DNA of 64,000 bases from an uncultured Nitrospiraceae bacterium (lineage in GTDB: Bacteria > Nitrospirota > Nitrospiria > Nitrospirales > Nitrospiraceae). The DNA lies in assembly GCA_963706325.1 (NCBI GenBank), contig CAVPLT010000001.1:960001-1024000 (forward strand). Reading direction: 5' to 3'. Both the position numbers and the translations under genes were made by a program. Under the pieces are notes generated by a model. That model was not told the origin of the DNA, did no database searches, and was given only the letters and a program-made list of their open reading frames with translations. Below are positions 1 to 64,000 of this stretch, one piece after another; positions within the stretch are counted from its first letter, which is position 1, and each line of letters starts with the position of its first letter.

Positions 1-1
1 T

Positions 2-481
2 TCATGCCACTCCTTCCGTCGGAACGGGTCGAACCATGTGAGAAAGGCCGGTCAACATCATCACGGACAGGCGTCCGGTCAGCAGGGTCCGACCGTCGCC
101 GGTCATCATGACGTCGTAGATGCGGCCTTCTTCATGGGTCAGCACGAGGGTAGCGTGGATGCTTAAGGGCCCAAGCAGCTGATCCAGATGGGTCAGCGTA
201 GTCGTGACGTCACGTGCGGAAGCCAGTACTGCAGTTAAGGGACAGGGTTCACCCGGCCCTCTGAGAAGTGCCCCATGGGCGGCAATAGCCTGCGCGGCAT
301 ATTCAATGCCGCAGAGCGCCCGCAATCCGCTGTCGTCACGCAACGGGTTGTCGAGACGCCGATGGCTGGTAGCTCGGCAGACGATGAAATCCTCAGTCCA
401 ACTGTCAATACTATCGAGTAGACACATGGCTCGCCCATGTGGAATCAAGCGGGAGATGTCCAAGCATGAACCGTCCATCAA
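2..481 (-). CDS. Hotdog-fold 3-hydroxyacyl-ACP dehydratase (ApeP-like) of the aryl polyene/xanthomonadin-type cluster
   Basis: LIPH...M.LLD and EYAAQAIAAH motifs typical of this hotdog family; directly downstream of the KS/CLF pair. Confidence 0.8.
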   Translation of the reverse strand: MMDGSCLDISRLIPHGRAMCLLDSIDSWTEDFIVCRATSHRRLDNPLRDDSGLRALCGIEYAAQAIAAHGALLRGPGEPCPLTAVLASARDVTTTLTHLDQLLGPLSIHATLVLTHEEGRIYDVMMTGDGRTLLTGRLSVMMLTGLSHMVRPVPTEGVA

Positions 482-1273
482 TCACGCTCCCGGTGCACAC
501 ACAACGACGAGGTCGCTGGTGTCTGAATACTCGAGCGCCACGGTCTCTGCCGCTCGTGTAGCCCATACGATCAACAGGGGAAGGCAACGCGCGGCCGGAT
601 TGCTGCGCAAACTTTTCGGCAACTTCTCGGGCCACGTTGTGACGGCTCCGCGGGGCTCAAGTGTGACCTCCAATCGCATGAAGGACCCAGCCGGGGCCGT
701 GGGGGATAGCAATAGCGCGGCAGCAAAACTTTCTTCCACCGGACGAATCGTATGCAGCGGAGCCGGAAAGGGGACGTCCGACGCAATCAGCATCACCGGT
801 TGGCGCTCGACCGTGGCAAAAGCGGCGGCTTCGATGAGTCCGGCGGCAAAGGACACATCGAAAGCACAGAGACTGGTGGATGCCAGCCTCGAATGGGTTG
901 CGATGCTCCAATAGCCGGCCGGCGCGTTGAACACGGAGTTATGAAAGGAGGTGGGAGAGACTTCTTGTGCCGGGCCGGCCAGCGCGTCACAGATTTCCTG
1001 CGTGATGGCTCCGTCTCCGTCCGAGGAAGCGAATACGGTCGCGATCTCGTCTCCTCTTAGGCCTCCGGCACGAAAGGCATCCTGTGCCGCCATCATGGCG
1101 AGACGGGCGGACGGGCTGCTGCGACGTCGCTCGGCGGCCGATAACATATCCGGGATCGAGCGAGAGATGGGCCCAGGCCGGTATTCCGAACGGCCGGCGA
1201 GGACTGGTTGAGCCATCGACCACCCGTCCATCCCTGGCCCCGCGATGCCAACCGACGTAAGAAAGACGTGCAT
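482..1273 (-). CDS. Beta-ketoacyl synthase chain length factor (Ketoacyl-synt_2 type)
   Basis: ERRR and SPTSFHNSVFNAPAGYWSI motifs; no catalytic Cys; start moved to the ATG at 1273, which overlaps the KS stop (TGATG). Confidence 0.85.
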   Translation of the reverse strand: MHVFLTSVGIAGPGMDGWSMAQPVLAGRSEYRPGPISRSIPDMLSAAERRRSSPSARLAMMAAQDAFRAGGLRGDEIATVFASSDGDGAITQEICDALAGPAQEVSPTSFHNSVFNAPAGYWSIATHSRLASTSLCAFDVSFAAGLIEAAAFATVERQPVMLIASDVPFPAPLHTIRPVEESFAAALLLSPTAPAGSFMRLEVTLEPRGAVTTWPEKLPKSLRSNPAARCLPLLIVWATRAAETVALEYSDTSDLVVVCAPGA

Positions 1274-2463
1274 CACGGCCTCTTCCCGAAAATGAGGCTG
1301 CAATTATTGCCGCCGAAGCCGAACGAGTTGCTGATCACCGCGCGCAAGGGACGGGATTCACTGTGGAGCATTACGCAACTCTGCAGCTGAGGATCGAGCC
1401 GGTTCAGATGCATCGTGCCTGGAATGAAATCATGTCGGAGGCAGAGCGCCGAGAGGATGGCTTCAGTGATGCCGGCGGCACCGAGCGTATGGCCGGTTCT
1501 CCCCTTGGTCGAACTGCAAGGCGTCCTTCCTCCGAACGTGGTCCGGACAGCACGATCTTCCGCGAGATCGTTTGCCGGTGTGCCGGTGCCGTGGAGATTG
1601 ATGTAGTCAATCTCGATCGGCTTCAGGTCTGCGCGATCGAGGGCCCGTTCCATGGCTAGGGCCGCGCCCAATCCTTCCGGATGGGGCGTGGACATATGAT
1701 GGGCATCGCTGCTCTCGCCGTATCCTAGCAGCTGAAGTGCGCCGTCGCGGTCGCCGCGTCGTTCCAATAACATGAAGCCTGCTGCTTCTCCGATGGAGAG
1801 CCCGTTTCTGCCTTCGTCGCAGGGCCGGCAGGGGGTTTCAGAAAGGAGTCCAAGTGAGGCGAAGCCGTAGAGCGTCATAAAGCACAAACTGTCAACGCCG
1901 CCCACCACGACGGCATCGCACAATCCCACCGCCAGCCAACGGGATGCGCTGGCGAATACCTTGGCGCTAGACGAGCAAGCGGTTGAGATCGATGCGACAG
2001 GACCCTTTAGATTCAAGCGGCGCCGGACGAACTCGCTGACGGAAAACAAATTCTGCGTGTGGCGGTAGCGAACGCTCAAGGGCAGCAGTTCGCCGGATGG
2101 TGTGCGTCTGCGATAGGCCAGTTCGGTCTCGAGAATGCCGGACGTCGTGGTGCCGATCAGCACACCGATGCGCTCGGGACCATAATGCTGACGCGCCACG
2201 GCGACGGCCCGTTCGAATCCATCCTGACGCAGGCCGGCCAAGGCCAGCCGATTGTTTCGGCAGTCGAAGTCGGCGAGATCGTCGGAGATCGGCTCGGCCT
2301 CAAGTCCATCGACACGTCCAATCCATGTCTTAACGGCCGCATCCTCGAAATCATTGGGACGCAGCCCGTGCCGATCCTTACGCAAAGCATCCCAAGTGGC
2401 CGAGAGGCCGCGTCCGAGCGGATTCGCGGTGGCCATTGCGGTGATGATCGGCGCCGTCGTCAT
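1273..2463 (-). CDS. Beta-ketoacyl-ACP synthase (KS) of the aryl polyene-type cluster
   Basis: STACSSS, YINLHGTGT, TGHTLGAAG and SNSFGFGG, so an intact Cys-His-His triad; the ATG at 2463 overlaps the MMPL stop (ATGA). Confidence 0.9.
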   Translation of the reverse strand: MTTAPIITAMATANPLGRGLSATWDALRKDRHGLRPNDFEDAAVKTWIGRVDGLEAEPISDDLADFDCRNNRLALAGLRQDGFERAVAVARQHYGPERIGVLIGTTTSGILETELAYRRRTPSGELLPLSVRYRHTQNLFSVSEFVRRRLNLKGPVASISTACSSSAKVFASASRWLAVGLCDAVVVGGVDSLCFMTLYGFASLGLLSETPCRPCDEGRNGLSIGEAAGFMLLERRGDRDGALQLLGYGESSDAHHMSTPHPEGLGAALAMERALDRADLKPIEIDYINLHGTGTPANDLAEDRAVRTTFGGRTPCSSTKGRTGHTLGAAGITEAILSALCLRHDFIPGTMHLNRLDPQLQSCVMLHSESRPLRAVISNSFGFGGNNCSLIFGKRP

Positions 2464-4781
2464 GCGATCACCTGTTGTCTGCCCAGCATCGCCGCGACGA
2501 GCAACGAGAAGGCGGCTCCGAGCCCGACCGTGAGGCCGATGGCATGGAGGACGGGCGTGCGGGAGAACGCCAGCGCGCCGAAGGCCGAAAGAGTCGCCAA
2601 GATACAGATGGTGAGCGAGAGCCACGTCTGCCGCCTCTCGTCTTCATCGGCGAACGGCCGGTTGAAGAAAAGGGCATAGTTGAGCCCCACGCCCAATACG
2701 AGCAGCAAGGACACGAGATGGAACAATGAGAGCCGTTCTCCGATGAGCGTGAGCACGGTCACCACAAAGAGGACGGCGAGTAACGGCGGAAGGAGGACGC
2801 GTCCCACGAGGAGCACATTACGCAATCCCCACCACAATATGCCCGTGATGGCGAGCACTCCGAGCGCGGTGAGTTGCAAGGATTGTTGCCGGTAGCCGTT
2901 GACCAATCGACCGGCTTCAGCCTTCAGATCGAGAAAGGTCAGGCCTGGGACCGGTTCATGGTTCGTGCGATCGGCCAATGCCGAGGCGGACTGGACCCCG
3001 CGAAGCGGAGCCAGAGCCGTCCATTCATCTCCGCTTCCCAAGAGAAGCGCTCTGACTTTGAGAGAGAAGGCGGACCGTTGCAAATTGACGCTGTCCATCA
3101 ATTCGCGAGTGCGGGCCTGTTCCACGTCATGCAAGAACGGTTCGAAAAGTCCGGTTCGGAAAGGCAGCCCTTCCAGAGCATGGTCGAGGGAGGCCTTGAG
3201 CACAGGAGCAGACGGAAGGGCCGATTGGCGAAGCCGTTGCGTCCTTTCTGACGGCAAATACAGGCTGGGCAGATCAAAACCGCTTAGCAGCTTGTCCTCC
3301 ACCAGCCGGTGGAGGACAAGCGCGGCAGATTCACTGCGTTGCAGCACCTCTTCTTGGCTCGCGCCACGAATGGCAAGCAGATATCGAACGTCCGGTGCGC
3401 CGAGGTCATGGCGCAATTGTTCATCGAGGGCCTTGGACGATGGGGAGATCGGGCTCAAATTGGCGAGATCATTATCCCAGATGTCTTGATGACGGACTGC
3501 CAGCGTTGCGATAGCGAGAACGACTAACAACCAGACGATCCAGCGCGCGCGACCCACCGTTGCAATGAGCGCCGTCCAATTCAGCGGCAGAATCTCGTGC
3601 GGAAGAGTGCGCAACATCCGTGGCGCTAACGCCGGAAGGATCCAGCGTGTGACGAGTCCAGCGACCAGCACGCCCACGAACGCGAGAACGCCCAGTTGCG
3701 ACAGGCCAGTGATGCTTGAGAACAACATACTGAGGGCGCCGAATACCGTGGTCAGGACGGCAAGTCTCAGGGTGGGCCACACTCTCGCTAAGGTGTGCTG
3801 CAACTGTTCACCGGCCTTGACCTGGGTCAAGACATAGGCCGGGTAGTCGACGGCCTCTCCGATCAGTGTCGCGCCGAAGCCGAGCGTGATGCCATGCACA
3901 AACCCGAAGACCAATTGGACTGCAGCCACGCCCACGAGCAGTCCGGTTAACACCGGCAGCAGGCTCAACACAATTGGAGTCAAAGAGCGGTAGACGGCGA
4001 ACAATAACGCGGTGACCAGCACGGTGGCCACGAGGGAGAGGCGCCAGGAATCTTGTTGGATCGTGGCCCTGGATTCAACCGCAAATACGCCTGGGCCGCT
4101 CAAGAGGAGCCGGCTGCTCTCCGGCAGTCCTGAAGCGGTGAAGGCTGCGTGGATTGCGCGCACCGCCGCATCCTGTTGATCGAGATCAAATCCCGGCGCG
4201 CTGGTTTCGGCCACGAGTTGAGCCCTGGTGTGATCATGAGAAAACCATATGCCGTGCAACATCGAAGGCTGGTCGGTGGTCGAGAATTCGGAGAGAATAT
4301 GGACCACTTCCCCGGTGGGGTCGGTGGGCAATGCGGATTTCAACACCGCTCCTGCGGGCGAACCGAGTAGTTGCAGCTGTCGTTCGAGCGCCGATCGCAG
4401 GGCCGGCGTCGAGAAGTGTTCGGGTGTGACGGCCGAGCTCAGGAGATAACGGTGACGCATCAAGATGTCGCGCTCAACGGTGAAATCCGCGGGATCTCCA
4501 TTGTTCACCGATGTGAAGAGCGCGGTCTCCTTCAGGCTGTGGGCGATCTTGCGGCTGGCCTCGGCTAAGACCTCCGTCGAGGCGCCTTCGAGAGCAATGA
4601 GAATGAGCCGCGCGGCCACGCCATCACGCAGTTGGCTCACCAACAATTCCTGCATGTGATCCGCTGAGCGGGGCAGTAAGGCCGTCAGGTCGGTAGTCAC
4701 GGTCATGTTCGCGATCACTCCTCCACTGACAAACAGCAACACCAACCAGAAAATGACCGCCGCTTGAGCCTGCCGCATCAC
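2460..4781 (-). CDS. MMPL/RND-family exporter (xanthomonadin/aryl polyene exporter type)
   Basis: 773 aa, two halves each with one TM, a large loop and five TMs; GEAVDY and GVGLNY motifs. Confidence 0.85.
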   Translation of the reverse strand: MMRQAQAAVIFWLVLLFVSGGVIANMTVTTDLTALLPRSADHMQELLVSQLRDGVAARLILIALEGASTEVLAEASRKIAHSLKETALFTSVNNGDPADFTVERDILMRHRYLLSSAVTPEHFSTPALRSALERQLQLLGSPAGAVLKSALPTDPTGEVVHILSEFSTTDQPSMLHGIWFSHDHTRAQLVAETSAPGFDLDQQDAAVRAIHAAFTASGLPESSRLLLSGPGVFAVESRATIQQDSWRLSLVATVLVTALLFAVYRSLTPIVLSLLPVLTGLLVGVAAVQLVFGFVHGITLGFGATLIGEAVDYPAYVLTQVKAGEQLQHTLARVWPTLRLAVLTTVFGALSMLFSSITGLSQLGVLAFVGVLVAGLVTRWILPALAPRMLRTLPHEILPLNWTALIATVGRARWIVWLLVVLAIATLAVRHQDIWDNDLANLSPISPSSKALDEQLRHDLGAPDVRYLLAIRGASQEEVLQRSESAALVLHRLVEDKLLSGFDLPSLYLPSERTQRLRQSALPSAPVLKASLDHALEGLPFRTGLFEPFLHDVEQARTRELMDSVNLQRSAFSLKVRALLLGSGDEWTALAPLRGVQSASALADRTNHEPVPGLTFLDLKAEAGRLVNGYRQQSLQLTALGVLAITGILWWGLRNVLLVGRVLLPPLLAVLFVVTVLTLIGERLSLFHLVSLLLVLGVGLNYALFFNRPFADEDERRQTWLSLTICILATLSAFGALAFSRTPVLHAIGLTVGLGAAFSLLVAAMLGRQQVIA

Positions 4782-5368
4782 GAGGCCGGCTCAAGGATCT
4801 GCATGAGTGAACGGTCTCCTCCGGTTTCGCGTATATCCACCACCGTCATTCGATCGCCGTGACCCGAAATGGTGATCGAGGTGAGGTACTCCGCAACCTG
4901 TGCATCCAATGGCCGTAGCGTCAGCGTCCACTGCTGCTGAGTCCCCTGGATTTTGATGTGGTACAGCCGCCTCAGGACGGCGAGCTCGCCTGCCAGACTT
5001 GCTCTGATGGCCTCGATGAACGAGCGAATCAACGGATGGCTGTCCACGGCCAAGTGCTTCGTCCCCTCCCGGGTGGAGAGTGAAAGCTGATCCCCTTGGA
5101 CGACAAGATGTTCGGCATAGGGTGACGTGACATGTTTTTCGACACGGTCGGGGCGTACATAGGCCAAGGTCCCTTTCAGGACTAACGGCTGGGTCAACAT
5201 GGCCACGGTCTTCGTTTCGGTGAATCGATCTTCGCGGGAGGTCACCCTTGCCATGAGGTCCATCAGTCCTGGTAAGTCCAAAGGTGACCGGTCGGTCACC
5301 TGCTCGGCGAAGACTGGTGGTAGCCCGAGGAATAGACTACACAGCAGTGTGAACCGGGCGAGGGTCAT
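4778..5368 (-). CDS. LolA-like periplasmic lipid carrier
   Basis: Signal peptide followed by F.E.K...L..PL...G.L.Y.RPD and W.L.L.P; position typical for these clusters; start approximate. Confidence 0.75.
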   Translation of the reverse strand: MTLARFTLLCSLFLGLPPVFAEQVTDRSPLDLPGLMDLMARVTSREDRFTETKTVAMLTQPLVLKGTLAYVRPDRVEKHVTSPYAEHLVVQGDQLSLSTREGTKHLAVDSHPLIRSFIEAIRASLAGELAVLRRLYHIKIQGTQQQWTLTLRPLDAQVAEYLTSITISGHGDRMTVVDIRETGGDRSLMQILEPAS

Positions 5369-6251
5369 CGGTAAGGTCATAAAAGTTGAACCAGTTGTAC
5401 GGATAGAGGCGACAATAATGTTCCAGGCGACTGACGTACCGCTCGATCCAGGGTCGAAGGGACTCCGACCGTTTTGCGCGATCAAGAGGAATGTTGTCCG
5501 CCAACCGCTCAAAATGAATGTCATACTGTTTGCCACCTTGGTAGAGTCCAAAAAACAGGACGACCGGCACTTGCAGGAGCGCGGCCAGCAATAACGGCCC
5601 TTCCGGAAACTGCCTCGGCTTACCGAGGAAATCGCACATCATCCCTCTTTCTTCACCGAACACTCGGTCACCCAGAATTCCGACCATTTCACCTCGGTCG
5701 AGCCGCTCCTTCACCGCGAGCATGGTACCCGGTGTGCCGGGAGGGATGATGCGGTCGCGAATCTGCGGGTGAAGACTATGCAGCACGGCGTTCAAATTGG
5801 AGGCCGCGGATTCATGCATGATCACGGTGATCGGTAAGTGTTGATCGAACAGGCCATGCGCGCGCAGCACTTCAAAACTCCCCAGATGCGACCCTAAGAG
5901 GAGACAGCCACGCTTTTGGGCCAGAATGGCTTGTAGTTCCGACGCGCCCTCCATGTGAATATCGAAATAACCATGCCGGCCCGACAAAAGATACACTCGA
6001 TCATGGATGGTCGATGCAAAGGCATGGTAGTGACGAAATACATCCTTCCATCCAGGGGCTCGATTGAGAACGAGCCGCAGGTATTCTCGGGAGGTGCGTC
6101 GAGTGCCTCGGGAAAACAGCAGGAAATAGAGACAGATCGGATAGAGAAACCAGCGGGCAATGGCACGGCCCAGACGAAGCGTCATCCAGGCCAGGAGGCG
6201 AATCAATCTCCGGCTGCCGCGTTCACGTTGCATGAGCCAGCGGGTGCTCAT
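5337..6251 (-). CDS. LpxL/LpxP-like acyltransferase
   Basis: W...ERGS N-terminus, SHLGSFE, GDR and PYNWFNFYD motifs; the ATG at 6251 overlaps the upstream stop. Confidence 0.85.
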   Translation of the reverse strand: MSTRWLMQRERGSRRLIRLLAWMTLRLGRAIARWFLYPICLYFLLFSRGTRRTSREYLRLVLNRAPGWKDVFRHYHAFASTIHDRVYLLSGRHGYFDIHMEGASELQAILAQKRGCLLLGSHLGSFEVLRAHGLFDQHLPITVIMHESAASNLNAVLHSLHPQIRDRIIPPGTPGTMLAVKERLDRGEMVGILGDRVFGEERGMMCDFLGKPRQFPEGPLLLAALLQVPVVLFFGLYQGGKQYDIHFERLADNIPLDRAKRSESLRPWIERYVSRLEHYCRLYPYNWFNFYDLTDDPRPVHTAV

Positions 6252-6571
6252 GACCGATCCTGATCTGTCACGGGGGCGGCCCGTTGGAGTGTGCCGGCGG
6301 CAATACGATCCTGACTGCGGAGAATCGCAAATGACACACTGTTCTCTGACAATCGTTCCAAATGCAACGTGAAGGCCTCGCTCGGGCGAAGCAGGCGCAT
6401 AAATTTTATCGATGTCACCGAAACCGGATCTCCGCTCCAATCGAGCCAGGCTTCCGTCGCCTGCACCAGCTCACTTAAGATGACGACGCCCGGCACGACG
6501 GGGTTGCCGGGAAAATGTCCCGCTAAGGCTGGATGGTCCGGGCTGATCAATCGCCTCACCTCATGTCGCAT
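6248..6571 (-). CDS. Small FabA/FabZ-like dehydratase (ApeI-like)
   Basis: HPALAGHFPGNPVVPGVV motif; start placed at ATG 6571 (MRHEV). Confidence 0.85.
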   Translation of the reverse strand: MRHEVRRLISPDHPALAGHFPGNPVVPGVVILSELVQATEAWLDWSGDPVSVTSIKFMRLLRPSEAFTLHLERLSENSVSFAILRSQDRIAAGTLQRAAPVTDQDRS

Positions 6572-6588
6572 AAACCATCGCGCGGGCT

Positions 6589-8001
6589 CTAAGTCCTGGA
6601 ATGCCGGAATTGCTCTGCAAAGGTTTTCAATAGCTCGTGAGGCAGTTTGCCGGTGCCGTTTCGAGGCAAGGAGTCCACAAGATACAAGGGGCGCGGTAGG
6701 AAGACCGGGTCGATGCGTTTTCTGAGATCGGCGAGTATCGCGGCACGGCTGAGACCAGGGGCCACTGCAAACGCGCTTAAGCGACCGTTGCCGGACTCTC
6801 CGTGATCCGGCCAATAAAAGGCGCCGTCGAGCACCCCGTTCACGCGGTGCAAAGCCGTGTTGAGCGCCGCCAAAGACGCGCGTTTTCCGGCTACCTTAAC
6901 CAAGTCATAATGTGGTCCAAGCAGCAGGAATTCCCGCCGGTTGCGCAAATGAATGCGATCCGTCAATTTGAGCCATCCGCCCACATGCCCGCCCATGACC
7001 CATGTGCTGTCACCCTCTTGTTTCATCCGCAACTCATGGCAAAGGGTCCAGAGGTCACCATCCGACGTATGTCGCGAGGCGAGCATGCCGCCTTCTGTGC
7101 AGCCGTAGATTTCATGGACCGGCAAATGCCAGAGGTCTTCCGCATCCTGCGCAACCGAGCGGGCCAGCGGCATGGTGGCGGAAATAATGCCCTCGAGGCC
7201 GGTCAGCAGAGTCTGCTCGCAGAGGTAGGCGTTCAGGTGGAAAGGCGTGGTCATCAACCACGCTGGTGAGCCTAGCCGTTCGAGATCCGTACGAATGTCC
7301 GCGGGTAAAATCGAATTGCCGCCATGCAAGCTCCAGCCCCACTGGAAGGGAAGCATGACGGTCGTTTCCAATCCATACATGTGTTGCGCCGGGACGGTTC
7401 CCACTACGGTCCGAGGAGGATAGCTGGCCAAGTCAAACTGCCTGCCCAGTGCCTTGGCTCCCATCACGAGAGATCCCCAACTTTTGGCATGGGCCTGCGG
7501 GAACCCACTGCTTCCTGAAGTGAAGGCGATGGCAGCAATCTGCGCGGCTGGAATAATAGGGTTTTCCGGCGAGCCGGAAGCAGACCAGCCCCAATCGCCG
7601 AGCCGGAATTGAGGCAGCGAAGTGTCCAGTTGGTCATGATCGGTTAACACGTAGGCGTCGGAATAACAGTGCGCGAGTTGATGCAGTGATTCTTCCGCGC
7701 GGCATGGTGGCAAGAGGTTCGTTTGCCGGGCTACTAGTGCCGCAGCAAATCCAACGGCAAAATGATAGCGATCCTTGCAGACGTTGATCGCATAGCGTTG
7801 TGCGGGAAGCCTGCTGGCTAGGCCCCACACCGACCGGAGGAACTCCTGAACCGAGTGTGCGCGATTACCCTGCCAGGCTATGATAGAGGTCGGCGATGCA
7901 TGCGCGAGCAGGGGATAGACAGTCGGCTCGGCGGACGTGCGGGCATGAGAGCGCCGTCGGAGAGTGACCGAAGCAATTTCACTGTCCATTGAGCGCATCA
8001 T
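6589..8001 (-). CDS. AMP-binding acyl/aryl-ACP ligase (XanA2/ApeH-like starter-unit ligase)
   Basis: FTSGSSG.P, HMYG, YGCTE and LPRNGTGK adenylation motifs; adjacent to an ACP; exact start uncertain. Confidence 0.85.
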   Translation of the reverse strand: MMRSMDSEIASVTLRRRSHARTSAEPTVYPLLAHASPTSIIAWQGNRAHSVQEFLRSVWGLASRLPAQRYAINVCKDRYHFAVGFAAALVARQTNLLPPCRAEESLHQLAHCYSDAYVLTDHDQLDTSLPQFRLGDWGWSASGSPENPIIPAAQIAAIAFTSGSSGFPQAHAKSWGSLVMGAKALGRQFDLASYPPRTVVGTVPAQHMYGLETTVMLPFQWGWSLHGGNSILPADIRTDLERLGSPAWLMTTPFHLNAYLCEQTLLTGLEGIISATMPLARSVAQDAEDLWHLPVHEIYGCTEGGMLASRHTSDGDLWTLCHELRMKQEGDSTWVMGGHVGGWLKLTDRIHLRNRREFLLLGPHYDLVKVAGKRASLAALNTALHRVNGVLDGAFYWPDHGESGNGRLSAFAVAPGLSRAAILADLRKRIDPVFLPRPLYLVDSLPRNGTGKLPHELLKTFAEQFRHSRT

Positions 8002-8279
8002 CGAATCCGATGTTGGGCGATGTAATCTGTCAAGGCACGCAGGGAGGCCAAGGCGGCCCGGTTCTCAGAGCGCAATTCCACACCGTACCGCTTGGATACC
8101 GCCAGGGCGACCTCAAGCATGTCGATGGAGTCCAGTCCCAGCCCCTCACCGAAGAGCGCTGCTTCGGGATCGATGTCTTTTGGCAGCATTTCCAGTTTAA
8201 GCGAGTCGACGATGAGCCGAGCGATGCCCGGCTGGAGATCCTCTTCTGTATTGAGACCCGGATGCGCTGGTGTCGCCAT
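7998..8279 (-). CDS. Acyl carrier protein
   Basis: GLGLDSIDMLE phosphopantetheine attachment motif; 93 aa, acidic. Confidence 0.9.
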   Translation of the reverse strand: MATPAHPGLNTEEDLQPGIARLIVDSLKLEMLPKDIDPEAALFGEGLGLDSIDMLEVALAVSKRYGVELRSENRAALASLRALTDYIAQHRIR

Positions 8280-8280
8280 A

Positions 8281-9111
8281 TTATTGTGCCTCTACAAGTG
8301 TGGCGGTGGAGCAGTTGACTGAAACAGTGGACAGGGCTCGCGCAAGGCCTGCGGTCAAGAGTTCCTCGGGATTGTCGAAAAACGGCTTGTGATGCAGCGG
8401 GAGGCCCAATCGCACCGCTTCGTCAACCAGGAGCCCGAGATATTCGGCCATATGTTCGGCCGTGAAGGCGTTGGTATCATGGAACGTCACGACAACCGGA
8501 ATGGTTTGATTGACGACAGGCAGCTCCCCCCTGAGGAATCGGGATCGGAGCTTTGCCAGCTGAGAGGGGAAGCTCCATTTTCGGAGCAAATGAATCCCCC
8601 AGTTGACTCCATCGAAGGCCTTCACATCCGACAACATCATACGAAGTTGATGCCGGCTGTATCGAAACTGCGTCGACGAATTGTACGACCAATAGGGGGG
8701 CCTGACCAACAGGGTTGGTCGTCCCGTGATGCCCTCGAGGTCTTCCTTTCCATCCAGCAGGGAGCGATCCAGATCCGTCGGGGTCATGCCGGTATGCCTG
8801 ACATGTCCCCGCGCCGTTCCCGTATGCAAACCCAAGAGGTGGCCCTCTGCATGTTCGATGGCCAAGATGGCTCGACCCTCAGATGAGCCGCCCCTCTTGG
8901 GATCTCTCGTCTGCACGAAGAAAATCGCTTTGATGTCCTGTTGGACCGGATTGCGCGCCAAATGGCGTAGCACTTGACCGGTATGGCTATGCGGTCCGTC
9001 ATCAAACGTGAGCAAGAAGCGCAAGGTGAGCCGAGGGTCGTCCGAGTCGGCCGATGCAATGCCCACCGTGCGGATTTTTTCGGCTCCCAGGAAGGCCCCT
9101 AGTGCGTTCAT
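8281..9111 (-). CDS. Polysaccharide deacetylase (NodB/CE4 family)
   Basis: LTFDDGP, H.....H, RPPY and late HD motifs. Confidence 0.8.
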   Translation of the reverse strand: MNALGAFLGAEKIRTVGIASADSDDPRLTLRFLLTFDDGPHSHTGQVLRHLARNPVQQDIKAIFFVQTRDPKRGGSSEGRAILAIEHAEGHLLGLHTGTARGHVRHTGMTPTDLDRSLLDGKEDLEGITGRPTLLVRPPYWSYNSSTQFRYSRHQLRMMLSDVKAFDGVNWGIHLLRKWSFPSQLAKLRSRFLRGELPVVNQTIPVVVTFHDTNAFTAEHMAEYLGLLVDEAVRLGLPLHHKPFFDNPEELLTAGLARALSTVSVNCSTATLVEAQ

Positions 9112-9121
9112 CGTCCTGCTC

Positions 9122-9397
9122 CTAGGTTTTATTCATCACCACTTTGCCCGTGCATATATAATTGTTTGTATAGATCCAGGAAATCGGTCCGGAGGAGGGC
9201 TGGTTTTGCACGTCTGTCAGACGCACTTTCACGTTCAGCTTCTGAGCGTCCTCCTTGAGGTTTTCTATGCAGCCTTCCGGGGATCGGCCACTGGAAATGA
9301 CCTTTTCAATTTCATTGGTGTCGAAGTTGGGAATGGTGTAATGAGGCCCACAACCTGCGATCAGCACAACTATTCCGAGTGCCCACGACCTTTTCAT
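9122..9397 (-). CDS. Small lipoprotein of unknown function
   Basis: Lipobox IAG-C after a hydrophobic segment; AGGAG RBS upstream; two further Cys. Confidence 0.7.
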   Translation of the reverse strand: MKRSWALGIVVLIAGCGPHYTIPNFDTNEIEKVISSGRSPEGCIENLKEDAQKLNVKVRLTDVQNQPSSGPISWIYTNNYICTGKVVMNKT

Positions 9398-9613
9398 AAC
9401 GGTGCTCCTCTGTTGGCGGTAAATAATGCTGCCTGTCGTCTCACGCTGACTGTATTGAGGTGGCGACTACACATACACTAGTGATATCCCTAGCCCCCAT
9501 CCCATACAGCCCGAGTTGTTTGGACCTGGGACTCGCTTGCGGCCCCTCAACACAGGCCATACAATGCCTGCCGTTGCCCGACTCAATTGAACCGGTGTAG
9601 TAGGGAGAGACTA

Positions 9614-12124
9614 ATGCCGAGCAAAAAAAACCTATCGCTATCGCAGGGCACATCAACTGATCAGGCACGTACGGCTGAGGATTTTGAAAAGCTGGGCGTC
9701 TTCTACCTCGGACGACCCTACGACCTCGCTGCCAAGCAACCGAAGCCGGGGTGGCTGCTGTACGATTCCAAAGACTTGGTGACCCATGCGGTCTGTGTGG
9801 GCATGACCGGGAGCGGCAAGACCGGTCTCTGTGTCGGCCTCCTGGAGGAGGCCGCAATCGACGGTATTCCGGCCATCGTCATCGATCCCAAAGGGGATCT
9901 CGCCAACCTCTTGCTCACGTTTCCACAACTCCGGGGAGAAGATTTCGCCCCCTGGGTCAACGAAGATGATGCGCGCAAGAAAGGTCTCTCCAAGTCAGAA
10001 TATGCGGCCCAGCAGGCAGCAATGTGGCAAAAGGGGTTGGGGGAGTGGGGACAAAGCGGCGAGCGCATCCAAAAGCTCCGTGATGCGGCAGAGTTCGTTG
10101 TCTACACTCCGGGGAGCACTGCCGGTTTGCCGGTATCGATCCTCAAGTCGTTTGCCGCTCCGTCGCAGGAGATGCTCGACGATATCGAACTTTTGCGTGA
10201 ACGCATCAACACAACGGTCACCAGTCTGCTCGGACTGGTCGGGGTGCAGGCTGATCCGATCAAAAACCGTGAACATATTCTCCTTGCGTCGATTCTGGAC
10301 AGCGCATGGCGGAAGGGGCAGGACCTTGATTTGGCGATGCTCATTCAGCAGATTCAGACTCCTCCCATAACCACAGTGGGCGTGCTCGATCTGGACTCTT
10401 TCTTCCCGGCAAAGGAACGATTTGCGCTCGCCATGCAATTGAATAACTTGCTCGCAGCCCCAGGTTTTGCCGCATGGATGGAAGGCGAGGCGCTGGATGT
10501 AGGGCAGATGTTGTATGGCTCCTCAGGAAGGCCGCGCATCGCGATTTTTTCGATCGCCCATTTAAGCGATGCCGAACGAATGTTCTTTGTCGCGCTCCTC
10601 CTGAACCAGACCTTGAGTTGGGTCCGCGCTCAGTCCGGCACGACCAGTCTTCGGGCCCTCCTCTATATGGATGAAATTTTTGGCTACTTTCCGCCCGTGG
10701 CGAACCCTCCGTCCAAGGCTCCCTTGCTGACCTTGCTCAAGCAGGCGCGGGCCTATGGATTGGGCGTCGTGCTGGCTACGCAAAACCCGGTCGACCTGGA
10801 CTACAAGGGACTGGCCAATACCGGCACGTGGTTTATTGGTCGTTTGCAAACGGAACGTGACAAGGCGCGGGTGATCGAGGGGTTGGAAGGGGCAGCGGTC
10901 AGCAGCGGGAAAAAGTTCGATCGCCAACGAATGGAACAGATCCTTGCAGGGCTAGGGAACCGCGTGTTCCTGTTAAACAACGTTCATGAAGATGCGCCGG
11001 AAGTGTTCCAGACCCGCTGGACGCTCTCCTACCTGCGCGGTCCCCTCACGCGTACGCAAATCAAGCAGTTGATGGCTCCTCTTAAGACAACAGGCGTGAC
11101 CGGGCAGGCGTCAGGTGGCGGAGGAAAACGTGGATTTGGATTGGGGGCAGCTTCAGCGACCGGGGCCGGCGTCTCACGTCCGATGTTGCCGCCGGAGGTT
11201 CCGCAGTATTTTGTTCCGATTCGAGGGGTACAAACAGGCGGGCATACGTTGATCTATCGACCGATGGTCTTGGGCGCGGCGCTGGTGCGATTCTCAGATG
11301 TGAAAGCAGGGATTGATACAGGGCAGGAGTTGACATGGTTGGCACCGATCCAAGACGCCGCAGTACCGGTGGACTGGGCGCAAGCCACGGCGGCGCACCT
11401 CGCTCTATCTGATTTGGAGCGCGAGCCGTCTGGCACCGCCCAATTCCGACCGCTTCCCGGCGCGGCAACCAAGATCAAACAGTATGAGAGCTGGAAGGCC
11501 GACTTGTCCGGCTGGTTGTACCGCACCCAAACACTCGATCTGCTCCAAAGTTCCACCACGAAAAAACTCTCGAAGCCGAATGAGTCGGAGCGTGATTTTC
11601 GCCTGCGCCTTCAGCAAGCCGGTCGTGAGGAGCGCGATCAACAACTCGACAGCCTGCGAAAAAAATATGCCCCCAAGATTGCGGCGCTTCAGGATCGCAT
11701 CCGTCGGGCCGAGCACATGGTTGAGCGACAGCAGACCGAATCCCGCAACAGCCAGGTTCAGGCGGTCATCTCGATCGGCGCTAGCATTCTCGGAGCGTTT
11801 CTTGGGCGCAAGGCAATCAGCGCGGCGAATATCGGCAAAGCCACGACTGCGATTCGTGGGGCTGGTCGGGTGATCAAAGAATCCAAAGATGTGGGTCAGG
11901 CCGAGGACAATGCGACAGCCCTCCAACAGCAACTGACCGAGCTTGAGGGTCAGTTCAAAGCTGAAACAGAGGCCCTCAGCGCGGCGACCGATCCGCTGAC
12001 GGAGAAACTTCAACGTTCGTCGTTGAAACCCACCAAATCGAACATCGCTGTGAAGCTCGTGGCCCTCGCCTGGGCTCCATATTGGCAGGATGGGAGCGGG
12101 ACCCAAGTGCCTGCCTGGGAATGA
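9614..12124 (+). CDS. HerA/FtsK-superfamily ATPase (DUF87/DUF853-like) with C-terminal coiled coil
   Basis: Walker A GMTGSGKT, IDPKGD, Walker B LYMDE, ATQNP; GGAG RBS before ATG 9614. Confidence 0.8.
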   Translation: MPSKKNLSLSQGTSTDQARTAEDFEKLGVFYLGRPYDLAAKQPKPGWLLYDSKDLVTHAVCVGMTGSGKTGLCVGLLEEAAIDGIPAIVIDPKGDLANLLLTFPQLRGEDFAPWVNEDDARKKGLSKSEYAAQQAAMWQKGLGEWGQSGERIQKLRDAAEFVVYTPGSTAGLPVSILKSFAAPSQEMLDDIELLRERINTTVTSLLGLVGVQADPIKNREHILLASILDSAWRKGQDLDLAMLIQQIQTPPITTVGVLDLDSFFPAKERFALAMQLNNLLAAPGFAAWMEGEALDVGQMLYGSSGRPRIAIFSIAHLSDAERMFFVALLLNQTLSWVRAQSGTTSLRALLYMDEIFGYFPPVANPPSKAPLLTLLKQARAYGLGVVLATQNPVDLDYKGLANTGTWFIGRLQTERDKARVIEGLEGAAVSSGKKFDRQRMEQILAGLGNRVFLLNNVHEDAPEVFQTRWTLSYLRGPLTRTQIKQLMAPLKTTGVTGQASGGGGKRGFGLGAASATGAGVSRPMLPPEVPQYFVPIRGVQTGGHTLIYRPMVLGAALVRFSDVKAGIDTGQELTWLAPIQDAAVPVDWAQATAAHLALSDLEREPSGTAQFRPLPGAATKIKQYESWKADLSGWLYRTQTLDLLQSSTTKKLSKPNESERDFRLRLQQAGREERDQQLDSLRKKYAPKIAALQDRIRRAEHMVERQQTESRNSQVQAVISIGASILGAFLGRKAISAANIGKATTAIRGAGRVIKESKDVGQAEDNATALQQQLTELEGQFKAETEALSAATDPLTEKLQRSSLKPTKSNIAVKLVALAWAPYWQDGSGTQVPAWE

Positions 12125-12191
12125 CGGTTCATCTGTCCTCGACCTGAATGGTACTACAGACAGACGCCGGGTGGCAGCGCCCAACCGACGA

Positions 12192-15100
12192 CTATACCGG
12201 GCTCGTCGGTTTTCCAGGCGAGGTCCCTTGAGCGCCAGGGGGCGTAGTGGCCCAGTAAGCGCGAAGCGCCTGGCACAGGGCTGACATATCCTGGTCCTTA
12301 TTCTGGGCCGCCGGCCGCAGCACCTCCCAGGCCACATGTTCACCCAGCCGGCGATACGATTCGAACTGCGCTTCGTCGAAGAACTGATCCGAAGTTGGTT
12401 CATGCGGAAACGCCGGATGGCGCGCCGCATAGTCCTGTATGTCCGAAGGCTCATCGCCGGTCAATGAGGCTTTGAGATACAGGAGGGTGCCTGCAGCGGC
12501 AGGCGCGTCCACTGTGTCGTAGCGAATCGAGCCGATCGCATGGTGGCGACTGCCGGTCGTCGACCCTGGAGCCCGCCTCAGTGCATCCAGATTCACATCG
12601 ATGTCGATACCCAGATCGATTCGAATCTTTCGGATGGCGTTGCCGAGATCTTCGAAGGTTGCGTGGGGATCACAGCCTGCGTCGACTACGAGGATGCAAT
12701 GACATCGGCGCAACACCATTTCGTACAAGCCTAAATTTTCGAAGTGTCCTCCGTCGGAAAGATACACATAGGGATGCCTGGCATCGGTGAGTCCGAACGC
12801 TTCAGCGATCAGGGGACCGACGGAGACAGTCGGGGATGCTTGCTTATACGTATCGATGCCGGCCGGACCGGGATTGCCGAGCCACCAACCGAGACGAATA
12901 TTGAACAGCGCCAATAAAAAGGTTACCGCCGACGAGGAGTGATAACCCATGTTGGGGCTGGCGGCTGCTCCGGAAATCGCCAGCGCCGTGCCGAGCGAGA
13001 GCGGCTGGTCGAGATAGTGGTTGGCCGCGTAGGCTTCGGTGCGTCGAAAGCCGAGATTCCAGCTGCCGCTGTGCAGTGAGCTGATCGTAAAGGATTGGGC
13101 CTTCCGTTGCTGCCAGGCGAGGTTGTCTCCTTTGACCAAATTGAGCGCAATGTTGACGAGATGGAGCGGTCGCGGCATCCGCTCATAGGCTCGATTGAGA
13201 AAGAGGTCGACGAACCAGGTCACGGCGTCCCGCGTTGCCGCTGTTTCATCGGTCGATTGTTGTAACGCTGTCAGCTTGGCGGCGCAAGCCGGCCCGACTA
13301 GCAGATGGTCGGCGGCCTCCTGTAGCGCACCTCGATCCCGCAGTGCAGTTATTTCCTGCCCCAGTAGGTCGATCATGCCTTGCAACAGAGCTGGTGGATG
13401 CCCTGTGAGGGCATGAAACGCTGTGAGCTGTGCGCGAGTGTGAGAAGAGATCTCCCGTGCATAAAGCCAACGAGCCAGACGAACGTCATCAAACCGCAGA
13501 TCACTCATGGCCGGATTGTCCAGATTGTCGAACCCGGTAAAGGGATTAAATGTTCGCTCGCGGTCGATCTGAGCGCGTGAGGCGCCCAGATAGGCACGGA
13601 TCAGCCGGTTGCGATACATCGCGTGGAGTGAGAACCGATTGATATTAATGAAGCGGGCCATGAGGAAACCAAGCGCGGCTACGAGGAGGGTGAACGAGAG
13701 CAGCATCCAAGGCGGTGTGTTATGGAGCACCTGGTTGTGTCCCCAAGGATCCGGTGGCATCAACCGGCCCACACGCGTGGGGTCTGGATGGACAAGATCG
13801 CTGAGATGCCGGTTGAATTGATGAACAAACACATCGAGTTGCCAGCTGCTGGCGAGCGCGAGCGCAATTAAGACACAGAGCATAAAAATCGGCGCAGCTG
13901 CTCTCACCGCTATATCGGTGATGATCGTCAGGTGCGATCGTTCTTCGGCCCCCTGAGCCGTGGTGCGTGAGCCAAATCCAAGGACGAGGGTCATGAGCCC
14001 TGACAATCCGCCGAGAGCCGAAGCCATTGTGGGCGTCCAGGCGATCAGGCCAGGCCCGAAAATGACAACGGCACTCAGGGTCGACCAGATGACCATCACA
14101 ATGAGCACCCATGATCCGGTGCGACCCCACCATTCACGGTCCTGCTCTTCCGTAAAACGGCTGGCCAGTCCGATAAACATCGTGGCAGTCAGTAAAAACA
14201 TGGCCAGCACGCCGGGGACGGCAAAAGAGGCGAACCACTCGGCATACTGAGCCACTGCCATCTGGTCCGGTGTCTTTGCCAGCACCGTCCAGAGAAAGCC
14301 ACCGCCCAATGCGCCGGTGGCCGCGACGGCGCCGGTTTCGAGAACGAGCCACCAGGTAATGGCCTTGAAGCGCTTCAGGGCGACCGTGGCGAAGAGCCAG
14401 CTGAAGGTATGAATCAGAGTCCCGTCGATAACGGATTGGTAGAAAGTGAACTGATCCATCAACCCGCCTGCATTCCGAAACCAAGCCCAGGCCGTGGTGA
14501 GGCACAGCGTGGCCCCCACCAACGGGACTAGGCAGGCCAGGAGAAACCATTGCTGTTGTTCGAGGCAACGCCATCGCGTATCGAGCCGATATGGGCGTAG
14601 CGCCGGACGACAGAGGTGTAGATATATGAGCGCCATAACCGCAAGTCCTAGACCGGTGAGTAGGACGGCCGGAACAGCAGCGGTGGGGAGTGGCTCGTCG
14701 GGGGTGTTCAATCGAGCCAGGGCAATGACCCAGCGGGGTAGAAGCAAAGGCAACATGAGAAGCGGTAAAAGTACCATCCAATTCAGATGCAGATTGCGTA
14801 GATAGATTCCGAGCAGGGTCCAAGAGTCGGCGGAAAAGAAGCCCAAGTGTGGGCTTAAATAGTTGCTGTAGTTTCGCAGCCATTGGACCGGATGCGGCCG
14901 GTCCTCGGCATTCATATTCGCAGTGGCTTGCAAGTCTTCGATGACGCCGTCGAGCCCCCGTGGGTGGCGATGGATCCATGCGGTGAGCCAACTGCCGATG
15001 TAACCGCCGCCCGAAACCGTGGAGAGGTAATCGAACCGGTTCAACAGCTGCAGTCGAGCGAGGGATTGCAATATTCCCAGTCCAAAGGTGGCGCTACGGA

Positions 15101-15245
15101 TACCTCCTCCTGAAAAGCAGAGTGCCGCGCGTGGGTGTTGAGTGATGGGATCGTCTTTCGAGAGGCGCCCATCGAGCAGTCTGGCCTCTTCTTCTACAAC
15201 CTCGGTGAGTGAAAGCGGATCGTCCTGATTCGCGAGGTTCTTCAT
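12192..15245 (-). CDS. Membrane-embedded patatin/cPLA2-like phospholipase
   Basis: SGGGIRSA oxyanion loop, STVSGG nucleophile, DGGHFEN catalytic Asp; many TM helices between them. Confidence 0.8.
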   Translation of the reverse strand: MKNLANQDDPLSLTEVVEEEARLLDGRLSKDDPITQHPRAALCFSGGGIRSATFGLGILQSLARLQLLNRFDYLSTVSGGGYIGSWLTAWIHRHPRGLDGVIEDLQATANMNAEDRPHPVQWLRNYSNYLSPHLGFFSADSWTLLGIYLRNLHLNWMVLLPLLMLPLLLPRWVIALARLNTPDEPLPTAAVPAVLLTGLGLAVMALIYLHLCRPALRPYRLDTRWRCLEQQQWFLLACLVPLVGATLCLTTAWAWFRNAGGLMDQFTFYQSVIDGTLIHTFSWLFATVALKRFKAITWWLVLETGAVAATGALGGGFLWTVLAKTPDQMAVAQYAEWFASFAVPGVLAMFLLTATMFIGLASRFTEEQDREWWGRTGSWVLIVMVIWSTLSAVVIFGPGLIAWTPTMASALGGLSGLMTLVLGFGSRTTAQGAEERSHLTIITDIAVRAAAPIFMLCVLIALALASSWQLDVFVHQFNRHLSDLVHPDPTRVGRLMPPDPWGHNQVLHNTPPWMLLSFTLLVAALGFLMARFININRFSLHAMYRNRLIRAYLGASRAQIDRERTFNPFTGFDNLDNPAMSDLRFDDVRLARWLYAREISSHTRAQLTAFHALTGHPPALLQGMIDLLGQEITALRDRGALQEAADHLLVGPACAAKLTALQQSTDETAATRDAVTWFVDLFLNRAYERMPRPLHLVNIALNLVKGDNLAWQQRKAQSFTISSLHSGSWNLGFRRTEAYAANHYLDQPLSLGTALAISGAAASPNMGYHSSSAVTFLLALFNIRLGWWLGNPGPAGIDTYKQASPTVSVGPLIAEAFGLTDARHPYVYLSDGGHFENLGLYEMVLRRCHCILVVDAGCDPHATFEDLGNAIRKIRIDLGIDIDVNLDALRRAPGSTTGSRHHAIGSIRYDTVDAPAAAGTLLYLKASLTGDEPSDIQDYAARHPAFPHEPTSDQFFDEAQFESYRRLGEHVAWEVLRPAAQNKDQDMSALCQALRAYWATTPPGAQGTSPGKPTSPV

Positions 15246-15361
15246 GGGTACTCCAATAGATCAGGTCTCAGCCTGACCTGGTTCTGTCATGACGGCCAGC
15301 GCAGGCACGTCGTATCACTCCGTGGGAAAGGATCGAGCGATCAGGATGCTCGGTAGAAAAA

Positions 15362-15377
15362 AGCAAGCCATATGCCT
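15362..15377 (-). promoter_or_regulatory. Putative sigma54 -24/-12 promoter for the patatin-like gene
   Basis: Minus strand AGGCATATGGCTTGCT is GG-N10-GC with TTGC; about 115 bp upstream of the start codon. Confidence 0.55.
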
Positions 15378-15494
15378 ATGTTCCCCGATGCAGCGTTTCG
15401 CCTTGCAACAAGCCTTCAGGCAACTCCATAAGCTGGATCAATAGGTAAAACAGACGCTTCCTTGCCGTTGGTGAGTCGTCGAGATTATCAGATC

Positions 15495-15511
15495 AGATAC
15501 AAGGTGTATCT
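15495..15511. promoter_or_regulatory. Dyad AGATACA-N3-TGTATCT, candidate enhancer-binding-protein site
   Basis: Perfect 7-bp inverted repeat about 120 bp upstream of the putative sigma54 promoter. Confidence 0.4.
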
Positions 15512-15598
15512 AACGGCAAGACTGTTAGATCGGGTCGTTCGGTTTCTCCGAAAAACGGTTGGCCGAAGCAGAGGCGTGAGGATTCTCCCGCGAAGCGG

Positions 15599-16168
15599 CT
15601 AATGCTTCCGCTCTCGTTGCATCAGTTTGTCTGTATAGGCCAACAGAATGGCGGAGCCCAGGAACGTCATGTGAATGAAAATCTTCCACTTCACATGTTC
15701 GGGATTTTCGTTTGCGATATCGACGAAAGATTTGAGCAGATGAATGCTGGAAATTCCGACCAAGGAAGCCGCCAGCTTGATCTTGATAGTGCCAGGGTCC
15801 ACATGGGTAAGCCACTCAGGGCGGTCGGGATGAGTGTCGAGATCCAACTTGCTGACGAATGTGGCATAACCGCCGATAATGACCATGGTCAAAAGATTTG
15901 CCACCATCGTCACGTCGATCAGTCCCAGCACGCCTAGCATGAATTTAGTTTCTTCGAGCTGCTTGAAGTGAATCCCCATCTCCCACAGTTCGAGCAAGAA
16001 CTTGGACGCGTACAGCAGTTCGGCGATGATGAGGCCGCCATACAGTGGGGCTTGAATCCACCGGCTGCCGAAGACCAGGAATTCAAACGCCAGCTCAATT
16101 CGGCTGAGGGTCGTGGGATGTGATGGTACGGGACCGGAAGAGGACGGATGGCTCACGCGTGCACTCAC
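15599..16168 (-). CDS. yqhA: TIGR00645/UPF0114 family inner membrane protein
   Basis: SRWIQAPLY, LIDVTMVANLL, GGY.TFVS and ISSIHLL motifs. Confidence 0.85.
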   Translation of the reverse strand: MSARVSHPSSSGPVPSHPTTLSRIELAFEFLVFGSRWIQAPLYGGLIIAELLYASKFLLELWEMGIHFKQLEETKFMLGVLGLIDVTMVANLLTMVIIGGYATFVSKLDLDTHPDRPEWLTHVDPGTIKIKLAASLVGISSIHLLKSFVDIANENPEHVKWKIFIHMTFLGSAILLAYTDKLMQRERKH

Positions 16169-16296
16169 TCTCCTTCGTGAGCGCGTATCCTAGTGCGCAG
16201 ATCGGCGTCTGTCAATTGCTGGATGCGGAATGTGTTAGGCGATGGATGGCGGCAGGGTCGCAGTCACAGCCACGGTAGTCGGGATCTCGGAAAGAC

Positions 16297-19200
16297 TTAG
16301 GCCGCAGACGCTTCCCCGCGCTTCGGCAACCATGTGTCGAGGATCGTCTGCAAATCCTTGGGGCGAATCGGCTTTGCCACATAATCGTCCATTCCGGCGG
16401 CAAGGCACTTCTCGCGATCCCCTTTCATGGCGTTCGCCGTCATGGCGACGACCGGCGTGTGTCCTGACGAGCCTTCCATCTTTCGAATCATGGCGGTGGC
16501 CTCAAATCCGTCCATCTCGGGCATCTGGCAGTCCATAAAAATCAGCGGGTAGGGCGCTCGCTCATGAGCCGCGACGGCCTCCTGGCCGTTTCCCACCACA
16601 TCGACACGGCATCCGAGTTTTTCCAATATCTTGCAAGCGACCTTTTGATTTATCGGGTTGTCTTCCGCCAAGAGTAACCGAGTGAGGGTCGAGGTGTGGG
16701 CTTCGGCAAGCGTATGTCGCGTGATGAGAGGTGTCGTAGAGGCTGGTTGCTGTATGCCGGCTGGAGCGGGAGTGTCCAGTAGCCGGCACAGGCACTCAAG
16801 CAGCTGAGATTGTCGCAGCGGTTTCGTAAGATAGGCATCGACGCCGTGGGCTTGCGCCCTGCCGCCGTCTCCTCGTCGTCCTACGGTGGTGAGAACGACG
16901 ACCCGCGTGGCGGCCGTCGCAGGATCGCTCTTGAGGCCTGTGGCGACTTGGAATCCATCCATGTCTGGGAGATGCAATTCGATCAACGCGAGGTCGAACG
17001 GTTTTTGTTTCGCTGCGGCAGCCTGCGCCCTCTCATAGGCGTCGGGGCCGTTCTGCGCCTCGACACAATCTATTCCGTAGGGCACAAGTTGTTGGTGGAG
17101 CGCATGTCTGGTGGTCCTATTGTGATTGACCAGCAAAACACGGCGCCCACGAAGCTGTGTCAGGGAAATCGTGAGAGGCGGGGGGGCGAGCGCCGCCTCC
17201 GGCAGCTCTGCGGTAAACCAGAAGGTGCTGCCCTGGCGCGGACGGCTCTCGATTCCGATCTGGCCCCGCATCTGTTTAACGAGGCGTTGGCAAATGGCGA
17301 GCCCGAGGCCGGTGCCGCCATATCGACGAGTGGTTGAACTATCGGCCTGGGTAAATGCTTGGAACAGTCGCGCCTGCACTGCTTCGGGAATGCCGATCCC
17401 GGTATCCGTAATCGTGAATCGCAGTACAGCCGCTTCTCCCCCCCCTTCGCACGTGACATGGAGAAAGACTTCGCCCGTGGGCGTGAACTTAATGGCATTG
17501 CCGATCAGGTTGACGAGGATCTGTCGGACACGGCCTGGGTCGCCAAGGACACCGATCGGCACCGCGGCATCGACCAGGCCGATCAACTCAAGGCCCTTAC
17601 TCTGAGCCTGTTCCGCGAGCAGCTCCAAGGTATCTTCTACGGTCGTCCGGAGGTCGAAGGCGAGATTCTCAAACTGAAGTTTGCCGGCTTCGATTTTTGA
17701 GAAGTCGAGAATGTCGTTTACCAGAGTCAGTAAGGCGTCGCTCGAGCGGCGGACCGTATCAGCAAACTCATGCTGTTCTTCGGTCAGATCCGTATCGAGT
17801 AACAGACCTGTCATGCCGATAATCGCATTCATCGGGGTTCTAATTTCGTGACTCATGGTCGCGAGAAAATCGGTCTTGAGTTGGACGGCCTGAAGGGCTT
17901 GATCCCTGGCTTTAGCGAGTTCACTATTCTTTGCTTCCAACTCCTGAGCGGTTAGAAGGAGTGCTGCCTCAGCTTTCTTCCGCTGTGTAATGTCATGTCC
18001 CACTGCGAGGTAGCCTAAGATGACGTTCTCCTCATTGCGTAGAGCGGTGATGGTCACGAGCGCTGTGAAGTGGGTTCCATCTTTCCTGACGTAGGTCCAC
18101 TCGTGTTCGTCGAAGCCACCTTGCCGCGCATTGTGGACGAGGACATTGAAGCCTCGCACGGGTAGCCCACGCGGCGTGCTCAGCTCCTGACCGCGGCGCT
18201 CGATCTCGGCTGGAATGTGCAAGATATTGGGGGAATGTTTTCCGAGCATTTCCTCGGCCGCGTAACCTAGCAGCGCTTCGGCTCCTGCATTGAAGGTCGT
18301 GATGCGGCCCGTGGTATCGGTCGCGATAATCGAGAGACGCCTGGCGGCATTGAGAATACCCATCAGCTGTGCATTGGTGGACAGCAGGGCGTCTTCCAAA
18401 TGCTTGCGCTCGGTGACATCGGTCAGGATCACAAGTGTGGCGGACTTTCCCTCGTATGTCACGGGAGCGGCGGCGATTTCCGCAATAATCACCCTGCCGT
18501 CAAGACGACGTACCCGCTCCACCATCTGCGCATCGCGCCCCTCCCGGTCGATTCCCCCCGCCCGTTCTTCTACGAGTGATCGCGCGTCCCTCTGCATAAA
18601 GTCCGCTATGGGACGCCCCAGGAGTTGTGACAGGGTCATGGCGCCTAACAAAGTCGCACATGCATTATTGGCAAAGACTATTCGATTGCTACAGATGACG
18701 AAAATGGAGTTCGGGGACAACTCTACGAGCGACCGATAACGCAACTCGCCGGCCCGCACGGTGGATTCCAGCTGCTTGGCGTCAGTGATGTCGACGGCGA
18801 TACCTGCCAAGCGATAGACCTTCCCTTCTTGGTCTTTCACCGGGAATCCTCGGTCGCGAATCCATCGCACGGTGCCGGTCGCCGTCACGATACGGTATTC
18901 CTCGTCATAGGGAAGAGAGGTTTGGCAGGCTGCCGCGACGGCGATGCGTTCACGATCATCCGGGTGGATGCATTCGATCCACAGCATGGGGTTCGCGTAC
19001 AAGTCGTCACGGGATCGGCCCCAGATGGATTCGAAACCGGGACTGACGTACAGCATGTGATGTGTATCGGCCGATGTCAGCCAAAACACCGCGTCGATGT
19101 GGTCCGCCAGCTGTCGAAAGCGTTCTTCGCTTTCCTGGAGAGCCCCTTCCAGCGACTTCCGTTCTGAAATGTCGCGGAACATACCTGTATATTTTCGAGA

Positions 19201-21162
19201 CTGTCCGATTGCCAGCTCACTTACAGAGAGGTGTACGTCGACGAGCCTGCCGTCCTTACGAACGACCTGCACCTCGCGTGAGGATCCGATGATGCTCCGT
19301 TTGCCGGCGCTCAGAGACATCGCAAGAAAGTCGTCATGCTGTTCCCGATAGGGGGATGGCATCAAAAGTTTAATATGGCTCCCCACCAGGTCCTGCTCCT
19401 CATATCCAAGCAGGGCAAGCACGGCAGGATTGACGTTTTCGATCCGACCTTGGTCGTCAATGACCATGATCCCGTCGATCGCGCTGTCAAATATGGATTG
19501 GATTTTCCCCTCGCTGTTACGTAGGGCGGATTCGGTGCGTTCATAGTCGGTGATGTCCAGAACGGTTCCGATCATTGTAATGGGCCGGCCGGTTGCGTCA
19601 CGATGCACCACCCCACGGCAGTGAATATGCCGGATTTCTCCGTCGGGCCTGAGAATCCGGCATTTCAGATTGTAAGGCGAGTCATCGTGAAGTGACGTAT
19701 TCACCGCCTCCCGTACTCGGTTTCTGTCATCCGGATGAAGCGCGTCCAGGAAGACTTCGTAACTGGGCCTGGTATGGCCTTGATCGAACCCAAAAATGTG
19801 AAATTGCTCATCAGACCAATGGAGGGATCCATTCTTTAAATCCCATTCCCACGAACCCAGATGAGCCAGTGCTTGCGCTTCGTTCAGAGCTTGTTGCTTC
19901 TTCGATAGGTCCTGTTGGGTCCGCGTTGCCGCCGAATCCAGTGTTTTCCGCGCTGAGATGTCAAGATGGATGCCGGCCGCTCGCAACGGCGCGCCGGATG
20001 CATCTCGGGCGAGGACGCGCCCGCTGCCAAAAATCCATTGCCAGACGCCGCTCCTGTGTAGCAAGCGATGTTCGCTCGAATAACTAGGCGTCTCTCCCCG
20101 AAGATGGGCCGCGACGGCCTCCATCACCGCGGCTTTATCGTCGGGGTGGAGCAGCTGCTCCCAACTCCGGATGTGCGGTTCGATTTCCTCTAGGCGATAT
20201 CCGAGCATGCCGGCCCATCGTTCGTTGAACATCACATGTCCGCTCGGAATGTCCCATTCCCATGTTCCGATATCGGCGGCGTCGACGATCATGTCCATCC
20301 GACTGGCTTGTCGTTCCACCGTCTGTTCATGCACGGTGAGCAATCTCTCCAACTCCACGATTCTCTTGCTCAGCTGGGCAACCCTGGCATCGTTCGAATC
20401 GTTTCTAGTGACGGTCGGCTGCGGGGTGACCGACGCTGGCGATAAGGAAGTCGTGGCCACATGTGGCGCAAGGGTGATTTGTGCACAGAGGGCGAGCGGT
20501 TTGAATAGGTGTGCCGTCGCCTCGGGAATGACCTGCTTGCTGAAGAGGATAACTGAAAAGATATCTCCGTTGGGCAGTGGAGCCCCGAATCCCAGCACCG
20601 AACGCACGCCATACGGGAGTACGAATTCGTCTTGGGCAGGAATATACGGGCTTCCTTCGGCATGAAGCACATGAAAAACATTGAACAGATGTTCCTCCGA
20701 GTCAAGGAGCAGATGATGATTCGGTTGAGTCAATTGAGAAAGTGAGATGCCCAGTTGGTGAAAGAGCTGGCTGAACATCGGCAGTTGGGCGAAATCGTCG
20801 GGGCTACCGAGCGGGACGACTCGGTAACGACTGGAGCGCGAGGGATCGTCCCAGCCTTGTACGGCGCTAGCGCTAGCCAGCAAGGTCAGGCAAGGAAGGG
20901 ACGGATCATCTGGGATCTTCCCTAGTTTTGTGACCGCCAGGTCGCGAAGCTCCGGCGGCAGACGACCATAGGGAGTTGTCTTGAACAATCGGACGAGGAC
21001 GCAGGCCGATTCTTCACTCTGGTCCAGGGTAAAGGAGTTGTACAGATACCGGACCAGGCGATCGGCGGCGGCCTCGAGACTGGTTGCGCCTGTCCCCAGC
21101 ACGCGGAGGGCCGCTCCGCAGGCTGTCATGTCCCTGAGATGGAACGATCGAAGATGGTACAT
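16297..21162 (-). CDS. Cytoplasmic hybrid sensor histidine kinase: unnamed GAF-like N-domain, 6 PAS, HisKA, HATPase, pseudo-REC, REC
   Basis: SHEIRTPMN H-box, NLIGNAIKF, DTGIGI, GGTGLGL; six PAS/PAC repeats ending in DIT/DIS/DVT; REC2 AEDN...FMDCQMP; no TM segment. Confidence 0.92.
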   Translation of the reverse strand: MYHLRSFHLRDMTACGAALRVLGTGATSLEAAADRLVRYLYNSFTLDQSEESACVLVRLFKTTPYGRLPPELRDLAVTKLGKIPDDPSLPCLTLLASASAVQGWDDPSRSSRYRVVPLGSPDDFAQLPMFSQLFHQLGISLSQLTQPNHHLLLDSEEHLFNVFHVLHAEGSPYIPAQDEFVLPYGVRSVLGFGAPLPNGDIFSVILFSKQVIPEATAHLFKPLALCAQITLAPHVATTSLSPASVTPQPTVTRNDSNDARVAQLSKRIVELERLLTVHEQTVERQASRMDMIVDAADIGTWEWDIPSGHVMFNERWAGMLGYRLEEIEPHIRSWEQLLHPDDKAAVMEAVAAHLRGETPSYSSEHRLLHRSGVWQWIFGSGRVLARDASGAPLRAAGIHLDISARKTLDSAATRTQQDLSKKQQALNEAQALAHLGSWEWDLKNGSLHWSDEQFHIFGFDQGHTRPSYEVFLDALHPDDRNRVREAVNTSLHDDSPYNLKCRILRPDGEIRHIHCRGVVHRDATGRPITMIGTVLDITDYERTESALRNSEGKIQSIFDSAIDGIMVIDDQGRIENVNPAVLALLGYEEQDLVGSHIKLLMPSPYREQHDDFLAMSLSAGKRSIIGSSREVQVVRKDGRLVDVHLSVSELAIGQSRKYTGMFRDISERKSLEGALQESEERFRQLADHIDAVFWLTSADTHHMLYVSPGFESIWGRSRDDLYANPMLWIECIHPDDRERIAVAAACQTSLPYDEEYRIVTATGTVRWIRDRGFPVKDQEGKVYRLAGIAVDITDAKQLESTVRAGELRYRSLVELSPNSIFVICSNRIVFANNACATLLGAMTLSQLLGRPIADFMQRDARSLVEERAGGIDREGRDAQMVERVRRLDGRVIIAEIAAAPVTYEGKSATLVILTDVTERKHLEDALLSTNAQLMGILNAARRLSIIATDTTGRITTFNAGAEALLGYAAEEMLGKHSPNILHIPAEIERRGQELSTPRGLPVRGFNVLVHNARQGGFDEHEWTYVRKDGTHFTALVTITALRNEENVILGYLAVGHDITQRKKAEAALLLTAQELEAKNSELAKARDQALQAVQLKTDFLATMSHEIRTPMNAIIGMTGLLLDTDLTEEQHEFADTVRRSSDALLTLVNDILDFSKIEAGKLQFENLAFDLRTTVEDTLELLAEQAQSKGLELIGLVDAAVPIGVLGDPGRVRQILVNLIGNAIKFTPTGEVFLHVTCEGGGEAAVLRFTITDTGIGIPEAVQARLFQAFTQADSSTTRRYGGTGLGLAICQRLVKQMRGQIGIESRPRQGSTFWFTAELPEAALAPPPLTISLTQLRGRRVLLVNHNRTTRHALHQQLVPYGIDCVEAQNGPDAYERAQAAAAKQKPFDLALIELHLPDMDGFQVATGLKSDPATAATRVVVLTTVGRRGDGGRAQAHGVDAYLTKPLRQSQLLECLCRLLDTPAPAGIQQPASTTPLITRHTLAEAHTSTLTRLLLAEDNPINQKVACKILEKLGCRVDVVGNGQEAVAAHERAPYPLIFMDCQMPEMDGFEATAMIRKMEGSSGHTPVVAMTANAMKGDREKCLAAGMDDYVAKPIRPKDLQTILDTWLPKRGEASAA

Positions 21163-21267
21163 GGGCGGCAGCGTGAATCTCCGGACGCAGAAAGAGTTTT
21201 CCGGATACTCTTTCGGTGCGCGGTGGACCGAACTTAAGTTGATGACAACTGTCCATAAAGAGATGCC

Positions 21268-22086
21268 TCATTCAGACAAGTGTGTCAGGTAAAAGGCAGC
21301 AGCCTGGGATCTCCTCGTAAGGTGCAGCTTGGTGTATACGTTGGCTAGATAATTCTTGACCGTTTTGTCGCTGAGGCCGAGTTCTGCCGCGATTTCTTTG
21401 TTGGTTTTTCCTTGGGCAATAAGCGGAAGCAGGCGTTGCTCCTGAGGCGACAGCAGATGCCGCCCTCGCTCAGGCTCTCGATCCGCAAGTTTACGAAGAT
21501 AGGCAAAGGTATGCCTGGTCATGCCGGGATCGAGATACGACTGCCCCTTACTGACCGTCCGCAGCGCATGGAGGAGCGTTTCGGTTCCGGCGTCCTGTAG
21601 CACATACCCATGAGCTCCGGTGGCCACAGCCGACAGTAGGACTGTGTCATCCAGCGTATCGGTGAGGAACAGGATACGCGTGGTCGGCAGCTTAGCGAGA
21701 ATCTCCTTAGCCGTGTCGATGCTTGCGCCGTCCTGCACCCGTAGGTCGAGCATCACAAGGTCAGGTTTGAGTTGAAGAATGAGCGGCACTGCGTCCTGTC
21801 GCAAACTTGCCTCTCCGATCACGGTAAAGTCTGTGACGGATTCGAGCAGTGTGCGTATACCCACTCGCACCAGTTCTTGCGGATTGACAATGAACACGCG
21901 GGACAGTTTCCCCTGATTCTGATTCATAGGTGTATTCCAAGTTGATGGATGCTGGATTGCTTTATGGTTCACAACTCTGAGAGAAGCCTCTTGTTCCGAC
22001 AATCCGATTGGAGAGGCGGATACCATGGCGCCGGATGGCGCTGAACTCGGTGCTCGAGTGGGTTTTGGTTCGTGATGTATCGCCAT
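21268..22086 (-). CDS. NarL/LuxR-type response regulator with atypical receiver domain
   Basis: REC plus HTH (GKTNKEIA...SDKTVKNY); AAGGAG RBS before ATG 22086; alternative start at MNQNQ near 21928. Confidence 0.85.
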   Translation of the reverse strand: MAIHHEPKPTRAPSSAPSGAMVSASPIGLSEQEASLRVVNHKAIQHPSTWNTPMNQNQGKLSRVFIVNPQELVRVGIRTLLESVTDFTVIGEASLRQDAVPLILQLKPDLVMLDLRVQDGASIDTAKEILAKLPTTRILFLTDTLDDTVLLSAVATGAHGYVLQDAGTETLLHALRTVSKGQSYLDPGMTRHTFAYLRKLADREPERGRHLLSPQEQRLLPLIAQGKTNKEIAAELGLSDKTVKNYLANVYTKLHLTRRSQAAAFYLTHLSE

Positions 22087-22187
22087 GGCGTGATCTCCTT
22101 TCCGTAAAATACCTCTGCCCTCATGCGACCCCTCTTTCGTCAGAGGGGCTTCGTCATTCCGTCGAACATGGAGCACCGACCACACCA

Positions 22188-23501
22188 CTAAGACACCTCT
22201 GCCAGGTGACCGAGCGTGGCCTGTTCCACGATGGGAAATGGGATATGAGCTCGGACCCCGACGTCCACACGAGAGAGCGCCAGAACGACATTTTTCCCAC
22301 CGAATCCGAAGCTGTTGATCAGGGCTTTGCCGATGCGAGAAGGTCTGCCCTGCAATGCCACGTAATCCAGGTCACAGGTAGGGTCAGGGTTCGTCAAATG
22401 CAACGTGGGGGGAATGAATTGATGCTCCATGGCCAGTGCCGTACCGATCACCTGAAAGGCGCCACTCGCTGCGAACGCATGGCCCAGAGCAGATTTAAAC
22501 GAGCTGACAGGTACGCGATAGGCATGGGATCCCAGTGATTCTTTGATGGCGGTTGTTTCGATACTGTCGAGCTCCATGGTCCCCAGGCCGCAGGCGTTGA
22601 CATATTCGACTTCTTCAGGAAACCAACTGGCGGTAATCAAGGCCCGGTCGATTGCGCGTTTTTGCTCCTTGCCCGACGCCAACGGACGCGCCATGGAATA
22701 GGCATCGCATGTGAAGCCCCATCCTTCAAGCTCCGCGTACATGTGAGCTCCGCGTAAGCGCGCGTGATCGTAGTCCTCCAGTATGAGGCAACCGGCGCCT
22801 TCGCCCAGCACCATGCCACAACGTGTTCGATCAAATGGACGAGGCAGATTGCGGACCGTGCCGCCGTGATCGGGCGCGAGTACCCGTCCTGCCTCCATCG
22901 CCGAAAAAATGGTGGGATGCAGCGGGGCTTCAGTACCTCCGGCCAAAATGATATCGGCATTGCCGGAGCGAATCATCTCGAATGCTCGGCCGATGGCATT
23001 GGCCGTCGAGGAGCATCCGATGGAGTAGGTTTCGCATTCTCCGTTGATACCGAGCGCAATGGCAATTTCTCCCGACACGGCGTTGGGGAATGTCGATGCC
23101 ATGGTGAAAGGGCTGAGGTGTTGGTGCTTCAGCATGCTGTCGTGTGCCGCAAATGCCTCGCGCAGTCCTGCGATAGACGTGCCGAGGCAAATCGCCATTT
23201 CCGAACGATTTTCATGCTCGATGTCCAGTCTGGCGTCCCGCACCGCCATCAGCGCCGCCGCGACGGCGAAATGACTGACGCGGCCCATGCGTCGAGCTTG
23301 CTTCCGCGGAATAAAATCCTCGGCATCGAAGTCTTTTACTTCGCCGGCGAGGCTGGAGGAAAACGGGGCCGTATCGAAAGAGGAGAGCGGCGCAATCCCG
23401 CTCTGGCCTGTGCTGAGCAAATGCCAAAACGTCTGCAAATTATTTCCCAGAGGGGACACGATACCAAGCCCCGTGATGACGACTCTGCGCATCTGTTTCA
23501 T
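22188..23501 (-). CDS. FabF-like beta-ketoacyl synthase with a His-to-Cys change in the catalytic triad
   Basis: RRVVITGLG, IGCSS, GEGAG, YVNACGLGT (usually NAHGTST), KSALGH, NSFGFGG; GGAGG RBS before ATG 23501. Confidence 0.88.
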   Translation of the reverse strand: MKQMRRVVITGLGIVSPLGNNLQTFWHLLSTGQSGIAPLSSFDTAPFSSSLAGEVKDFDAEDFIPRKQARRMGRVSHFAVAAALMAVRDARLDIEHENRSEMAICLGTSIAGLREAFAAHDSMLKHQHLSPFTMASTFPNAVSGEIAIALGINGECETYSIGCSSTANAIGRAFEMIRSGNADIILAGGTEAPLHPTIFSAMEAGRVLAPDHGGTVRNLPRPFDRTRCGMVLGEGAGCLILEDYDHARLRGAHMYAELEGWGFTCDAYSMARPLASGKEQKRAIDRALITASWFPEEVEYVNACGLGTMELDSIETTAIKESLGSHAYRVPVSSFKSALGHAFAASGAFQVIGTALAMEHQFIPPTLHLTNPDPTCDLDYVALQGRPSRIGKALINSFGFGGKNVVLALSRVDVGVRAHIPFPIVEQATLGHLAEVS

Positions 23502-23517
23502 GGATTCAACCTCCCTG

Positions 23518-24819
23518 TTACGACTGTTGATGACGGTCACGACATGCTTCACCCTCATGCCAAGCGATCAGGTGTTCATGATGGCTCTGAGACACGGCGG
23601 ACGGCGGGTAGTACTTGTCGTAGAAACTTAGGTCCAGATGGTGGGCCTGACAGGCCACGATGGATTTAAACGCGTCGACGTGGGCGGGAAATCGTCCATA
23701 GGTCTGAACGACGTACTCGCAAAATGCGATGGCGGCGGCGATGCCTTGTTCAGAGTGCCGCGGGATCTGAGGTTTGATCGACGGATTGTTCCAAGGCTGA
23801 GAGTCGGGGGTTGCATACAATCCGGTAGCCCCGAATTTGGAGGCGATCAGGTTGAGGACGGCCTCCTCCATGTTGCCGATCAGGGGAGGACAGGGGGCCT
23901 CCCAGACGCCCGGGAGACCGACGGGATTCGGTCGGCGAGGCCCGGTGGTCGGCATGTGAAACTGAAAGCCGAGTCCCGGAACAAGATGTGGTTCGATGCC
24001 TAGGAGGTGGCGACCGCTCCCGACGCTGTGAATTCCGCCACCCAACCCCATGGCCTGTTCCATAAGAAAAATATGCTCCGCGACGATTCCCTGCTCCTGA
24101 AGGGCAGTATCGCTGATGGCGTTATCCAGGTCGCGCAACGTCATCGTGCGGCGCTTGGCCGGGTCATCATGGAGGTGTCCTCCGCGGCTTTTACTGAAAC
24201 GATCGAGCCCGCAGGCGCTATTTCCGTTATCGGTGTCGACAATGAAATAGCCGTACTCATCACTGAGCAAGACCAAGAGTAGGTTCAGATAGACGCTGGC
24301 GATCTCGGTGACAGGAATGAAGTACGTAGAGCCGGGACGATTGGCATACCACTGGTTGAAACTGAGCATGAATGGCAGCTGCCGGGGAATATCGAGTCGC
24401 TCGGCGGACAATTCCGTCAATTTCGTCATGGCCGGGTCTTCAGGCGACGCCGATTCCTTGACAAAATAGGTTCCTGAATCATTCGTGAAAAACAGCCGAG
24501 TCGTTTGAGCGGCACAGGCGCTGGGTACCGTGCGCCCTTGGAGACTCATAAGGGCCATTCCCTGACCGTCCTCGGAGTGAGGACGAGATGAAAACTGCAT
24601 GTCCGCCGTGTGAGCGCCGGTTTTCCCTACCCCAGCAAAAATCAGATGGCGCTCTTCTTCCGCGTTCAGGGGTAGGGGAGGGAGGGAGCTCTTATACTGG
24701 AGAGGGCCGGCGGGTAATTCCATGCCGCACCCGAACCGTCGCGTCTTTCGCTGTTCCAGCAATTCCATAAATGCTTGCACAGAAGTGGATCGGGAAACCT
24801 GGCACGCTGAATTCGCCAT
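23518..24819 (-). CDS. Uncharacterised protein, probable nitroreductase/SagB-like FMN-binding fold
   Basis: 433 aa ORF with AAGGAGG RBS; RKTRRF near the N-terminus, RTVPSA, and late LMEQAMGLGG match the nitroreductase motifs R.S.R.F, R..PSA and L.A.ALGLG. Confidence 0.6.
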   Translation of the reverse strand: MANSACQVSRSTSVQAFMELLEQRKTRRFGCGMELPAGPLQYKSSLPPLPLNAEEERHLIFAGVGKTGAHTADMQFSSRPHSEDGQGMALMSLQGRTVPSACAAQTTRLFFTNDSGTYFVKESASPEDPAMTKLTELSAERLDIPRQLPFMLSFNQWYANRPGSTYFIPVTEIASVYLNLLLVLLSDEYGYFIVDTDNGNSACGLDRFSKSRGGHLHDDPAKRRTMTLRDLDNAISDTALQEQGIVAEHIFLMEQAMGLGGGIHSVGSGRHLLGIEPHLVPGLGFQFHMPTTGPRRPNPVGLPGVWEAPCPPLIGNMEEAVLNLIASKFGATGLYATPDSQPWNNPSIKPQIPRHSEQGIAAAIAFCEYVVQTYGRFPAHVDAFKSIVACQAHHLDLSFYDKYYPPSAVSQSHHEHLIAWHEGEACRDRHQQS

Positions 24820-24912
24820 GTCGTCCTCCTTATGTCGGTCCCCGCTGCGTCGCCGGTGAGCGGCACGTTCTGCGGATGATGCGACACCCTACTGGAAACA
24901 TTTAAGGAAGGA

Positions 24913-24932
24913 ACCTACCCGGCCGGGTAGGT
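24913..24932. promoter_or_regulatory. Lux-box-type operator ACCTACCCGG|CCGGGTAGGT
   Basis: Perfect 20-bp palindrome with the ACCT-N12-AGGT lux-box frame, between divergent genes, about 1.8 kb from a QS-type LuxR gene. Confidence 0.8.
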
Positions 24933-25070
24933 CTCATGAATGGGACGTTGCTCTATGGTGCGGATGCGCGTGGTTGAGTTTCAGACAGGACTACGTACAG
25001 AGAACGAGAAAACGCAACGCTCTTATTCTCTCCTTCCTGCCGTCGCAGGGAGGCGTCACCACCAGGAGGC

Positions 25071-26633
25071 ATGCATATGACACCATCAACTTCTCCCGGA
25101 TGCCCGTATCACTCGGCAGCGGCCGCCCAATCGAACGTCGCGCCGGCCCCTGCATCGCCAGGCCGCACATTGGCGGATCTTCCCGGACCTAAGGGACTGC
25201 CGATTCTTGGAAATCTTTTGCAGTTGGACTTGAAGCATCTCCACACCGTCCTCGAACAGTGGGCGCGCGAGCATGGTCCGATGTATCAATTCCGGATTGC
25301 CCACAAGGCCGTCGTGGCCGTGACCGACACGGACCTCATCAACGAAGTCCTGCGTAAGCGACCGGATGCGTATCGCCGTCTGAATGCCATCGAACCTGTG
25401 TTGAAAGAGATGGGGATCAATGGAGTATTTTCCGCCGAAGGGGATCATTGGTATCGACAACGTCGGATCGCCATGCAGGCCCTCAATACTGCTCATTTGC
25501 GCCAGTTCTTCGAAACGCTCGTCAAGGTGACGGGTCGATTGAAAGCCCGGTGGGAGAAGGCCGTGGCCAAAGGGAGTGCCGTGGAGGCGCAAAAAGATTT
25601 GAGTCGGTACACCATCGATGTGACCGCCAATCTGGCATTTGGATACGATGTCAATACGCTTGAAACAGAAGGCGATGAGCTCCAGGGTCATTTGGCGCGG
25701 ATCTTCCCCATGGTCAATCGTCGCATCAATGCGCCGTTCCCGTATTGGCATTTTATGAAGACGCCGGCGGATCGAGCCTTGGAGGAATCGTTGGCGTTTG
25801 TTCACCGGGCGATCCGCGGGTACATCGCCAACAGCCGGGCTCGCTTGGCGAACGATCCTGAGTTGGCGGCCCATCCGACCAACTTTCTGGAGGCTATGTT
25901 GGCCACGCGCGAGACGGATGGTCCCGAGTTCACCGACGAGGAGATCTCCGGCAACGTCTTGACGATGTTGCTGGGCGGGGAAGACTCCACCGCCGCAACG
26001 ATGGCCTGGATGTTTCATTTCTTGGCGGAGCATCCTGATATTCAGGCGCGCGCGCAGACGGAAGTGGACGAGGTGCTGGGCAACGGCGACATGCTGACGG
26101 CCTATCGTGACCACGAACGACTGCCCTATGTGGAGGCCGTTGCATTCGAGACGATGCGCTTGAAGTCCGTATTTCCCGTGCTGTTTTTAGGCACGAATCA
26201 AGACGTCCAGTTAGGTGGTGTGCGGATTCCGGCCGATACGGCGATCTTCTTGCTCACCAGGCAATGCGGGATGCAGGAGGAGGCCTTTGCGTCGCCGCAG
26301 CAATTCTTGCCGGAGCGTTGGTTGGTATCTGGCGCGGGTACTCAGGAGGGACACAATACAAAAGCGTTCGTTCCATTTGGCGCCGGTCCGCGGTTTTGTC
26401 CGGGACGTAATTTGGCGCTCCTTGAAATCAAAGCCATCATGGCGATGCTCTGTCGAAACTTTTCGATTTCCAAACCAATGAACGCTCGTTCAGTCGAAGA
26501 GCAATTCGGCTTTTTAATGGCGCCCGCAAATCTCTCCGTTGTGATGCGCAGGCGAAACAATGCGTCACGTTCAATCGGTGAGGAGTTCCCGCACGCCGGC
26601 TTGGAGCTGCCGTTCGCGACGACGCGATCGTAA
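25071..26633 (+). CDS. Cytochrome P450
   Basis: PGP..LPILGN, I-helix GGEDST, ExxR (ETMR), PERW, heme motif FGAGPRFCPG; AGGAGG RBS (start 25071 or 25077). Confidence 0.95.
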   Translation: MHMTPSTSPGCPYHSAAAAQSNVAPAPASPGRTLADLPGPKGLPILGNLLQLDLKHLHTVLEQWAREHGPMYQFRIAHKAVVAVTDTDLINEVLRKRPDAYRRLNAIEPVLKEMGINGVFSAEGDHWYRQRRIAMQALNTAHLRQFFETLVKVTGRLKARWEKAVAKGSAVEAQKDLSRYTIDVTANLAFGYDVNTLETEGDELQGHLARIFPMVNRRINAPFPYWHFMKTPADRALEESLAFVHRAIRGYIANSRARLANDPELAAHPTNFLEAMLATRETDGPEFTDEEISGNVLTMLLGGEDSTAATMAWMFHFLAEHPDIQARAQTEVDEVLGNGDMLTAYRDHERLPYVEAVAFETMRLKSVFPVLFLGTNQDVQLGGVRIPADTAIFLLTRQCGMQEEAFASPQQFLPERWLVSGAGTQEGHNTKAFVPFGAGPRFCPGRNLALLEIKAIMAMLCRNFSISKPMNARSVEEQFGFLMAPANLSVVMRRRNNASRSIGEEFPHAGLELPFATTRS

Positions 26634-26691
26634 CGGTGGGTTGCCTCCGGGCGATAGAGGGCACTTAGGTGGCAGCTGAGGCGCTTCGTTC

Positions 26692-27546
26692 CTATCGAGC
26701 GAGATGCGAGGGGCTTGGCGGTTGAATGGTAGGGAGAGGTCTGTCGGAGGTCAGTGAGACCTTAGATGACTGGCGTGGAGCGGGTGGAACCAACAAGCCC
26801 TTCGCGCTGTTCTGCCATTGGGCGACCGCCGCCCAGCGATTTTCGACGCCGCCGAGCTTTTGATAGACATTCTTGAGGTGAAATTTAATCGTATTGAGGC
26901 TGACGTGCAGGATGATGGAAATTTCCCAGTTCGTTTTGCCTTCGGCGACCCATCGCATAATTTCTTCTTCTCGGGCCGTCAGAGCGGGACTGTCCGTCGA
27001 CGTCTGGTCGTCGGTGACTTGGGTCGTGGCGCGCAAGTAGGCCAAATGAAAATGAGGCGCCAGAATTTGCATCATGGTCCGAAGGCGGGTCATCAATCGC
27101 TGGTCGAAGTTGCTGAAGGCGTAATAGGTGCACAGTCCGAGCACACCACGCACCCCCACGGTCAAGCAGGTCTTGATTCCCGCATCGAGTTTGAGATTAA
27201 TCACTTCACGCGGAATCGGCATATCAAGGCAGTCTTCGCTCGATACGGTGCCGATATGAGTTTTTTGAAGCAGTTGGATCGCAGGATCCGTGACATATCC
27301 CTGCGTCGCATAGAGATGGGTATGTTCATCACCGTAGGTTGAATGTCCGATCTCCAATGCCTTTTTCTGGATATGAAACGATCCGTTGGCCGAGAATCGG
27401 TGGGGAATCAACGAGGCGACGGCTGCCGTCAGGTCGGGCAATTGAGCGCGCTCCTGTATGCGTCGCACGCGTTCCATGACTTCGCCCATGTGTTGGAATT
27501 CTTTGCGCGAAAGATATTGAAAGCTCTCAGGTCCCCGAAAGATCAT
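26692..27546 (-). CDS. Quorum-sensing-type LuxR regulator (autoinducer-binding-like domain plus HTH); no luxI in the window
   Basis: Y....Y..DP in the N-domain, L.PHFH.A, HTH LTARE.EIMRWVAEGKTNWEIS.IL..S.NT.KFH; GAGGAGG RBS. Confidence 0.85.
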   Translation of the reverse strand: MIFRGPESFQYLSRKEFQHMGEVMERVRRIQERAQLPDLTAAVASLIPHRFSANGSFHIQKKALEIGHSTYGDEHTHLYATQGYVTDPAIQLLQKTHIGTVSSEDCLDMPIPREVINLKLDAGIKTCLTVGVRGVLGLCTYYAFSNFDQRLMTRLRTMMQILAPHFHLAYLRATTQVTDDQTSTDSPALTAREEEIMRWVAEGKTNWEISIILHVSLNTIKFHLKNVYQKLGGVENRWAAVAQWQNSAKGLLVPPAPRQSSKVSLTSDRPLPTIQPPSPSHLAR

Positions 27547-27944
27547 GGTGCGACCTCCTCTCTTACATCCTGGAGGCCAGGACGTCGCCAGGATGGGCTG
27601 CAGACGTGCTCGGCGGATCGGAATAGTGACGCCACCTGCCGGACCGAGTGGTTTGGGCCGGCTGAACCTCTATCGGTAACAATTGCGGCTGATTCATGAT
27701 GTCCATCCGATGCGATGAATTCCTGCAAGGGAAGCATAGCGATACGCGAATTGATCATCTCGAAGCCGGTTGGTACTCACGCCGTTGTGCTCTGGTGGAG
27801 TATGCCGATTGTACCCTCCGGAGGTAGAGCATGGCTAGGGCAATTACACCCTAGTAGTGAGTGCCTACGAGTTGAGTGGCAATCGACAAAATCGTAGCGT
27901 TGACATCATCGCGGGCTTCGCTTCAGACGAATCCTGGTTTTCAG

Positions 27945-28925
27945 CTATCGCTGGATTTTCAAGGTGGGGCCAAGGGTAAGCCACTTCGTAGGGCCGAGCG
28001 CGGCCATATGAGGAAGGTGAGCCACATACCAGAACACGATATCCTGTTCTTGCACGCCTTGATTGTCTTCGTCATACCCGAGCTGACCCCGAGCCCCGAA
28101 CACCCATGGGATGTCTTCGGCTGGATTTGCACGCCGGATCGCAATATCGAGGTCAGCAAAGCTGTCGCGTTCTCCGTCATCTCTGAGCGGGGCATACCCA
28201 TCGCCAGGGAGAATCCAGACGCCGTGTCCTGTCGGCTGGTCACGAACGAACCAGGCTCGATGTGTACTCACGTTTTTGACGTCATTCCGTTCATTCGTAT
28301 ATTTCTTCCAACCGGGGCCCCACCCTGAGTCCGACGCTCCGTCGTCGTGTCGGAAGACCTGGTCCATTCCGTTGCCGTTGATATCGAAGTCGAAGCGCCA
28401 GTAGGGATTGTGCATGTGATCCGTATTGCATGAGAGCCCGCGGCTTTGTAGGACCGGTCGGATCTCTCCGTCCTCGGATAGATGCCACGATTGGTAGAGG
28501 TGATATTCACCGATTCTGGCATACATTCCCAGCTCCAGCCATTTCACGCCCTGCTGGGTGGCACTCTCGAGGCACACTTTGTGGTCTCCGCAGTTCACAA
28601 TCGGGACTAGGTCCTGCCAACGAAGGCGGTCCTGGAAAGGTCCGCAACGCCCGCTGTCCGCGCGCGAGCCGAACCAGGTGAAGGGATTCCACCATCGGCG
28701 CTCCTTCACATATTTTACGCGGACGACCGGCATACTGGCCTTGGCCAGCACCTGTTCCCCGGCATAGGTGACATTGCGAAGCGCGAGACCGGTGCTGTCT
28801 TTGACCTCGTAATCGAGGCTCCAGCGTCCCCAGTCAAGATGTTCCGACGCCTCGTCTGCCAAGCCAGGCAGAGGGCGTGTGAGAGCGGAGAACAGCAGCA
28901 GAGCAATCACCGCAACGCGTGTCAT
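27945..28925 (-). CDS. Secreted copper amine oxidase catalytic-domain-like protein (shortened)
   Basis: Signal peptide; RIGEYHLYQSWHLSEDGEI aligns with TVGNYDY...W.F..DG.I; HMH...WRFDFDING matches the H.H...RLD.DVDG copper motif; DIVFWYVAHLPH supplies the third His. Confidence 0.65.
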   Translation of the reverse strand: MTRVAVIALLLFSALTRPLPGLADEASEHLDWGRWSLDYEVKDSTGLALRNVTYAGEQVLAKASMPVVRVKYVKERRWWNPFTWFGSRADSGRCGPFQDRLRWQDLVPIVNCGDHKVCLESATQQGVKWLELGMYARIGEYHLYQSWHLSEDGEIRPVLQSRGLSCNTDHMHNPYWRFDFDINGNGMDQVFRHDDGASDSGWGPGWKKYTNERNDVKNVSTHRAWFVRDQPTGHGVWILPGDGYAPLRDDGERDSFADLDIAIRRANPAEDIPWVFGARGQLGYDEDNQGVQEQDIVFWYVAHLPHMAALGPTKWLTLGPTLKIQR

Positions 28926-28945
28926 CTGCTATCCTTTCGATTCGC

Positions 28946-29737
28946 CTATCTAGGCGGTTCATCCCCTGCGTCCAGCACGCGGTCTTCCGTCAGATCCACC
29001 TGCGCCCAGTACTTGGGGTCTCCATCCTGTCCTTGGGAGAAGGTAATCCAGATGACCCGGTGCTCATACCCCGGATCGTTTTTGAAGAACCCACGATCCG
29101 GTTGCATCAGGAGCCCATGTCCCTGGAGCGCCTGCACCTTCCCCGCCAGGCGGGCATCGGCACGAGCTAATTCGATCCCTCGTTGCACATCTTGCGGTCC
29201 CTCGGCAGGCAGGTACCCTTCATATCTCGAAGCTTCCAGTACGGCCGTGTCTTTCATGCGGACATCGATCGCGACATTGTGGCTGTAGCTGAAGTAGGTG
29301 ATTCGGGCGAGTCGGGCTTGATTTCGGCAGCAACCGAATGCGACTTTGCCGTCCGGCGACAGGAGATTTGCATCGATGAATCCCCACCGGTCACCCAGAA
29401 GGGTAACCACTCTGGGATCGGCTTCGGCTGCTTTCCGTAGTGCGACAATTTCAGAAGCTGAGAGGACCGCGGCCTGATTAGGAGATCGCAGGACGGCTGC
29501 CTCATTCACTGTCCCTGCCATCTTAGGTTTGATGTGCCCGACGGATTCGTCGTCGGTGAACTCGAGGATATGTCTGGCCGGGATCTGAGCCGGGAGCGGT
29601 GTCTTCGAAACAATGGTTTCGGGATCTTCCGGACCAAAGGGACCGCGGGAGGCGGCATCGAGACTGCATCCGGGTATGACCACGAGCAGCAGCAGCGTTG
29701 GATAGGGCCACATCGTACGCCGACCTTTCATGGCCAT
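28946..29737 (-). CDS. Lipoprotein resembling the N-terminal D2/D3 domains of copper amine oxidases
   Basis: Lipobox IPG-C; two repeats (LS.SE....AEADPRV and ARADARL) ending in V.V/VDL...VL; the domain assignment is inference. Confidence 0.5.
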   Translation of the reverse strand: MAMKGRRTMWPYPTLLLLVVIPGCSLDAASRGPFGPEDPETIVSKTPLPAQIPARHILEFTDDESVGHIKPKMAGTVNEAAVLRSPNQAAVLSASEIVALRKAAEADPRVVTLLGDRWGFIDANLLSPDGKVAFGCCRNQARLARITYFSYSHNVAIDVRMKDTAVLEASRYEGYLPAEGPQDVQRGIELARADARLAGKVQALQGHGLLMQPDRGFFKNDPGYEHRVIWITFSQGQDGDPKYWAQVDLTEDRVLDAGDEPPR

Positions 29738-30258
29738 CACACCATCGCCAGTTTTCCGGCCACGCCGAGCGCCAGCCTGGACACTTGAGCCGCCGCCTTG
29801 ATGACGGCGGACCGCTTCTTTCGCGAGGCGGCATCCAGCAAGCATTTTGTCAAAAGATCCTTGTAACTGGTGATCTCGTCCGCCTCAAACGGGACGATCC
29901 TGGCCACCGTCTCATTGTTGAAGGTGTTGGCCAGTTGCAGATACAGATTGGAGATCTCCGCCGCGTAAATTCCTCGGCGCAAGGGATCGTTTTTGTAGGT
30001 CTCAAACTTCTTTCGCAGCGCCGCCACGGCGTCAAGAAGCGCCGTTTGACGCACTTTGGTGTCGTCCTGACGGCCGACGGCAAAATCTACGCCGCCCAAT
30101 TGATCGACCAATGTTTGGGCCTCATCTCGGGCATGGTCCACCTGGGTGGCCAGTTGCTCGATGCTGGTAGTGGCGCTCTCGGCCGTCTCCATCAATTGCT
30201 TGATGAGGCTGTCATTGTCCTGAAGGAACGTGACCACTCCTTCGAAGCTGCGGTTCAT
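29737..30258 (-). CDS. Hypothetical alpha-helical/coiled-coil protein
   Basis: 173 aa with GGAGG RBS; tightly coupled within the operon; amphipathic/hydrophobic C-terminal helix. Confidence 0.7.
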   Translation of the reverse strand: MNRSFEGVVTFLQDNDSLIKQLMETAESATTSIEQLATQVDHARDEAQTLVDQLGGVDFAVGRQDDTKVRQTALLDAVAALRKKFETYKNDPLRRGIYAAEISNLYLQLANTFNNETVARIVPFEADEITSYKDLLTKCLLDAASRKKRSAVIKAAAQVSRLALGVAGKLAMV

Positions 30259-30268
30259 AGAGCCTCCG

Positions 30269-30979
30269 TTACTGTGCGTCGTCCTTCTTCATTCGGTCGA
30301 GCAATTCCACCAAGTCGGCGGTGAAGCTCTGGGCACGGGCCAAGCCGCCGATGCGAAGAATGCGAGCGCCGACGACTTCCTCCAGCGCGTCATTGACCGT
30401 TCGGGAATGGTTCACAATTCCCATGATCTGTTCTGATCGACTCGGGGCTTGATCGAGAATCGAGCCGACCAACTCAGGGTCGACGGAAGCGAGCGCCGAT
30501 TGTTTGGCGAAGCGCTGGACTTGAGCATGGAGGGTCGCGGTGTGTTTCCACGAGTCGTTGAGGGCATTGGCCGTATCACGAAGGCCGCAGAAATCTTCCT
30601 CGAATTGATCCCACACGGCTTTTTCAAGTCCTTGCGCTTCGGCCATGTAAAGCAGACTCATGAGATAAGCGGCGGCGTAGGCGGCGTCACCTTTCTTGTT
30701 GGTGACGTTGCGGAACGAGGCCAGGACGAAGCGGTGCTTGGTTTCCTCGATCTGAAGCGATTGAAAACTCTCATGCAGAAAGCTGCGCGCCTGTTCCAGC
30801 ATCTTGACCCGCGCCTCGGTTTCTTTTTGGAAGAGATCGATGTTGGTTTGGGCGGCATCGATCTTGGTGCCTTCCAATTGGATAAGATCACGCACCGAGT
30901 TGCTGTGGATGGAATGGCAACCGGCGCCGGCCAGTGACAGCATGATCATGGACAAGATGGGCAGGGTTCGTCGGATCAT
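30269..30979 (-). CDS. Hypothetical alpha-helical lipoprotein
   Basis: Lipobox GAG-C; AAGGAG RBS before ATG 30979 (alternative start 31018); coiled-coil character. Confidence 0.72.
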   Translation of the reverse strand: MIRRTLPILSMIMLSLAGAGCHSIHSNSVRDLIQLEGTKIDAAQTNIDLFQKETEARVKMLEQARSFLHESFQSLQIEETKHRFVLASFRNVTNKKGDAAYAAAYLMSLLYMAEAQGLEKAVWDQFEEDFCGLRDTANALNDSWKHTATLHAQVQRFAKQSALASVDPELVGSILDQAPSRSEQIMGIVNHSRTVNDALEEVVGARILRIGGLARAQSFTADLVELLDRMKKDDAQ

Positions 30980-31014
30980 GGAAGACTCCTTCTGCTCACT
31001 GACGGATGGTCTGG

Positions 31015-31647
31015 TCATCGGCGCACCTGCCGCACAGCATCCGCCAATCCTTGGGTATCGGTTCGAGTGAGGGTGACGTCGATGTCCAGGTATTGTTTGA
31101 TGATGCTGTTGATTCGTCGGAGCGCTTCGACATTGGTCCGGTACTTGTCGAAGACCGTGAGGTCAACGGCCGAAGGGACCTGCGAATCTGCGGCGACTCG
31201 TTGTTCGACCTGCGTGATGAGTTCCGGAATCTTCTGGATCAGGTTGCTCATGTCGCTGGCCCCAGGCTGAAAGACGGTCTGCCCGTTGGGACCCTTGCGC
31301 TCAGGAAGCGATGTGAGGCGCATCGTATTGATTACGGCGATCACCTTGGTTCCCAGCAGGTCGGCATCATCTTTCGCGATGTCCGCGTCAGCAATGTCGG
31401 TGCGCCTGGGATTTGTGGTCGCCCATTGCAATGCAAGATCTAGCTTGAGCCTGGTTTGAACGAAGCGATACCACTGCTGATGCCGGGTGGTGATATTGCT
31501 GACCAGTTCGCGATACTGCTGCATCAGTTGTTCGTTTTCGGCATAGGCCTGGTCCTTAGCCACGAGGGCCTGTTTGATTTCCGGCGGCGTCGTGCAGGCG
31601 GCGAGCGAGGCACACATCAGCCAGCTACAGATGCGCAACATCCTCAT
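31015..31647 (-). CDS. Hypothetical alpha-helical lipoprotein
   Basis: Lipobox LAA-C; GGAGG RBS; first gene of a 5-gene operon. Confidence 0.75.
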   Translation of the reverse strand: MRMLRICSWLMCASLAACTTPPEIKQALVAKDQAYAENEQLMQQYRELVSNITTRHQQWYRFVQTRLKLDLALQWATTNPRRTDIADADIAKDDADLLGTKVIAVINTMRLTSLPERKGPNGQTVFQPGASDMSNLIQKIPELITQVEQRVAADSQVPSAVDLTVFDKYRTNVEALRRINSIIKQYLDIDVTLTRTDTQGLADAVRQVRR

Positions 31648-31695
31648 CGGGGCGCCTCCCAGTAAAATTCCTTGAGCAGATCCGTCTCTATAATA

Positions 31696-31711
31696 GGCAA
31701 GCTACGTACCT
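31696..31711 (-). promoter_or_regulatory. Putative sigma54 -24/-12 promoter for the 31647-27945 operon
   Basis: Minus strand AGGTACGTAGCTTGCC is GG-N10-GC with TTGC; about 50 bp upstream of the start codon. Confidence 0.55.
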
Positions 31712-31818
31712 CACGATCATTCATCTTGGTCAGGGCAGATTAATCGCCCATTCGTTTCGCTGCAAGCGAAAACGTGGGTCTGTTTCACCTTGAGGCAGAT
31801 ACCGCATCGTACCCATTC

Positions 31819-31834
31819 CGATACGAGTGTATCG
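31819..31834. promoter_or_regulatory. Dyad CGATAC-N4-GTATCG, candidate enhancer-binding-protein site
   Basis: Perfect 6-bp inverted repeat about 110 bp upstream of the putative sigma54 promoter; shares GATAC/GTATC half-sites with 15495-15511. Confidence 0.4.
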
Positions 31835-31881
31835 AAGTGAATACAGGGACGATGTAAGATATGCTGGATTGACAGAAAAGG

Positions 31882-33687
31882 CTATGAGGGGGTCAGTGCT
31901 TTGCGTAGCGCCGCGACTGTTGATAAATCGATACCGGCCGACCGGAGCTGTTCATCGGTGGCTTCCGCAATTCGCTCGAGGCTGCCGAATTGTCTAAGGA
32001 GCCGCTTCCGGCGGACTTCGCCGATGCCGGAGACTTGGTCGAGTTCAGAGGCCAGTAAGGCTTTGCCTCTGAGCTTCCGGTGATAGGTTACGGCAAATCG
32101 GTGAGCTTCGTCTCGAATCCGCTGTACGAGGTGGGTGGCGGGTGAGGTTGGTCGCAGGATGATCGGATTCTTTCGCCCCGGCAGGAAAATACGCTCCTCT
32201 TTCTCGCCACGCGCTTTGGCTAGGCCAATGATGGGAATCTGTTCTTGGCCGACCTGTTTGAGCCCATCCAAGGCGGCGCTCAATTGGCCCAACCCCCCGT
32301 CGATAAGAATCAGATCCGGGCGCGCGAGGTCTTCAGTCGAGCCATAGCGTCGCATGACGGCTTCCTGCATGCTGGCAAAATCGTTGGCGCCTTCGACGGT
32401 TTTAATCCGGAATTTTCGGTAATCGGATTTTTTTGCCTGCCCATCCTCCCAGACGACCAATGAGGCGACCGACTGATTGCCCATGATGTTCGAGATGTCG
32501 AAGCCTTCAATGCGGTGCGGGGCCTTTTCGAGGCGTAACAGGCGCTTCAACTCCGCCGTCGCCTGACGGTCCAAGGCTTCGTTGCGCAAATGGTCGGCAA
32601 TGGCGGCGCTCGCATTTTCTTCGGCGAGTCGCACTAATTGATGCTTGGCGCCACGCTCAGGAGCCATGAGCCGCACGGCTTCGCCTCTTTTGTCCGTCAG
32701 CCACTGTTCGATGAGCGGCGCATCGTCGAGTGCGGTCGGCACCAGAATTTCTTTCGGTGGCTGGCCTTCCTTGTTGTAGAACTGCTCAATAGCGGAGCGG
32801 ACCAATTCTTCGTCGCTGGCATCGCTCGATTGAGGCCAGAAGAAATCTTTACGCCCGATCAGTAACCCCCCCCGCACAAACAGCAGTTGAAGATCTGCCG
32901 CGGGTCCCTGCCTGGCCAAACCGACCACATCTTGATCGGCGGCGCTGATTTGGGTGATGCGTTGTTTCTCAAGGGTGCGCTCGACGTTGAAGAGCCGGTC
33001 CCGCAACCGTGCTGCTTCTTCAAACTGCTCCTGTTCCGCCGCCCGCTCCATTTCCTCGCGAAGGCTGTCCAGCAATTCGCTGTCGCGTCCTTCCAGGAAT
33101 TGGCGGACTTGTTTCACGATCAGGTGATAGTCGTCGCGAGATTGATTGCCGATGCAGGGCGCCATGCATCGCTTGATCTCGAATTCGATACAGGCGCGCT
33201 CGGCCTTGCCGTTGATGTCGATTTCGCAGGTGGCCAGTGGAAAGACCTTCCGGATGACCTTCAACGTATCGCGCAGCGCTCCGGCCGGCGTATAGGGCCC
33301 ATAGTAGAGCGCGCCGTCTTTCTGCACGCGCCGGACGATCGAGAGGCGAGGAAAATCTTCTTTGATGGGCAGGCGAAGATAGGGATATTGTTTGTCGTCA
33401 CGAAGGACGACGTTGAATCGAGGACGATGACGCTTGATCAGGTTGCTTTCGAGGATCAGGGCTTCGAGAACGGATCGGGTGACGATAGTTTCGAGATCAG
33501 CGATCTCGTTGACGAGCAGGCTGGTTTTTGGTGTCTGGTCGCTGCCCTTTTGGAAATAGGAGCGGACCCGGTCAGCCAGAACCGCGGCTTTGCCGACGTA
33601 CAGAATCTCCTTCCTGTCATTCTTGAAGAGATAGCAGCCGGGTTGTTCCGGCAAATGCGACAGCTTGGATTGCAGTGCGTCTGTCAT
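31882..33687 (-). CDS. uvrC: Excinuclease ABC subunit C
   Basis: GIY-YIG (PGCY...YVGKA), UVR domain (FEEAARLRD), RNase H-like (IEGFDIS, DGGLGQ, RDEAHRFA), HhH. Confidence 0.97.
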   Translation of the reverse strand: MTDALQSKLSHLPEQPGCYLFKNDRKEILYVGKAAVLADRVRSYFQKGSDQTPKTSLLVNEIADLETIVTRSVLEALILESNLIKRHRPRFNVVLRDDKQYPYLRLPIKEDFPRLSIVRRVQKDGALYYGPYTPAGALRDTLKVIRKVFPLATCEIDINGKAERACIEFEIKRCMAPCIGNQSRDDYHLIVKQVRQFLEGRDSELLDSLREEMERAAEQEQFEEAARLRDRLFNVERTLEKQRITQISAADQDVVGLARQGPAADLQLLFVRGGLLIGRKDFFWPQSSDASDEELVRSAIEQFYNKEGQPPKEILVPTALDDAPLIEQWLTDKRGEAVRLMAPERGAKHQLVRLAEENASAAIADHLRNEALDRQATAELKRLLRLEKAPHRIEGFDISNIMGNQSVASLVVWEDGQAKKSDYRKFRIKTVEGANDFASMQEAVMRRYGSTEDLARPDLILIDGGLGQLSAALDGLKQVGQEQIPIIGLAKARGEKEERIFLPGRKNPIILRPTSPATHLVQRIRDEAHRFAVTYHRKLRGKALLASELDQVSGIGEVRRKRLLRQFGSLERIAEATDEQLRSAGIDLSTVAALRKALTPS

Positions 33688-33836
33688 TCTTAATAAGCAC
33701 ATGTTTCGGTCGGCATCGGTAGTTATTGTACTTCCTTAACGGGGGGGACTATCCAGCACGAACTAAAGGCTGGGGAAGTCTACTCGGGCTAACCGGACCT
33801 TGAAGTGAGCAGGTGCAGCGCGACAGGAACACTCCG

Positions 33837-34066
33837 GCAGCATGGTCAAAAGGTCCGTCCAGCGAGGCCGTAACGAGGTCCGCGACGCGAGGAATAATGA
33901 GCATCACGCTTGCGGACGCCGGCGTGACGGTGAGCCGACTGTGTCTCGGGCCAAGGCGTCTCGTTCTTACCCGCCCGCCTGCCTAGACGGGCTCTTTTCT
34001 CATGGCGGTACGTTGACGCTGTGAACGATGCGTGGACGAAGGTGGCGGGCATTTTCAGCATCCTGC
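33837..34066. mobile_element. MITE-like intergenic repeat (family 1) with imperfect 15-bp TIRs and an internal structured module
   Basis: Ends GCAGCATGGTCAAAA and TTTTCAGCATCCTGC; internal similarity to 35465, 38094 and 62811; right end abuts the dapF TAG. Confidence 0.7.
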
Positions 34067-34935
34067 TACCGTAGCGTGCGCACGAACGACGGACTGAGGG
34101 AGCCTCGAGCCACTTCTTCGACCGGACCCTTCATGGTGAGGCTGAAATCCGGAGCGACTTCGATATTGAGACTCCCCCCTGGCATGTTCACCGTGACCGG
34201 GCCCTTGACCAGACCGAGCCGGACGGCAGCACTCGCCGCCGCGCAGGACGAGGAACCGGAGGCCTGGGTTTCGCCGGCGCCTCGCTCCCAAATGAGGATG
34301 AAGATTGCCTTGGGCCCGGTCGGGATCGCCAGTTGCACGTTGGTGCGCTTCGGAAAGAACGGGTGATTTTCAAGCGCAGGCCCGAGCAGCAGCAGGTCTT
34401 CACGGCGCCAGGTCTCGCCGGCCTTTTTGAAGAGCACGCAATGGGGATTGCCGACGCTGACACCCGTGAATTGGAGCGATTGTCCTGCCGCTTCGATAGG
34501 AACTTGGATCAATTCATCCATAGGCAGGGTACAGGGGAGTGCGGCTGGGTGAAAAGAGGCTCGCCCCATCTCGACGGTGGCCGCGGCGGCATCGCCGTGC
34601 CGATCGAGGTGGAGCGATATGGAGACCAGGCCGCCCTTGGTCTCGACGGTAAACTGTTTCTTCTTCGTCTTGCCGGTGGCATGGAGATAGCGAGCGAAGA
34701 TGCGCAATCCATTGCCGGACTTCTCAGCTTCGCTTCCATCGGGATTGAAGATACGCAGGCCGAAGTCGGCCTTCTTGGAAGGCACCAGCGCGAGGATGCC
34801 GTCACTGCCCACGCCCCAATGGCGATCGCAGATGCCGCGGATTTTACCAACGGAGAGCTTGAACGTCAGCTCTAGAGGATCCATCACCAAATAGTCATTG
34901 CCGAGTCCATGCCCGCGAAAAAACCCGTTCTTCAT
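34066..34935 (-). CDS. dapF: Diaminopimelate epimerase-family protein with Ser in place of both catalytic Cys
   Basis: HGLGNDY, GVGSDG, NPDGSEAEKSGNG, GNPH, WERGAGETQASGSS. Confidence 0.8.
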   Translation of the reverse strand: MKNGFFRGHGLGNDYLVMDPLELTFKLSVGKIRGICDRHWGVGSDGILALVPSKKADFGLRIFNPDGSEAEKSGNGLRIFARYLHATGKTKKKQFTVETKGGLVSISLHLDRHGDAAAATVEMGRASFHPAALPCTLPMDELIQVPIEAAGQSLQFTGVSVGNPHCVLFKKAGETWRREDLLLLGPALENHPFFPKRTNVQLAIPTGPKAIFILIWERGAGETQASGSSSCAAASAAVRLGLVKGPVTVNMPGGSLNIEVAPDFSLTMKGPVEEVARGSLSPSFVRTLR

Positions 34936-35047
34936 GCCTGGTCTCCTTGAGATGGGAAGAGGTGTCCCGTTACTCCTTGCAAAGCTGGAAAAGGTACTGC
35001 GGCGATTCTTGCCGCGTCAATGGGGAGAAGCGCACACATGATAAGAG

Positions 35048-35446
35048 TTACACGAGCGCGGTCCCTGGCGGGCGTTCAATGAGTTCAACCTCGTAGCCGT
35101 CCGGCGCGTCGATGAAGATGAATCGGCTACCCGAGGAGGTACGGGTTGGGCCGTCGGTAATCTTAACCTGCTGCGATTCCAAAGCCCGGATCGTGTCGTC
35201 CAAGTTTTCAACCTCAAAGGCGAGATGGACCAGATCTTCTTGCACGGTCACAGGTCCGCTGGCAGGAAAACTACACAGCTCGATGAGTTCCTCACTATTC
35301 GGCACCTTCAGAAATGCCAAATGCGATCCGCGTGGAGACACTTTGCGTTCCATGACCTCCAGGCCCAGTACATCCCGGTAGAACTGGATGGTTTGATCCA
35401 TATTGCTGACCCGCATGCGGGTGTGAAGCAGCTTTTTCACGCGCAC
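35048..35446 (-). CDS. VOC-family protein, lactoylglutathione lyase (glyoxalase I)-like
   Basis: LLHTRMRV, FY..VLG, HLAFEV and DAPDGYEVELIE; GTG start with AAGGAG RBS. Confidence 0.85.
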   Translation of the reverse strand: MRVKKLLHTRMRVSNMDQTIQFYRDVLGLEVMERKVSPRGSHLAFLKVPNSEELIELCSFPASGPVTVQEDLVHLAFEVENLDDTIRALESQQVKITDGPTRTSSGSRFIFIDAPDGYEVELIERPPGTALV

Positions 35447-35464
35447 GGTCCTGTCTCCTTTGTC

Positions 35465-35587
35465 GGCTGCTGAAAACATCCCCCAGCTGCGTTCTCAGTC
35501 GCTCGAACCCCTCAACGTACCCTGCCCGCGTACGCCTCGGGGTCCTCGTTCCTTGCGGCCTTGCTGGAGAATGTTTTGAGCAGCCTG
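35465..35587. mobile_element. MITE-like repeat family 1, short (~120 bp) form
   Basis: Ends GGCTGCTGAAAA and TTTTGAGCAGCC; shared CTCAACGTA and GCGGCCTTGCTGG cores. Confidence 0.7.
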
Positions 35588-35654
35588 TGAAATGATCCCT
35601 GTAAAGAACCGAAAGAGGAATTCAATAACGATCTTACCATTGCGGCGTATCACC

Positions 35655-36146
35655 TCACGTTGTCCTTGCCGGACCAGCCGTCTTACGAAGCAGAATCTCG
35701 GCGTAGCCTGGAATGAGAAAATTCGGCATGGGACCAATTTCCTTATAACCTTGCTTGCGGTAAAAGGCGCGCGCCCCCTCATTAAAATCCGACACGCAGG
35801 CGAACACATTCTTGGCCCGGGCGAATGTGAGCGATTCAATATGAGCCAGTAGCCGGCTACCGAGGCCGGTGCCTGTTGCGGAAGGGGCGATGCCGAGTAA
35901 TTCCAGATAGTCGCCGAAAAGGAATTTTCGTCGCACGATGGCGATCCCCAGCACGGTTCCTTCAGCTTCCATCACAAACGTGTCCCGAGCTTGCGGCACG
36001 GGCGAAAAGATCCTTCCCCAATCGTCGGCAGTAAACCCGAGTCGTTTCCAGGGGTCGGAATCAGTAAGGATCCCGATCACGGCATCGCGATCCTCCGGCC
36101 GCATATCGCGGATTATGGCCGGAGTGGGGCTGTGGCTTGGTTGCAT
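35655..36146 (-). CDS. GNAT-family N-acetyltransferase
   Basis: GTGLGSRLL acetyl-CoA motif; N..A..FY.KQGY. Confidence 0.88.
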   Translation of the reverse strand: MQPSHSPTPAIIRDMRPEDRDAVIGILTDSDPWKRLGFTADDWGRIFSPVPQARDTFVMEAEGTVLGIAIVRRKFLFGDYLELLGIAPSATGTGLGSRLLAHIESLTFARAKNVFACVSDFNEGARAFYRKQGYKEIGPMPNFLIPGYAEILLRKTAGPARTT

Positions 36147-36835
36147 CGTAAGAGGTCCGATACCGTCAGCGGAGTCAAGCCCTTGTCAGGCAGGACTGTG
36201 GTGGCTAAAGTTGTGGTTACCTCCCGGGTATGTTTGCCCTTCCCGTTAGCGTGCAACACGATGACACTGCCCGGCTTCATGTGTTTCCGCAGGCGGGCCA
36301 GAATCGCGTCCGCCGTGAGGGTCGGATCGGGGTCTCCCGACTCGAGACTCCACATGATAAACCGCAAGCCCAGAGCATTCACCGCTTCCACTGTCTGATC
36401 GTTATATTCCCCGTAGGGTGGTCGAAACAGGGTCGTCGAACGGCCGTATTTCGTCTTGAGGATTCGCACCGGTCCCACGATCTCTCGTTGTTGTTCTTCC
36501 AGCTCATGCATCGGGAGATGCGCATGCACCTCGCCATGCGTCCCGACTTCGAAAAATGGAACGGCCAAGAGCTCTTTCACCTCGGCGTCGTGCTTGGCCA
36601 TCCACCGACCGGACATGAAAAATGTGGCTGGAACTTTGTTCATAATGAGGAAATCGATTAATTCGCGGTCGAATCCCGGGGCGGTGCGCACCGGACACAG
36701 ATCATAGGTCAGCGCAACCGCCGGGCATGAGGGAGAGCCGGCCCTGATGACCTGGGCCTCCGCTAGATGGCCATGCACGACCAGCGCCATCGAACACATC
36801 GCTGATAGAGTCACTTGACACAGGTTCCATCGCAT
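36113..36835 (-). CDS. Secreted polysaccharide deacetylase (CE4)
   Basis: Signal peptide; ALTYDLC, ATFF, H...H, FRPPYG, DP, IVLH. Confidence 0.85.
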   Translation of the reverse strand: MRWNLCQVTLSAMCSMALVVHGHLAEAQVIRAGSPSCPAVALTYDLCPVRTAPGFDRELIDFLIMNKVPATFFMSGRWMAKHDAEVKELLAVPFFEVGTHGEVHAHLPMHELEEQQREIVGPVRILKTKYGRSTTLFRPPYGEYNDQTVEAVNALGLRFIMWSLESGDPDPTLTADAILARLRKHMKPGSVIVLHANGKGKHTREVTTTLATTVLPDKGLTPLTVSDLLRCNQATAPLRP

Positions 36836-36908
36836 GGAGGGGAGTATACCCGATGACAGGGACCGGCGATAGTTGACGGTCTGTCAAGGTGGCTGCTACG
36901 GTGACCAT

Positions 36909-38066
36909 ATGCAGGGACCTGCCTGGCAAATCGGTCGAGTGTTCGGAATTCCTATCTACGTGCATGCCTCATGGCTCTTCGTATTCTTCTTTGTGACCTG
37001 GTCGCTGGCCACAGGGTATCTGCCCGACATGCTACCAGGTCTCTCAGAGCCGCGGTATTGGGGGATGGGCGGGGTGGCCGCGCTTCTCCTGTTCGCATCG
37101 GTCCTGCTGCATGAACTCGGTCACTCCGTCGTTGCCCTTCGTTATCACATTCCCATCGGCCAAATTACGTTGTTCATTTTCGGTGGAGTGGCACAAATGC
37201 GAAAGGAACCGCCGCATCCGAGGGCGGAATTTCTCATCGCCATTGCAGGCCCGATTGTCAGCTTCTTTTTGGCGGGGCTGTGTATGAGCCTGGTCTTGTT
37301 GTTGGAATGGCTCCCGTCCGGGGCCTCTCTGCAGGGGTTAACGGCGCTCGGCGCACTCCTTGGGATGGTCAATACGCAGCTAGGCCTCTTCAACCTGCTG
37401 CCGGGTTTTCCGCTGGACGGCGGCCGAGCCCTGCGGGCGGGTCTTTGGGCTTGGAGTAAGGATTTCTATCGCGCGACGAGCCAGGCGGCATTGGTAGGAT
37501 TGCTCTTCGGTGTCGGTTTTGGTCTCTTCGGAGCGCTACTGCTGGTCGGCGCACTTTCCGGGACCCTGTCGAGCGCCCTGGCAAGTAGTGGGGGATGGAT
37601 TGTGCTGCTGGGGGCTTTTCTTTTCACGGCGGCGCGCGGAAGTCGCAAGCAGGCGGTGATCCGTGCGTCGTTAGCGTCGGTGTCCGTCCGCGAGCTCATG
37701 GTCAAGAACGTGGTGTCTCTATCCCCGGACATCACGCTGGAAGAAGCCGTACATCAATATTTCCTGCCCTACGGCTATGGGGGATTTCCGGTAGTGCAGG
37801 ATGGGCGGCTTCTAGGTATCGTGACGGTGCGTGAGGTACAGGCCGTCAACAATCCGCTCTGGGCGTTTCGCCGGGTTGCCGAGGTGATGCAGACTTCCAA
37901 TGACGAGATGATCGTATCGCCGGAAGTGCCGGTGATACAGGCATTGGAGAAAATGATGTCGTTTGGGGCAGAGCGGCTGATCGTGGTGCAAGATGGGGAA
38001 CTGCTCGGCCTGCTGACGCGCGCCTCTATCGGCAACTTCATCGAGCAGCGCAATCCATCCAAGTAG
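36909..38066 (+). CDS. Site-2 protease (peptidase M50) with a CBS pair
   Basis: HELGH, AGP and FNLLPGFPLDGG; C-terminal CBS domains. Confidence 0.93.
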   Translation: MQGPAWQIGRVFGIPIYVHASWLFVFFFVTWSLATGYLPDMLPGLSEPRYWGMGGVAALLLFASVLLHELGHSVVALRYHIPIGQITLFIFGGVAQMRKEPPHPRAEFLIAIAGPIVSFFLAGLCMSLVLLLEWLPSGASLQGLTALGALLGMVNTQLGLFNLLPGFPLDGGRALRAGLWAWSKDFYRATSQAALVGLLFGVGFGLFGALLLVGALSGTLSSALASSGGWIVLLGAFLFTAARGSRKQAVIRASLASVSVRELMVKNVVSLSPDITLEEAVHQYFLPYGYGGFPVVQDGRLLGIVTVREVQAVNNPLWAFRRVAEVMQTSNDEMIVSPEVPVIQALEKMMSFGAERLIVVQDGELLGLLTRASIGNFIEQRNPSK

Positions 38067-38093
38067 GTCATCCCACACCGCCTATTCTGTGCC

Positions 38094-38285
38094 ACAGGAT
38101 GCTTAAATGGCGACTTTCTTACCCGCCCAATCCCGGCGCGTCAAAGACTCGCCCTGCCCCACGCAAGGCCGCAGCGAGGTCCACGGCGCGAAGAATAATG
38201 AGCGCCACGGCTGTGGACGCCGGCGAGCCGGTGAGCCGCAGTGTCTCGGGCCGCGGCGTCTTGTTCTTACCCACCCGCCCCCACG
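38094..38285. mobile_element. MITE-like repeat family 1, truncated composite copy with the structured module
   Basis: Left TIR CAGGATGCTTAAA, TTCTTACCC(G/A)CCC present twice, module at 38175-38247; no right TIR. Confidence 0.65.
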
Positions 38286-38442
38286 GTGCCCCCTAACGTG
38301 AGGAGGTCTTTGTCGAAGCCGTTGAAGATCGTGAAATTCGTGTGGGCTGCCGGATGATTCGAGTGTTTCATGATTTTATCAGGCACGGACGAGGGCGCTG
38401 GAAAAGTCGCGAATGAGACAGAGCGCAGGTTGCGACCAGAAC

Positions 38443-39297
38443 CTACTGGGGCAGAAGTTCGGTCGTAGAGGCTAAGGGGGAAGGCCGCCGACACTGATAG
38501 GTGTGGGTTACCACTGCGCCCAGGAGGACGAGGGCCGAAGAGTAGTAGACCCAGAGGAGTAACAACACCACTTCGAGCAATGAGCCATACATCTGTGTGT
38601 AGACCGCGGCATCTTCTAAATAGGTCACGAACACCACCTTAGCGGAGACCCACAGCAGGCTGAAGACCGCCCCCCCGATGGTCGACTCTTTCCATGTGGG
38701 CCGCTGGTGAGGAAGGAATCGATAGAGACAGGTGACGGAAGCGAAGGCAAGCAGAAACGGCAATGAATAGGCGAGCAGGAAATCGTGCGCGGTGATCGCG
38801 ACCAAGTCGAGTCCCCACAAGTGCGGCGCATAGGCAGTCAGCAATTCAATAGCTTGTGTGGCAACAAATGAGATCAGGGCCAGAAAGCCGAGCATCCAAA
38901 TCATCGCGACGGCCACGAGCGTTGAAATCAGCGGATGCCGCTTGGCCGCCGTGCCGAACACAGTATTCATGGCGTAGTCTAGTTCATAAAATACCAGCGC
39001 GCTGAACCAACCGAATGCGAGGAAAACGGCCCATCGCACTTGCTCCTGCTCCGCCACGCGCCGAATATCTTTTGCCAGACGTTCACCCATGCTGGGAAGA
39101 AATCCCTTCAGGAATCCCAACAAGAATTGATAGCCGATGACGTCCTGGCTCACGATGAAGCTGATGCCGTAGAGCAAGAGGAACACCATGGGAAAGAGCG
39201 AGAGGAGGGAAAAGAAGGCCAGCGAAGCGGCCAGACTGAGACAGCCTCGCCGCCTAAAGGTTTCAATTACGTTGGAGAGAAACGATAATCCGATCAT
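38443..39297 (-). CDS. YihY/virulence factor BrkB family membrane protein
   Basis: AASLAFFSLLSLFP, YRFLP and YGSL...LLWVY motifs. Confidence 0.9.
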   Translation of the reverse strand: MIGLSFLSNVIETFRRRGCLSLAASLAFFSLLSLFPMVFLLLYGISFIVSQDVIGYQFLLGFLKGFLPSMGERLAKDIRRVAEQEQVRWAVFLAFGWFSALVFYELDYAMNTVFGTAAKRHPLISTLVAVAMIWMLGFLALISFVATQAIELLTAYAPHLWGLDLVAITAHDFLLAYSLPFLLAFASVTCLYRFLPHQRPTWKESTIGGAVFSLLWVSAKVVFVTYLEDAAVYTQMYGSLLEVVLLLLWVYYSSALVLLGAVVTHTYQCRRPSPLASTTELLPQ

Positions 39298-39433
39298 GCA
39301 AGCCCGTCTTGAGCCACGCCGACGCGGTTAGACCATCGGCCGGGTGCTGCCGGTCCTGTGGTGATGAATGTCGGTGCGCCACGATAACAGAGAACGGGGA
39401 AGGTTGCATGAGGATGCAAGAGATGCCCATCCG

Positions 39434-40909
39434 TTATTTCAGTAACGGTGCCGCATGGGTGGCCATTGACCATAGGCCGTTGGGGAACAGCCCCAGGAGC
39501 ACGACGCCGGCAAGAGCGCAGGCGAGGACGAACGATAGAGCCGGAGAGGTTTCGAATTGTGACTGAGATTGTGGCAAGCCTTCGGGATCGCGCATGTACA
39601 TCACCATCACAATTCGCAGGTAGTAGAAGGCAGAGATCGCGGCGAAGATGACGGCGACGACTGCCAGCCATGCCATTCCACCGTTCACCGCGGCCATGAA
39701 GATATAAAACTTGCCGATGAACCCTGCCGTCGGAGGAATGCCGGCCAGCGACACCAGAAAGACCAACATGAAAAAGGCCCCCAAGGGTTCACGTTTCGCC
39801 AGTCCCGCATAATCTTCGATGTTGTCGCTCTCCTGACCGTCTTTGCGCAGCATCCCCACCAGCGCAAATGCGCCAAGCGTCATGAACGAATATATCGCGA
39901 TGTAGAGCAACACACTTGCGAGGCCGGTTGAGGCGGCCATTCCGCCTTGCCGGCCCGCCACGACGACCCCGATGAGGGCATAGCCGGCATGGGCGATGCT
40001 GGAATAGGCCAACATACGCTTGATGTTGGTCTGCACGATTGCAACAAGGTTGCCCAAGGCCAGCGTCGCCAGGCAGATGACGGTGAACAGGATCGACCAA
40101 TCCGCGCTCACCCCTCCCAGGCCCTCCACAAACACCCGGAGAAAGGCGCCGAAGCTGGCCGCTTTCGAGGCAACGGCCATGAAGGCCGTGACAGACGTCG
40201 GCGCTCCCTGATAGACGTCCGGCGTCCACATGTGAAACGGCACGACGGCCAATTTGAATCCGAACCCGACTGTCAGCAACACCAGCGCCAGGGACAATAA
40301 GGGATTGCCCGTTCCCTGCGCGGCGATCTCCTCTGCGATCACAGAGAGACGAGTGCTCCCGGCCAGCCCGAACAAGAGCGAAATGCCGTACAAGAGAATT
40401 CCGGATGAAAACGCTCCCAGCACGAAATACTTTGCCGACGCTTCCAGCGAACGCGCCTCAGTTCGCTTGAGTCCGGCCATCACATAAAGCGAGAGGGACA
40501 TCAATTCGGTGCCGAGGTAGATCGTGAGGAGGTCGGCGGCGGAGACCATGACCATCATACCGACCAGCGATAGCAGGATGAAGCCGTAATATTCGCCGAT
40601 GTTCAATCGCTCCGCCTTGAGGTACGCGAGGGACAACAGGACCGTGAGCCCCGTCACGATATACAGCAGTAGTTTCCAGAAGGCCCCATACGCATCGATC
40701 ACAACCAGATCGCTGAAGGCATATTGGCGACCCATCAATTGAGAGGAAGTGAGACCTAGGCAAATAGCCAGGGCTGCTAAAGTCAGCCAAGCCAGGAGGT
40801 CCTTCTTGGAATCCGCAAGGATGGGATCCAGCACCAGGATGAGGCAAGCCGTGCCGATCACCACGAGTTCAGGAAGGATCGCGAGCAGGTCTTGTATGGG
40901 AATCGTCAT
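39434..40909 (-). CDS. nuoN: NADH-quinone oxidoreductase subunit N
   Basis: EASAKYF, FKLAVVPFHMWTPDVYQGAP, KRMLAYSSIAH. Confidence 0.96.
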   Translation of the reverse strand: MTIPIQDLLAILPELVVIGTACLILVLDPILADSKKDLLAWLTLAALAICLGLTSSQLMGRQYAFSDLVVIDAYGAFWKLLLYIVTGLTVLLSLAYLKAERLNIGEYYGFILLSLVGMMVMVSAADLLTIYLGTELMSLSLYVMAGLKRTEARSLEASAKYFVLGAFSSGILLYGISLLFGLAGSTRLSVIAEEIAAQGTGNPLLSLALVLLTVGFGFKLAVVPFHMWTPDVYQGAPTSVTAFMAVASKAASFGAFLRVFVEGLGGVSADWSILFTVICLATLALGNLVAIVQTNIKRMLAYSSIAHAGYALIGVVVAGRQGGMAASTGLASVLLYIAIYSFMTLGAFALVGMLRKDGQESDNIEDYAGLAKREPLGAFFMLVFLVSLAGIPPTAGFIGKFYIFMAAVNGGMAWLAVVAVIFAAISAFYYLRIVMVMYMRDPEGLPQSQSQFETSPALSFVLACALAGVVLLGLFPNGLWSMATHAAPLLK

Positions 40910-42477
40910 CGTCCGGTGGCCTGTTCAGAAGATGGAGTCGTGGGCGACGCGGCGATCGCGGCAGTGGACACTGGTTCTGTGCTGGGCTCAGGCCGGGGTT
41001 CAATCGCAAACACCGGCGTCCTCGGGGCGGCTAGCAAGTGCGCCACACTGGCATGCATTCGGGTCAGCAGAGGGTTGGGGAAGATGCCGATCACGAAGAC
41101 CAGGACGACCAGAGGGACCAGCGTGGCCGTTTCCCGAGCATTCAGGTCCAACAGATGCGCGCGATGCGTGGGCGAGGGATTTCCAAAAACCATTCGTTGC
41201 ATGAGCCAGAGGATATAGGCCGCTGCCAAGATAATGCCCAAGGCAGCGAAGGCCGTGGCGACCTTGCTCCAGAGGAACGTCCCGGCCAGCACCAGAAATT
41301 CGCCGACAAAGCTATTGGTGCCGGGAAGTCCTAAAGAGGACAGCGCAAAAATCATCAGGAACAGGGCATAGCGAGGCATCGGCCCGGCCAGTCCGGTATT
41401 GTCGAGAATTTCGCGGCTGTGGGTCCGCTCGTAGATGATCCCCACGCAGAGGAAGAGTCCGCCGGTGGTGATGCCATGGTTGACCATCTGCATGACCGCG
41501 CCTTCGATCCCTTGGGTATTCAAGACGAAGATGCCCAGCGTGACGAAGCCCATGTGACTCACGCTGGAGTAGGCGATGAGTTTTTTCATGTCGGTCTGTG
41601 CCAGGGCCATGTAAGCGCCATAAATAATGGCGATGATCGACAGCGCGATCATCGGCTTGGTAAATGTGACGGTCGCGTCCGGCAACATCGGCAAGGTAAA
41701 GCGGAGAAATCCATAGGTGCCCATCTTCAACAACACGCTCGCAAGAATCACACTGCCTGCAGTGGGAGCTTCCACGTGCGCGTCCGGCAACCAGGTATGA
41801 AATGGAAACATGGGGACTTTCACCGCAAAGGCGGCGAAGAACGCGAGGAACAGCCACATTTGCAGCGACGCACTGTACGTGCCCCGACTCAGCACCAGGA
41901 TGTCGAAGGTCTGCCCGCCGTGGAAGTAGAGGGCGATGATCGCGACCAGGAGCAAGAGGCTGCCTGCCAAAGTGTAGAGAAAAAATTTGATCGCGGCATA
42001 CAGGCGGTTGGGTCCTCCCCAGACGCCGATGAGCAAATACATCGGGATCAGCATGGCTTCCCAGAATACGTAGAACAACACAAAATCGAGGGCGACGAAG
42101 ACGCCCAGCATGGCCGTTTCCATCACCAGCAACATCGACATGAACAGCTGGACGCGTTTTTCGATCGCCGTCCAGGACACGGTGACGCAGAACGGCATGA
42201 GCAAAGTTGTCATCAGAAGTAGCGGAAAGCTGATGCCGTCGAGGCCGAGACTATATTGCACGGGCGGGGACGTAATCCAGGAGGCTCGTTCGACGAATTG
42301 CATCTCACCGGTTGAAGAGTCGAAGAGCCACCACAGCGGAAGCGAGCAGAGAAAATCCGCCACGGTAATGCCAAGCGCCAGCCAACGGGCGGACTCCGCC
42401 CTCACCAGGAGACAGAGAACGGCTCCCAGCAGGGGCAGGAAAATGATCAGACTGAGCCAGGGAAACGAACTCGTCAT
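40906..42477 (-). CDS. nuoM: NADH-quinone oxidoreductase subunit M
   Basis: FWEAMLIPM, KVPMFPFHTWLPDAHVEAP, LLKMG. Confidence 0.96.
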   Translation of the reverse strand: MTSSFPWLSLIIFLPLLGAVLCLLVRAESARWLALGITVADFLCSLPLWWLFDSSTGEMQFVERASWITSPPVQYSLGLDGISFPLLLMTTLLMPFCVTVSWTAIEKRVQLFMSMLLVMETAMLGVFVALDFVLFYVFWEAMLIPMYLLIGVWGGPNRLYAAIKFFLYTLAGSLLLLVAIIALYFHGGQTFDILVLSRGTYSASLQMWLFLAFFAAFAVKVPMFPFHTWLPDAHVEAPTAGSVILASVLLKMGTYGFLRFTLPMLPDATVTFTKPMIALSIIAIIYGAYMALAQTDMKKLIAYSSVSHMGFVTLGIFVLNTQGIEGAVMQMVNHGITTGGLFLCVGIIYERTHSREILDNTGLAGPMPRYALFLMIFALSSLGLPGTNSFVGEFLVLAGTFLWSKVATAFAALGIILAAAYILWLMQRMVFGNPSPTHRAHLLDLNARETATLVPLVVLVFVIGIFPNPLLTRMHASVAHLLAAPRTPVFAIEPRPEPSTEPVSTAAIAASPTTPSSEQATGR

Positions 42478-42571
42478 GAATACTTGGCCAAGAGTCCATG
42501 GCAGCGGAAGCAGGATACGCAGGCGATTCCTGACGACCGATGACCAGTGACCATTGATTCCCCTTCCGTTT

Positions 42572-44470
42572 CTAGAACAGCAAATACACGGTCAAAATAA
42601 CCACGGCGCCAAGTGTCATGCCGAGGGCGTAATGTTGCGTTTGTCCGCTCTGCGTCAAACGAATGATCCAGCCTCCCCAGGCAACGGCGCGGGCGACTCC
42701 GTTGACCGCGCCATCGATGATCGAGACATCGACATGTTTCCACAGACCGTTAGCGGCTGATAACGTAGGACGGACAAACCAGCGGTCGTAGATCTCATCG
42801 ACATACCACTTGTGAAGCGACAACTCGTAGGCCGTGCGCCACTGCTGCGCGAGCCGATTCGGCAAGTTGGGGTTCAGCACATACAGATAGTACGCGGCAC
42901 CGATCCCGGAGAGTCCCATCAAGGTAGCGAACGCCATGATGCCATAGGCGGCAGGGCCTTCATGCTGCGCGGCCGCGTTGTGGCCGTGGAAGACCGGTTC
43001 CAAAAATTCGGGAATGCCTAGATAGCCGGCGACGATACTGAGGACCGCAAGAATCATCAGCGGTACCGTCATCGTGGTCGAAGGTTCATGAATGTGGCCC
43101 GCATGATGAGGATCGACATGAGAGGGCCCCCAGAAGGTCATGAAGACCAGACGGAAACTGTAAAAAGCCGTAAGGCCTGCGGTCAGCAGTCCGCAAACCG
43201 TCAGGAACTGTCCTAACGGACCGGCCGACCATGAAGAGATCAGGAGATCGTCCTTGCTGAAGAAGCCTGCCGTCAGAGGGAAGCCCGCCAGCGCGAGCGA
43301 TCCAACGAGAAAGGTCCAATAGGTGACCGGAAGCTTGTCTTTCAAGCCGCCCATGCGCCGTATGTCCTGCTCATGGTGCAAAGCGATGATCACCGAGCCG
43401 CAACCGAGGAACAGCAGTGCTTTGAAGGCGCCGTGAGTCAGGAGGTGGTACATGCCTGCGCCGTAAGCGCCCAAGCCGCATGCCATCACCATGTAGCCGA
43501 GCTGGCTCATCGTCGAATAGGCCACCACACGCTTAATGTCGGTCTGGGTGAGGGCAATCGTTGCTCCCAGTACCATGGTGAGGGCGCCGACGAGGGCGAC
43601 GACCGTCATGGCGGTGGGCGAAAGGTTATAGAGCGGCGACAATCGCGCGACCATGAAGACCCCGGCCGTCACCATGGTGGCGGCATGGATCAATGCGGAG
43701 ATCGGCGTCGGTCCCTCCATGGCATCGGGGAGCCAAACGTGTAAGGGAACCTGCGCGGATTTTCCGACCGCTCCGGTAAAGAGCAGAAGGCAGATCATCG
43801 TCATCACTGAGACATCCCATGTCCCGCCGAAGGGTCCGAGCAAGTTCATTGTTTTGGATGCCAGGTCTTGAGCTTGCGCAAACATCGTGGCGTAATCGAG
43901 GGAGCCGAAGGAATACCATACCAGGAACAAGCCGAGGATGAAGCCAAAGTCTCCCACACGGTTAACCAAAAAGGCTTTGGTGGCGGCGGCGCAGGCGCTC
44001 GGTCGCTCATACCAATGGCCGATCAGCAAATAGGAGCAGAGCCCCACCGCTTCCCAGAAGACGAACAGTTGCAGCAGATTGTCCGCCATGACCAGCATCA
44101 GCATGGAAAAGGTGAACAGGGCGATATAGGCGAAGAAGCGGGCGTATCCCGGTTCTCGCTGCATGTAGCCGATCGTGTAGATGTGCACCAGGGTGCTGAC
44201 GGTCGTGACCAGCACCAGCATGACGGCAGTCAGCCGATCGATCGAGATTCCGATATGGATATCCAGGTTTCCCGAGGTCAGCCAGGTGTAGAGGGGGACA
44301 TTTACAGGATGGCCGGTGGCGACGTCGCACAGCGCCAATAGCGAGAGCACGAAGGACCCCACCATGGCTGGAACGGCAATCAAGTGCGCCCGTTCCTTAA
44401 TCCATTGTTCACCGATGCCCACGATCAAGAAGGCGAACAAGGGGAGAAATGGAATCAGTGTGTAGAGCAT
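42572..44470 (-). CDS. nuoL: NADH-quinone oxidoreductase subunit L
   Basis: GKSAQVPLHVWLPDAMEGPTPISALIHAATMV. Confidence 0.97.
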   Translation of the reverse strand: MLYTLIPFLPLFAFLIVGIGEQWIKERAHLIAVPAMVGSFVLSLLALCDVATGHPVNVPLYTWLTSGNLDIHIGISIDRLTAVMLVLVTTVSTLVHIYTIGYMQREPGYARFFAYIALFTFSMLMLVMADNLLQLFVFWEAVGLCSYLLIGHWYERPSACAAATKAFLVNRVGDFGFILGLFLVWYSFGSLDYATMFAQAQDLASKTMNLLGPFGGTWDVSVMTMICLLLFTGAVGKSAQVPLHVWLPDAMEGPTPISALIHAATMVTAGVFMVARLSPLYNLSPTAMTVVALVGALTMVLGATIALTQTDIKRVVAYSTMSQLGYMVMACGLGAYGAGMYHLLTHGAFKALLFLGCGSVIIALHHEQDIRRMGGLKDKLPVTYWTFLVGSLALAGFPLTAGFFSKDDLLISSWSAGPLGQFLTVCGLLTAGLTAFYSFRLVFMTFWGPSHVDPHHAGHIHEPSTTMTVPLMILAVLSIVAGYLGIPEFLEPVFHGHNAAAQHEGPAAYGIMAFATLMGLSGIGAAYYLYVLNPNLPNRLAQQWRTAYELSLHKWYVDEIYDRWFVRPTLSAANGLWKHVDVSIIDGAVNGVARAVAWGGWIIRLTQSGQTQHYALGMTLGAVVILTVYLLF

Positions 44471-44485
44471 GGCCGATACGGGAGA

Positions 44486-44791
44486 CTAGCGTTTCAACAA
44501 ATTGAGGTCGTCGACGTAGATCGATGAGTTTGCCCGATGAAGGGCGATAATAATGGCCAGGCCGACGGCAACTTCAGCCGCCGCCACAGTGAGAGCAAAG
44601 AACACGAACACTTGCCCAGCGACATTGTGAAAGTATTCAGAGAAGGCCACAAAGTTGATATTCGTGGCATTCAGCATCAATTCGACGGACAGCAAAATGA
44701 CGATGATGTTGCGGCGAATTAATACCCCAATCACTCCGGTGAGGAATACAAACCCACTCAAGATCAAATAGTAGGATAACGGAACTGTCAT
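44486..44791 (-). CDS. nuoK: NADH-quinone oxidoreductase subunit K
   Basis: RRN...ELMLN, AAAEVAVGLA. Confidence 0.96.
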   Translation of the reverse strand: MTVPLSYYLILSGFVFLTGVIGVLIRRNIIVILLSVELMLNATNINFVAFSEYFHNVAGQVFVFFALTVAAAEVAVGLAIIIALHRANSSIYVDDLNLLKR

Positions 44792-45318
44792 GGCCTCACC
44801 GATGGGGACGGCGCACTCTCACCGGTATCCTTCTTGGCCAAAATGATCGCCCCGATCATCGCGACCAACAAAATCAGAGATGCGACCTCAAAAGGGAATA
44901 GATAGGTGGAGTACAGGACTTCGCCGATCGTTTCGGTATTGCCGGCTGCGGCGACCGGATCAGCCGGAGGCGCTGCCCCAGATGCCCCTACGCGAGATTG
45001 AATAAGAAGCAGAACCACTTCCGTACACAACACGACGCCGAGCAGCCCCGCGACCGGCAGTTGGTTGTGATAGCGCTCCTCGGTCTTCACATTCAGCAGC
45101 ATGACCACGAAGAGATACAGAACCAGGATCGCACCGGCATAGACGACGATCTGGACCGCGGCCAGAAACTCCGCATGCAGGGTGACGTACAGGCCCGCGA
45201 CATGAAAAAACATGATCAGCAGGGCAAGAGCGCTGTAGACGGGATTTCGCAGTGTCACGACCAAAAGCGAGGTGACTGCGATCACGCCGGCGAAATAGAA
45301 GAAAAAAATGTGGTCCAT
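44788..45318 (-). CDS. nuoJ: NADH-quinone oxidoreductase subunit J
   Basis: NPVYSAL, QIVVYAGAI.VL.LFV.M, FE..S..LL.A. Confidence 0.95.
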   Translation of the reverse strand: MDHIFFFYFAGVIAVTSLLVVTLRNPVYSALALLIMFFHVAGLYVTLHAEFLAAVQIVVYAGAILVLYLFVVMLLNVKTEERYHNQLPVAGLLGVVLCTEVVLLLIQSRVGASGAAPPADPVAAAGNTETIGEVLYSTYLFPFEVASLILLVAMIGAIILAKKDTGESAPSPSVRP

Positions 45319-45447
45319 GTGGCTGTCGAGTATCCCAAATCAGGCCCAACCCCTCTTGCTCCCTGTTGTCTTGCGCATTGTCCGATGACAGCCCGCTGCG
45401 ACTCGCTCCTCTCTGTGCCGGGGGATCACGGAGAGCGAGCCGGGCGA

Positions 45448-46023
45448 TTAATGCTCCTTTTGCGGGAGATTCTTGAATGCGACGTTGAAAAACGCCACAT
45501 TGCGGTGCTGTAGCTCAAGGCGTTTTTCCCGAACGGGAAAGGAGCGGTCGCCGATGGCGAGCAGTTGCTCCTTGTTAAGATGGAGCTGGCGCTTGTCGTA
45601 GACGGCCCATTCAAACTCGCGCGTCATTCCCAAGGCATCTACCGGGCAGGCATCCACGCAGAGGCCACAGAAGAGACAGCGGGTCATATCCATGTAGTAT
45701 TCTTTGGAGTACCGCTTGGTCGGTTCCCCGGGGACTTCAGCGCTGACGACTCGAATCACGCGCGAGGGGCAGGCGGCCTCGCAGAGATCGCAGCCGACAC
45801 ATTTCTCGGTGCCATCGTCGTATCGCAGCAAGGCGAGCATGCCGCGATAGTTATCCGGCAAAATGCGCTTCTCGTGCGGGTACTGCAGGGTGATCGGTTT
45901 GTAGTTAAGCAAATGCGTGAGTGTGGCTTTCATGCCTATGAGGAGTTCGTAGAAGGTCAACGTCTTCAGCCAATCGCTGAGAGATAGTTTTCGTTTCGGT
46001 TGTGCCGAGACGGCGGCGTTCAT
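45448..46023 (-). CDS. nuoI: NADH-quinone oxidoreductase subunit I
   Basis: Two CxxCxxCxxxCP ferredoxin motifs; T.QYP.E. Confidence 0.96.
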   Translation of the reverse strand: MNAAVSAQPKRKLSLSDWLKTLTFYELLIGMKATLTHLLNYKPITLQYPHEKRILPDNYRGMLALLRYDDGTEKCVGCDLCEAACPSRVIRVVSAEVPGEPTKRYSKEYYMDMTRCLFCGLCVDACPVDALGMTREFEWAVYDKRQLHLNKEQLLAIGDRSFPVREKRLELQHRNVAFFNVAFKNLPQKEH

Positions 46024-46032
46024 GTCCCTCCG

Positions 46033-47100
46033 TTACCGAGGAAAGAAATAGGCGGCGATGGCTGTCAGCACGATGTTTCCCAACGCGATGGGTAACATCA
46101 CTTTCCAGCCGAACCGCATCAGTTGGTCATATCGCAAGCGCGGCAGTGTCGCGCGTAACCAGAAAAACAGGAACAGAAAGAAGTACACCTTGACGGCAAA
46201 CCAGACGACGTTTTCCATCCAGGCGATGCGTTCCAGGCCGATGTATTCGAGGATGGTGCCGGGATAGGGCGCGTTCCACCCTCCGAGGAACAGCGCGGCC
46301 GCCACGCAGGAGACCAAAATCATGTTGGCGTATTCCGCGATGAAGAAAAAGGCGAAGCGCATGCCGCTGTACTCGGTGAAGAATCCTGCCACCAGCTCGC
46401 TCTCCGCTTCGGGCAGGTCGAATGGGACACGGTTGGTTTCCGCTACCGCGGAAATGACGTAGACCACGAAGGCGAAAATTTGCGGGAACGGCATGGCCAG
46501 GACGTACCAATTCCAAAACCCGCCGGCCTGCGCCTCCGTGATCTTCACGAGGCTGAGCGAGCCGGAGAGCAGAATGACGCCGACGATCGCGAGTCCGACG
46601 TTCAATTCGTAGCTGATCACCTGCGCGGCGGAACGGAGTCCGCCGAGAAGGGAATACTTACTGTTCGAGGACCAGCCGCCCAGGATGATCCCGAAGGCGC
46701 CGATCGAGGCAAAGGCCAAAATGTAGAGAATCCCGATGTTGATGTCGCTGATGATGAACGGCTTGATCTGCATGCCGAATAGCTCGATGGTCATGCTCGG
46801 ACCAAACGGGATCACCGCAAAGCCGATCATCGCGGGCACGAGCGCCAGGATCGGCGCGAGGGTAAACAGGAACTTGTTGGCTCCGGCCGGGATGATGTCT
46901 TCTTTGAAGAATAATTTGAGACCGTCCGCGATCGGTTGCAGAACGCCATAGGGGCCGACTTCCATCGGGCCCATGCGATCCTGCATCCAGCCGAGAACTT
47001 TCCGCTCGGCGAGGGTGAGGACCATGACGGTCAGCATCACCACCCCCATCACTGCGGCGATTTGAGCCAACGACACCGCCAGTCGCAATCCAATATCCAT
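46033..47100 (-). CDS. nuoH: NADH-quinone oxidoreductase subunit H
   Basis: ERK...[29 protein letters not shown]. Confidence 0.97.
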
Positions 47101-47125
47101 AACGACAATACTCCCTCGTTCTGTC

Positions 47126-49795
47126 TTACGAGACCTTCTCTAACGACACCCGCGCGAGCTTAAAATAGGGGATTTGAGTCTGGGGATCAATCATCCAATC
47201 AGCGAGCTGCTTGGCCTCGCCATCAAAATGTTCCGGGAACCAGACCAAGCCGACGGGCACACGCTCGCGCACCTTTACGGTCGTTGTCATGGCCGCACGT
47301 GGATTCGAAACCCGAACCTGTCCTCCGTCCGTCAGGCCCAATTTGGCGGCATCCACCGGATTGATCGACAGAAAGCCCTCTTGCTGCAATTGGAGAAGTC
47401 CCTTGGAGCGGGTCGACAACTTTCCGGAATGAAACAGTGTCTGGACGAACATAAGGGTGAATTGATCGCTGTCTGTCGAACGCGCCGGTGAGAGGGCATA
47501 ACGAGTCGCCAGATCGTCTGTAAATCCTTTGGTCAGATATTGGGTCAAAATGGGCTGATCCACTTTAGGTGTCGTCGGCGTCGGTCCCAGCAGACTATAA
47601 CCAGGGATAACACTTCGAATCTCTTTCAAGATTTCACGCGCATCTCCGTATTCAAGAGGCGAACCCATCAGCACGGAGATGGCTGAGAGTATTTCCCAAT
47701 CGGGACGGCTGTCGCCCACCGGATCAATCGCTTGGCGGACCGCCTGGACATGTCCTTCGGAGTTCGTAAAGGTTCCGTGTTTCTCCACATACGAAGAGGC
47801 CGGCAGCACCACATGGGCCATTGCTGCGGTTTCGGTGAGGAACAATTCCTGGCAAACCAGCAGCTCCAGCTTCGCGAGGCCTTCCTTGGCTTGGGCTGCG
47901 GCAGGCAGAGTGCCGACGGGGTTTTCTCCAACGATAAACATCGCTTTCATCGCGCTCTTGTTTGCAGCGGCCAGCATGTCGGTCAGCGAGGCGCCGGGAG
48001 TGCGAGGTAATTCCTCCCGCCACACTGTCGCGATGCGGTCGCGGGCGGCCTGGTCGTTGAGAGGCGCAGGACCTGGGAAAAATTCGGCCATCGCGCCCAT
48101 TTCAACAGCGCCTTGATCGTTGTTCTCTTCAGCGAGTGGCCCAAGCCCGCACCCTGGTTTGTCGAGTTTGCCCAGCAGGATCAGCAGATCCAGGAGATTC
48201 GTGAGGATGTCCTGTCCGCCTGGCTGACGCAGCACGCCATTTCCGACCAGGATGACCAACCGCTTCGCCATGGCCAATGTCTGCGCAGTCTCCGCCCACT
48301 GGGATCGTGTCTGACCGGTGGCCGCTTCCAAGGCCTCCCAGGAAGCGCCCGCCACAGCGGAAGTCAGGCGTTGCACAAATTCCGACGCCTGTTGAGACGT
48401 GGTCGCGTCGAACAGGTTCTGTTCGAGGACTGCTTTGATCAATCCGATGACGGTATTCCCGAATTGCGCCGGGTAGGTGAGGAAATGCTGGGCGGCCAAG
48501 TTGACGATATTGCTCAGCGTATCGATTGCCGGTTGCAGGGTTTCGATCGTCACGAGCGTCGCCTGACGTTTTTTGACGGCTTCTTTCACCCTGAGGCCCG
48601 TGACAGGACTCGTCTCGGTAATATTCGTGCCGACCAGGAGCAGAGTGTCGGCGGCGGTAATGTCTTCGAATGCGATGCTCCACCGGTGGGTGCCCTGCAC
48701 CCGTCGCAAGGCCTGCACCCCGCTGATATGTCCATACCGAGCGCTGCTGTCGATGTGATTGGTGCCGATCACCTGGCGCATGAATTTCTGAAACAGATAG
48801 AGGTCTTCGTTGGTGCAGCGAGACGTGATGAGCCCGCCGAACGCATCCGGCCCATGAGATAACTTCAGGCGCAACGCCTGCTCGGCAACATATTCCAGCG
48901 CATCTTCCCAGGTGGCCTCGACCAATGTGCCGTTGCGGCGGATCAGAGGGTGCATGAGACGGTCGGGGTGGGTGGAGACATGGAAGCCGAAAAAGCCGCG
49001 TGCGCAAAGATCGCCGTTGTTCCGGCCCGCTCCATACTGCGAGTTGACCTCGATCAGTTCGTTGCCCTTGGTTTGCACGGTAATCCGGCAGCCGTCCCCG
49101 CAGAAGGTGCAAATGGTTTCGGCCCGCTTGAGCATCCAGGGGCGATATTCGTACATGGACAGGCGGCTCACGATGGCCCCAACGGGACAGATCTGCACGC
49201 AGCCCCCGCAAAATTCGCAGTCGAGCTGATGGGCCGCGAAATGTTTGATCTCGGTCATGGTGCCGCGGCCGACCGGCGCCAGCGCTTTCACGTCCATGAC
49301 TTCGTCGCAATAGCGGACGCAGCGCAAACATTGCACGCAGCGGTTCATCTGCGTTTCTATGAGCGGGCTAAAGTATTCCTTCTGGAAGATGCGCTTGGTC
49401 TCCGTAAATCGGCTTGTCGTCGGGCTGTATTGGTGTGAAAAGTCTTGCAGGTCGCACTTCCCCCCTTGATCGCAGACCGGACAATCGAGCGGATGGTTGG
49501 CCAGGATGAATTCCAGCACTGATTTATGCGCATCGTCGACGACGGTGGTGGCGGTTCGAACGGACATGCCTTCGGCCACCGGCGTACTGCAGGCGGTCTG
49601 GAGTTTCGGCATCTTTTCGACTTCGACGAGGCACATCCGGCAGTTGGCGTCCGGCTTCAGTTTGGGGTGGTAGCAGAAATGCGGAATCATCACGCCCACG
49701 CGCCGGGCCGCTTCTATAACGAGCGTGCCCTTGGGGACCGCAACCGTGGTGCCGTCGATCGTGAGGCGAACTGTTTCTGTCATTGGATCAGCCAT
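47126..49795 (-). CDS. nuoG: NADH-quinone oxidoreductase subunit G (long form, N7 cluster motif present)
   Basis: [33 protein letters not shown] and CTFCGDGC...C. Confidence 0.93.
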
Positions 49796-49899
49796 AGTCA
49801 GACTACATATCCTGATGTGCCGACGGGTTCATGTGGAAAGCGTGCAACGTGATGGACTCGCGAAGACTCTCCAGCCACATGTCGGCACAAGGCTCCATG

Positions 49900-51207
49900 C
49901 TACGTTCTCGTTCCGACCGGATCAGGTCGTATCAAATTCGCCGCCTCGGCGGCATGAATCAGCGTGACATACTCGTGCCGCCAATGCTTGAGCGTGCTCA
50001 TAATAGGGGACACCTCGGCATCACCGAAGGCGCAGACCGTGCGTCCGGCGATGTTTTTGCACAGGTCGGTCAAAGTTTCCAGGTCCGACATCTGCCCGCG
50101 CTTCTTCACGATCCTGCGCATGATTTGCACGAGCCATGAACTGCCCTCCCGGCAAGGACTGCATTTCCCGCAAGACTCGTGATAGAAAAACTCCATCAGG
50201 CGCAATGCAGCCCATACCATGTCGGTGCCTTCTTCCATGACCGTGACACCGCCTGAGCCCAACATCGATCCAGCCTGCGCCACCGATTCGAAATCCAATT
50301 TGACGTCTAAATGATCAGGGGTCAGAAAAGGCGCGGACGCGCCGCCTGGAATGAAGGCTTTGAGTTTCTTGTCCGATCGCATGCCGCCGGCTTGTTCGTA
50401 AATCAAATCCCGGAAGGTGATCCCCATCGGAACTTCGTAATTGCCCGGCCTGGCCACATGGCCGCTCACGCAGAACACCCGAGTGCCCGTACTCTTCGGC
50501 GGCGAGCCGATCGAGGCGAACCATTCGGCCCCGCGAGTCAAGATATGCGGCAGATTGGCCAGGGTCTCGACGTTGTTCACCACGGTGGGCTTATTATAGA
50601 GCCCGTGCGTGGCGGGGAATGGCGGCTTGACGCGTGGGAGGCCGCGTTTGCCTTCGAGAGACTCAAGGAGGGCCGTTTCCTCGCCGCAAATATAGGCGCC
50701 GGCGCCCCGGTGGACCCAGACATCGATGGTGCTGTTACCGCCGAGAATATTTTTGCCGACATACCCGGCGGCGCGGGCTTCCGCGAGCGCACGTTCAAGG
50801 ATCTTGGCCCCCAGGACAAATTCGCCACGGATATAAATGTAGGAACTAACGGCGCCGATCGCGTAACAAGCGATCACAATGCCCTCGATCAATTGGTGCG
50901 GATCACGCTCGATCAACTGGCGATCTTTAAAGGTGCCGGGCTCGCTCTCATCGGCATTGCAGCAGAGGTAGCGCGGTCCTTTGTAGTCCTTGGGAAGAAA
51001 TCCCCACTTGACTCCGGTGGGGAATCCCGCACCGCCGCGTCCGCGCAACCCCGACTTCATGACCGTGGCCGTCACATCCGCTGGGCTGACCTTCCCGACC
51101 ACTTTCCGTAGCGCCTGGTATCCGCCCGCGCGCTCATATTCGGCCAGTGAGCCCGTATAGCCGGGTTGCAGCATGTTCTTCAGAAGAATCGGTTCGTACG
51201 TCTTCAT
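49900..51207 (-). CDS. nuoF: NADH-quinone oxidoreductase subunit F
   Basis: GRGGAGFPTG.KW, NADESEPG, GAGAYICGEET, ESCGKCSPCREG. Confidence 0.97.
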   Translation of the reverse strand: MKTYEPILLKNMLQPGYTGSLAEYERAGGYQALRKVVGKVSPADVTATVMKSGLRGRGGAGFPTGVKWGFLPKDYKGPRYLCCNADESEPGTFKDRQLIERDPHQLIEGIVIACYAIGAVSSYIYIRGEFVLGAKILERALAEARAAGYVGKNILGGNSTIDVWVHRGAGAYICGEETALLESLEGKRGLPRVKPPFPATHGLYNKPTVVNNVETLANLPHILTRGAEWFASIGSPPKSTGTRVFCVSGHVARPGNYEVPMGITFRDLIYEQAGGMRSDKKLKAFIPGGASAPFLTPDHLDVKLDFESVAQAGSMLGSGGVTVMEEGTDMVWAALRLMEFFYHESCGKCSPCREGSSWLVQIMRRIVKKRGQMSDLETLTDLCKNIAGRTVCAFGDAEVSPIMSTLKHWRHEYVTLIHAAEAANLIRPDPVGTRT

Positions 51208-51299
51208 ACCCTTAATCTCGTGCAGCGCCGCACGTGGAGCGTGAAAGCGCGGGAAGTTCCCTCAGTTCGAATTGCGACCGTCGAAAGACGATTCACGTT

Positions 51300-51836
51300 T
51301 CACGCACCCGGCTTCGCCACGGCCGGTTCCGGCCACATAAAGGGACCGGTCTTCAGCGACGAAGCGCCTGTGTCTCGCAAATCGGCCAGGATGCGATCGA
51401 GTTTGGCCTCGGTCAGCCGTTCGTAGTAATCATCGTTGATCTGCATCATCGGAGCGGTCCCGCAGGCGGCCAAACATTCTACGGCGCTCAACGTGAACAA
51501 TTTGTCTGCCGTCGTCTCGCCTGGTCTGATGCCCAGTTTCGTGCCGATCCAGCCGATGAGGGTATCAGAACCGACGAGCGCGCACATCAGCGATTTGCAG
51601 ACCTGAATGTGAAACGTTCCCACCGGCTTCAGATTCAACATCGTGTAAAACGTGGCTGTCTCATACACCTGCGGCGTGGTCAGCTTCAAGATGCCGGCGA
51701 TTTCCTGCATGGCTGATTCCGTGACATAGCCCTGTTCTCGTTGCGCGAGATATAGCAGGGGCAAAAGCGCCGACCGCCTTACCGGATACCGGCTCAGAAT
51801 ATCGTCGATTTCTGCCTGGTGCGTTTCTTTCAACAT
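51300..51836 (-). CDS. nuoE: NADH-quinone oxidoreductase subunit E
   Basis: ATFY.M, C....C and ECLAAC..AP 2Fe-2S motifs. Confidence 0.96.
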   Translation of the reverse strand: MLKETHQAEIDDILSRYPVRRSALLPLLYLAQREQGYVTESAMQEIAGILKLTTPQVYETATFYTMLNLKPVGTFHIQVCKSLMCALVGSDTLIGWIGTKLGIRPGETTADKLFTLSAVECLAACGTAPMMQINDDYYERLTEAKLDRILADLRDTGASSLKTGPFMWPEPAVAKPGA

Positions 51837-51869
51837 TATCTCTTATCTATGCCCGCTACCAAGATAAGG

Positions 51870-52020
51870 CGTGAGGGCACCATGTTCCAACGTGCGCGCG
51901 TCCGCAAGTAGCCCCGCACAAGCCAAGAAACGCAGGTGTATGGCGCCTCCAAGTGCGCGCATCGAGCGAGCACATTCTGATCGTGCGCGATCTGCGAGCA
52001 AGGAGGCACTATCGACCCTG
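51870..52020. repeat. Intergenic repeat family 2 inside the nuo operon (nuoCD-nuoE gap)
   Basis: TGCGCGCATCGAGCGAG...TTCTGA...GCGCG....GCGAG core shared with 54310-54360; boundaries approximate. Confidence 0.55.
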
Positions 52021-52024
52021 GCGT

Positions 52025-53776
52025 TCATCTATCACATTCTCCCATCACGATGTCGTAGGTCCCGAAGATTGTGATGATGTCCGAGATTAAATACCCGCGG
52101 GCCATGTGGTCGAACGCGCCCATATGAATGAAAGAGGGGGCGCGTATTTTCATTCGGTAGGGCCGAGGGCTTCCGTCACTGACGATGAAGAAGCCGAGCT
52201 CCCCCTTGGGCACTTCCGTGCCGCAATAGGTTTCGCCCTTCGGCGGCTTGAAGCCCTGCGTGAAAATAATGAAGTGGTGAATCAGGCTCTCCATGTCCCG
52301 CATAACCTTGTCCTTGGGCGGGGGAATGACGTGCGGCACATCTGCCATGATCGGCCCCTCCGGCATCTGGTCGAGGCACTGCGCGATGATGCGCGCGCTT
52401 TGCCGAAGCTCTTCCATGCGAACCCAGTAGCGATCGTAGGTATCGCCCTGTTTGCCGACGGGCACTTCCCATTCGACCTTGTCATAGACTCCGTAGGGCT
52501 CGTACTTGCGCACGTCGTAGTCCACGCCGGATCCTCGCAATGTGGGGCCGGTGAGCCCGAAATTGATCGCGTCTTCCGCTGAAATCACCGCCACGTTTCT
52601 CGTTCGTCCCACCCAAATTCGATTGGACATGAGGAGCTGGTTGTACTCGTTGACCTTGTCCGGGAATGTATGCAGAAATGCTTTCAGCCGAGCTACGAGA
52701 TCAGGCGTGAAATCACTGTCCACTCCGCCGATGCGGTAGTAATTCAACGTCAAGCGCGCGCCGCACAGCTTTTCGAACATATCCAGGAGCACTTCGCGCT
52801 CCCGAAAAGTCCAAAAGAACACGGTCATGGCCCCGATGTCGAGGGCCTGCGTGCCGAGCCAGAACAAGTGCCCGACGATCCGTTGCATCTCCGCGACCAG
52901 CGTGCGGACATATTCCGCTCGTTCAGGTACCGTGATATCCAGCAGTTTCTCTACCGTGCGGACGTACGCGTAATTATTCGTCATGGCGCACACATAATCG
53001 AGTCGGTCGGTGTGCGGGATGATCTGCATATAGTGGAGGCCTTCGGCCAGCTTTTCGACTCCCCGGTGCAGATACCCGAGGTCCGGTGTCGCCTTCACGA
53101 TCCGCTCGCCGTCCAATTCCAATACCACTCGGAGCACGCCGTGCGTACTGGGGTGTTGCGGCCCCATGTTCAGCAGCAACTCCTCGCGGCGGCGCGTGCC
53201 TCCTGTCGGTGCGGTCGCAAGGAAGGCCTGTTTCTCTTTGTCGGGAATCTCCCCTTCCGTTTGCTCGGCGGGTGCTTCATCCAGACGCGGAATGAATGGA
53301 AAAGAACTGCGCCAGCCGCGCCCTTCGGTCGGGAAATCTTTCCGAAGCGGATGGCCTTCCTCATAGTCTTCCGGCAACAGGATGCGCCGCAGATCGGGAT
53401 GCCCCACGAAGATAATGCCCATGAGATCGAAAACCTCACGCTCCATGAACTCGGCGCCTTTCCAGATGCCGGTGACGGACGCGATTTCCGGAGCGTCTTC
53501 AGTGACGCGGGCCTTGACCCTGATACGCCGCCGATGCGGCAATGAGAGCAGTTGGTACACGACTTCGAAGCGTTCCGGATCGTCGGGATAATCCACCGCG
53601 CAAATGTCGGTGATATGGTCGAACGACGCTTCAGGCGTCTCGTGAAGCCAGCGCGCAATATCGACGATCCGCGCGGCGGCCACGCGAGCTGTCACCTCAT
53701 TTCGAGCGGTATCCACCTCCACGCCTCGGATGGCGTCGGGAAAGGCGGTCATCAGTCGTTCAAGCAGCGGTTGCAT
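52025..53776 (-). CDS. nuoCD: Fused NADH-quinone oxidoreductase subunit C/D
   Basis: EREVFDLMG and GHPLRKDFP (C); NMGPQHPSTHGVLR, GYLHRG, DRLDY and GECDR (D). Confidence 0.96.
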   Translation of the reverse strand: MQPLLERLMTAFPDAIRGVEVDTARNEVTARVAAARIVDIARWLHETPEASFDHITDICAVDYPDDPERFEVVYQLLSLPHRRRIRVKARVTEDAPEIASVTGIWKGAEFMEREVFDLMGIIFVGHPDLRRILLPEDYEEGHPLRKDFPTEGRGWRSSFPFIPRLDEAPAEQTEGEIPDKEKQAFLATAPTGGTRRREELLLNMGPQHPSTHGVLRVVLELDGERIVKATPDLGYLHRGVEKLAEGLHYMQIIPHTDRLDYVCAMTNNYAYVRTVEKLLDITVPERAEYVRTLVAEMQRIVGHLFWLGTQALDIGAMTVFFWTFREREVLLDMFEKLCGARLTLNYYRIGGVDSDFTPDLVARLKAFLHTFPDKVNEYNQLLMSNRIWVGRTRNVAVISAEDAINFGLTGPTLRGSGVDYDVRKYEPYGVYDKVEWEVPVGKQGDTYDRYWVRMEELRQSARIIAQCLDQMPEGPIMADVPHVIPPPKDKVMRDMESLIHHFIIFTQGFKPPKGETYCGTEVPKGELGFFIVSDGSPRPYRMKIRAPSFIHMGAFDHMARGYLISDIITIFGTYDIVMGECDR

Positions 53777-53786
53777 CGTCCTCGAT

Positions 53787-54266
53787 TTACTTCACGAATA
53801 CTCGCTCGCGCTGGATCTTTTGCTGCAGTTTCAGGAGGCCGTCCAGCAACGCTTCCGGGCGAGGGGGGCAACCGGCAATATACACGTCGACCGGAATGAT
53901 CTGGTCGACTCCCTGGACCACCGCGTAGCTGTTGTAGTGATTGCCGGACGTGGCGCAGGATCCCATGGAGATGACGTAACGCGGCTCCGGCATCTGATCG
54001 TAGATCCGGCGGATGACCGGCGCCATCTTTCGGCAGACGGTTCCCGCTACGATCATCAAGTCTGATTGGCGAGGCGACGCGCGGAAGACACCCGCCCCGA
54101 ACCGGTCGATGTCGTAGCGCGAGGACACGCTCGCGATCATCTCGATGGCGCAACAGGCCAAGCCGAACGTCATGGGCCACAAGGAAGACTTGCGCGCCCA
54201 ACAGACGAGGGCATCGAGATTCGTCGTCATGATGTTGGCATCGAGCTGGCGTTCTAAAAAGCTCAT
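53787..54266 (-). CDS. nuoB: NADH-quinone oxidoreductase subunit B
   Basis: [27 protein letters not shown]. Confidence 0.97.
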
Positions 54267-54299
54267 AGCCTTTTCCTTTCTCTCCCCAGTTGGAGGGGA

Positions 54300-54435
54300 T
54301 GAGCGGTCTGCCCTTCACTGCGCGCGTCGAACGAGGTCTTCTGAGGCGCGCGTTTCGCGAGGTGCGCGACGCGACGAATAAGGAGCGTCATGTCTGCGCA
54401 CGCCGGCGAGATGGTGAGCCGGCCGTGTCCGATGC
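54300..54435. repeat. Composite intergenic repeat (family 2 core plus structured module) in the nuoA-nuoB gap
   Basis: Family 2 core at about 54310-54360 followed by the module at 54358-54431, homologous to 33874-33947 and 38175-38247. Confidence 0.65.
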
Positions 54436-54462
54436 CGGATACCGCTTCTTCCACGCCCACGC

Positions 54463-54834
54463 TCAGTCCCATTCCAACGCCCCTTTTTTCCAGGCATACC
54501 AGAACCCGACGATCAGAATGGCGATAAACACGCCCATCTCGATCAACCCTACCAACCCCAGCTTCTTGAACGCCACCGCCCAGGGAAACATAAACACGAT
54601 TTCGATGTCGAAAATCACGAAGAGCATCGCAATGATGTAATACCGAATCGGAAACTGCACGCGGGCGTCCGAAAACAACGGGCTGCCGCTCTCGTAGGGC
54701 GCGAGCTTGGCGCGATAGGGGCGGCTCGGCCGGACGATTCTCCCGACCAGCAACTGGATCGCGGCGAAGGCAACGGCGATCACCATAAAGATCAGGATCG
54801 GGATGTAATTCAGCGGAGCTGCTTCGCTACCCAT
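54463..54834 (-). CDS. nuoA: NADH-quinone oxidoreductase subunit A
   Basis: K..PYESG, F..FDIE..F.FPW, Y.WKKGALEW. Confidence 0.97.
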   Translation of the reverse strand: MGSEAAPLNYIPILIFMVIAVAFAAIQLLVGRIVRPSRPYRAKLAPYESGSPLFSDARVQFPIRYYIIAMLFVIFDIEIVFMFPWAVAFKKLGLVGLIEMGVFIAILIVGFWYAWKKGALEWD

Positions 54835-56128
54835 GGCACCCCAGGCGCGAGCGAAAGGTGACGTCTGACATGCTGCCTGTCATGATTCCCATCATTTCTT
54901 GCCGGCTCTCTGCTAGGCCGGCCGATTGCGCGGGCAAAATCGACCCGAAAAACGGCTGAAACTTCAATCCGTCCAGTTCCGGCTTGGCCATGTTCGCATG
55001 CTGGACCAGGACTTTGAAGGTCCGTCCCATGCCTTCCGGTCGTAGGAGGTGAATGGCGGCAAAAAATTCCGGTGATTCCGGCTGGAGCGATTCCAGAAAT
55101 TGCTCGGCGCCCAGGCCGATCAAGAAACTCATTTGATTCGTAAACCCGGTCACGCTCAATCCTGCCGCCTGTCCCACTCTGGCCAAGGCAGTAAAATCCA
55201 CATGCGCGGTCATGTCCTGCTCGCCCACTCGGTCAAACGCATCTTCCGTGGTGGTTTGGTTGTAGTAGCAAAGGAACGTGCCTGTTTTCCGGTCCGGTCC
55301 GTAGAGGTCGTCCGCGGTGTGGCCGTAATCGATGGTCATGACAATGCCGCGATTCATCACCTGCGCTACCTGTTTCATCCAACGAAGCGCGGCCAGGTTG
55401 ATTTCAGTTCGATATGCCTCCGGCAGGGTCATATCAGCTTCTCGCACATAAGCCGCCAACTCGTCGGACAAGGGGCGGTAGACTTCCGTGAATCGATCTT
55501 CACGCCAGTCGACATACATTTCTTGTAGTTTCCCGTCGATCACCGAGATGCGGTGCACGGGAAACGCATCCACCAGTTCATTGGAAAAAAAGAAGCCGGT
55601 AATGCTGTCCGGCGGCAGATCTTCCAGGCGATCGATCCAGGTCACATGGCCGGCTTGTCCAACCCAGGGGGCGAGGTAGTGCTGTTGCAAGGTGCGCATC
55701 GCCGCGCTGCGCTCGATCAAAATGTAACGAAGGCGTCGCCCAAGGTCGGCGGGAGCATCTTGGCAGGAGGCCAAGAAATCTCGCGCGAGCAATCCCTTGC
55801 CAGGTCCCATTTCCACAATCGTGAACGGATCGGGATGGTCGAGAACGGCATCGAGTTGCTGGGCTTGCTTGGCCAGGGCCTGCCCTAGAATCGGGTGCAC
55901 ATCCGAGCTGGTATAGAAGTCGCCCGACCACCCGATGCGTTCCTTGGTGAGGTCGTCGACTGGGCGCACGTAGTAGCCGAATTGCGGATGATACAGGGCG
56001 AGATCCATAAAGCGGGCGAACGAGATCGGACCTGTCCCGGCAATTTCAGCCCTGATCTCCGCCAGAAGTTGTGGATGTCCGGTGCTCAAAGTGACACGAC
56101 CCTTGTCGGTAGTCGAGCTGCGTTTCAA
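54827..56128 (-). CDS. SAM-dependent methyltransferase of the MidA/NDUFAF7 family
   Basis: FM..ALY.P..GYY, GDFYTS, EMGPG.G, NELVDAFP, IDYG, QDMTAHVDF; true start probably near 56089; overlaps the nuoA start. Confidence 0.9.
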   Translation of the reverse strand: MKRSSTTDKGRVTLSTGHPQLLAEIRAEIAGTGPISFARFMDLALYHPQFGYYVRPVDDLTKERIGWSGDFYTSSDVHPILGQALAKQAQQLDAVLDHPDPFTIVEMGPGKGLLARDFLASCQDAPADLGRRLRYILIERSAAMRTLQQHYLAPWVGQAGHVTWIDRLEDLPPDSITGFFFSNELVDAFPVHRISVIDGKLQEMYVDWREDRFTEVYRPLSDELAAYVREADMTLPEAYRTEINLAALRWMKQVAQVMNRGIVMTIDYGHTADDLYGPDRKTGTFLCYYNQTTTEDAFDRVGEQDMTAHVDFTALARVGQAAGLSVTGFTNQMSFLIGLGAEQFLESLQPESPEFFAAIHLLRPEGMGRTFKVLVQHANMAKPELDGLKFQPFFGSILPAQSAGLAESRQEMMGIMTGSMSDVTFRSRLGCHG

Positions 56129-56303
56129 GCGTCGACGCCAGAAACCGCTCTTCTGCCGGATTCTTTAGGGAAAAGAGGGGGTTAGATTATCCGCTGGCTC
56201 AGCGGCAAGTCAAGGCGAAAAGACCCGGAACGAGAGCACAAGATGGAGAGGTAGGCGTGACCAGGAGCCGTAAGTCAGCAGGATCTTCCCGCCTCCTCTC
56301 GGA

Positions 56304-59009
56304 CTATGTTCCGTGACATTTTTTGAATTTCTTGCCGCTGCCGCAAGGACAGGGATCGTTGCGACCGACCTTCTCGGCTGGGTGTTGGGCGATTTGTGGC
56401 GTCGGTTCATCGCTACGATTGAGCACCATGCGTGGCGGCAGAACTGGTTCTGGAGGTGGCGGCGGGGGTTGCTCGCCCCTGACAGCCTGCACCCGGAACA
56501 TCCGCTCCAGCACATCCGACTTAATGCGGTCCATCATGCCGGAAAACATGTCAAACCCTTCGCGCTTGTACTCGATCAGCGGGTCTTTTTGTCCATACCC
56601 GCGCAGGCCGATCCCGTCGCGCAGATGGTCCATGCCCAGCAGATGATCTTTCCAATGGTGGTCGATCACCTGCAGGAGCAGCATTTTTTCCAAATACCGC
56701 ATCAGCTCGGAGCCCAGTTCCTGCTCTTTGTGCTCGTAGGCCTGGTGAACCTTGGTCTGGATTTCCTCAATGAGAGCATCTCGACCGACGTCCTTGAAGT
56801 GTTCGGCCACAGTGCCTCGGCCTTGCGTGATATCCAGAGCGAACTGGCCTTGCAGCGCTTCCCCGAGACCGTTGTAATCCCATTCTTCCTGATACTGTTC
56901 CGCGGAGCAGTAGGTGTCGATGAACGCCTGTACCACATCCTTCATCATGTCGTGGACATCTTGCTGAATGTGTTCACCGGCCAACACGGCGTGGCGGTGC
57001 TGGTAGATCACTTCGCGCTGCTTGTTCATCACGTCGTCATATTCGAGGAGCTGTTTGCGGATTTCGAAATTGTGCGCCTCGACTTTTTTCTGCGCGTTGG
57101 CGATGGCGCGGGTGACCATGCCATGTTCGATCGGCACGCCTTCTTCCATGCCCAACTTGAGCATCAATTGGGAGACGCGTTCGGACGCGAAAATGCGCAT
57201 GAGATCGTCTTCGAGCGACAGATAGAAGCGCGAGGATCCAGGATCGCCTTGCCGACCGGCGCGGCCGCGAAGCTGATTGTCGATGCGGCGGCTTTCATGC
57301 CGTTCAGTCCCTAAAATATGCAGTCCCCCGGCGGCGATCACGGCGTGCTTGTCCTTTTCGCAGTCGGCCTTGATCTCTTCGAAGATCTCCAGCTTGCGAG
57401 TGTCCGCCAGGCTTTCGTCTTGGTAGAGAATCCGTTTGAACAGGAAGTCGGGGTTGCCGCCCAAGAGAATATCCGTGCCGCGACCGGCCATGTTGGTCGC
57501 AATGGTCACCCCGCTTTTGCGGCCGGCTTGCGCGATAATTTCAGCCTCTTTTTCATGGAACTTGGCATTGAGCACGTTGTGCTTGATGCCGTTGCGGCTC
57601 AAATACCCCGCTAGCCGTTCGGACTTTTCGATGGAAATCGTGCCGACCAGGACCGGCTGGCCCCGTTCATGGCAATCCTTGATTTCTTCGACGATGGCCG
57701 TGAATTTTTCTTTTTCGGTGCGATAGACCACGTCCGCATAATCCTTCCGGATCATCGAGCGATTGGTCGGGACAACGTTGACGTCCAGATTATAAATCTT
57801 GGCGAATTCGCCCGCCTCCGTGTCGGCGGTGCCGGTCATGCCTGCCAGCTTCTTATACATGCGGAAATAGTTCTGGAAGGTCACCGAGGCCAGGGTCTGG
57901 TTCTCGTTGGCGATCTTGACGCCTTCTTTGGCCTCCACGGCCTGGTGCAGCCCATCGCTCCAGCGACGGCCCGGCATCAATCGGCCGGTAAACTCATCGA
58001 CGATCAGGACTTCGCCGTCTTTCACGACATAATCGACATCGCGTTTATAGAGGGCATAGGCCTGTAAGGCCTTCACAATGTGGTGCACGAGATCCATGTG
58101 CTGCAGGTCGTACAGGTTATCCACGCCCAGTAGCTTTTCGACGCGGACGTTGCCCTCTTCCGTGAGCGAGGCAGTCTTGGTTTTTTCCTCGATGGTGTAG
58201 TCGTGTTCCGGCTTGAGCTGCGGGATGATCGAATTGATCCGGTAATAGAGATCGGTGGTTTGATCGGTCGGACCCGAAATGATCAGCGGCGTTCGCGCTT
58301 CGTCGATCAAGATGCTGTCCACCTCGTCCACAATGGCGAAATGCAGGGGCCGCTGCACACACTGGCTCAGGTCACTGACGATGAGGTTGTCTCGAAGATA
58401 GTCGAAGCCGTATTCGTTATTGGTGCCGTAGGTAATCTCAGCGCGATAGGCTTCATGCCGGCTGCAAGGTCGCAAGTGCTGAAGCCGCTTGTCGGCCGCT
58501 TCATACGTCGGGTCATAGAGAAAAGACGCATCGTGCTGAATGATACCGACGGAAAGGCCGAGCGCGTGGTAGAGCTGGGCCATCCATTGGGCGTCGCGTT
58601 TGGCCAGGTAATCGTTGACGGTGACGAGGTGGGCGCCTTTTCCTTCCAGCGCGTTCAGGTAGAGCGGAAGGGTGGCGACTAAGGTTTTGCCTTCACCGGT
58701 CTTCATTTCAGCGATCCGACCCTTGTTCAGGATCATGCCGCCGATCAACTGCACGTCGAAGTGCCGCATGTTCAAGCGGCGGCGAGACATTTCACGGCAG
58801 ACGGCGAAGGCCTCGGGCAAAATGTCGTCGAGCGTTTCTCCAGCCTCGACACGCTTTTTAAATTCCTGAGTTTTATCGGCCAAGGCCTGATCGGAGAGCG
58901 GCGTCAGGCTGGATTCGAGGCCGTTGATCCGCTCGACGATCGGGCGCAATGCCTTGATCTCGCGATCATTTTTACTTCCGAAGACTATGTTCAATACTTG
59001 TGTCAGCAT
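56304..59009 (-). CDS. secA: Preprotein translocase subunit SecA
   Basis: [42 protein letters not shown]-terminal [13 protein letters not shown]. Confidence 0.98.
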
Positions 59010-59251
59010 GCAGACGTACCTTCATTTTCACGAGCGAGGCCCGAAAGGGGCGCATCGGCTCGGCGGCGGAGTATACAGGAATCCATGGGTGAATCCTACC
59101 GAAACAGCGGTCATGGTCTCAACTGCTTCGCAGAGACGCGCTACGATGAGATCCCTCTCATTGCTTTCGAGGGACCTGCCGTCTATAGTGGGGCCGTCAT
59201 TCCGCCGACACGTTCGGCAAAGATCACCCACGAATTTAACTGCGGATCTCG

Positions 59252-60331
59252 ATGCGGCGTGCAGCCAGTCTCTCGCGTAGCTTACTCACCAGCCTTTCGC
59301 TCATTTGCATGGTCTGTATTTTCTCAGCTTCCGACTCGACGGCGGCTTCGGCCCCGCAATCAGAATCGGCCCGGCGAAGCTATGAACTGGGCGTCACACT
59401 CTTTCGCGAAGGCAATGCGGACGGCGCGATCGAGGCGTTGAAGAAGGCGATCGCGCAAAATCCCAAGCTGGCCGAGGCCTATCATGTGCTGGGGTTGGTG
59501 TACTTTCAGAGTAAGCGGAATCCCGATGGAGCGATCCAGGCCTACAAGCAATCGCTGAAACTCATACCGCCATCCGCGGAAATTCTGAACGATCTGGCCG
59601 ATGTGTATCTCGCACAGGGACGGGGAAGCGAAGCCGAACAAGTGTTGCGCCAGGCCCTGGACATTGCGCCGGGCAACGAAGAGGCCCATCTGGATTTGGC
59701 GCGGATTTATGAAGAGCGGCACGATCGCCCCAACGCGGTGAAAATGTACCAGTCATTATTGCGTGTCCGACCCGACCATGCCGAGGCTTTGTACCACCTG
59801 GCCAATCTCTACGATAGTCAAGGTGACCTCAAGATGGCCCGTGAGCAACTATCGCGCCTCACGCAGGCGAATCCGCGGCATGCCGATGCCTGGTACCTCC
59901 TCGGGCGACTCGCGGAGCGAGGGAACGACTTGAACGCCGCAGCCGCCGCGTTCAATCAGGCCATTGCGGTGAAGCCGGACCTGGTCGATGCCCACTACAA
60001 CTTGGGCTTCGTGTTTCGCAGCCAGGGTCTCCTTTTAGAGGCCGAACGAGAGTTTTTGGAGGTGATTCGATATCGCCCCGAATATGCGGAGGCCCATTTG
60101 AATTTGGGCATGGTCTATACCAACTTGAATCGATTGGATGAGGCGGAGAAAGAACATGAGCGGGCCGTGGCCCTCAAGCCGACCTCGGCGGAGGCCCACT
60201 ATAACCTGGGAGTCTTTTACGAACTTCACCGCAAGGACATGGGCCGAGCCCTGGCGCAATACCGGCGGTATCGGGATCTGGGCGGGCGAGATGAACGGGT
60301 GGAGCGCATCATCGGAATGGGCGGACCCTAG
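59252..60331 (+). CDS. Secreted tetratricopeptide repeat protein
   Basis: Signal-like N-terminus followed by about 9 TPRs (AEAYHVLG, AHYNLG and similar); start uncertain. Confidence 0.88.
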   Translation: MRRAASLSRSLLTSLSLICMVCIFSASDSTAASAPQSESARRSYELGVTLFREGNADGAIEALKKAIAQNPKLAEAYHVLGLVYFQSKRNPDGAIQAYKQSLKLIPPSAEILNDLADVYLAQGRGSEAEQVLRQALDIAPGNEEAHLDLARIYEERHDRPNAVKMYQSLLRVRPDHAEALYHLANLYDSQGDLKMAREQLSRLTQANPRHADAWYLLGRLAERGNDLNAAAAAFNQAIAVKPDLVDAHYNLGFVFRSQGLLLEAEREFLEVIRYRPEYAEAHLNLGMVYTNLNRLDEAEKEHERAVALKPTSAEAHYNLGVFYELHRKDMGRALAQYRRYRDLGGRDERVERIIGMGGP

Positions 60332-60352
60332 CTCAGGAGGAAGGATATCGCG

Positions 60353-60382
60353 TTGACGCTTCCCCGCCCCATTTGTTAATCT
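60353..60382 (+). promoter_or_regulatory. Putative sigma70 promoter (TTGACG-N18-TAATCT, with TG extension)
   Basis: Near-consensus -35 and extended -10 about 30 bp upstream of ATG 60415. Confidence 0.45.
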
Positions 60383-60414
60383 GCCCAATAGGCCTTTGCA
60401 TCCTGGTTTTATCT

Positions 60415-60726
60415 ATGCGCAATCCGATCTTCAAAAGCACGGTGTGGGTCGTCGCATTCGCCGTCCTGGCCATACTGGCCGTCACGACCGGCAGCGCGGT
60501 TGCGCACGAACTGCAACATGCGGCCCATCACAACGCGGGCAATCACGGCTCCGGCATTTGTGCCTGGATGTGTGCAACCGCAGGCGTGCATGTGGTCACG
60601 CCCTTGCATTCTCCGCATCTGTTCGCGGTGGCCGGTGACGTGTCGTTCCGTGTCGATATCGTGCGCGTTCCCCATTTACTCGCCCCGAGTCGCCCCCGCG
60701 CTCCTCCTGTAGTCACCTCACTGTAG
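60415..60726 (+). CDS. DUF2946-like His/Cys-rich small protein ending in a RAPP motif (CutF/CruR-like leader)
   Basis: Signal/TM segment, AHELQHAAHH...H..CAWMC, C-terminal PRAPP; lies upstream of TonB-related genes. Confidence 0.75.
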   Translation: MRNPIFKSTVWVVAFAVLAILAVTTGSAVAHELQHAAHHNAGNHGSGICAWMCATAGVHVVTPLHSPHLFAVAGDVSFRVDIVRVPHLLAPSRPRAPPVVTSL

Positions 60727-60847
60727 TCTACGTTGTGCCCTTACTCGCTCCGTGACTGCTGTCGCAGAGCCCGAGAACCAGTTCGGCGAGGTGTCTCGCA
60801 TGCTGGGGGTGCATTTCTGATTTCAGAGGGTCGAATACTAGGACACT

Positions 60848-61087
60848 GTGATGATCCCTGTACGTGAGATTGGCGTTGGCGTTTGTGGTGCTGCAACCCT
60901 GCTGACCCTCGTCGGCCTCAGCAGCCGTGTCTCTAACCAGAATGAGCTCCCGGCGGTCACACTGTTTGGGGCCCCGCTTACACTCGTTCAGTCCACGACG
61001 GCGCTGTCTCCCCCCACACTTCGGTTTCATCGCGATGGACGTCTGCACGCGGGCAGGATTGAAAAAACGCGGCGCAGTGAGAGGTGA
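60848..61087 (+). pseudogene. Probable truncated remnant of an Asp-box/BNR secreted protein paralog
   Basis: Signal-like N-terminus and PTLRFHRDGRLHAGRIEK resemble PSVQVDEQGQVSLAWMEE in the protein starting at 63002; stops after 79 aa. Confidence 0.4.
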
Positions 61088-61223
61088 AGAAGGTAGCGTC
61101 GACCTGGACCGAACATGGCGTCCCACACTACAGAACTATCGTACAACAAGGGCAATTGTCGCGTGTCGTGACACGCTAGCGCGGTCCGGCGATTCCCATT
61201 AAAGAAGGAGCAAGGGAAGAGTC

Positions 61224-61682
61224 ATGAAGACGCAGGTGGATCAGCGGGCGGGACGGATGGGGCTCTATGGGTTGGTCGGACTGGCGCTCCTGCTGTGGGT
61301 GCCGAATGTGTCCGCTGCCGATGGAAAAGCTGAGAAGTCGTTCACGATGGCAGTCACTGACCAGCAGGGGGTCGAGACCGAGCTCAAGAACGGCATCTTT
61401 TATTGGGAAGAAAAAATGAGTGAGACCTCGTTTGTCCCGCATGAGTTGCGGCATCTGCCGGCCAGGCGTGGCACGGCGACCGTCAATATCAAGTTCGACC
61501 AGATCAAGCAGATTGAGATCAAGCCGGGCGCCGACAAGACCGGGCCGGCCATGACGGTGACCTTGACGAACGGCAAGAACGGAGAGTTTATGCCTGCCGT
61601 CAGCGGCAGCTTCAAGGGCGAATCGGATTTCGGTCAGGTCGAGGTGCCTATCGGATCTGTTTCCAAGGTGATGTTTAAGTAA
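61224..61682 (+). CDS. Secreted hypothetical protein
   Basis: Signal peptide ending VSA-A; purine-rich RBS; strong GC3 codon bias. Confidence 0.8.
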   Translation: MKTQVDQRAGRMGLYGLVGLALLLWVPNVSAADGKAEKSFTMAVTDQQGVETELKNGIFYWEEKMSETSFVPHELRHLPARRGTATVNIKFDQIKQIEIKPGADKTGPAMTVTLTNGKNGEFMPAVSGSFKGESDFGQVEVPIGSVSKVMFK

Positions 61683-61715
61683 GGGCGGAACCAATCGTTC
61701 GGAAGGGAGTGTCTC

Positions 61716-62813
61716 ATGGAGAACGTGCTGGTGGCGCAATCGTGGCAACCGAGGCGATCGATGACAGGGTGGGGAGCGTCGCTCCTGCTGCACGCTTGTC
61801 TCGCGCTCGCTGCATTCGGACTCATGCCGAAGATGGTCATGATGGTGGAGAAAGAGCCGTTCACATGGGACGTGGCCCTCGTCGAGGCACCGCGCCAGGA
61901 AGCGCCGGCTCCGGTGCCACAGGTGCACCCTCCCGTTCCTACGCCGGTGAAGCCGCGACCTGAGCCGGTGCGTGCCGTACAACCGCCGCCTCAGCCGATG
62001 CCACGTCAGGTCGAAACGCGCGTGGTGCCTCAAGCGATCCAGCGTGAGGTGCAGCCGGTCGTCGAGACAGTTCGTCCTCAAGAACAGATTCAGCCGTCCA
62101 GGGAAGTGGTGCAGATGCAAGCGAAGCCCATCGAGCCGCAAGCGAAGCCGTTGATACAAGCGGCAGTGCCGGCTGAGGTGGTGCGGGAAACCGCTCCGGC
62201 GGTCGAGCAGACGGTGGTTGAGTCGACGTCCGTTGCAGCTCACACGTATGAGGCTCAGCCGGTCGTCAGTACGCCGACGGTGATGGAGACGAAACCTGCC
62301 CCCGTTGTCACGGCGAATGCTCCGGTCGTGCAGGGTCCTCCCGCTGCTGAACCGGCGCCCCCGAGTCAGGCACCAGCCGCGGAGGCAGTTCCCGCTCCTC
62401 CGGCTCCGGCAGAACCGGTTAGCGCACCGCCTGCCCCTGTCGTCGCAGCCGAGCCTGATCCGGCCACATTGCAAGAGCATCAAGTCGTGGCGCGCATGAC
62501 GACGCCGAGGCCGGCCACCAAAGCCGACTATGGCTGGCTGGCCGAATCGCTGCATCGCCGTATCATCGAATTGCGACATTATCCCAGCACCGCCCGCTTG
62601 AACGGTTGGGAAGGCAAGGTCGTGCTGAAGGTTTCCATCCGTCAGGATGGGCAGTTGAAAGAGGTCGAGGTGGTGAAAAGTTCCGGACATGAATCGCTGG
62701 ATCAGGCGGCGATAGAGGCGGTGCGGCGCGCCTGTCCGCTTCACATGAAGCATGAATTGACCGCGCCGATGGTCGTCCTGCATTTGCCGGTCAGTTACAG
62801 TTTGAACCGTTAG
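61716..62813 (+). CDS. tonB: Energy transducer TonB-family protein
   Basis: TM with S...H, long Pro/Glu/Val/Ala-rich linker, TonB_C (YP..AR..G.EG.V; SSG...LD.AA). Confidence 0.9.
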   Translation: MENVLVAQSWQPRRSMTGWGASLLLHACLALAAFGLMPKMVMMVEKEPFTWDVALVEAPRQEAPAPVPQVHPPVPTPVKPRPEPVRAVQPPPQPMPRQVETRVVPQAIQREVQPVVETVRPQEQIQPSREVVQMQAKPIEPQAKPLIQAAVPAEVVRETAPAVEQTVVESTSVAAHTYEAQPVVSTPTVMETKPAPVVTANAPVVQGPPAAEPAPPSQAPAAEAVPAPPAPAEPVSAPPAPVVAAEPDPATLQEHQVVARMTTPRPATKADYGWLAESLHRRIIELRHYPSTARLNGWEGKVVLKVSIRQDGQLKEVEVVKSSGHESLDQAAIEAVRRACPLHMKHELTAPMVVLHLPVSYSLNR

Positions 62814-62923
62814 CAGGACGTTGTAAACGATCCCCAGCTTCATGTTCGCGGCGCTCAGCAGCTCAACGTATGGGAGTACTCCTCCCTACGGCCTCGCTAG
62901 ATGCCAATTTTGACCATCCTGCT
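62811..62923. mobile_element. MITE-like repeat family 1, short form, beginning at the tonB stop codon
   Basis: TAGCAGGACGTTGTAAA ... TTTTGACCATCCTGCT; shared CCCCAGCT, CTCAACGTA and CGGCCTCGCT cores. Confidence 0.65.
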
Positions 62924-63001
62924 GGCCGTTTTGGAAGGAATAAATCGCTGGATCTCTCCATTAGAGGATTCGGCAATGACACCGATGACAGAGAGGGTGC
63001 G

Positions 63002-64000
63002 ATGATGAGCAATCCTGCGAGATTCACCGGTGTGTTGTTTACGGTGTGCTTGGGCGTGGCGGCCCAATCGGCGCCGGCACAGTCCGAGCCGAGTCTCCCG
63101 TATGAACTCGGTGTGAAATTTGTGACCGAGCACAAGGTGAAGAGCGTCGTTGGTCCGTCCGTGCAGGTAGACGAGCAGGGGCAGGTCTCCTTGGCTTGGA
63201 TGGAGGAAGACAAGGATGTCCGCTCCGTCCTCTTTGCTCGGAGTGCCGCGCCCGGTGGACCGATGGGGTCGCCGGTGCGAGTGAATCGTCCGGAGGAAGT
63301 CCCCTACTGGAGACAGGAAGCGCCTGCCCTGGTGGTGCAAGGGGACGAGGTATTTGTGACGTGGGGCCTCACACCTCATAAGGCAACCCCGCAGCAACCG
63401 TTCGCGACGGAGTTGCGCTTGAGCCGTTCAAGCGACCGGGGACAGACGTTTCAGCCATCGGTGATCGTGAACGATGATCCGGGCGTCATTCAACATGCTT
63501 TCGATGCGCTGCATCGCGACTCGGATGGCCGTTTGCACCTGTCATGGATCGATGGACGTGACGGAAAGAAAGATCCAGGGACCTATGTGGCCCGATCACT
63601 GGACCGCGGCCAAACCGTGACGAAAAATATGAAGGTGGATGAAGGCACCTGTGTCTGCTGCCGCACGGCGATCACCAGCGGCCCGGACGGGATGGTCTAT
63701 GTGGCCTGGCGAAAAATATTCGAGGGAAATGTTCGCGAAACCGTCGTCGCTCGTTCGACCGATCACGGCGACACGTTCGAGGCCTCCGTCATAGTCGGCC
63801 ACGATGAATGGGTGTTCCCTGCTTGCCCGCATCGTCCAGCCTCCATGGGCGTCGACCGGCAAGGCCGGCTCTATGTGGTGTGGTACACGGAAGGGATGGA
63901 CGAAATCCCCGCCGTCTACATCGCCCATTCGGACGACCGGGGAAAGAGCTTTTCTGAAAAACGGAAGTTGAACGTTTCCAAGAATACGTTTCCCGACCAT
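63002..64000 (+). CDS. Secreted BNR/Asp-box beta-propeller (sialidase-fold) protein, cut by the window edge and absent from the ORF track
   Basis: Manual translation MMSNPARFTGVLFTVCLG...; Asp-boxes SSDRGQTF, SLDRGQTV, STDHGDTF, SDDRGKSF; CVCC and CPH motifs; GAGAGGG RBS. Confidence 0.85.
   Translation, partial: MMSNPARFTGVLFTVCLGVAAQSAPAQSEPSLPYELGVKFVTEHKVKSVVGPSVQVDEQGQVSLAWMEEDKDVRSVLFARSAAPGGPMGSPVRVNRPEEVPYWRQEAPALVVQGDEVFVTWGLTPHKATPQQPFATELRLSRSSDRGQTFQPSVIVNDDPGVIQHAFDALHRDSDGRLHLSWIDGRDGKKDPGTYVARSLDRGQTVTKNMKVDEGTCVCCRTAITSGPDGMVYVAWRKIFEGNVRETVVARSTDHGDTFEASVIVGHDEWVFPACPHRPASMGVDRQGRLYVVWYTEGMDEIPAVYIAHSDDRGKSFSEKRKLNVSKNTFPDH

What the first reader, a model, noticed from the sequence alone, without database searches (positions are those of the whole stretch)
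16297..27546. Candidate non-AHL quorum-sensing-like circuit: LuxR, lux box, P450, nitroreductase-fold protein, altered ketosynthase, atypical regulator and O2-sensing kinase
Seen: a QS-type LuxR with no luxI in the window. A perfect lux-box palindrome sits between two divergent units. One arm is a P450. The other is a co-oriented run of nitroreductase-fold protein, FabF-like KS, NarL-type regulator and 6-PAS hybrid kinase. Established: LuxR proteins bind 20-bp ACCT-N12-AGGT boxes and usually autoinduce their own signal synthase, and Photorhabdus PluR and PauR sense ketosynthase-derived pyrones and dialkylresorcinols instead of AHLs. Inference: the KS, flavoprotein and P450 make or modify a fatty-acid-derived ligand for this LuxR, giving a feedback loop that feeds a two-component output. 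Three components (LuxR pocket, KS triad, receiver domain) each deviate from their canonical family, which fits specialisation. I do not recognise this arrangement as a described system.
Basis: partly seen in the sequence, partly recalled or inferred. Interest (0 to 1): 0.9.

Follow-up and report, generated by a model that had tools for sequence, protein, structure and literature searches.

The report
Swappable non-AHL quorum-sensing cassette in Nitrospira
Many nitrifying Nitrospira that lack the usual homoserine-lactone synthase carry, at the same chromosomal spot, a LuxR-type receptor, a conserved DNA palindrome and two unusual enzymes (sometimes plus a P450), which likely make and sense an undescribed chemical signal that comes in several swappable dialects.

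Summary
Observation confirmed; interpretation partly supported. The core is a trio, not six genes: LuxR, a nitroreductase-fold flavoenzyme and a Cys-Cys-His FabF-like ketosynthase, found in 57 of 201 Nitrospiraceae genomes; this genome has no luxI. The box (CCTACCC-N4-GGGTAGG) occurs only in trio genomes (55 of 57) and has a -10-like hexamer 21-22 bases away towards the enzymes (59 of 59 loci) and towards the P450 (14 of 14). The trio usually sits behind uvrC, where relatives carry luxR/luxI; only 6 of 57 trio genomes also have luxI. Close relatives have swapped whole alleles in place. The receptor's Trp57-equivalent tracks tailoring: His with this P450 (12 of 12), Leu/Met with an unrelated P450 (6 of 6), Phe with neither (38 of 38). 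Best reading (0.65): an autoinduced non-AHL quorum-sensing circuit with pherotype-like variants. No ligand, binding or expression was shown; sensing an external substrate remains possible. The downstream regulator is a pseudo-receiver and the kinase is lineage-specific, so a phospho-relay output is not supported. Not found in the papers searched; this scan noted the trio twice before in other genomes.

The parts
26692..27546 (-). LuxR-type receptor with altered pocket (His75-Tyr79-Asp87-Pro88-Ser102-Cys127 at the WYDPWG positions); core
   Evidence: Pfam Autoind_bind E 1.8e-4 (below cut-off) + GerE; PDB best hits CviR, SdiA, RhlR, LasR; residue tally against 24 canonical Nitrospiraceae LuxR
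25071..26633 (+). Cytochrome P450 (type a), divergent from the enzyme operon; allele-specific accessory
   Evidence: PF00067 E 3e-93; in 14 of 61 cassette loci, always with the His-type receptor where the receptor is held, 12 of 12
24954..24959 (+). -10-like hexamer TATGGT, 21 bases from the box, towards the P450 (predicted promoter element)
   Evidence: TAnnnT at 21/22 in 14 of 14 P450a loci versus 6 of 45 others; about 1% by chance
24913..24932 (.). lux-type box ACCTACCCGGCCGGGTAGGT (consensus RCCTACCC-N4-GGGTAGGY); predicted LuxR binding site; core
   Evidence: variant box co-occurs with a changed recognition helix in L196/L197
24886..24891 (-). -10-like hexamer TAGGGT, 21 bases from the box, towards the flavoenzyme-KS operon (predicted promoter element)
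   Evidence: TAnnnT at 21 (52) or 22 (7) in 59 of 59 loci with the exact box
23518..24819 (-). Uncharacterised nitroreductase-fold (predicted FMN) enzyme, closest solved folds are small nitroreductases and the azoline oxidases BmdC/ThcOx; core
   Evidence: model pLDDT 88; 18 of 55 aligned relatives hit PF00881 weakly; R-K/R-T/S-R-R-F motif in 59 of 59
22188..23558 (-). FabF-like ketosynthase with Cys182, His303-equivalent replaced by Cys323 (NACGLG), Lys355, His360; likely start at 23501; core
   Evidence: NACGLG in 56 of 57 cassette KS, the 57th is frameshifted before it
21268..22086 (-). NarL-type regulator with pseudo-receiver domain; co-oriented downstream gene, likely relay; conserved in this genus only
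16297..21162 (-). Hybrid histidine kinase, 6 PAS (one FixL-like haem PAS), two receivers; co-oriented but lineage-specific, not core
   Evidence: truncated in L042, L055, L057; absent from most non-genus cassette loci
31882..33702 (-). uvrC: landmark of the chromosomal slot shared with luxR/luxI (context, not part of the circuit)
   Evidence: within the fetched stretch in 43 of 61 cassette loci and 18 of 20 luxI loci

Best explanation
This is likely a self-inducing, non-AHL quorum-sensing circuit: the ketosynthase and the nitroreductase-fold enzyme would make a small signal, the P450 would tailor it, and the LuxR is predicted to bind that signal and the palindrome and to switch on both promoters. 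Shown: gene content, fold assignments, altered residues, conservation and two-sided promoter geometry of the box, shared chromosomal slot and near-exclusion with luxI, in-place allele swaps, co-variation of the receptor pocket with P450 type. Inferred: binding of LuxR to the box, transcription from the two -10 elements, that the ligand is the product of these enzymes. Chemistry (least certain, about 0.35 on its own): the KS keeps its acyl-accepting Cys but lacks one of the two decarboxylation histidines and has no dedicated ACP or ligase in the locus, so it probably joins or transfers acyl chains taken from housekeeping fatty-acid metabolism; the flavoenzyme would then oxidise or aromatise the product, as DarA does after DarB; a P450 would hydroxylate it in two of three dialects. 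Output is probably indirect: only one box exists per genome, and regulators (here a pseudo-response regulator and a PAS kinase) lie co-oriented behind the KS, so they would be read as the tail of the induced operon.
For: Box only in genomes with the enzyme: 55 of 57 versus 0 of 144; none at 3 unlinked paralogues or 64 distant homologue loci. -10-like hexamer at fixed 21/22 bases, 59 of 59 towards the enzymes, 14 of 14 towards P450a, 6 of 45 otherwise. The two enzyme-positive genomes without the exact box have a variant box in the same register and are the only 2 of 59 with Phe to Thr in the recognition helix. The same palindrome screen upstream of luxI recovers ACCTGGCG-N4-CGCCAGGT (25 of 26 loci among the top two palindromes), the box shown by reporter and EMSA to be bound and read in both directions by Nitrospira NspR1 (PMC8553950, passages). 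Slot shared with luxR/luxI; luxI in 6 of 57 cassette genomes versus 91 of 144 others; left-over AHL parts (canonical box, HTH-only luxR-like gene, luxI fragment) beside the cassette in L080, L159, L196, L197. Swaps: L034/L043 flanks 92-99% identical in DNA but LuxR 44%, flavoenzyme 61%, KS 66% in protein; L154/L155 KS 96%, LuxI 95%, canonical LuxR 97% but cassette LuxR 62%, flavoenzyme 67% and different P450s. Pocket residue His/P450a 12 of 12, Leu-Met/P450b 6 of 6, Phe/neither 38 of 38; the two P450s are 26% identical over 200 residues and lie on opposite sides of the enzymes. Tyr61 and Asp70, the two residues kept in PluR and PauR (PMC4414361, passages), are kept in 57 of 57.
Against: No ligand, product, binding or expression data. 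In Photorhabdus the operon next to pluR is the target, not the synthase (PMC7154725, part 2 of 6 read), so adjacency and a box do not prove autoinduction. The co-variation rests on few events: His/P450a receptors form one group or nearly (9 of 9 on one side of a branch, 100/97; 11 of 12 grouped, one unresolved), Leu/Met receptors one group, and the helix/box change one pair of kin; LuxR, P450a and flavoenzyme are neighbours and could hitch-hike. 33 of the 57 cassette genomes are one genus, so the luxI exclusion is largely one lineage; in genus g26 4 of 7 cassette genomes keep luxI. L197 (Phe type) has a third, unrelated P450 behind a fadL-like gene on the far side of luxR. Six cassette loci sit by motAB, not uvrC. 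Distant relatives of the flavoenzyme (32-40% identity, 67 loci) have no KS or LuxR nearby, so the family is not a signal synthase by nature.
Confidence: 0.65

Rival explanations
1. Substrate-induced modification or quenching: the LuxR senses an outside compound (a neighbour's signal or a toxic lipid) and induces enzymes that oxidise, reduce or acylate it.
For: P450s and nitroreductase-fold enzymes commonly act on foreign compounds (own knowledge); pocket and enzymes would also co-vary if the substrate changes; single box per genome fits a small dedicated regulon; P450a has fatty-acid-hydroxylase-type P450/reductase fusions among its best PDB hits.
Against: The invariant partner is a condensing-type enzyme with intact nucleophile; the cassette occupies and in places displaces the luxR/luxI slot; in-place exchange of whole alleles between close relatives is the pattern of signal-receptor pairs.
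Confidence: 0.15
2. Target operon: the LuxR responds to a non-AHL signal made elsewhere (or to a metabolite) and the KS-flavoenzyme-P450 product is an effector such as a membrane or aggregation lipid, as with pluR and pcfABCDEF.
For: Precedent in Photorhabdus (PMC7154725); the genome has other ketosynthases and a second degenerate LuxR-like gene.
Against: A receptor whose ligand is made elsewhere has no reason to change its pocket each time a P450 is gained, or to be swapped with the flavoenzyme while the KS stays.
Confidence: 0.12
3. AHL eavesdropping solo: the LuxR detects AHLs of luxI-bearing Nitrospira or other neighbours.
For: Tyr, Asp and Pro of the AHL motif are kept; PMC12342949 (passages) leaves this open for lineage I LuxR without LuxI; luxI-bearing relatives are common (97 of 201).
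Against: Both lactone-contacting Trp positions and the Gly are changed in all cassette receptors but kept in 24 of 24 canonical ones; genomes with both systems keep two receptors and two different boxes.
Confidence: 0.05

Closest known systems
LuxI/LuxR AHL quorum sensing, in Nitrospira NspI/NspR1 (PMC8553950, passages read)
   Same: LuxR architecture; 20-bp ACCT-N12-AGGT box in front of the enzyme gene(s), read in both directions; same chromosomal slot behind uvrC; two-component genes next to the box-driven units.
   Different: No luxI; pocket H/F/L/M-Y-D-P-S-C; different box core (ACCC..GGGT versus GGCG..CGCC) and recognition helix; two unrelated enzymes in place of the synthase.
Photorhabdus PauR with DarABC (dialkylresorcinols) and PluR with PpyS (photopyrones) (PMC4414361 passages; PMC7154725 part 2 of 6)
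   Same: Non-AHL LuxR keeping Tyr61 and Asp70; a stand-alone ketosynthase; in Dar, a KS followed by an aromatase.
   Different: Motif is not TYDQCS/TYDQYI; KS is FabF-type with Cys-Cys-His, whereas PpyS is FabH-like; oxidase is a nitroreductase-fold protein with no described member; enzymes are linked to the receptor and box, whereas in Photorhabdus the adjacent operon is the target pcf.
LuxR solo of Nitrospira defluvii D8PAV3 (PMC4338825, passages read)
   Same: Listed there as F-Y-D-P-gap-C and suggested to bind a non-AHL ligand; this is the residue pattern of the Phe-type cassette receptor (sequence identity not tested here).
   Different: The passages read do not link it to a box, a ketosynthase, a flavoenzyme or a P450.
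SagB-like azoline oxidases ThcOx, BmdC, McbC and small nitroreductases (PDB 3hoi, 8cqs, 3hj9)
   Same: Nitroreductase fold with N-terminal Arg-rich flavin-phosphate motif (Z 13-15).
   Different: 10-19% identity; 433 residues of which under 200 align; no RiPP or NRPS context.
Pherotype loci such as Bacillus comQXP and Staphylococcus agr (recalled, no call)
   Same: Divergent synthase-receptor alleles exchanged in place between close relatives with conserved flanks.
   Different: Small-molecule enzymes and a cytoplasmic LuxR rather than peptide and membrane kinase.

Membership tests
LuxI/LuxR AHL system | LuxI-family synthase in the genome | tested here: not met
   PF00765 0 of 1, three Nitrospiraceae LuxI queries best E 0.53; search rings in 97 of 201 family genomes; genome 96% complete
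LuxI/LuxR AHL system | WYDPWG pocket motif | tested here: not met
   H-Y-D-P-S-C; canonical relatives 24 of 24 WYDPWG
QS-type LuxR regulators | Autoinducer-binding domain plus GerE HTH | tested here: met
   PF03472 E 1.8e-4 (21.5 bits, cut-off 23) + PF00196; aligns full length with canonical LuxR; single-sequence fold failed
QS-type LuxR regulators | 20-bp box next to a -10 element of the controlled promoter | tested here: met
   (sequence geometry only)
QS-type LuxR regulators | Ligand-dependent binding of the box; autoinduction by own product | not testable with these tools
   needs reporter, EMSA and LC-MS
PluR/PpyS and PauR/DarABC | TYDQCS or TYDQYI motif | tested here: not met
PluR/PpyS and PauR/DarABC | FabH-like ketosynthase | tested here: not met
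   best families and structures are FabF/KAS II; FabH models score E 2e-4 only
FabF elongating ketosynthase | Cys-His-His triad (bioRxiv 10.1101/2021.02.13.431092, passages) | tested here: not met
   Cys-Cys-His; below TIGR03150 cut-off, 426 versus 494 bits; a closer-to-ordinary FabF homologue lies elsewhere in the genome
Nitroreductase superfamily | Fold and Arg-rich flavin-binding motif | tested here: met
SagB/azoline oxidase subgroup | Subgroup catalytic residues and azoline substrate context | tested here: inconclusive
   BmdC/ThcOx Z 13.0-13.4, below small nitroreductases Z 14.6-14.8; no RiPP/NRPS genes in loci; residues not mapped
Phosphorylatable NarL-type response regulator | Acidic pocket, phospho-Asp, Thr/Ser, Lys | tested here: not met
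   N-P-Q-E for D-D-H, Gln for Lys in all genus homologues shown; Asp replaced by Tyr/His/Phe in 10
FixL-type haem O2 sensor | Haem PAS with proximal His and distal Arg region | tested here: inconclusive
   FixL best hit E 2e-21, His and IIG..R kept (residue roles recalled); haem and O2 binding not testable; kinase core is BarA-like hybrid

The most novel reading that the evidence does not exclude
A new class of quorum-sensing synthase, a Cys-Cys-His ketosynthase plus an uncharacterised nitroreductase-fold oxidase, makes an unknown autoinducer; it has replaced LuxI/AHL signalling in a whole Nitrospira genus and invaded the luxR/luxI slot in several others, and it exists as at least three dialects (untailored, P450a, P450b) that strains exchange like pherotypes, with the flavoenzyme and P450, not the KS, setting specificity. 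A related KS-flavoenzyme pair in Sulfurirhabdus-like betaproteobacteria would extend it beyond the phylum.
Probability: 0.5. Interest if true: 0.9.

Novelty: new variant of a known kind. Interest (0 to 1): 0.8.

Why it matters
Nitrospira are the main nitrite oxidisers in wastewater plants and many soils and waters, and quorum-sensing manipulation is discussed as a way to steer nitrification. A 2025 genome survey states that it is unclear what the LuxR proteins of LuxI-less lineage I genomes respond to (PMC12342949, passages). This cassette gives a concrete, cheap test: three or four genes, one box, three natural alleles as built-in specificity controls. If right, it adds a new autoinducer chemistry and synthase family, assigns a first function to an unannotated nitroreductase-fold family, shows what a His-to-Cys ketosynthase does, and means AHL addition or AHL-lactonase quenching would miss a large part of Nitrospira.

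Tried and rejected
Single-sequence fold of the LuxR failed (pLDDT 35), so the pocket was judged by alignment only. The wide VIA fold search could not be run; only Foldseek and its re-alignment were used, so a better structural relative may have been missed. No complex prediction was obtained; no binding between KS and flavoenzyme is claimed. No RNA holder was listed, so expression is untested. Sequence searches of the flavoenzyme against Pfam, NCBIfam and PDB gave nothing significant; the Atlas gave unnamed clusters, one with 16% PF00881. Neighbourhoods of 12 distant flavoenzyme homologue loci and two fusion proteins showed no common theme. The context of the Sulfurirhabdus-type KS could not be fetched. 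A regulon scan found no second good box in this genome (7 sites with 3 mismatches). The sigma-70 consensus scan found neither predicted promoter (expected if -35 is replaced by the box) and no terminator on the minus strand between KS and regulator; it is weak evidence. Rejected: the perfect symmetry of the palindrome as evidence (imperfect in most relatives); all six genes as one conserved unit; a phospho-relay from the kinase to the regulator; a hidden luxI near the second LuxR-like gene on contig C7. The Fisher test of luxI exclusion (p 3e-12) is not used, because kin are not independent. Literature searches with no hit: LuxR + ketosynthase + nitroreductase + signal + quorum sensing; Nitrospira + ketosynthase + LuxR; non-AHL + LuxR + nitroreductase + cytochrome P450; searches gave nothing on this cassette in their listings. 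The library lacks most subscription papers, and no supplements were read; supplements of PMC12342949 and PMC8553950 may list these LuxR genes.
Full report
Setting. The window lies on contig C1 of a 4.24-Mb, 96% complete genome. Named records with 85-97% identical proteins are Nitrospira/Nitrospiraceae MAGs.

The parts. The LuxR has a weak autoinducer-binding domain and a GerE helix-turn-helix; its best PDB relatives are CviR, SdiA, RhlR and LasR. Against 24 canonical LuxR proteins from luxI loci of the same family, all WYDPWG, the 57 cassette receptors keep Tyr, Asp and Pro, have Cys for Gly (57 of 57), Ser or Thr for the second Trp, and Phe, Leu, Met or His for the first (TraR positions as defined in PMC4414361, passages). 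The KS is FabF-like but below the FabF cut-off; alignment to solved FabF shows Cys182 and His360 kept and the first histidine replaced by Cys323, invariant as NACGLG in 56 of 57. Both histidines take part in decarboxylation in elongating KSs (bioRxiv 10.1101/2021.02.13.431092, passages), so ordinary chain elongation is doubtful (inference). The 433-residue protein has no family hit; a model from a 55-row alignment (pLDDT 88) matches nitroreductase folds, best 8cqs/3hoi (Z 14.8, rmsd 2.5-2.6, 177 residues) then the azoline oxidases BmdC and ThcOx (Z 13.0-13.4). It belongs to a wide unannotated family (1004 representatives at E 0.001). The regulator lacks the acidic pocket and lysine, and the phospho-Asp is replaced in 10 genus homologues. 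The kinase has six PAS domains, one FixL-like.

No luxI. PF00765 finds nothing in this genome (its built-in control was silent), but rings in 97 of 201 family genomes, and three such LuxI proteins give no tblastn hit better than E 0.53 here. In this genus luxI was found in 1 of 33 other genomes, on a 2.9-kb contig.

What is conserved. The flavoenzyme is in 35 of 36 genus genomes and 0 of 24 from other families of the order; in 57 of 201 family genomes; and in none of the 204 sampled phylum genomes outside the family. I fetched 34 of the 35 genus loci: all have flavoenzyme, KS and regulator in order, 33 show the LuxR (one contig ends first), 8 have the P450, and the kinase is cut to its C-terminal part in 3. 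In other genera LuxR, flavoenzyme and KS stay together while the downstream genes change to other kinases and regulators. The core is therefore a trio. Homologues of 32-40% identity (3 paralogue loci, 64 distant loci) have no KS, LuxR or box.

The box. Perfect symmetry is not informative, but conservation is. CCTACCC-N4-GGGTAGG is in 55 of 201 family genomes, all of them flavoenzyme-positive, once per genome except one genome with two cassettes. A TAnnnT hexamer lies 21 or 22 bases from it towards the enzymes in 59 of 59 loci, and on the other side in 14 of 14 loci with the divergent P450 but 6 of 45 without; chance is about 1%. That spacing places the box over the -35 region, as for LuxR activators (own knowledge). 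The two flavoenzyme-positive genomes without the exact box have a variant in the same register and are the only 2 of 59 receptors with Thr for Phe in the recognition helix (one event among kin). As a positive control, the same screen upstream of luxI returned ACCTGGCG-N4-CGCCAGGT-type boxes in 25 of 26 loci, the sequence shown to be bound by NspR1 and read in both directions (PMC8553950, passages).

The slot. Of 20 luxI loci, chosen from the 97 for long contigs, 18 have uvrC within the fetched stretch. Of 61 cassette loci, 43 have uvrC, 2 only UPF0114, 6 sit by motAB, and 10 show none of these markers. Four loci hold both systems side by side with two receptors and two boxes (L153-L156). luxI is in 6 of 57 cassette genomes and 91 of 144 others, but 33 of the 57 are one genus. 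In genus g18, 40 of 45 have luxI and the 3 cassette genomes are among the 5 without; in g26, 4 of 7 cassette genomes keep luxI. Leftovers of the AHL system flank the cassette in luxI-negative loci: a gene 47-66% identical to the canonical LuxR helix-turn-helix in L080, L159, L196, L197, a canonical box in L159 and L196, a luxI fragment (E 3e-4) in L197. This suggests replacement (inference).

Dialects. L034 and L043 are 92-99% identical in DNA on both sides of the cassette (uvrC protein 98.8%), yet their LuxR, flavoenzyme and KS are 44, 61 and 66% identical and only L034 has the P450; L034's alleles are 85-95% identical to this window's. L036/L054 and the window/L044 show the same pattern more weakly, and the P450 label needs 4 changes on the uvrC and neighbouring-gene trees (FastTree). 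In L154/L155, KS, LuxI and canonical LuxR are 95-97% identical but cassette LuxR and flavoenzyme 62 and 67%. A second P450, 26% identical to the first over 200 residues, lies behind the KS in other loci. Over 61 loci: His with P450a 12 of 12; Leu/Met with P450b 6 of 6 (2 more end before the KS is passed); Phe with neither 38 of 38; 3 loci lack a scorable receptor. One Phe locus has a third P450 behind a fadL-like gene. These are two or three events, not 56: His receptors group on the LuxR tree, although their flavoenzymes and KSs need 3 and 5 changes (FastTree).

Mechanism. The simplest reading is autoinduction: enzymes make a diffusible compound, P450s tailor it, the receptor pocket follows, and the liganded receptor activates both promoters from one box. 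The chemistry is a guess: acyl joining or transfer by the KS from housekeeping thioesters (no ACP or ligase in the locus), then flavin-dependent oxidation, by analogy with DarB and the aromatase DarA (PMC7154725, part 2 of 6). With one box per genome, wider output would have to pass through the regulators behind the KS; the gap to the regulator is 102 bases with no terminator called. Rivals are substrate-induced modification (0.15), a target operon as with pluR-pcf (0.12) and AHL eavesdropping (0.05).

Novelty. It works like LuxI/LuxR and like PauR/DarABC but fails the membership tests of both. The N. defluvii solo was noted as a possible non-AHL binder with the Phe-type residues (PMC4338825, passages), and lineage I LuxR without LuxI is an acknowledged open point (PMC12342949, passages); searches found no paper joining it to these enzymes. 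Two earlier AI notes of this scan describe the trio in other genomes; they are not independent evidence, and the shown parts do not mention the slot, the swaps or the P450 dialects. A KS with the same NACGLG motif occurs in Sulfurirhabdus autotrophica (54%), and a related KS cluster shares five contig lengths with a flavoenzyme cluster, an indirect hint that the pair exists outside Nitrospirota.

Noticed in passing
window 482-9111 (-): A separate cluster with a ketosynthase, a KS-like partner, MMPL exporter, LolA-like protein, lipid A-type acyltransferase, AMP-binding enzyme and polysaccharide deacetylase; looks like an aryl-polyene/xanthomonadin-type lipid cluster (recalled), unrelated to the cassette.
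   Followed up: no
window 27945-31647 (-): Five co-oriented secreted or lipoprotein-like ORFs between uvrC and LuxR, one with a weak copper amine oxidase fragment hit and four without family; the two tested are conserved in this genus and a few others and follow the genome, not the cassette allele.
   Followed up: partly
window 20263-21162 (-): The first 300 residues of the kinase have no Pfam match although conserved in the genus.
   Followed up: partly
L195:8392-9222 (own genome, contig C7): A second LuxR-like protein with a very degenerate autoinducer-binding domain (E 0.003), beside a lone receiver gene; no luxI nearby.
   Followed up: partly
L173-L192, L154, L155, L157, L196, L197: A fadL/todX-type outer-membrane transporter gene is divergent from luxR in most luxI loci and is kept beside some cassette receptors; this genome has two homologues elsewhere. 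It may import hydrophobic signals.
   Followed up: partly
L173-L192 upstream of luxI: The canonical box ACCTGGCG-N4-CGCCAGGT is conserved family-wide and usually faces a small HisKA_3 kinase and a NarL-type regulator on its other side.
   Followed up: partly
L156 and L157: One genome carries two cassettes plus luxI.
   Followed up: no
P0143, P0211: Distant flavoenzyme homologues fused to an MpaB/Lcp oxygenase domain or an acetoacetate decarboxylase domain.
   Followed up: no
L182, L184, L185; own genome C1 330612 and 1045418: A repeated element with core RCGTACCCNNNNGGGTACGY resembles the box but appears to be a dispersed repeat, not tied to the cassette.
   Followed up: no
window 39434-53776 (-): NADH dehydrogenase operon with two consecutive antiporter-like (NuoM/N-type) subunits after NuoL; ordinary for the group as far as I recall.
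   Followed up: no

Follow-up and report, generated by a model that had tools for sequence, protein, structure and literature searches.

Three copies of a short module with compensatory base changes, lying in one orientation within a 64,000-nucleotide stretch of an uncultured Nitrospiraceae genome (the window), raise the question of whether the repeat is a structured RNA, a ribozyme, a protein-recognition element or a single-stranded DNA element, and whether it moves. An earlier reading made from the letters of the window (the sequence-only reading) had placed the copies on the plus strand at 33874-33947, 38175-38247 and 54358-54431, and all three were confirmed there. Because nhmmer returned 30 matches at E<0.01 in the 4.2-Mb genome, while its reversal gave none at E≤1, the window copies are beyond chance. 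The module was found in 47 of 60 related genomes and in 32 of the 39 genera of the Nitrospira family, at 0 to >70 copies per genome. Across the window Rfam 15 gave no match at the gathering score; the module itself stayed unmatched in 33700-38400 at a limit of E 10 and in 17 loci at a limit of E 1, in line with the sequence-only reading, which had matched it to no known family. Phage, plasmid and viral collections did not match it, and no description of the module was found in a literature search whose coverage left most subscription journals outside. The results below support both selection on the structure and mobility of a 70-base cassette.

Comparison with empty alleles defined the ends. 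The module begins at the last G of CGAGG, and the preceding CGAG is target; the sequence-only reading was thus right that the module sits in host repeats, but the start that it proposed at CGAGG is too early, since CGAG is also present in the empty site. Copy 1 (33878..33947, plus strand, 70 nt), an nhmmer match with ends set by empty alleles, comprises an arm of stems 1 and 2 with a tandem G.A and a GAATAA loop, a 6-nt bulge, a 6-bp stem 3 and a tail, and is slightly decayed, with a single mismatch in stem 2 and another in stem 3. It follows the target purine triplet GAG (33875..33877, plus strand), host sequence that is found in empty alleles and covaries with the tail, and it bears the tail triplet GTG (33941..33943, plus strand), a proposed reverse-Hoogsteen guide on the basis of that covariation. 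Its host, host A (33837..34066, plus strand), is a MITE-like repeat of ~125 bp when empty, with IS5-family-like terminal inverted repeats, and sits between dapF and uvrC, both on the minus strand. The host A central loop holds a second, unrelated module (33964..34005, plus strand), which occurs without the 70-nt module in the orthologue L409. Copy 2 (38179..38247, plus strand, 69 nt), with a stem 3 short by one base, lies between convergent genes, inside a host A that is truncated; its target triplet GAG is at 38176..38178 and its tail triplet GTG at 38241..38243, both on the plus strand. In copy 3 (54362..54431, plus strand, 70 nt) every stem is perfect, and the target triplet GAG (54359..54361) and tail triplet GTG (54425..54427) are again on the plus strand; the same GAG terminates host B at empty orthologous sites. 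Copy 3 is antisense to its operon because the flanking nuoA and nuoB are both on the minus strand. Host B, of which the left part is at 54310..54361 (plus strand), is a hairpin repeat distinct from host A, with 25 motif matches in the genome versus 2 in the reversed control, and its right arm has been replaced 3' of copy 3.

The first description also held for stems 1 and 2, for the consensus of the loop and for the bulge of 6 nt. In 107 copies, aligned in a manner fitted to the model, stems 1, 2 and 3 were paired at 98.8, 99.1 and 99.8%, and 11 of the 17 stem pairs changed on both sides. Covariation confirmed the stems across 316 copies, and tree-corrected co-change supported the pairs 11-46, 13-44, 16-35, 17-34, 22-29, 52-67 and 53-66, which bears out the earlier proposal that the structure is under selection. 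Single window copies folded no better than shuffles on the plus strand (z 0.40, -1.08 and -1.89), and the structural support is therefore covariation, not energy. The stem 3 previously drawn as CGGC/GCCG exists, but it is 6 bp long and abuts stem 1 with zero unpaired bases between. Loop 2 consists of a tandem G.A, one covarying pair and the GAATAA loop, the tandem GA/GA (221) interchanging with GC/GC (48), GA/TC (16) and CA/TG (14). Numerous unpaired bases of the module are near-invariant. A pseudoknot between the bulge and loop 3, paired at 81.5% in 22 copies, failed in larger, tree-corrected counts: its only freely varying pair was unpaired in 51 of 98 copies and showed 2 same-branch changes versus 5.5 expected. 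A single contact may still join the invariant G39 to position 59, a pyrimidine (C or T) in 262 of 270 copies. Watson-Crick closure of the fold by the leading GAG and the terminal CTC/CTT was rejected for lack of covariation, and covariation sought between loop 3 and the tail, and between the bulge and the flank, was absent. The termini have no inverted repeats; the ends are non-complementary, and 7-77 and 6-78 do not covary.

Mobility is supported by presence and absence at orthologous sites, by empty alleles and by nesting. Some orthologous sites carry the module and others do not; at nuoA/nuoB, 6 of 30 genus loci contain it and 8 loci contain host B without it, and one of the filled loci, with a differing 3' junction, has an empty locus as its sister. 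The 316 copies occupy 88 upstream contexts, including an IS5-type MITE, that show little similarity beyond three purines, and for 86 of these copies there is an empty allele whose flanks match. The 5' junctions are exact and the 3' junctions imprecise, often with 1-2 shared bases; in the commonest junction the tail is 7-9 nt long and 2-4 target bases are lost, with no target duplication. The 25 multi-module clusters are mostly nested, up to four modules deep. Many copies are amplified composites and not independent insertions, and recombination between copies also acts, as shown by an orthologous copy with changes at 7 of 66 positions (one compensatory pair) beside a nuoB that is 98% identical. 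Two of the 30 genome copies fall inside predicted genes and the rest are extragenic. The replication-strand split of the module (12 versus 18) is not significant, and that of host A (52 versus 84) is confined to co-directional genes.

Host A carries the module as cargo. Both of its ends were found around the PF13751 loci L489, L491, L492, L494 and L510, and three proteins scanned from these loci all exceeded the NF033581 cut-off, identifying host A as a predicted IS5-family MITE that shares its terminal inverted repeats with an autonomous element. The direct repeat was 0-1 base in 36 of 39 old copies, as measured outside the consensus end used.

The flanks revealed a feature that is new relative to the sequence-only reading and invisible in the window, since its three copies all share GAG/GTG. 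The three purines preceding the insertion covary with three tail bases in antiparallel order, as G.G, A.T and A.A. Between -2 and +3 we counted A.T 186 times, G.G 107, A.A 12 and other combinations 11 times (n=316; fit 305/316), and after tree correction the pair ranked 3 of 1681, with 14 same-branch changes of 18/19 against 1.3 expected. The -3/+4 pair showed 10 same-branch changes versus 2.4 expected (rank 7) and a weaker fit (276/316), and -1/+2 is nearly invariant, so that the code rests mainly on -2/+3. G occupies -1 in 310 and a purine -2 in 313 of the 316 copies, and the target triplets were GAG (186), GGG (75), AGG (31) and AAG (12). The -2/+3 fit was 84/88 when each context was counted once and 103/108 in metagenome copies, which were collected after the code idea was formed; the outer modules of nests fitted the code in 11 of 12 cases. 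In a second family the +3 base opposite A is either T (16) or A (14), and 34/34 fit. Empty sites already carry the matching triplet. Over pooled cells (n=948), the reverse-Hoogsteen code accounted for 884, identity for 691 and Watson-Crick plus wobble for 213. The flank-tail pairs follow the reverse-Hoogsteen code known from purine-motif DNA triplexes; antiparallel A(T).AT and G.GC define this motif, which is stated not to form in RNA (PMC4666352). A true triplex stays a proposal because no pyrimidine third partner covaries; the TCYY end and the bulge covaried with neither -2 nor -3 (7-77 and 6-78 at chance level). Given that the tail bases match pre-insertion bases in a non-Watson-Crick manner, the module would be a very small mobile DNA that carries its own target guide.

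A linked transposase or reverse transcriptase (RT), for which the sequence-only reading had suggested looking, did not emerge. Profiles PF01797, PF00078, PF13751, PF02371 and PF04986 were run over 61 genomes (48 with and 13 without the module), all drafts in which module counts are lower bounds, and none of the five families was significantly associated: Y1 occurred in 32/48 genomes with the module versus 9/13 without, RT in 20/48 versus 2/13, IS110 in 21/48 versus 2/13, PF13751 in 15/48 versus 1/13, and Y2 in 3/48 with the module. This genome (96% complete) has no Y1, Y2, RT or IS5-type match, and RT was unmatched in two of the three highest-copy genomes. Neither the module nor host A lay alongside the 20 Y1 loci examined, the module was absent from 15 RT loci, contrary to what a group II intron or retron would show, no neighbour protein recurred across 106 loci, and no gene in this genome was flanked by orphan half-modules. 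At L528 and L561 half-modules flank an IS110 gene and were considered as an autonomous parent, but these proved to be IS110 insertions of the ordinary kind, with AG as the core. That dinucleotide recurs at both ends of the IS110 copies here, whereas the module has no such repeated core; module copies interrupted by IS110 exist. Y1 transposition is not known to lose target bases, whereas the module loses 2-4, which weighs against the single-stranded DNA reading below.

Among the options raised by the sequence-only reading, single-stranded DNA fits best, and we put at about even the chance that the module is a non-autonomous single-stranded DNA element whose tail picks its target, IS608-like in logic. 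The two stacked helices (stems 1+2, and stem 3) would put the 5' end beside the 3' tail, and tail bases +2 to +4 after stem 3 would read the purine triplet on the 5' side of the insertion bond through antiparallel reverse-Hoogsteen pairs (G.G, T.A and A.A). The 3' end of the target would thereby be set at the first G of the module, giving the exact 5' junction, and the 3' junction would be closed less exactly, 7-9 nt past stem 3, with 2-4 target bases lost. The chemistry is probably done by a putative trans-acting enzyme, which on the model of IS608 may be HUH-like and which probably binds those unpaired bases that are invariant. Self-insertion would follow from the GAG and AAG in the module's own loops, and each kind of filled host would then spread in its own way, host A doing so as an IS5-type MITE. 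A bolder version, which we consider unlikely, is a new mobile-DNA class: a 70-nt folded strand with a reprogrammable reverse-Hoogsteen guide and no dedicated transposase, served by a general host enzyme or by self-catalysis, and nesting into its own loops.

Lacking any insertion reaction of its own, the module might instead pass between hairpin repeats by gene conversion or template switching at GAG/GGG microhomologies that they share, the flank-tail pairs being a structural clamp that shuts the fold and is maintained through selection on the composite repeat. We regard this as unlikely, yet the most serious of the competing accounts, given that an orthologous copy has been replaced in place, that the 3' junctions are imprecise, that no enzyme is linked, and that the flanks form hairpins more readily than intergenic DNA taken at random (median -12.0 versus -9.4 kcal/mol). 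It sits poorly with 88 upstream contexts little alike beyond three purines, with exact 5' junctions and with empty sites that already hold the matching triplet; the tail match in nearly all contexts would have needed a separate adaptation at each, and complementarity between the two flanks does not exceed that of shuffled pairs (p 0.58). The lack of association with five enzyme families could instead mean that the folded single strand itself transfers strands, alone or with a general topoisomerase or repair nuclease, as might its persistence through most genera of the family, the near-invariance of many unpaired bases and the position of the substrate-reading bases next to the opened bond. However, the profiling covered five families only, in draft genomes, an enzyme can vanish after a burst, two strand-transfer steps are much to ask of 70 nt, and we know of no natural catalytic DNA; we consider this improbable.

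An RNA route would have a plus-strand transcript fold, be cut or joined at the bond between the two Gs, as a small ribozyme or by an RNA enzyme, and be copied back by an RT acting in trans, with the flank-tail pairs as trans Watson-Crick/Hoogsteen RNA pairs. The size is small-RNA-like, the unpaired bases are invariant, the hexaloop is GNRA-like, and RNA often contains isolated reverse-Hoogsteen pairs of the U.A, A.A and G.G kinds. However, the module shows no sense preference (37 sense versus 55 antisense to transcription, p 0.08), and although a slight antisense excess would suit selection against mRNA cutting, the host A ratio is the same in kind (36 versus 51). G.T makes up 46 of 5372 stem pairs, 0.9% versus 4.1% in this genome's tRNA stems (4.7-fold rarer), yet still outnumbers A.C, 46 versus 19 (p 0.001), under a filter that counted G.T as paired. 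The G.A and G.T features lie on one strand, making the fold strand-specific. One RNA-library contig spans 54223-54434 with the module intact, but it is strandless and may be DNA; no joint skipping the module was listed in such contigs, which represent the RNA runs at shares of 0.06-0.19 and carry neither strand nor ends. With RT unmatched here and in two of the three highest-copy genomes, no Rfam ribozyme match, and a flank-tail code of a kind reported not to make an RNA triple helix, the RNA or ribozyme reading is not favoured, and we judge it distinctly unlikely. Less probable still is a domesticated regulatory RNA, acting in stability, termination or protein binding and retained for host benefit. 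It would account for the enrichment between convergent genes and the rarity between divergent ones (9 and 2 of 30 copies versus 276 and 450 of 2036 spacers overall), but this placement is inherited from the host, because host A shows the same placement; moreover, both orientations occur within operons, orthologous sites are patchy, copy number runs from none to scores, and copies are nested or IS110-interrupted.

The single-stranded DNA reading can be set beside known systems. Elements of the IS200/IS605 family such as IS608 share strand-specific hairpins, insertion 3' of a short non-element sequence, no target duplication, and element bases that read the target, including two bases just 3' of the hairpin foot that form the base triplets C-G*G and T-A*A (PMC3201880). 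The IS608 guide lies 5' of the hairpin and is partly Watson-Crick, with triplets as support, and IS608 is cut 19 nt from the hairpin; the module has its reading bases 3' of the fold and its bond at the stem 1 foot, and its code is G.G/T.A/A.A itself, with Watson-Crick plus wobble fitting 213/948 cells. IS200/IS605 elements also have exact junctions and a Y1 TnpA partner, unlike the module, which loses 2-4 target bases and has no linked TnpA. REP, BIME and REPIN sequences resemble it in being extragenic and multicopy, in their single-strand hairpins, whose 5' foot carries a purine-rich tetranucleotide, and in mosaics, convergent-gene enrichment and IS110-family targeting (PMC8266576, PMC6006769, PMC3116915). 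In REPs, however, GTAG/GGAG is part of the repeat, whereas the foot purines of the module are target sequence and change along with the tail; the module also has 70 nt, two helices with a bulge, and self-nesting, and our genome search and survey of Y1 loci found no RAYT gene (TnpAREP) or REPtron flanked by its repeats. The SDR of Nostocaceae, compared by description only, are likewise tiny mobile units with an exact insertion bond in a short sequence, SDR5 lying between HIP1 bases 3 and 4 (Elhai et al. 2008, cited in PMC4390886 and PMC5861425); they differ in phylum, and no flank-tail code was met in the parts of these accounts citing Elhai et al. 2008. Prokaryotic MITEs (PMC10969869) fit host A, with its NF033581 IS5-family terminal inverted repeats from related genomes, but not the module itself, which has neither terminal inverted repeats nor target duplication. 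The purine-motif (R) intrastrand triplexes of BoxC, PIT and TMECO are extragenic repeats with the same antiparallel G.G and A/T.A code, but their stems are 6-15 nt with the pyrimidine strand in the repeat, whereas the module has three positions, one strand from the insertion site, and no pyrimidine partner found (PMC4666352).

For the question of how very small repeats such as REPs, SDRs and MITE inserts move and choose sites, the module offers a testable handle: its ends are defined, its target/tail swaps form a natural series, and its code is non-Watson-Crick. If the tail is a guide, it would be a natural example of target choice through reverse-Hoogsteen pairing, a single base change should retarget the module, and its 70-nt size makes it approachable with synthetic oligonucleotides. 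As a separate observation, strong covariation in an intergenic repeat need not indicate a functional RNA.

Each of the three copies of the module, a folded repeat of about 70 nt, has the position and strand first reported for it, all being on the + strand: copy 1 (33878–33947) lies between dapF and uvrC and copy 3 (54362–54431) between nuoA and nuoB, each antisense to both neighbours, and copy 2 (38179–38247) lies between convergent genes. An iterated profile detected 30 copies in the genome at E<0.01, and the reversed genome, used as a control, gave zero matches even at E≤1. A covariance model built from 22 copies was run on 60 further genomes of the family and matched 47 of them, representing 32 of the 39 genera; individual genomes had from 0 to more than 70 matches. 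In a phylum sample it found the module in 9 of 17 genomes of the family and in the one genome (1/1) of a second family of the same class, and had no match in 122 genomes of 19 other families (0/122); a variant is carried by 3 of 7 genomes of the second order. A pattern scan of species genomes returned at least 120 stretches, and the 80 titles among the matches listed were all Nitrospira or higher Nitrospirota ranks. The module was not found in the viral contigs, phages and plasmids searched. An Rfam search gave zero matches on the module, in agreement with the sequence-only reading, which could assign it to no known family.

The fold was analysed in 316 distinct copies, 208 of them from genomes and the other 108 from contigs of metagenomes; all satisfied a structural filter that allowed one mismatch at most per stem and scored G.T as paired. 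Many of these copies are related, and we therefore also used a tree of the 262 standard-length copies and a set with one copy per flank context. Stems 1, 2 and 3 have 6, 5 and 6 bp; stem 3 had been recognized earlier, at an incorrect length of 4 bp. The 5372 stem pairs comprise 5248 Watson-Crick, 46 G.T, 19 A.C, 47 G.A and 12 other pairs. On the tree, alignment columns 22 and 29 changed on the same branch 31 times (5.1 expected) and columns 53 and 66 did so 13 times (0.6 expected), and pairs 17–34, 16–35, 11–46, 13–44 and 52–67 were also far above expectation; a separate count in 107 copies agreed, and the covariation first seen in three copies is thus borne out. The start of loop 2 is GA/GA in 221 copies, and its replacement by GC/GC (48), GA/TC (16) or CA/TG (14) identifies helix positions, at which GA/GA would form sheared tandem G.A pairs; in a second module family such a tandem G.A lies within stem 1. 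The pseudoknot proposed between the bulge and loop 3 did not hold up: columns 40 and 58 fail to pair in 51 of 98 copies and co-changed twice on the tree (5.5 expected), and pair 38–60 co-changed once (1.5 expected). A contact of G39 with pyrimidine 59 is possible.

Comparison with empty alleles matching both flanks, available for 86 of the 316 copies, placed the 5' junction exactly; the commonest outcomes were a tail of 7–9 nt after stem 3 and a loss of 2–4 target bases, although some alignments were poorer. These junctions define an element of about 70 nt, with ends lacking inverted repeats and insertion without target duplication. The CGAGG from which the module had been thought to start includes target sequence, because the same CGAG is continuous in empty hosts. 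Among 29 uvrC/dapF loci only this genome has the module, and its two nearest relatives have either host A, a MITE-like repeat, without the module or no host. By eye, the nuoA/nuoB spacers of 30 loci of the genus contained the module in 6, host B (a different hairpin repeat) without it in 8, other sequence in 13, and a remnant, no host or a gap in the remaining 3. One filled nuoA/nuoB locus groups with an empty sister locus at full support, and its 3' junction differs, suggesting that the module inserted here more than once. Modules are also found within other modules, where the insertion point follows GAG in loop 3, or GAG or AAG in loop 2. There are 25 clusters with at least two arms; the majority are nested, with up to four modules (L154; further clusters at L151, L195, L210 and L304). 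These filled and empty orthologous sites, the nesting and the 88 different upstream contexts support the earlier suggestion that the module may be mobile.

In this genus the spacer between nuoA and nuoB carries several unrelated repeats according to lineage (short tandem units, GTGAAAC-like or TTCGTCG-like, and host B; L386–L406), and appears to be a hot spot of repeat turnover. The module at L377 differs from its orthologs at L379, L381 and L382 at 7–8 of 66 positions, including one compensatory pair, and such differences persist where nuoB is 98% identical; they would reflect in-place replacement or gene conversion.

Mutual information gave the first sign of a code linking the target to the tail, with column 7 (flank position −2) and column 73 (tail position +3) among the top pairs. 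In the 316 copies, −2/+3 is A.T in 186, G.G in 107, A.A in 12 and other in 11; −3/+4 is G.G in 248, A.A in 18, A.T in 10, A.G in 14, G.A in 10 and other in 16; and −1/+2 is G.G in 303. When these columns were left out of tree building, 14 branches showed a joint change of −2 and +3 (from totals of 18 and 19 changes; 1.3 joint changes expected; third among the 1681 pairs ranked), in all but two cases between A.T and G.G. Joint changes of −3/+4 occurred on 10 branches (2.4 expected), five times from G.G to A.A and three times to A.T, and this link was kept inside both −2 classes (p = 1e-13 and 8e-8), although most of the signal comes from −2/+3. Over 948 pooled cells, the rule G.G/A.T/A.A fits 884, identity 691 and Watson-Crick plus wobble pairing 213. 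With one copy per flank context the code fits 84 of 88. Checks made after the idea had arisen gave 103 of 108 for metagenome copies, 34 of 34 for the second module family (17 of its source loci are also in the first set) and, across inserts of 70–200 nt, 11 of 12 for the outer modules of nests, L221 being the failure. In the second family, the +3 base that faces A at this kind of site is T in 16 copies and A in 14. A single host site is found as AAG with tail GTT (L076, L227, L276) and as AGG with tail GGT (L152, L175). The GAG/GTG mirror of flank and tail is also seen in loop 3 of every module (GAG-NYG-GTG-A; 54408–54417 in copy 3), so loop 3 may pair in the same non-canonical way; in the module sets analysed it is invariant.

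In the excerpts available of PMC4666352, antiparallel A(T).AT and G.GC are described as the purine triplex motif, which is unable to form in RNA. No third, pyrimidine partner was found to covary with the flank-tail pairs, so their geometry is only inferred. From the covariation alone, a guide used for target choice and a clamp that selection favoured later are indistinguishable; in the empty sites the matching triplet is already present. The most likely reading, to which we give an even chance, is that the module is a non-autonomous single-stranded DNA element, in which the tail would grip the last three purines of the target through reverse-Hoogsteen pairs and so set the target end beside the first G of the module, with the enzyme supplied in trans. 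Spread by recombination, with a clamp selected, would account for an orthologous copy differing at 7 of 66 positions, and we consider it rather unlikely.

Action as DNA rather than RNA is favoured. Of the stem pairs, 0.9% are G.T, compared with 4.1% in the acceptor and anticodon stems of this genome's tRNAs (p = 1e-8); nevertheless, G.T exceeds A.C in the module stems. Between co-directional genes, called with a simple gene caller for the 30 copies here and 129 other loci, the folded strand was sense in 37 cases and antisense in 55 (p = 0.08). One contig from an RNA library covers 54223–54434 with the module intact, but such contigs are strandless and possibly DNA-derived. An RNA or ribozyme route seems to us improbable, and a role as regulatory RNA highly improbable; catalysis by the DNA itself or by a general host enzyme falls between these two.

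No enzyme for the movement was found among the families profiled. Across 61 genomes, the presence of Y1, RT, IS110, Y2 and PF13751 does not follow that of the module, which is absent from 20 Y1 loci and 15 RT loci and has no recurring neighbour; the linked transposase or reverse transcriptase that the first reading proposed to look for did not appear. One IS110 group is inserted in module loop 2 in three genomes, at 6 of the 50 loci examined (three identified by script, the rest by visual inspection), and these elements are bounded on each side by an AG core: L528 (G049:C201), L561, L566, L567, L571 (G344) and L582 (G031). G344 has 8 identical copies, 4 in modules and 4 at unrelated GAATAAG sites. 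The 5' non-coding end of the loop-2 elements contains a stretch complementary to the module loop, probably the target guide of their bridge RNA. Since the insertions show the usual repeated AG core, the module is a target of this group and not an IS110 derivative. The group is aimed at several local repeats, as related elements with AG cores also lie in host A (L537, L541, L552, L558, L573, L574). TGTCTT near one IS110 end (L537–L585) is also the commonest end of the module tail (33941–33947 in copy 1) and is absent from tails of the second family; the sharing may be chance.

Host A (33837–34066; 35465–35587 and 62813–62922, both on the − strand; 136 profile matches in the genome) has a fixed length of 123–128 bp and IS5-type ends. 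Its terminal repeats are those of IS5-family elements in related genomes, so a filled host A can spread with the module as cargo; the transposase belonging to such ends has no match in this genome. The interior has the appearance of a long hairpin, in which the arms vary and tandem G.A occurs, which is unusual for a MITE. A second small module of about 42–50 nt occupies its central loop (33964–34005; further starts at 38116 and 38264); it was gained independently of the 70-nt module and occurs alone at L409.

The module belongs among the tiny nesting mobile repeats, a known kind. PMC3201880 describes C-G*G and T-A*A triplets in IS608, to which the 3' side of the hairpin contributes two bases and the 5' side the guide purines. 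The module resembles IS608 ends and REPs in working logic, but it lacks a Watson-Crick guide on the 5' side of the hairpin, a fixed GTAG and a linked Y1, and it loses target bases. In behaviour it is like the SDRs of Nostocaceae, as these are presented in excerpts of citing papers (PMC4390886, PMC5861425). Our literature search found no description of the module, including in the parts consulted of PMC6006769, PMC12306157, PMC2996986, PMC8266576, PMC3116915, PMC10969869 and bioRxiv 10.64898/2026.09.22.753630, and the flank-tail code is the one feature for which we could not find a description in the literature searched.

A module subfamily with its own host and an AGG/GGA-type code occurs on four metagenome contigs (L257, L313, L275, L315). 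L257 and L313 have 65–67% G+C and flanking proteins only 29–33% like those of this genome, and the module may therefore be present outside Nitrospiraceae. At L078 (82–166 and 219–260) a stretch that partly repeats a tRNA 3' end is followed by a nested module, and at L085 a module lies between two tRNA genes.
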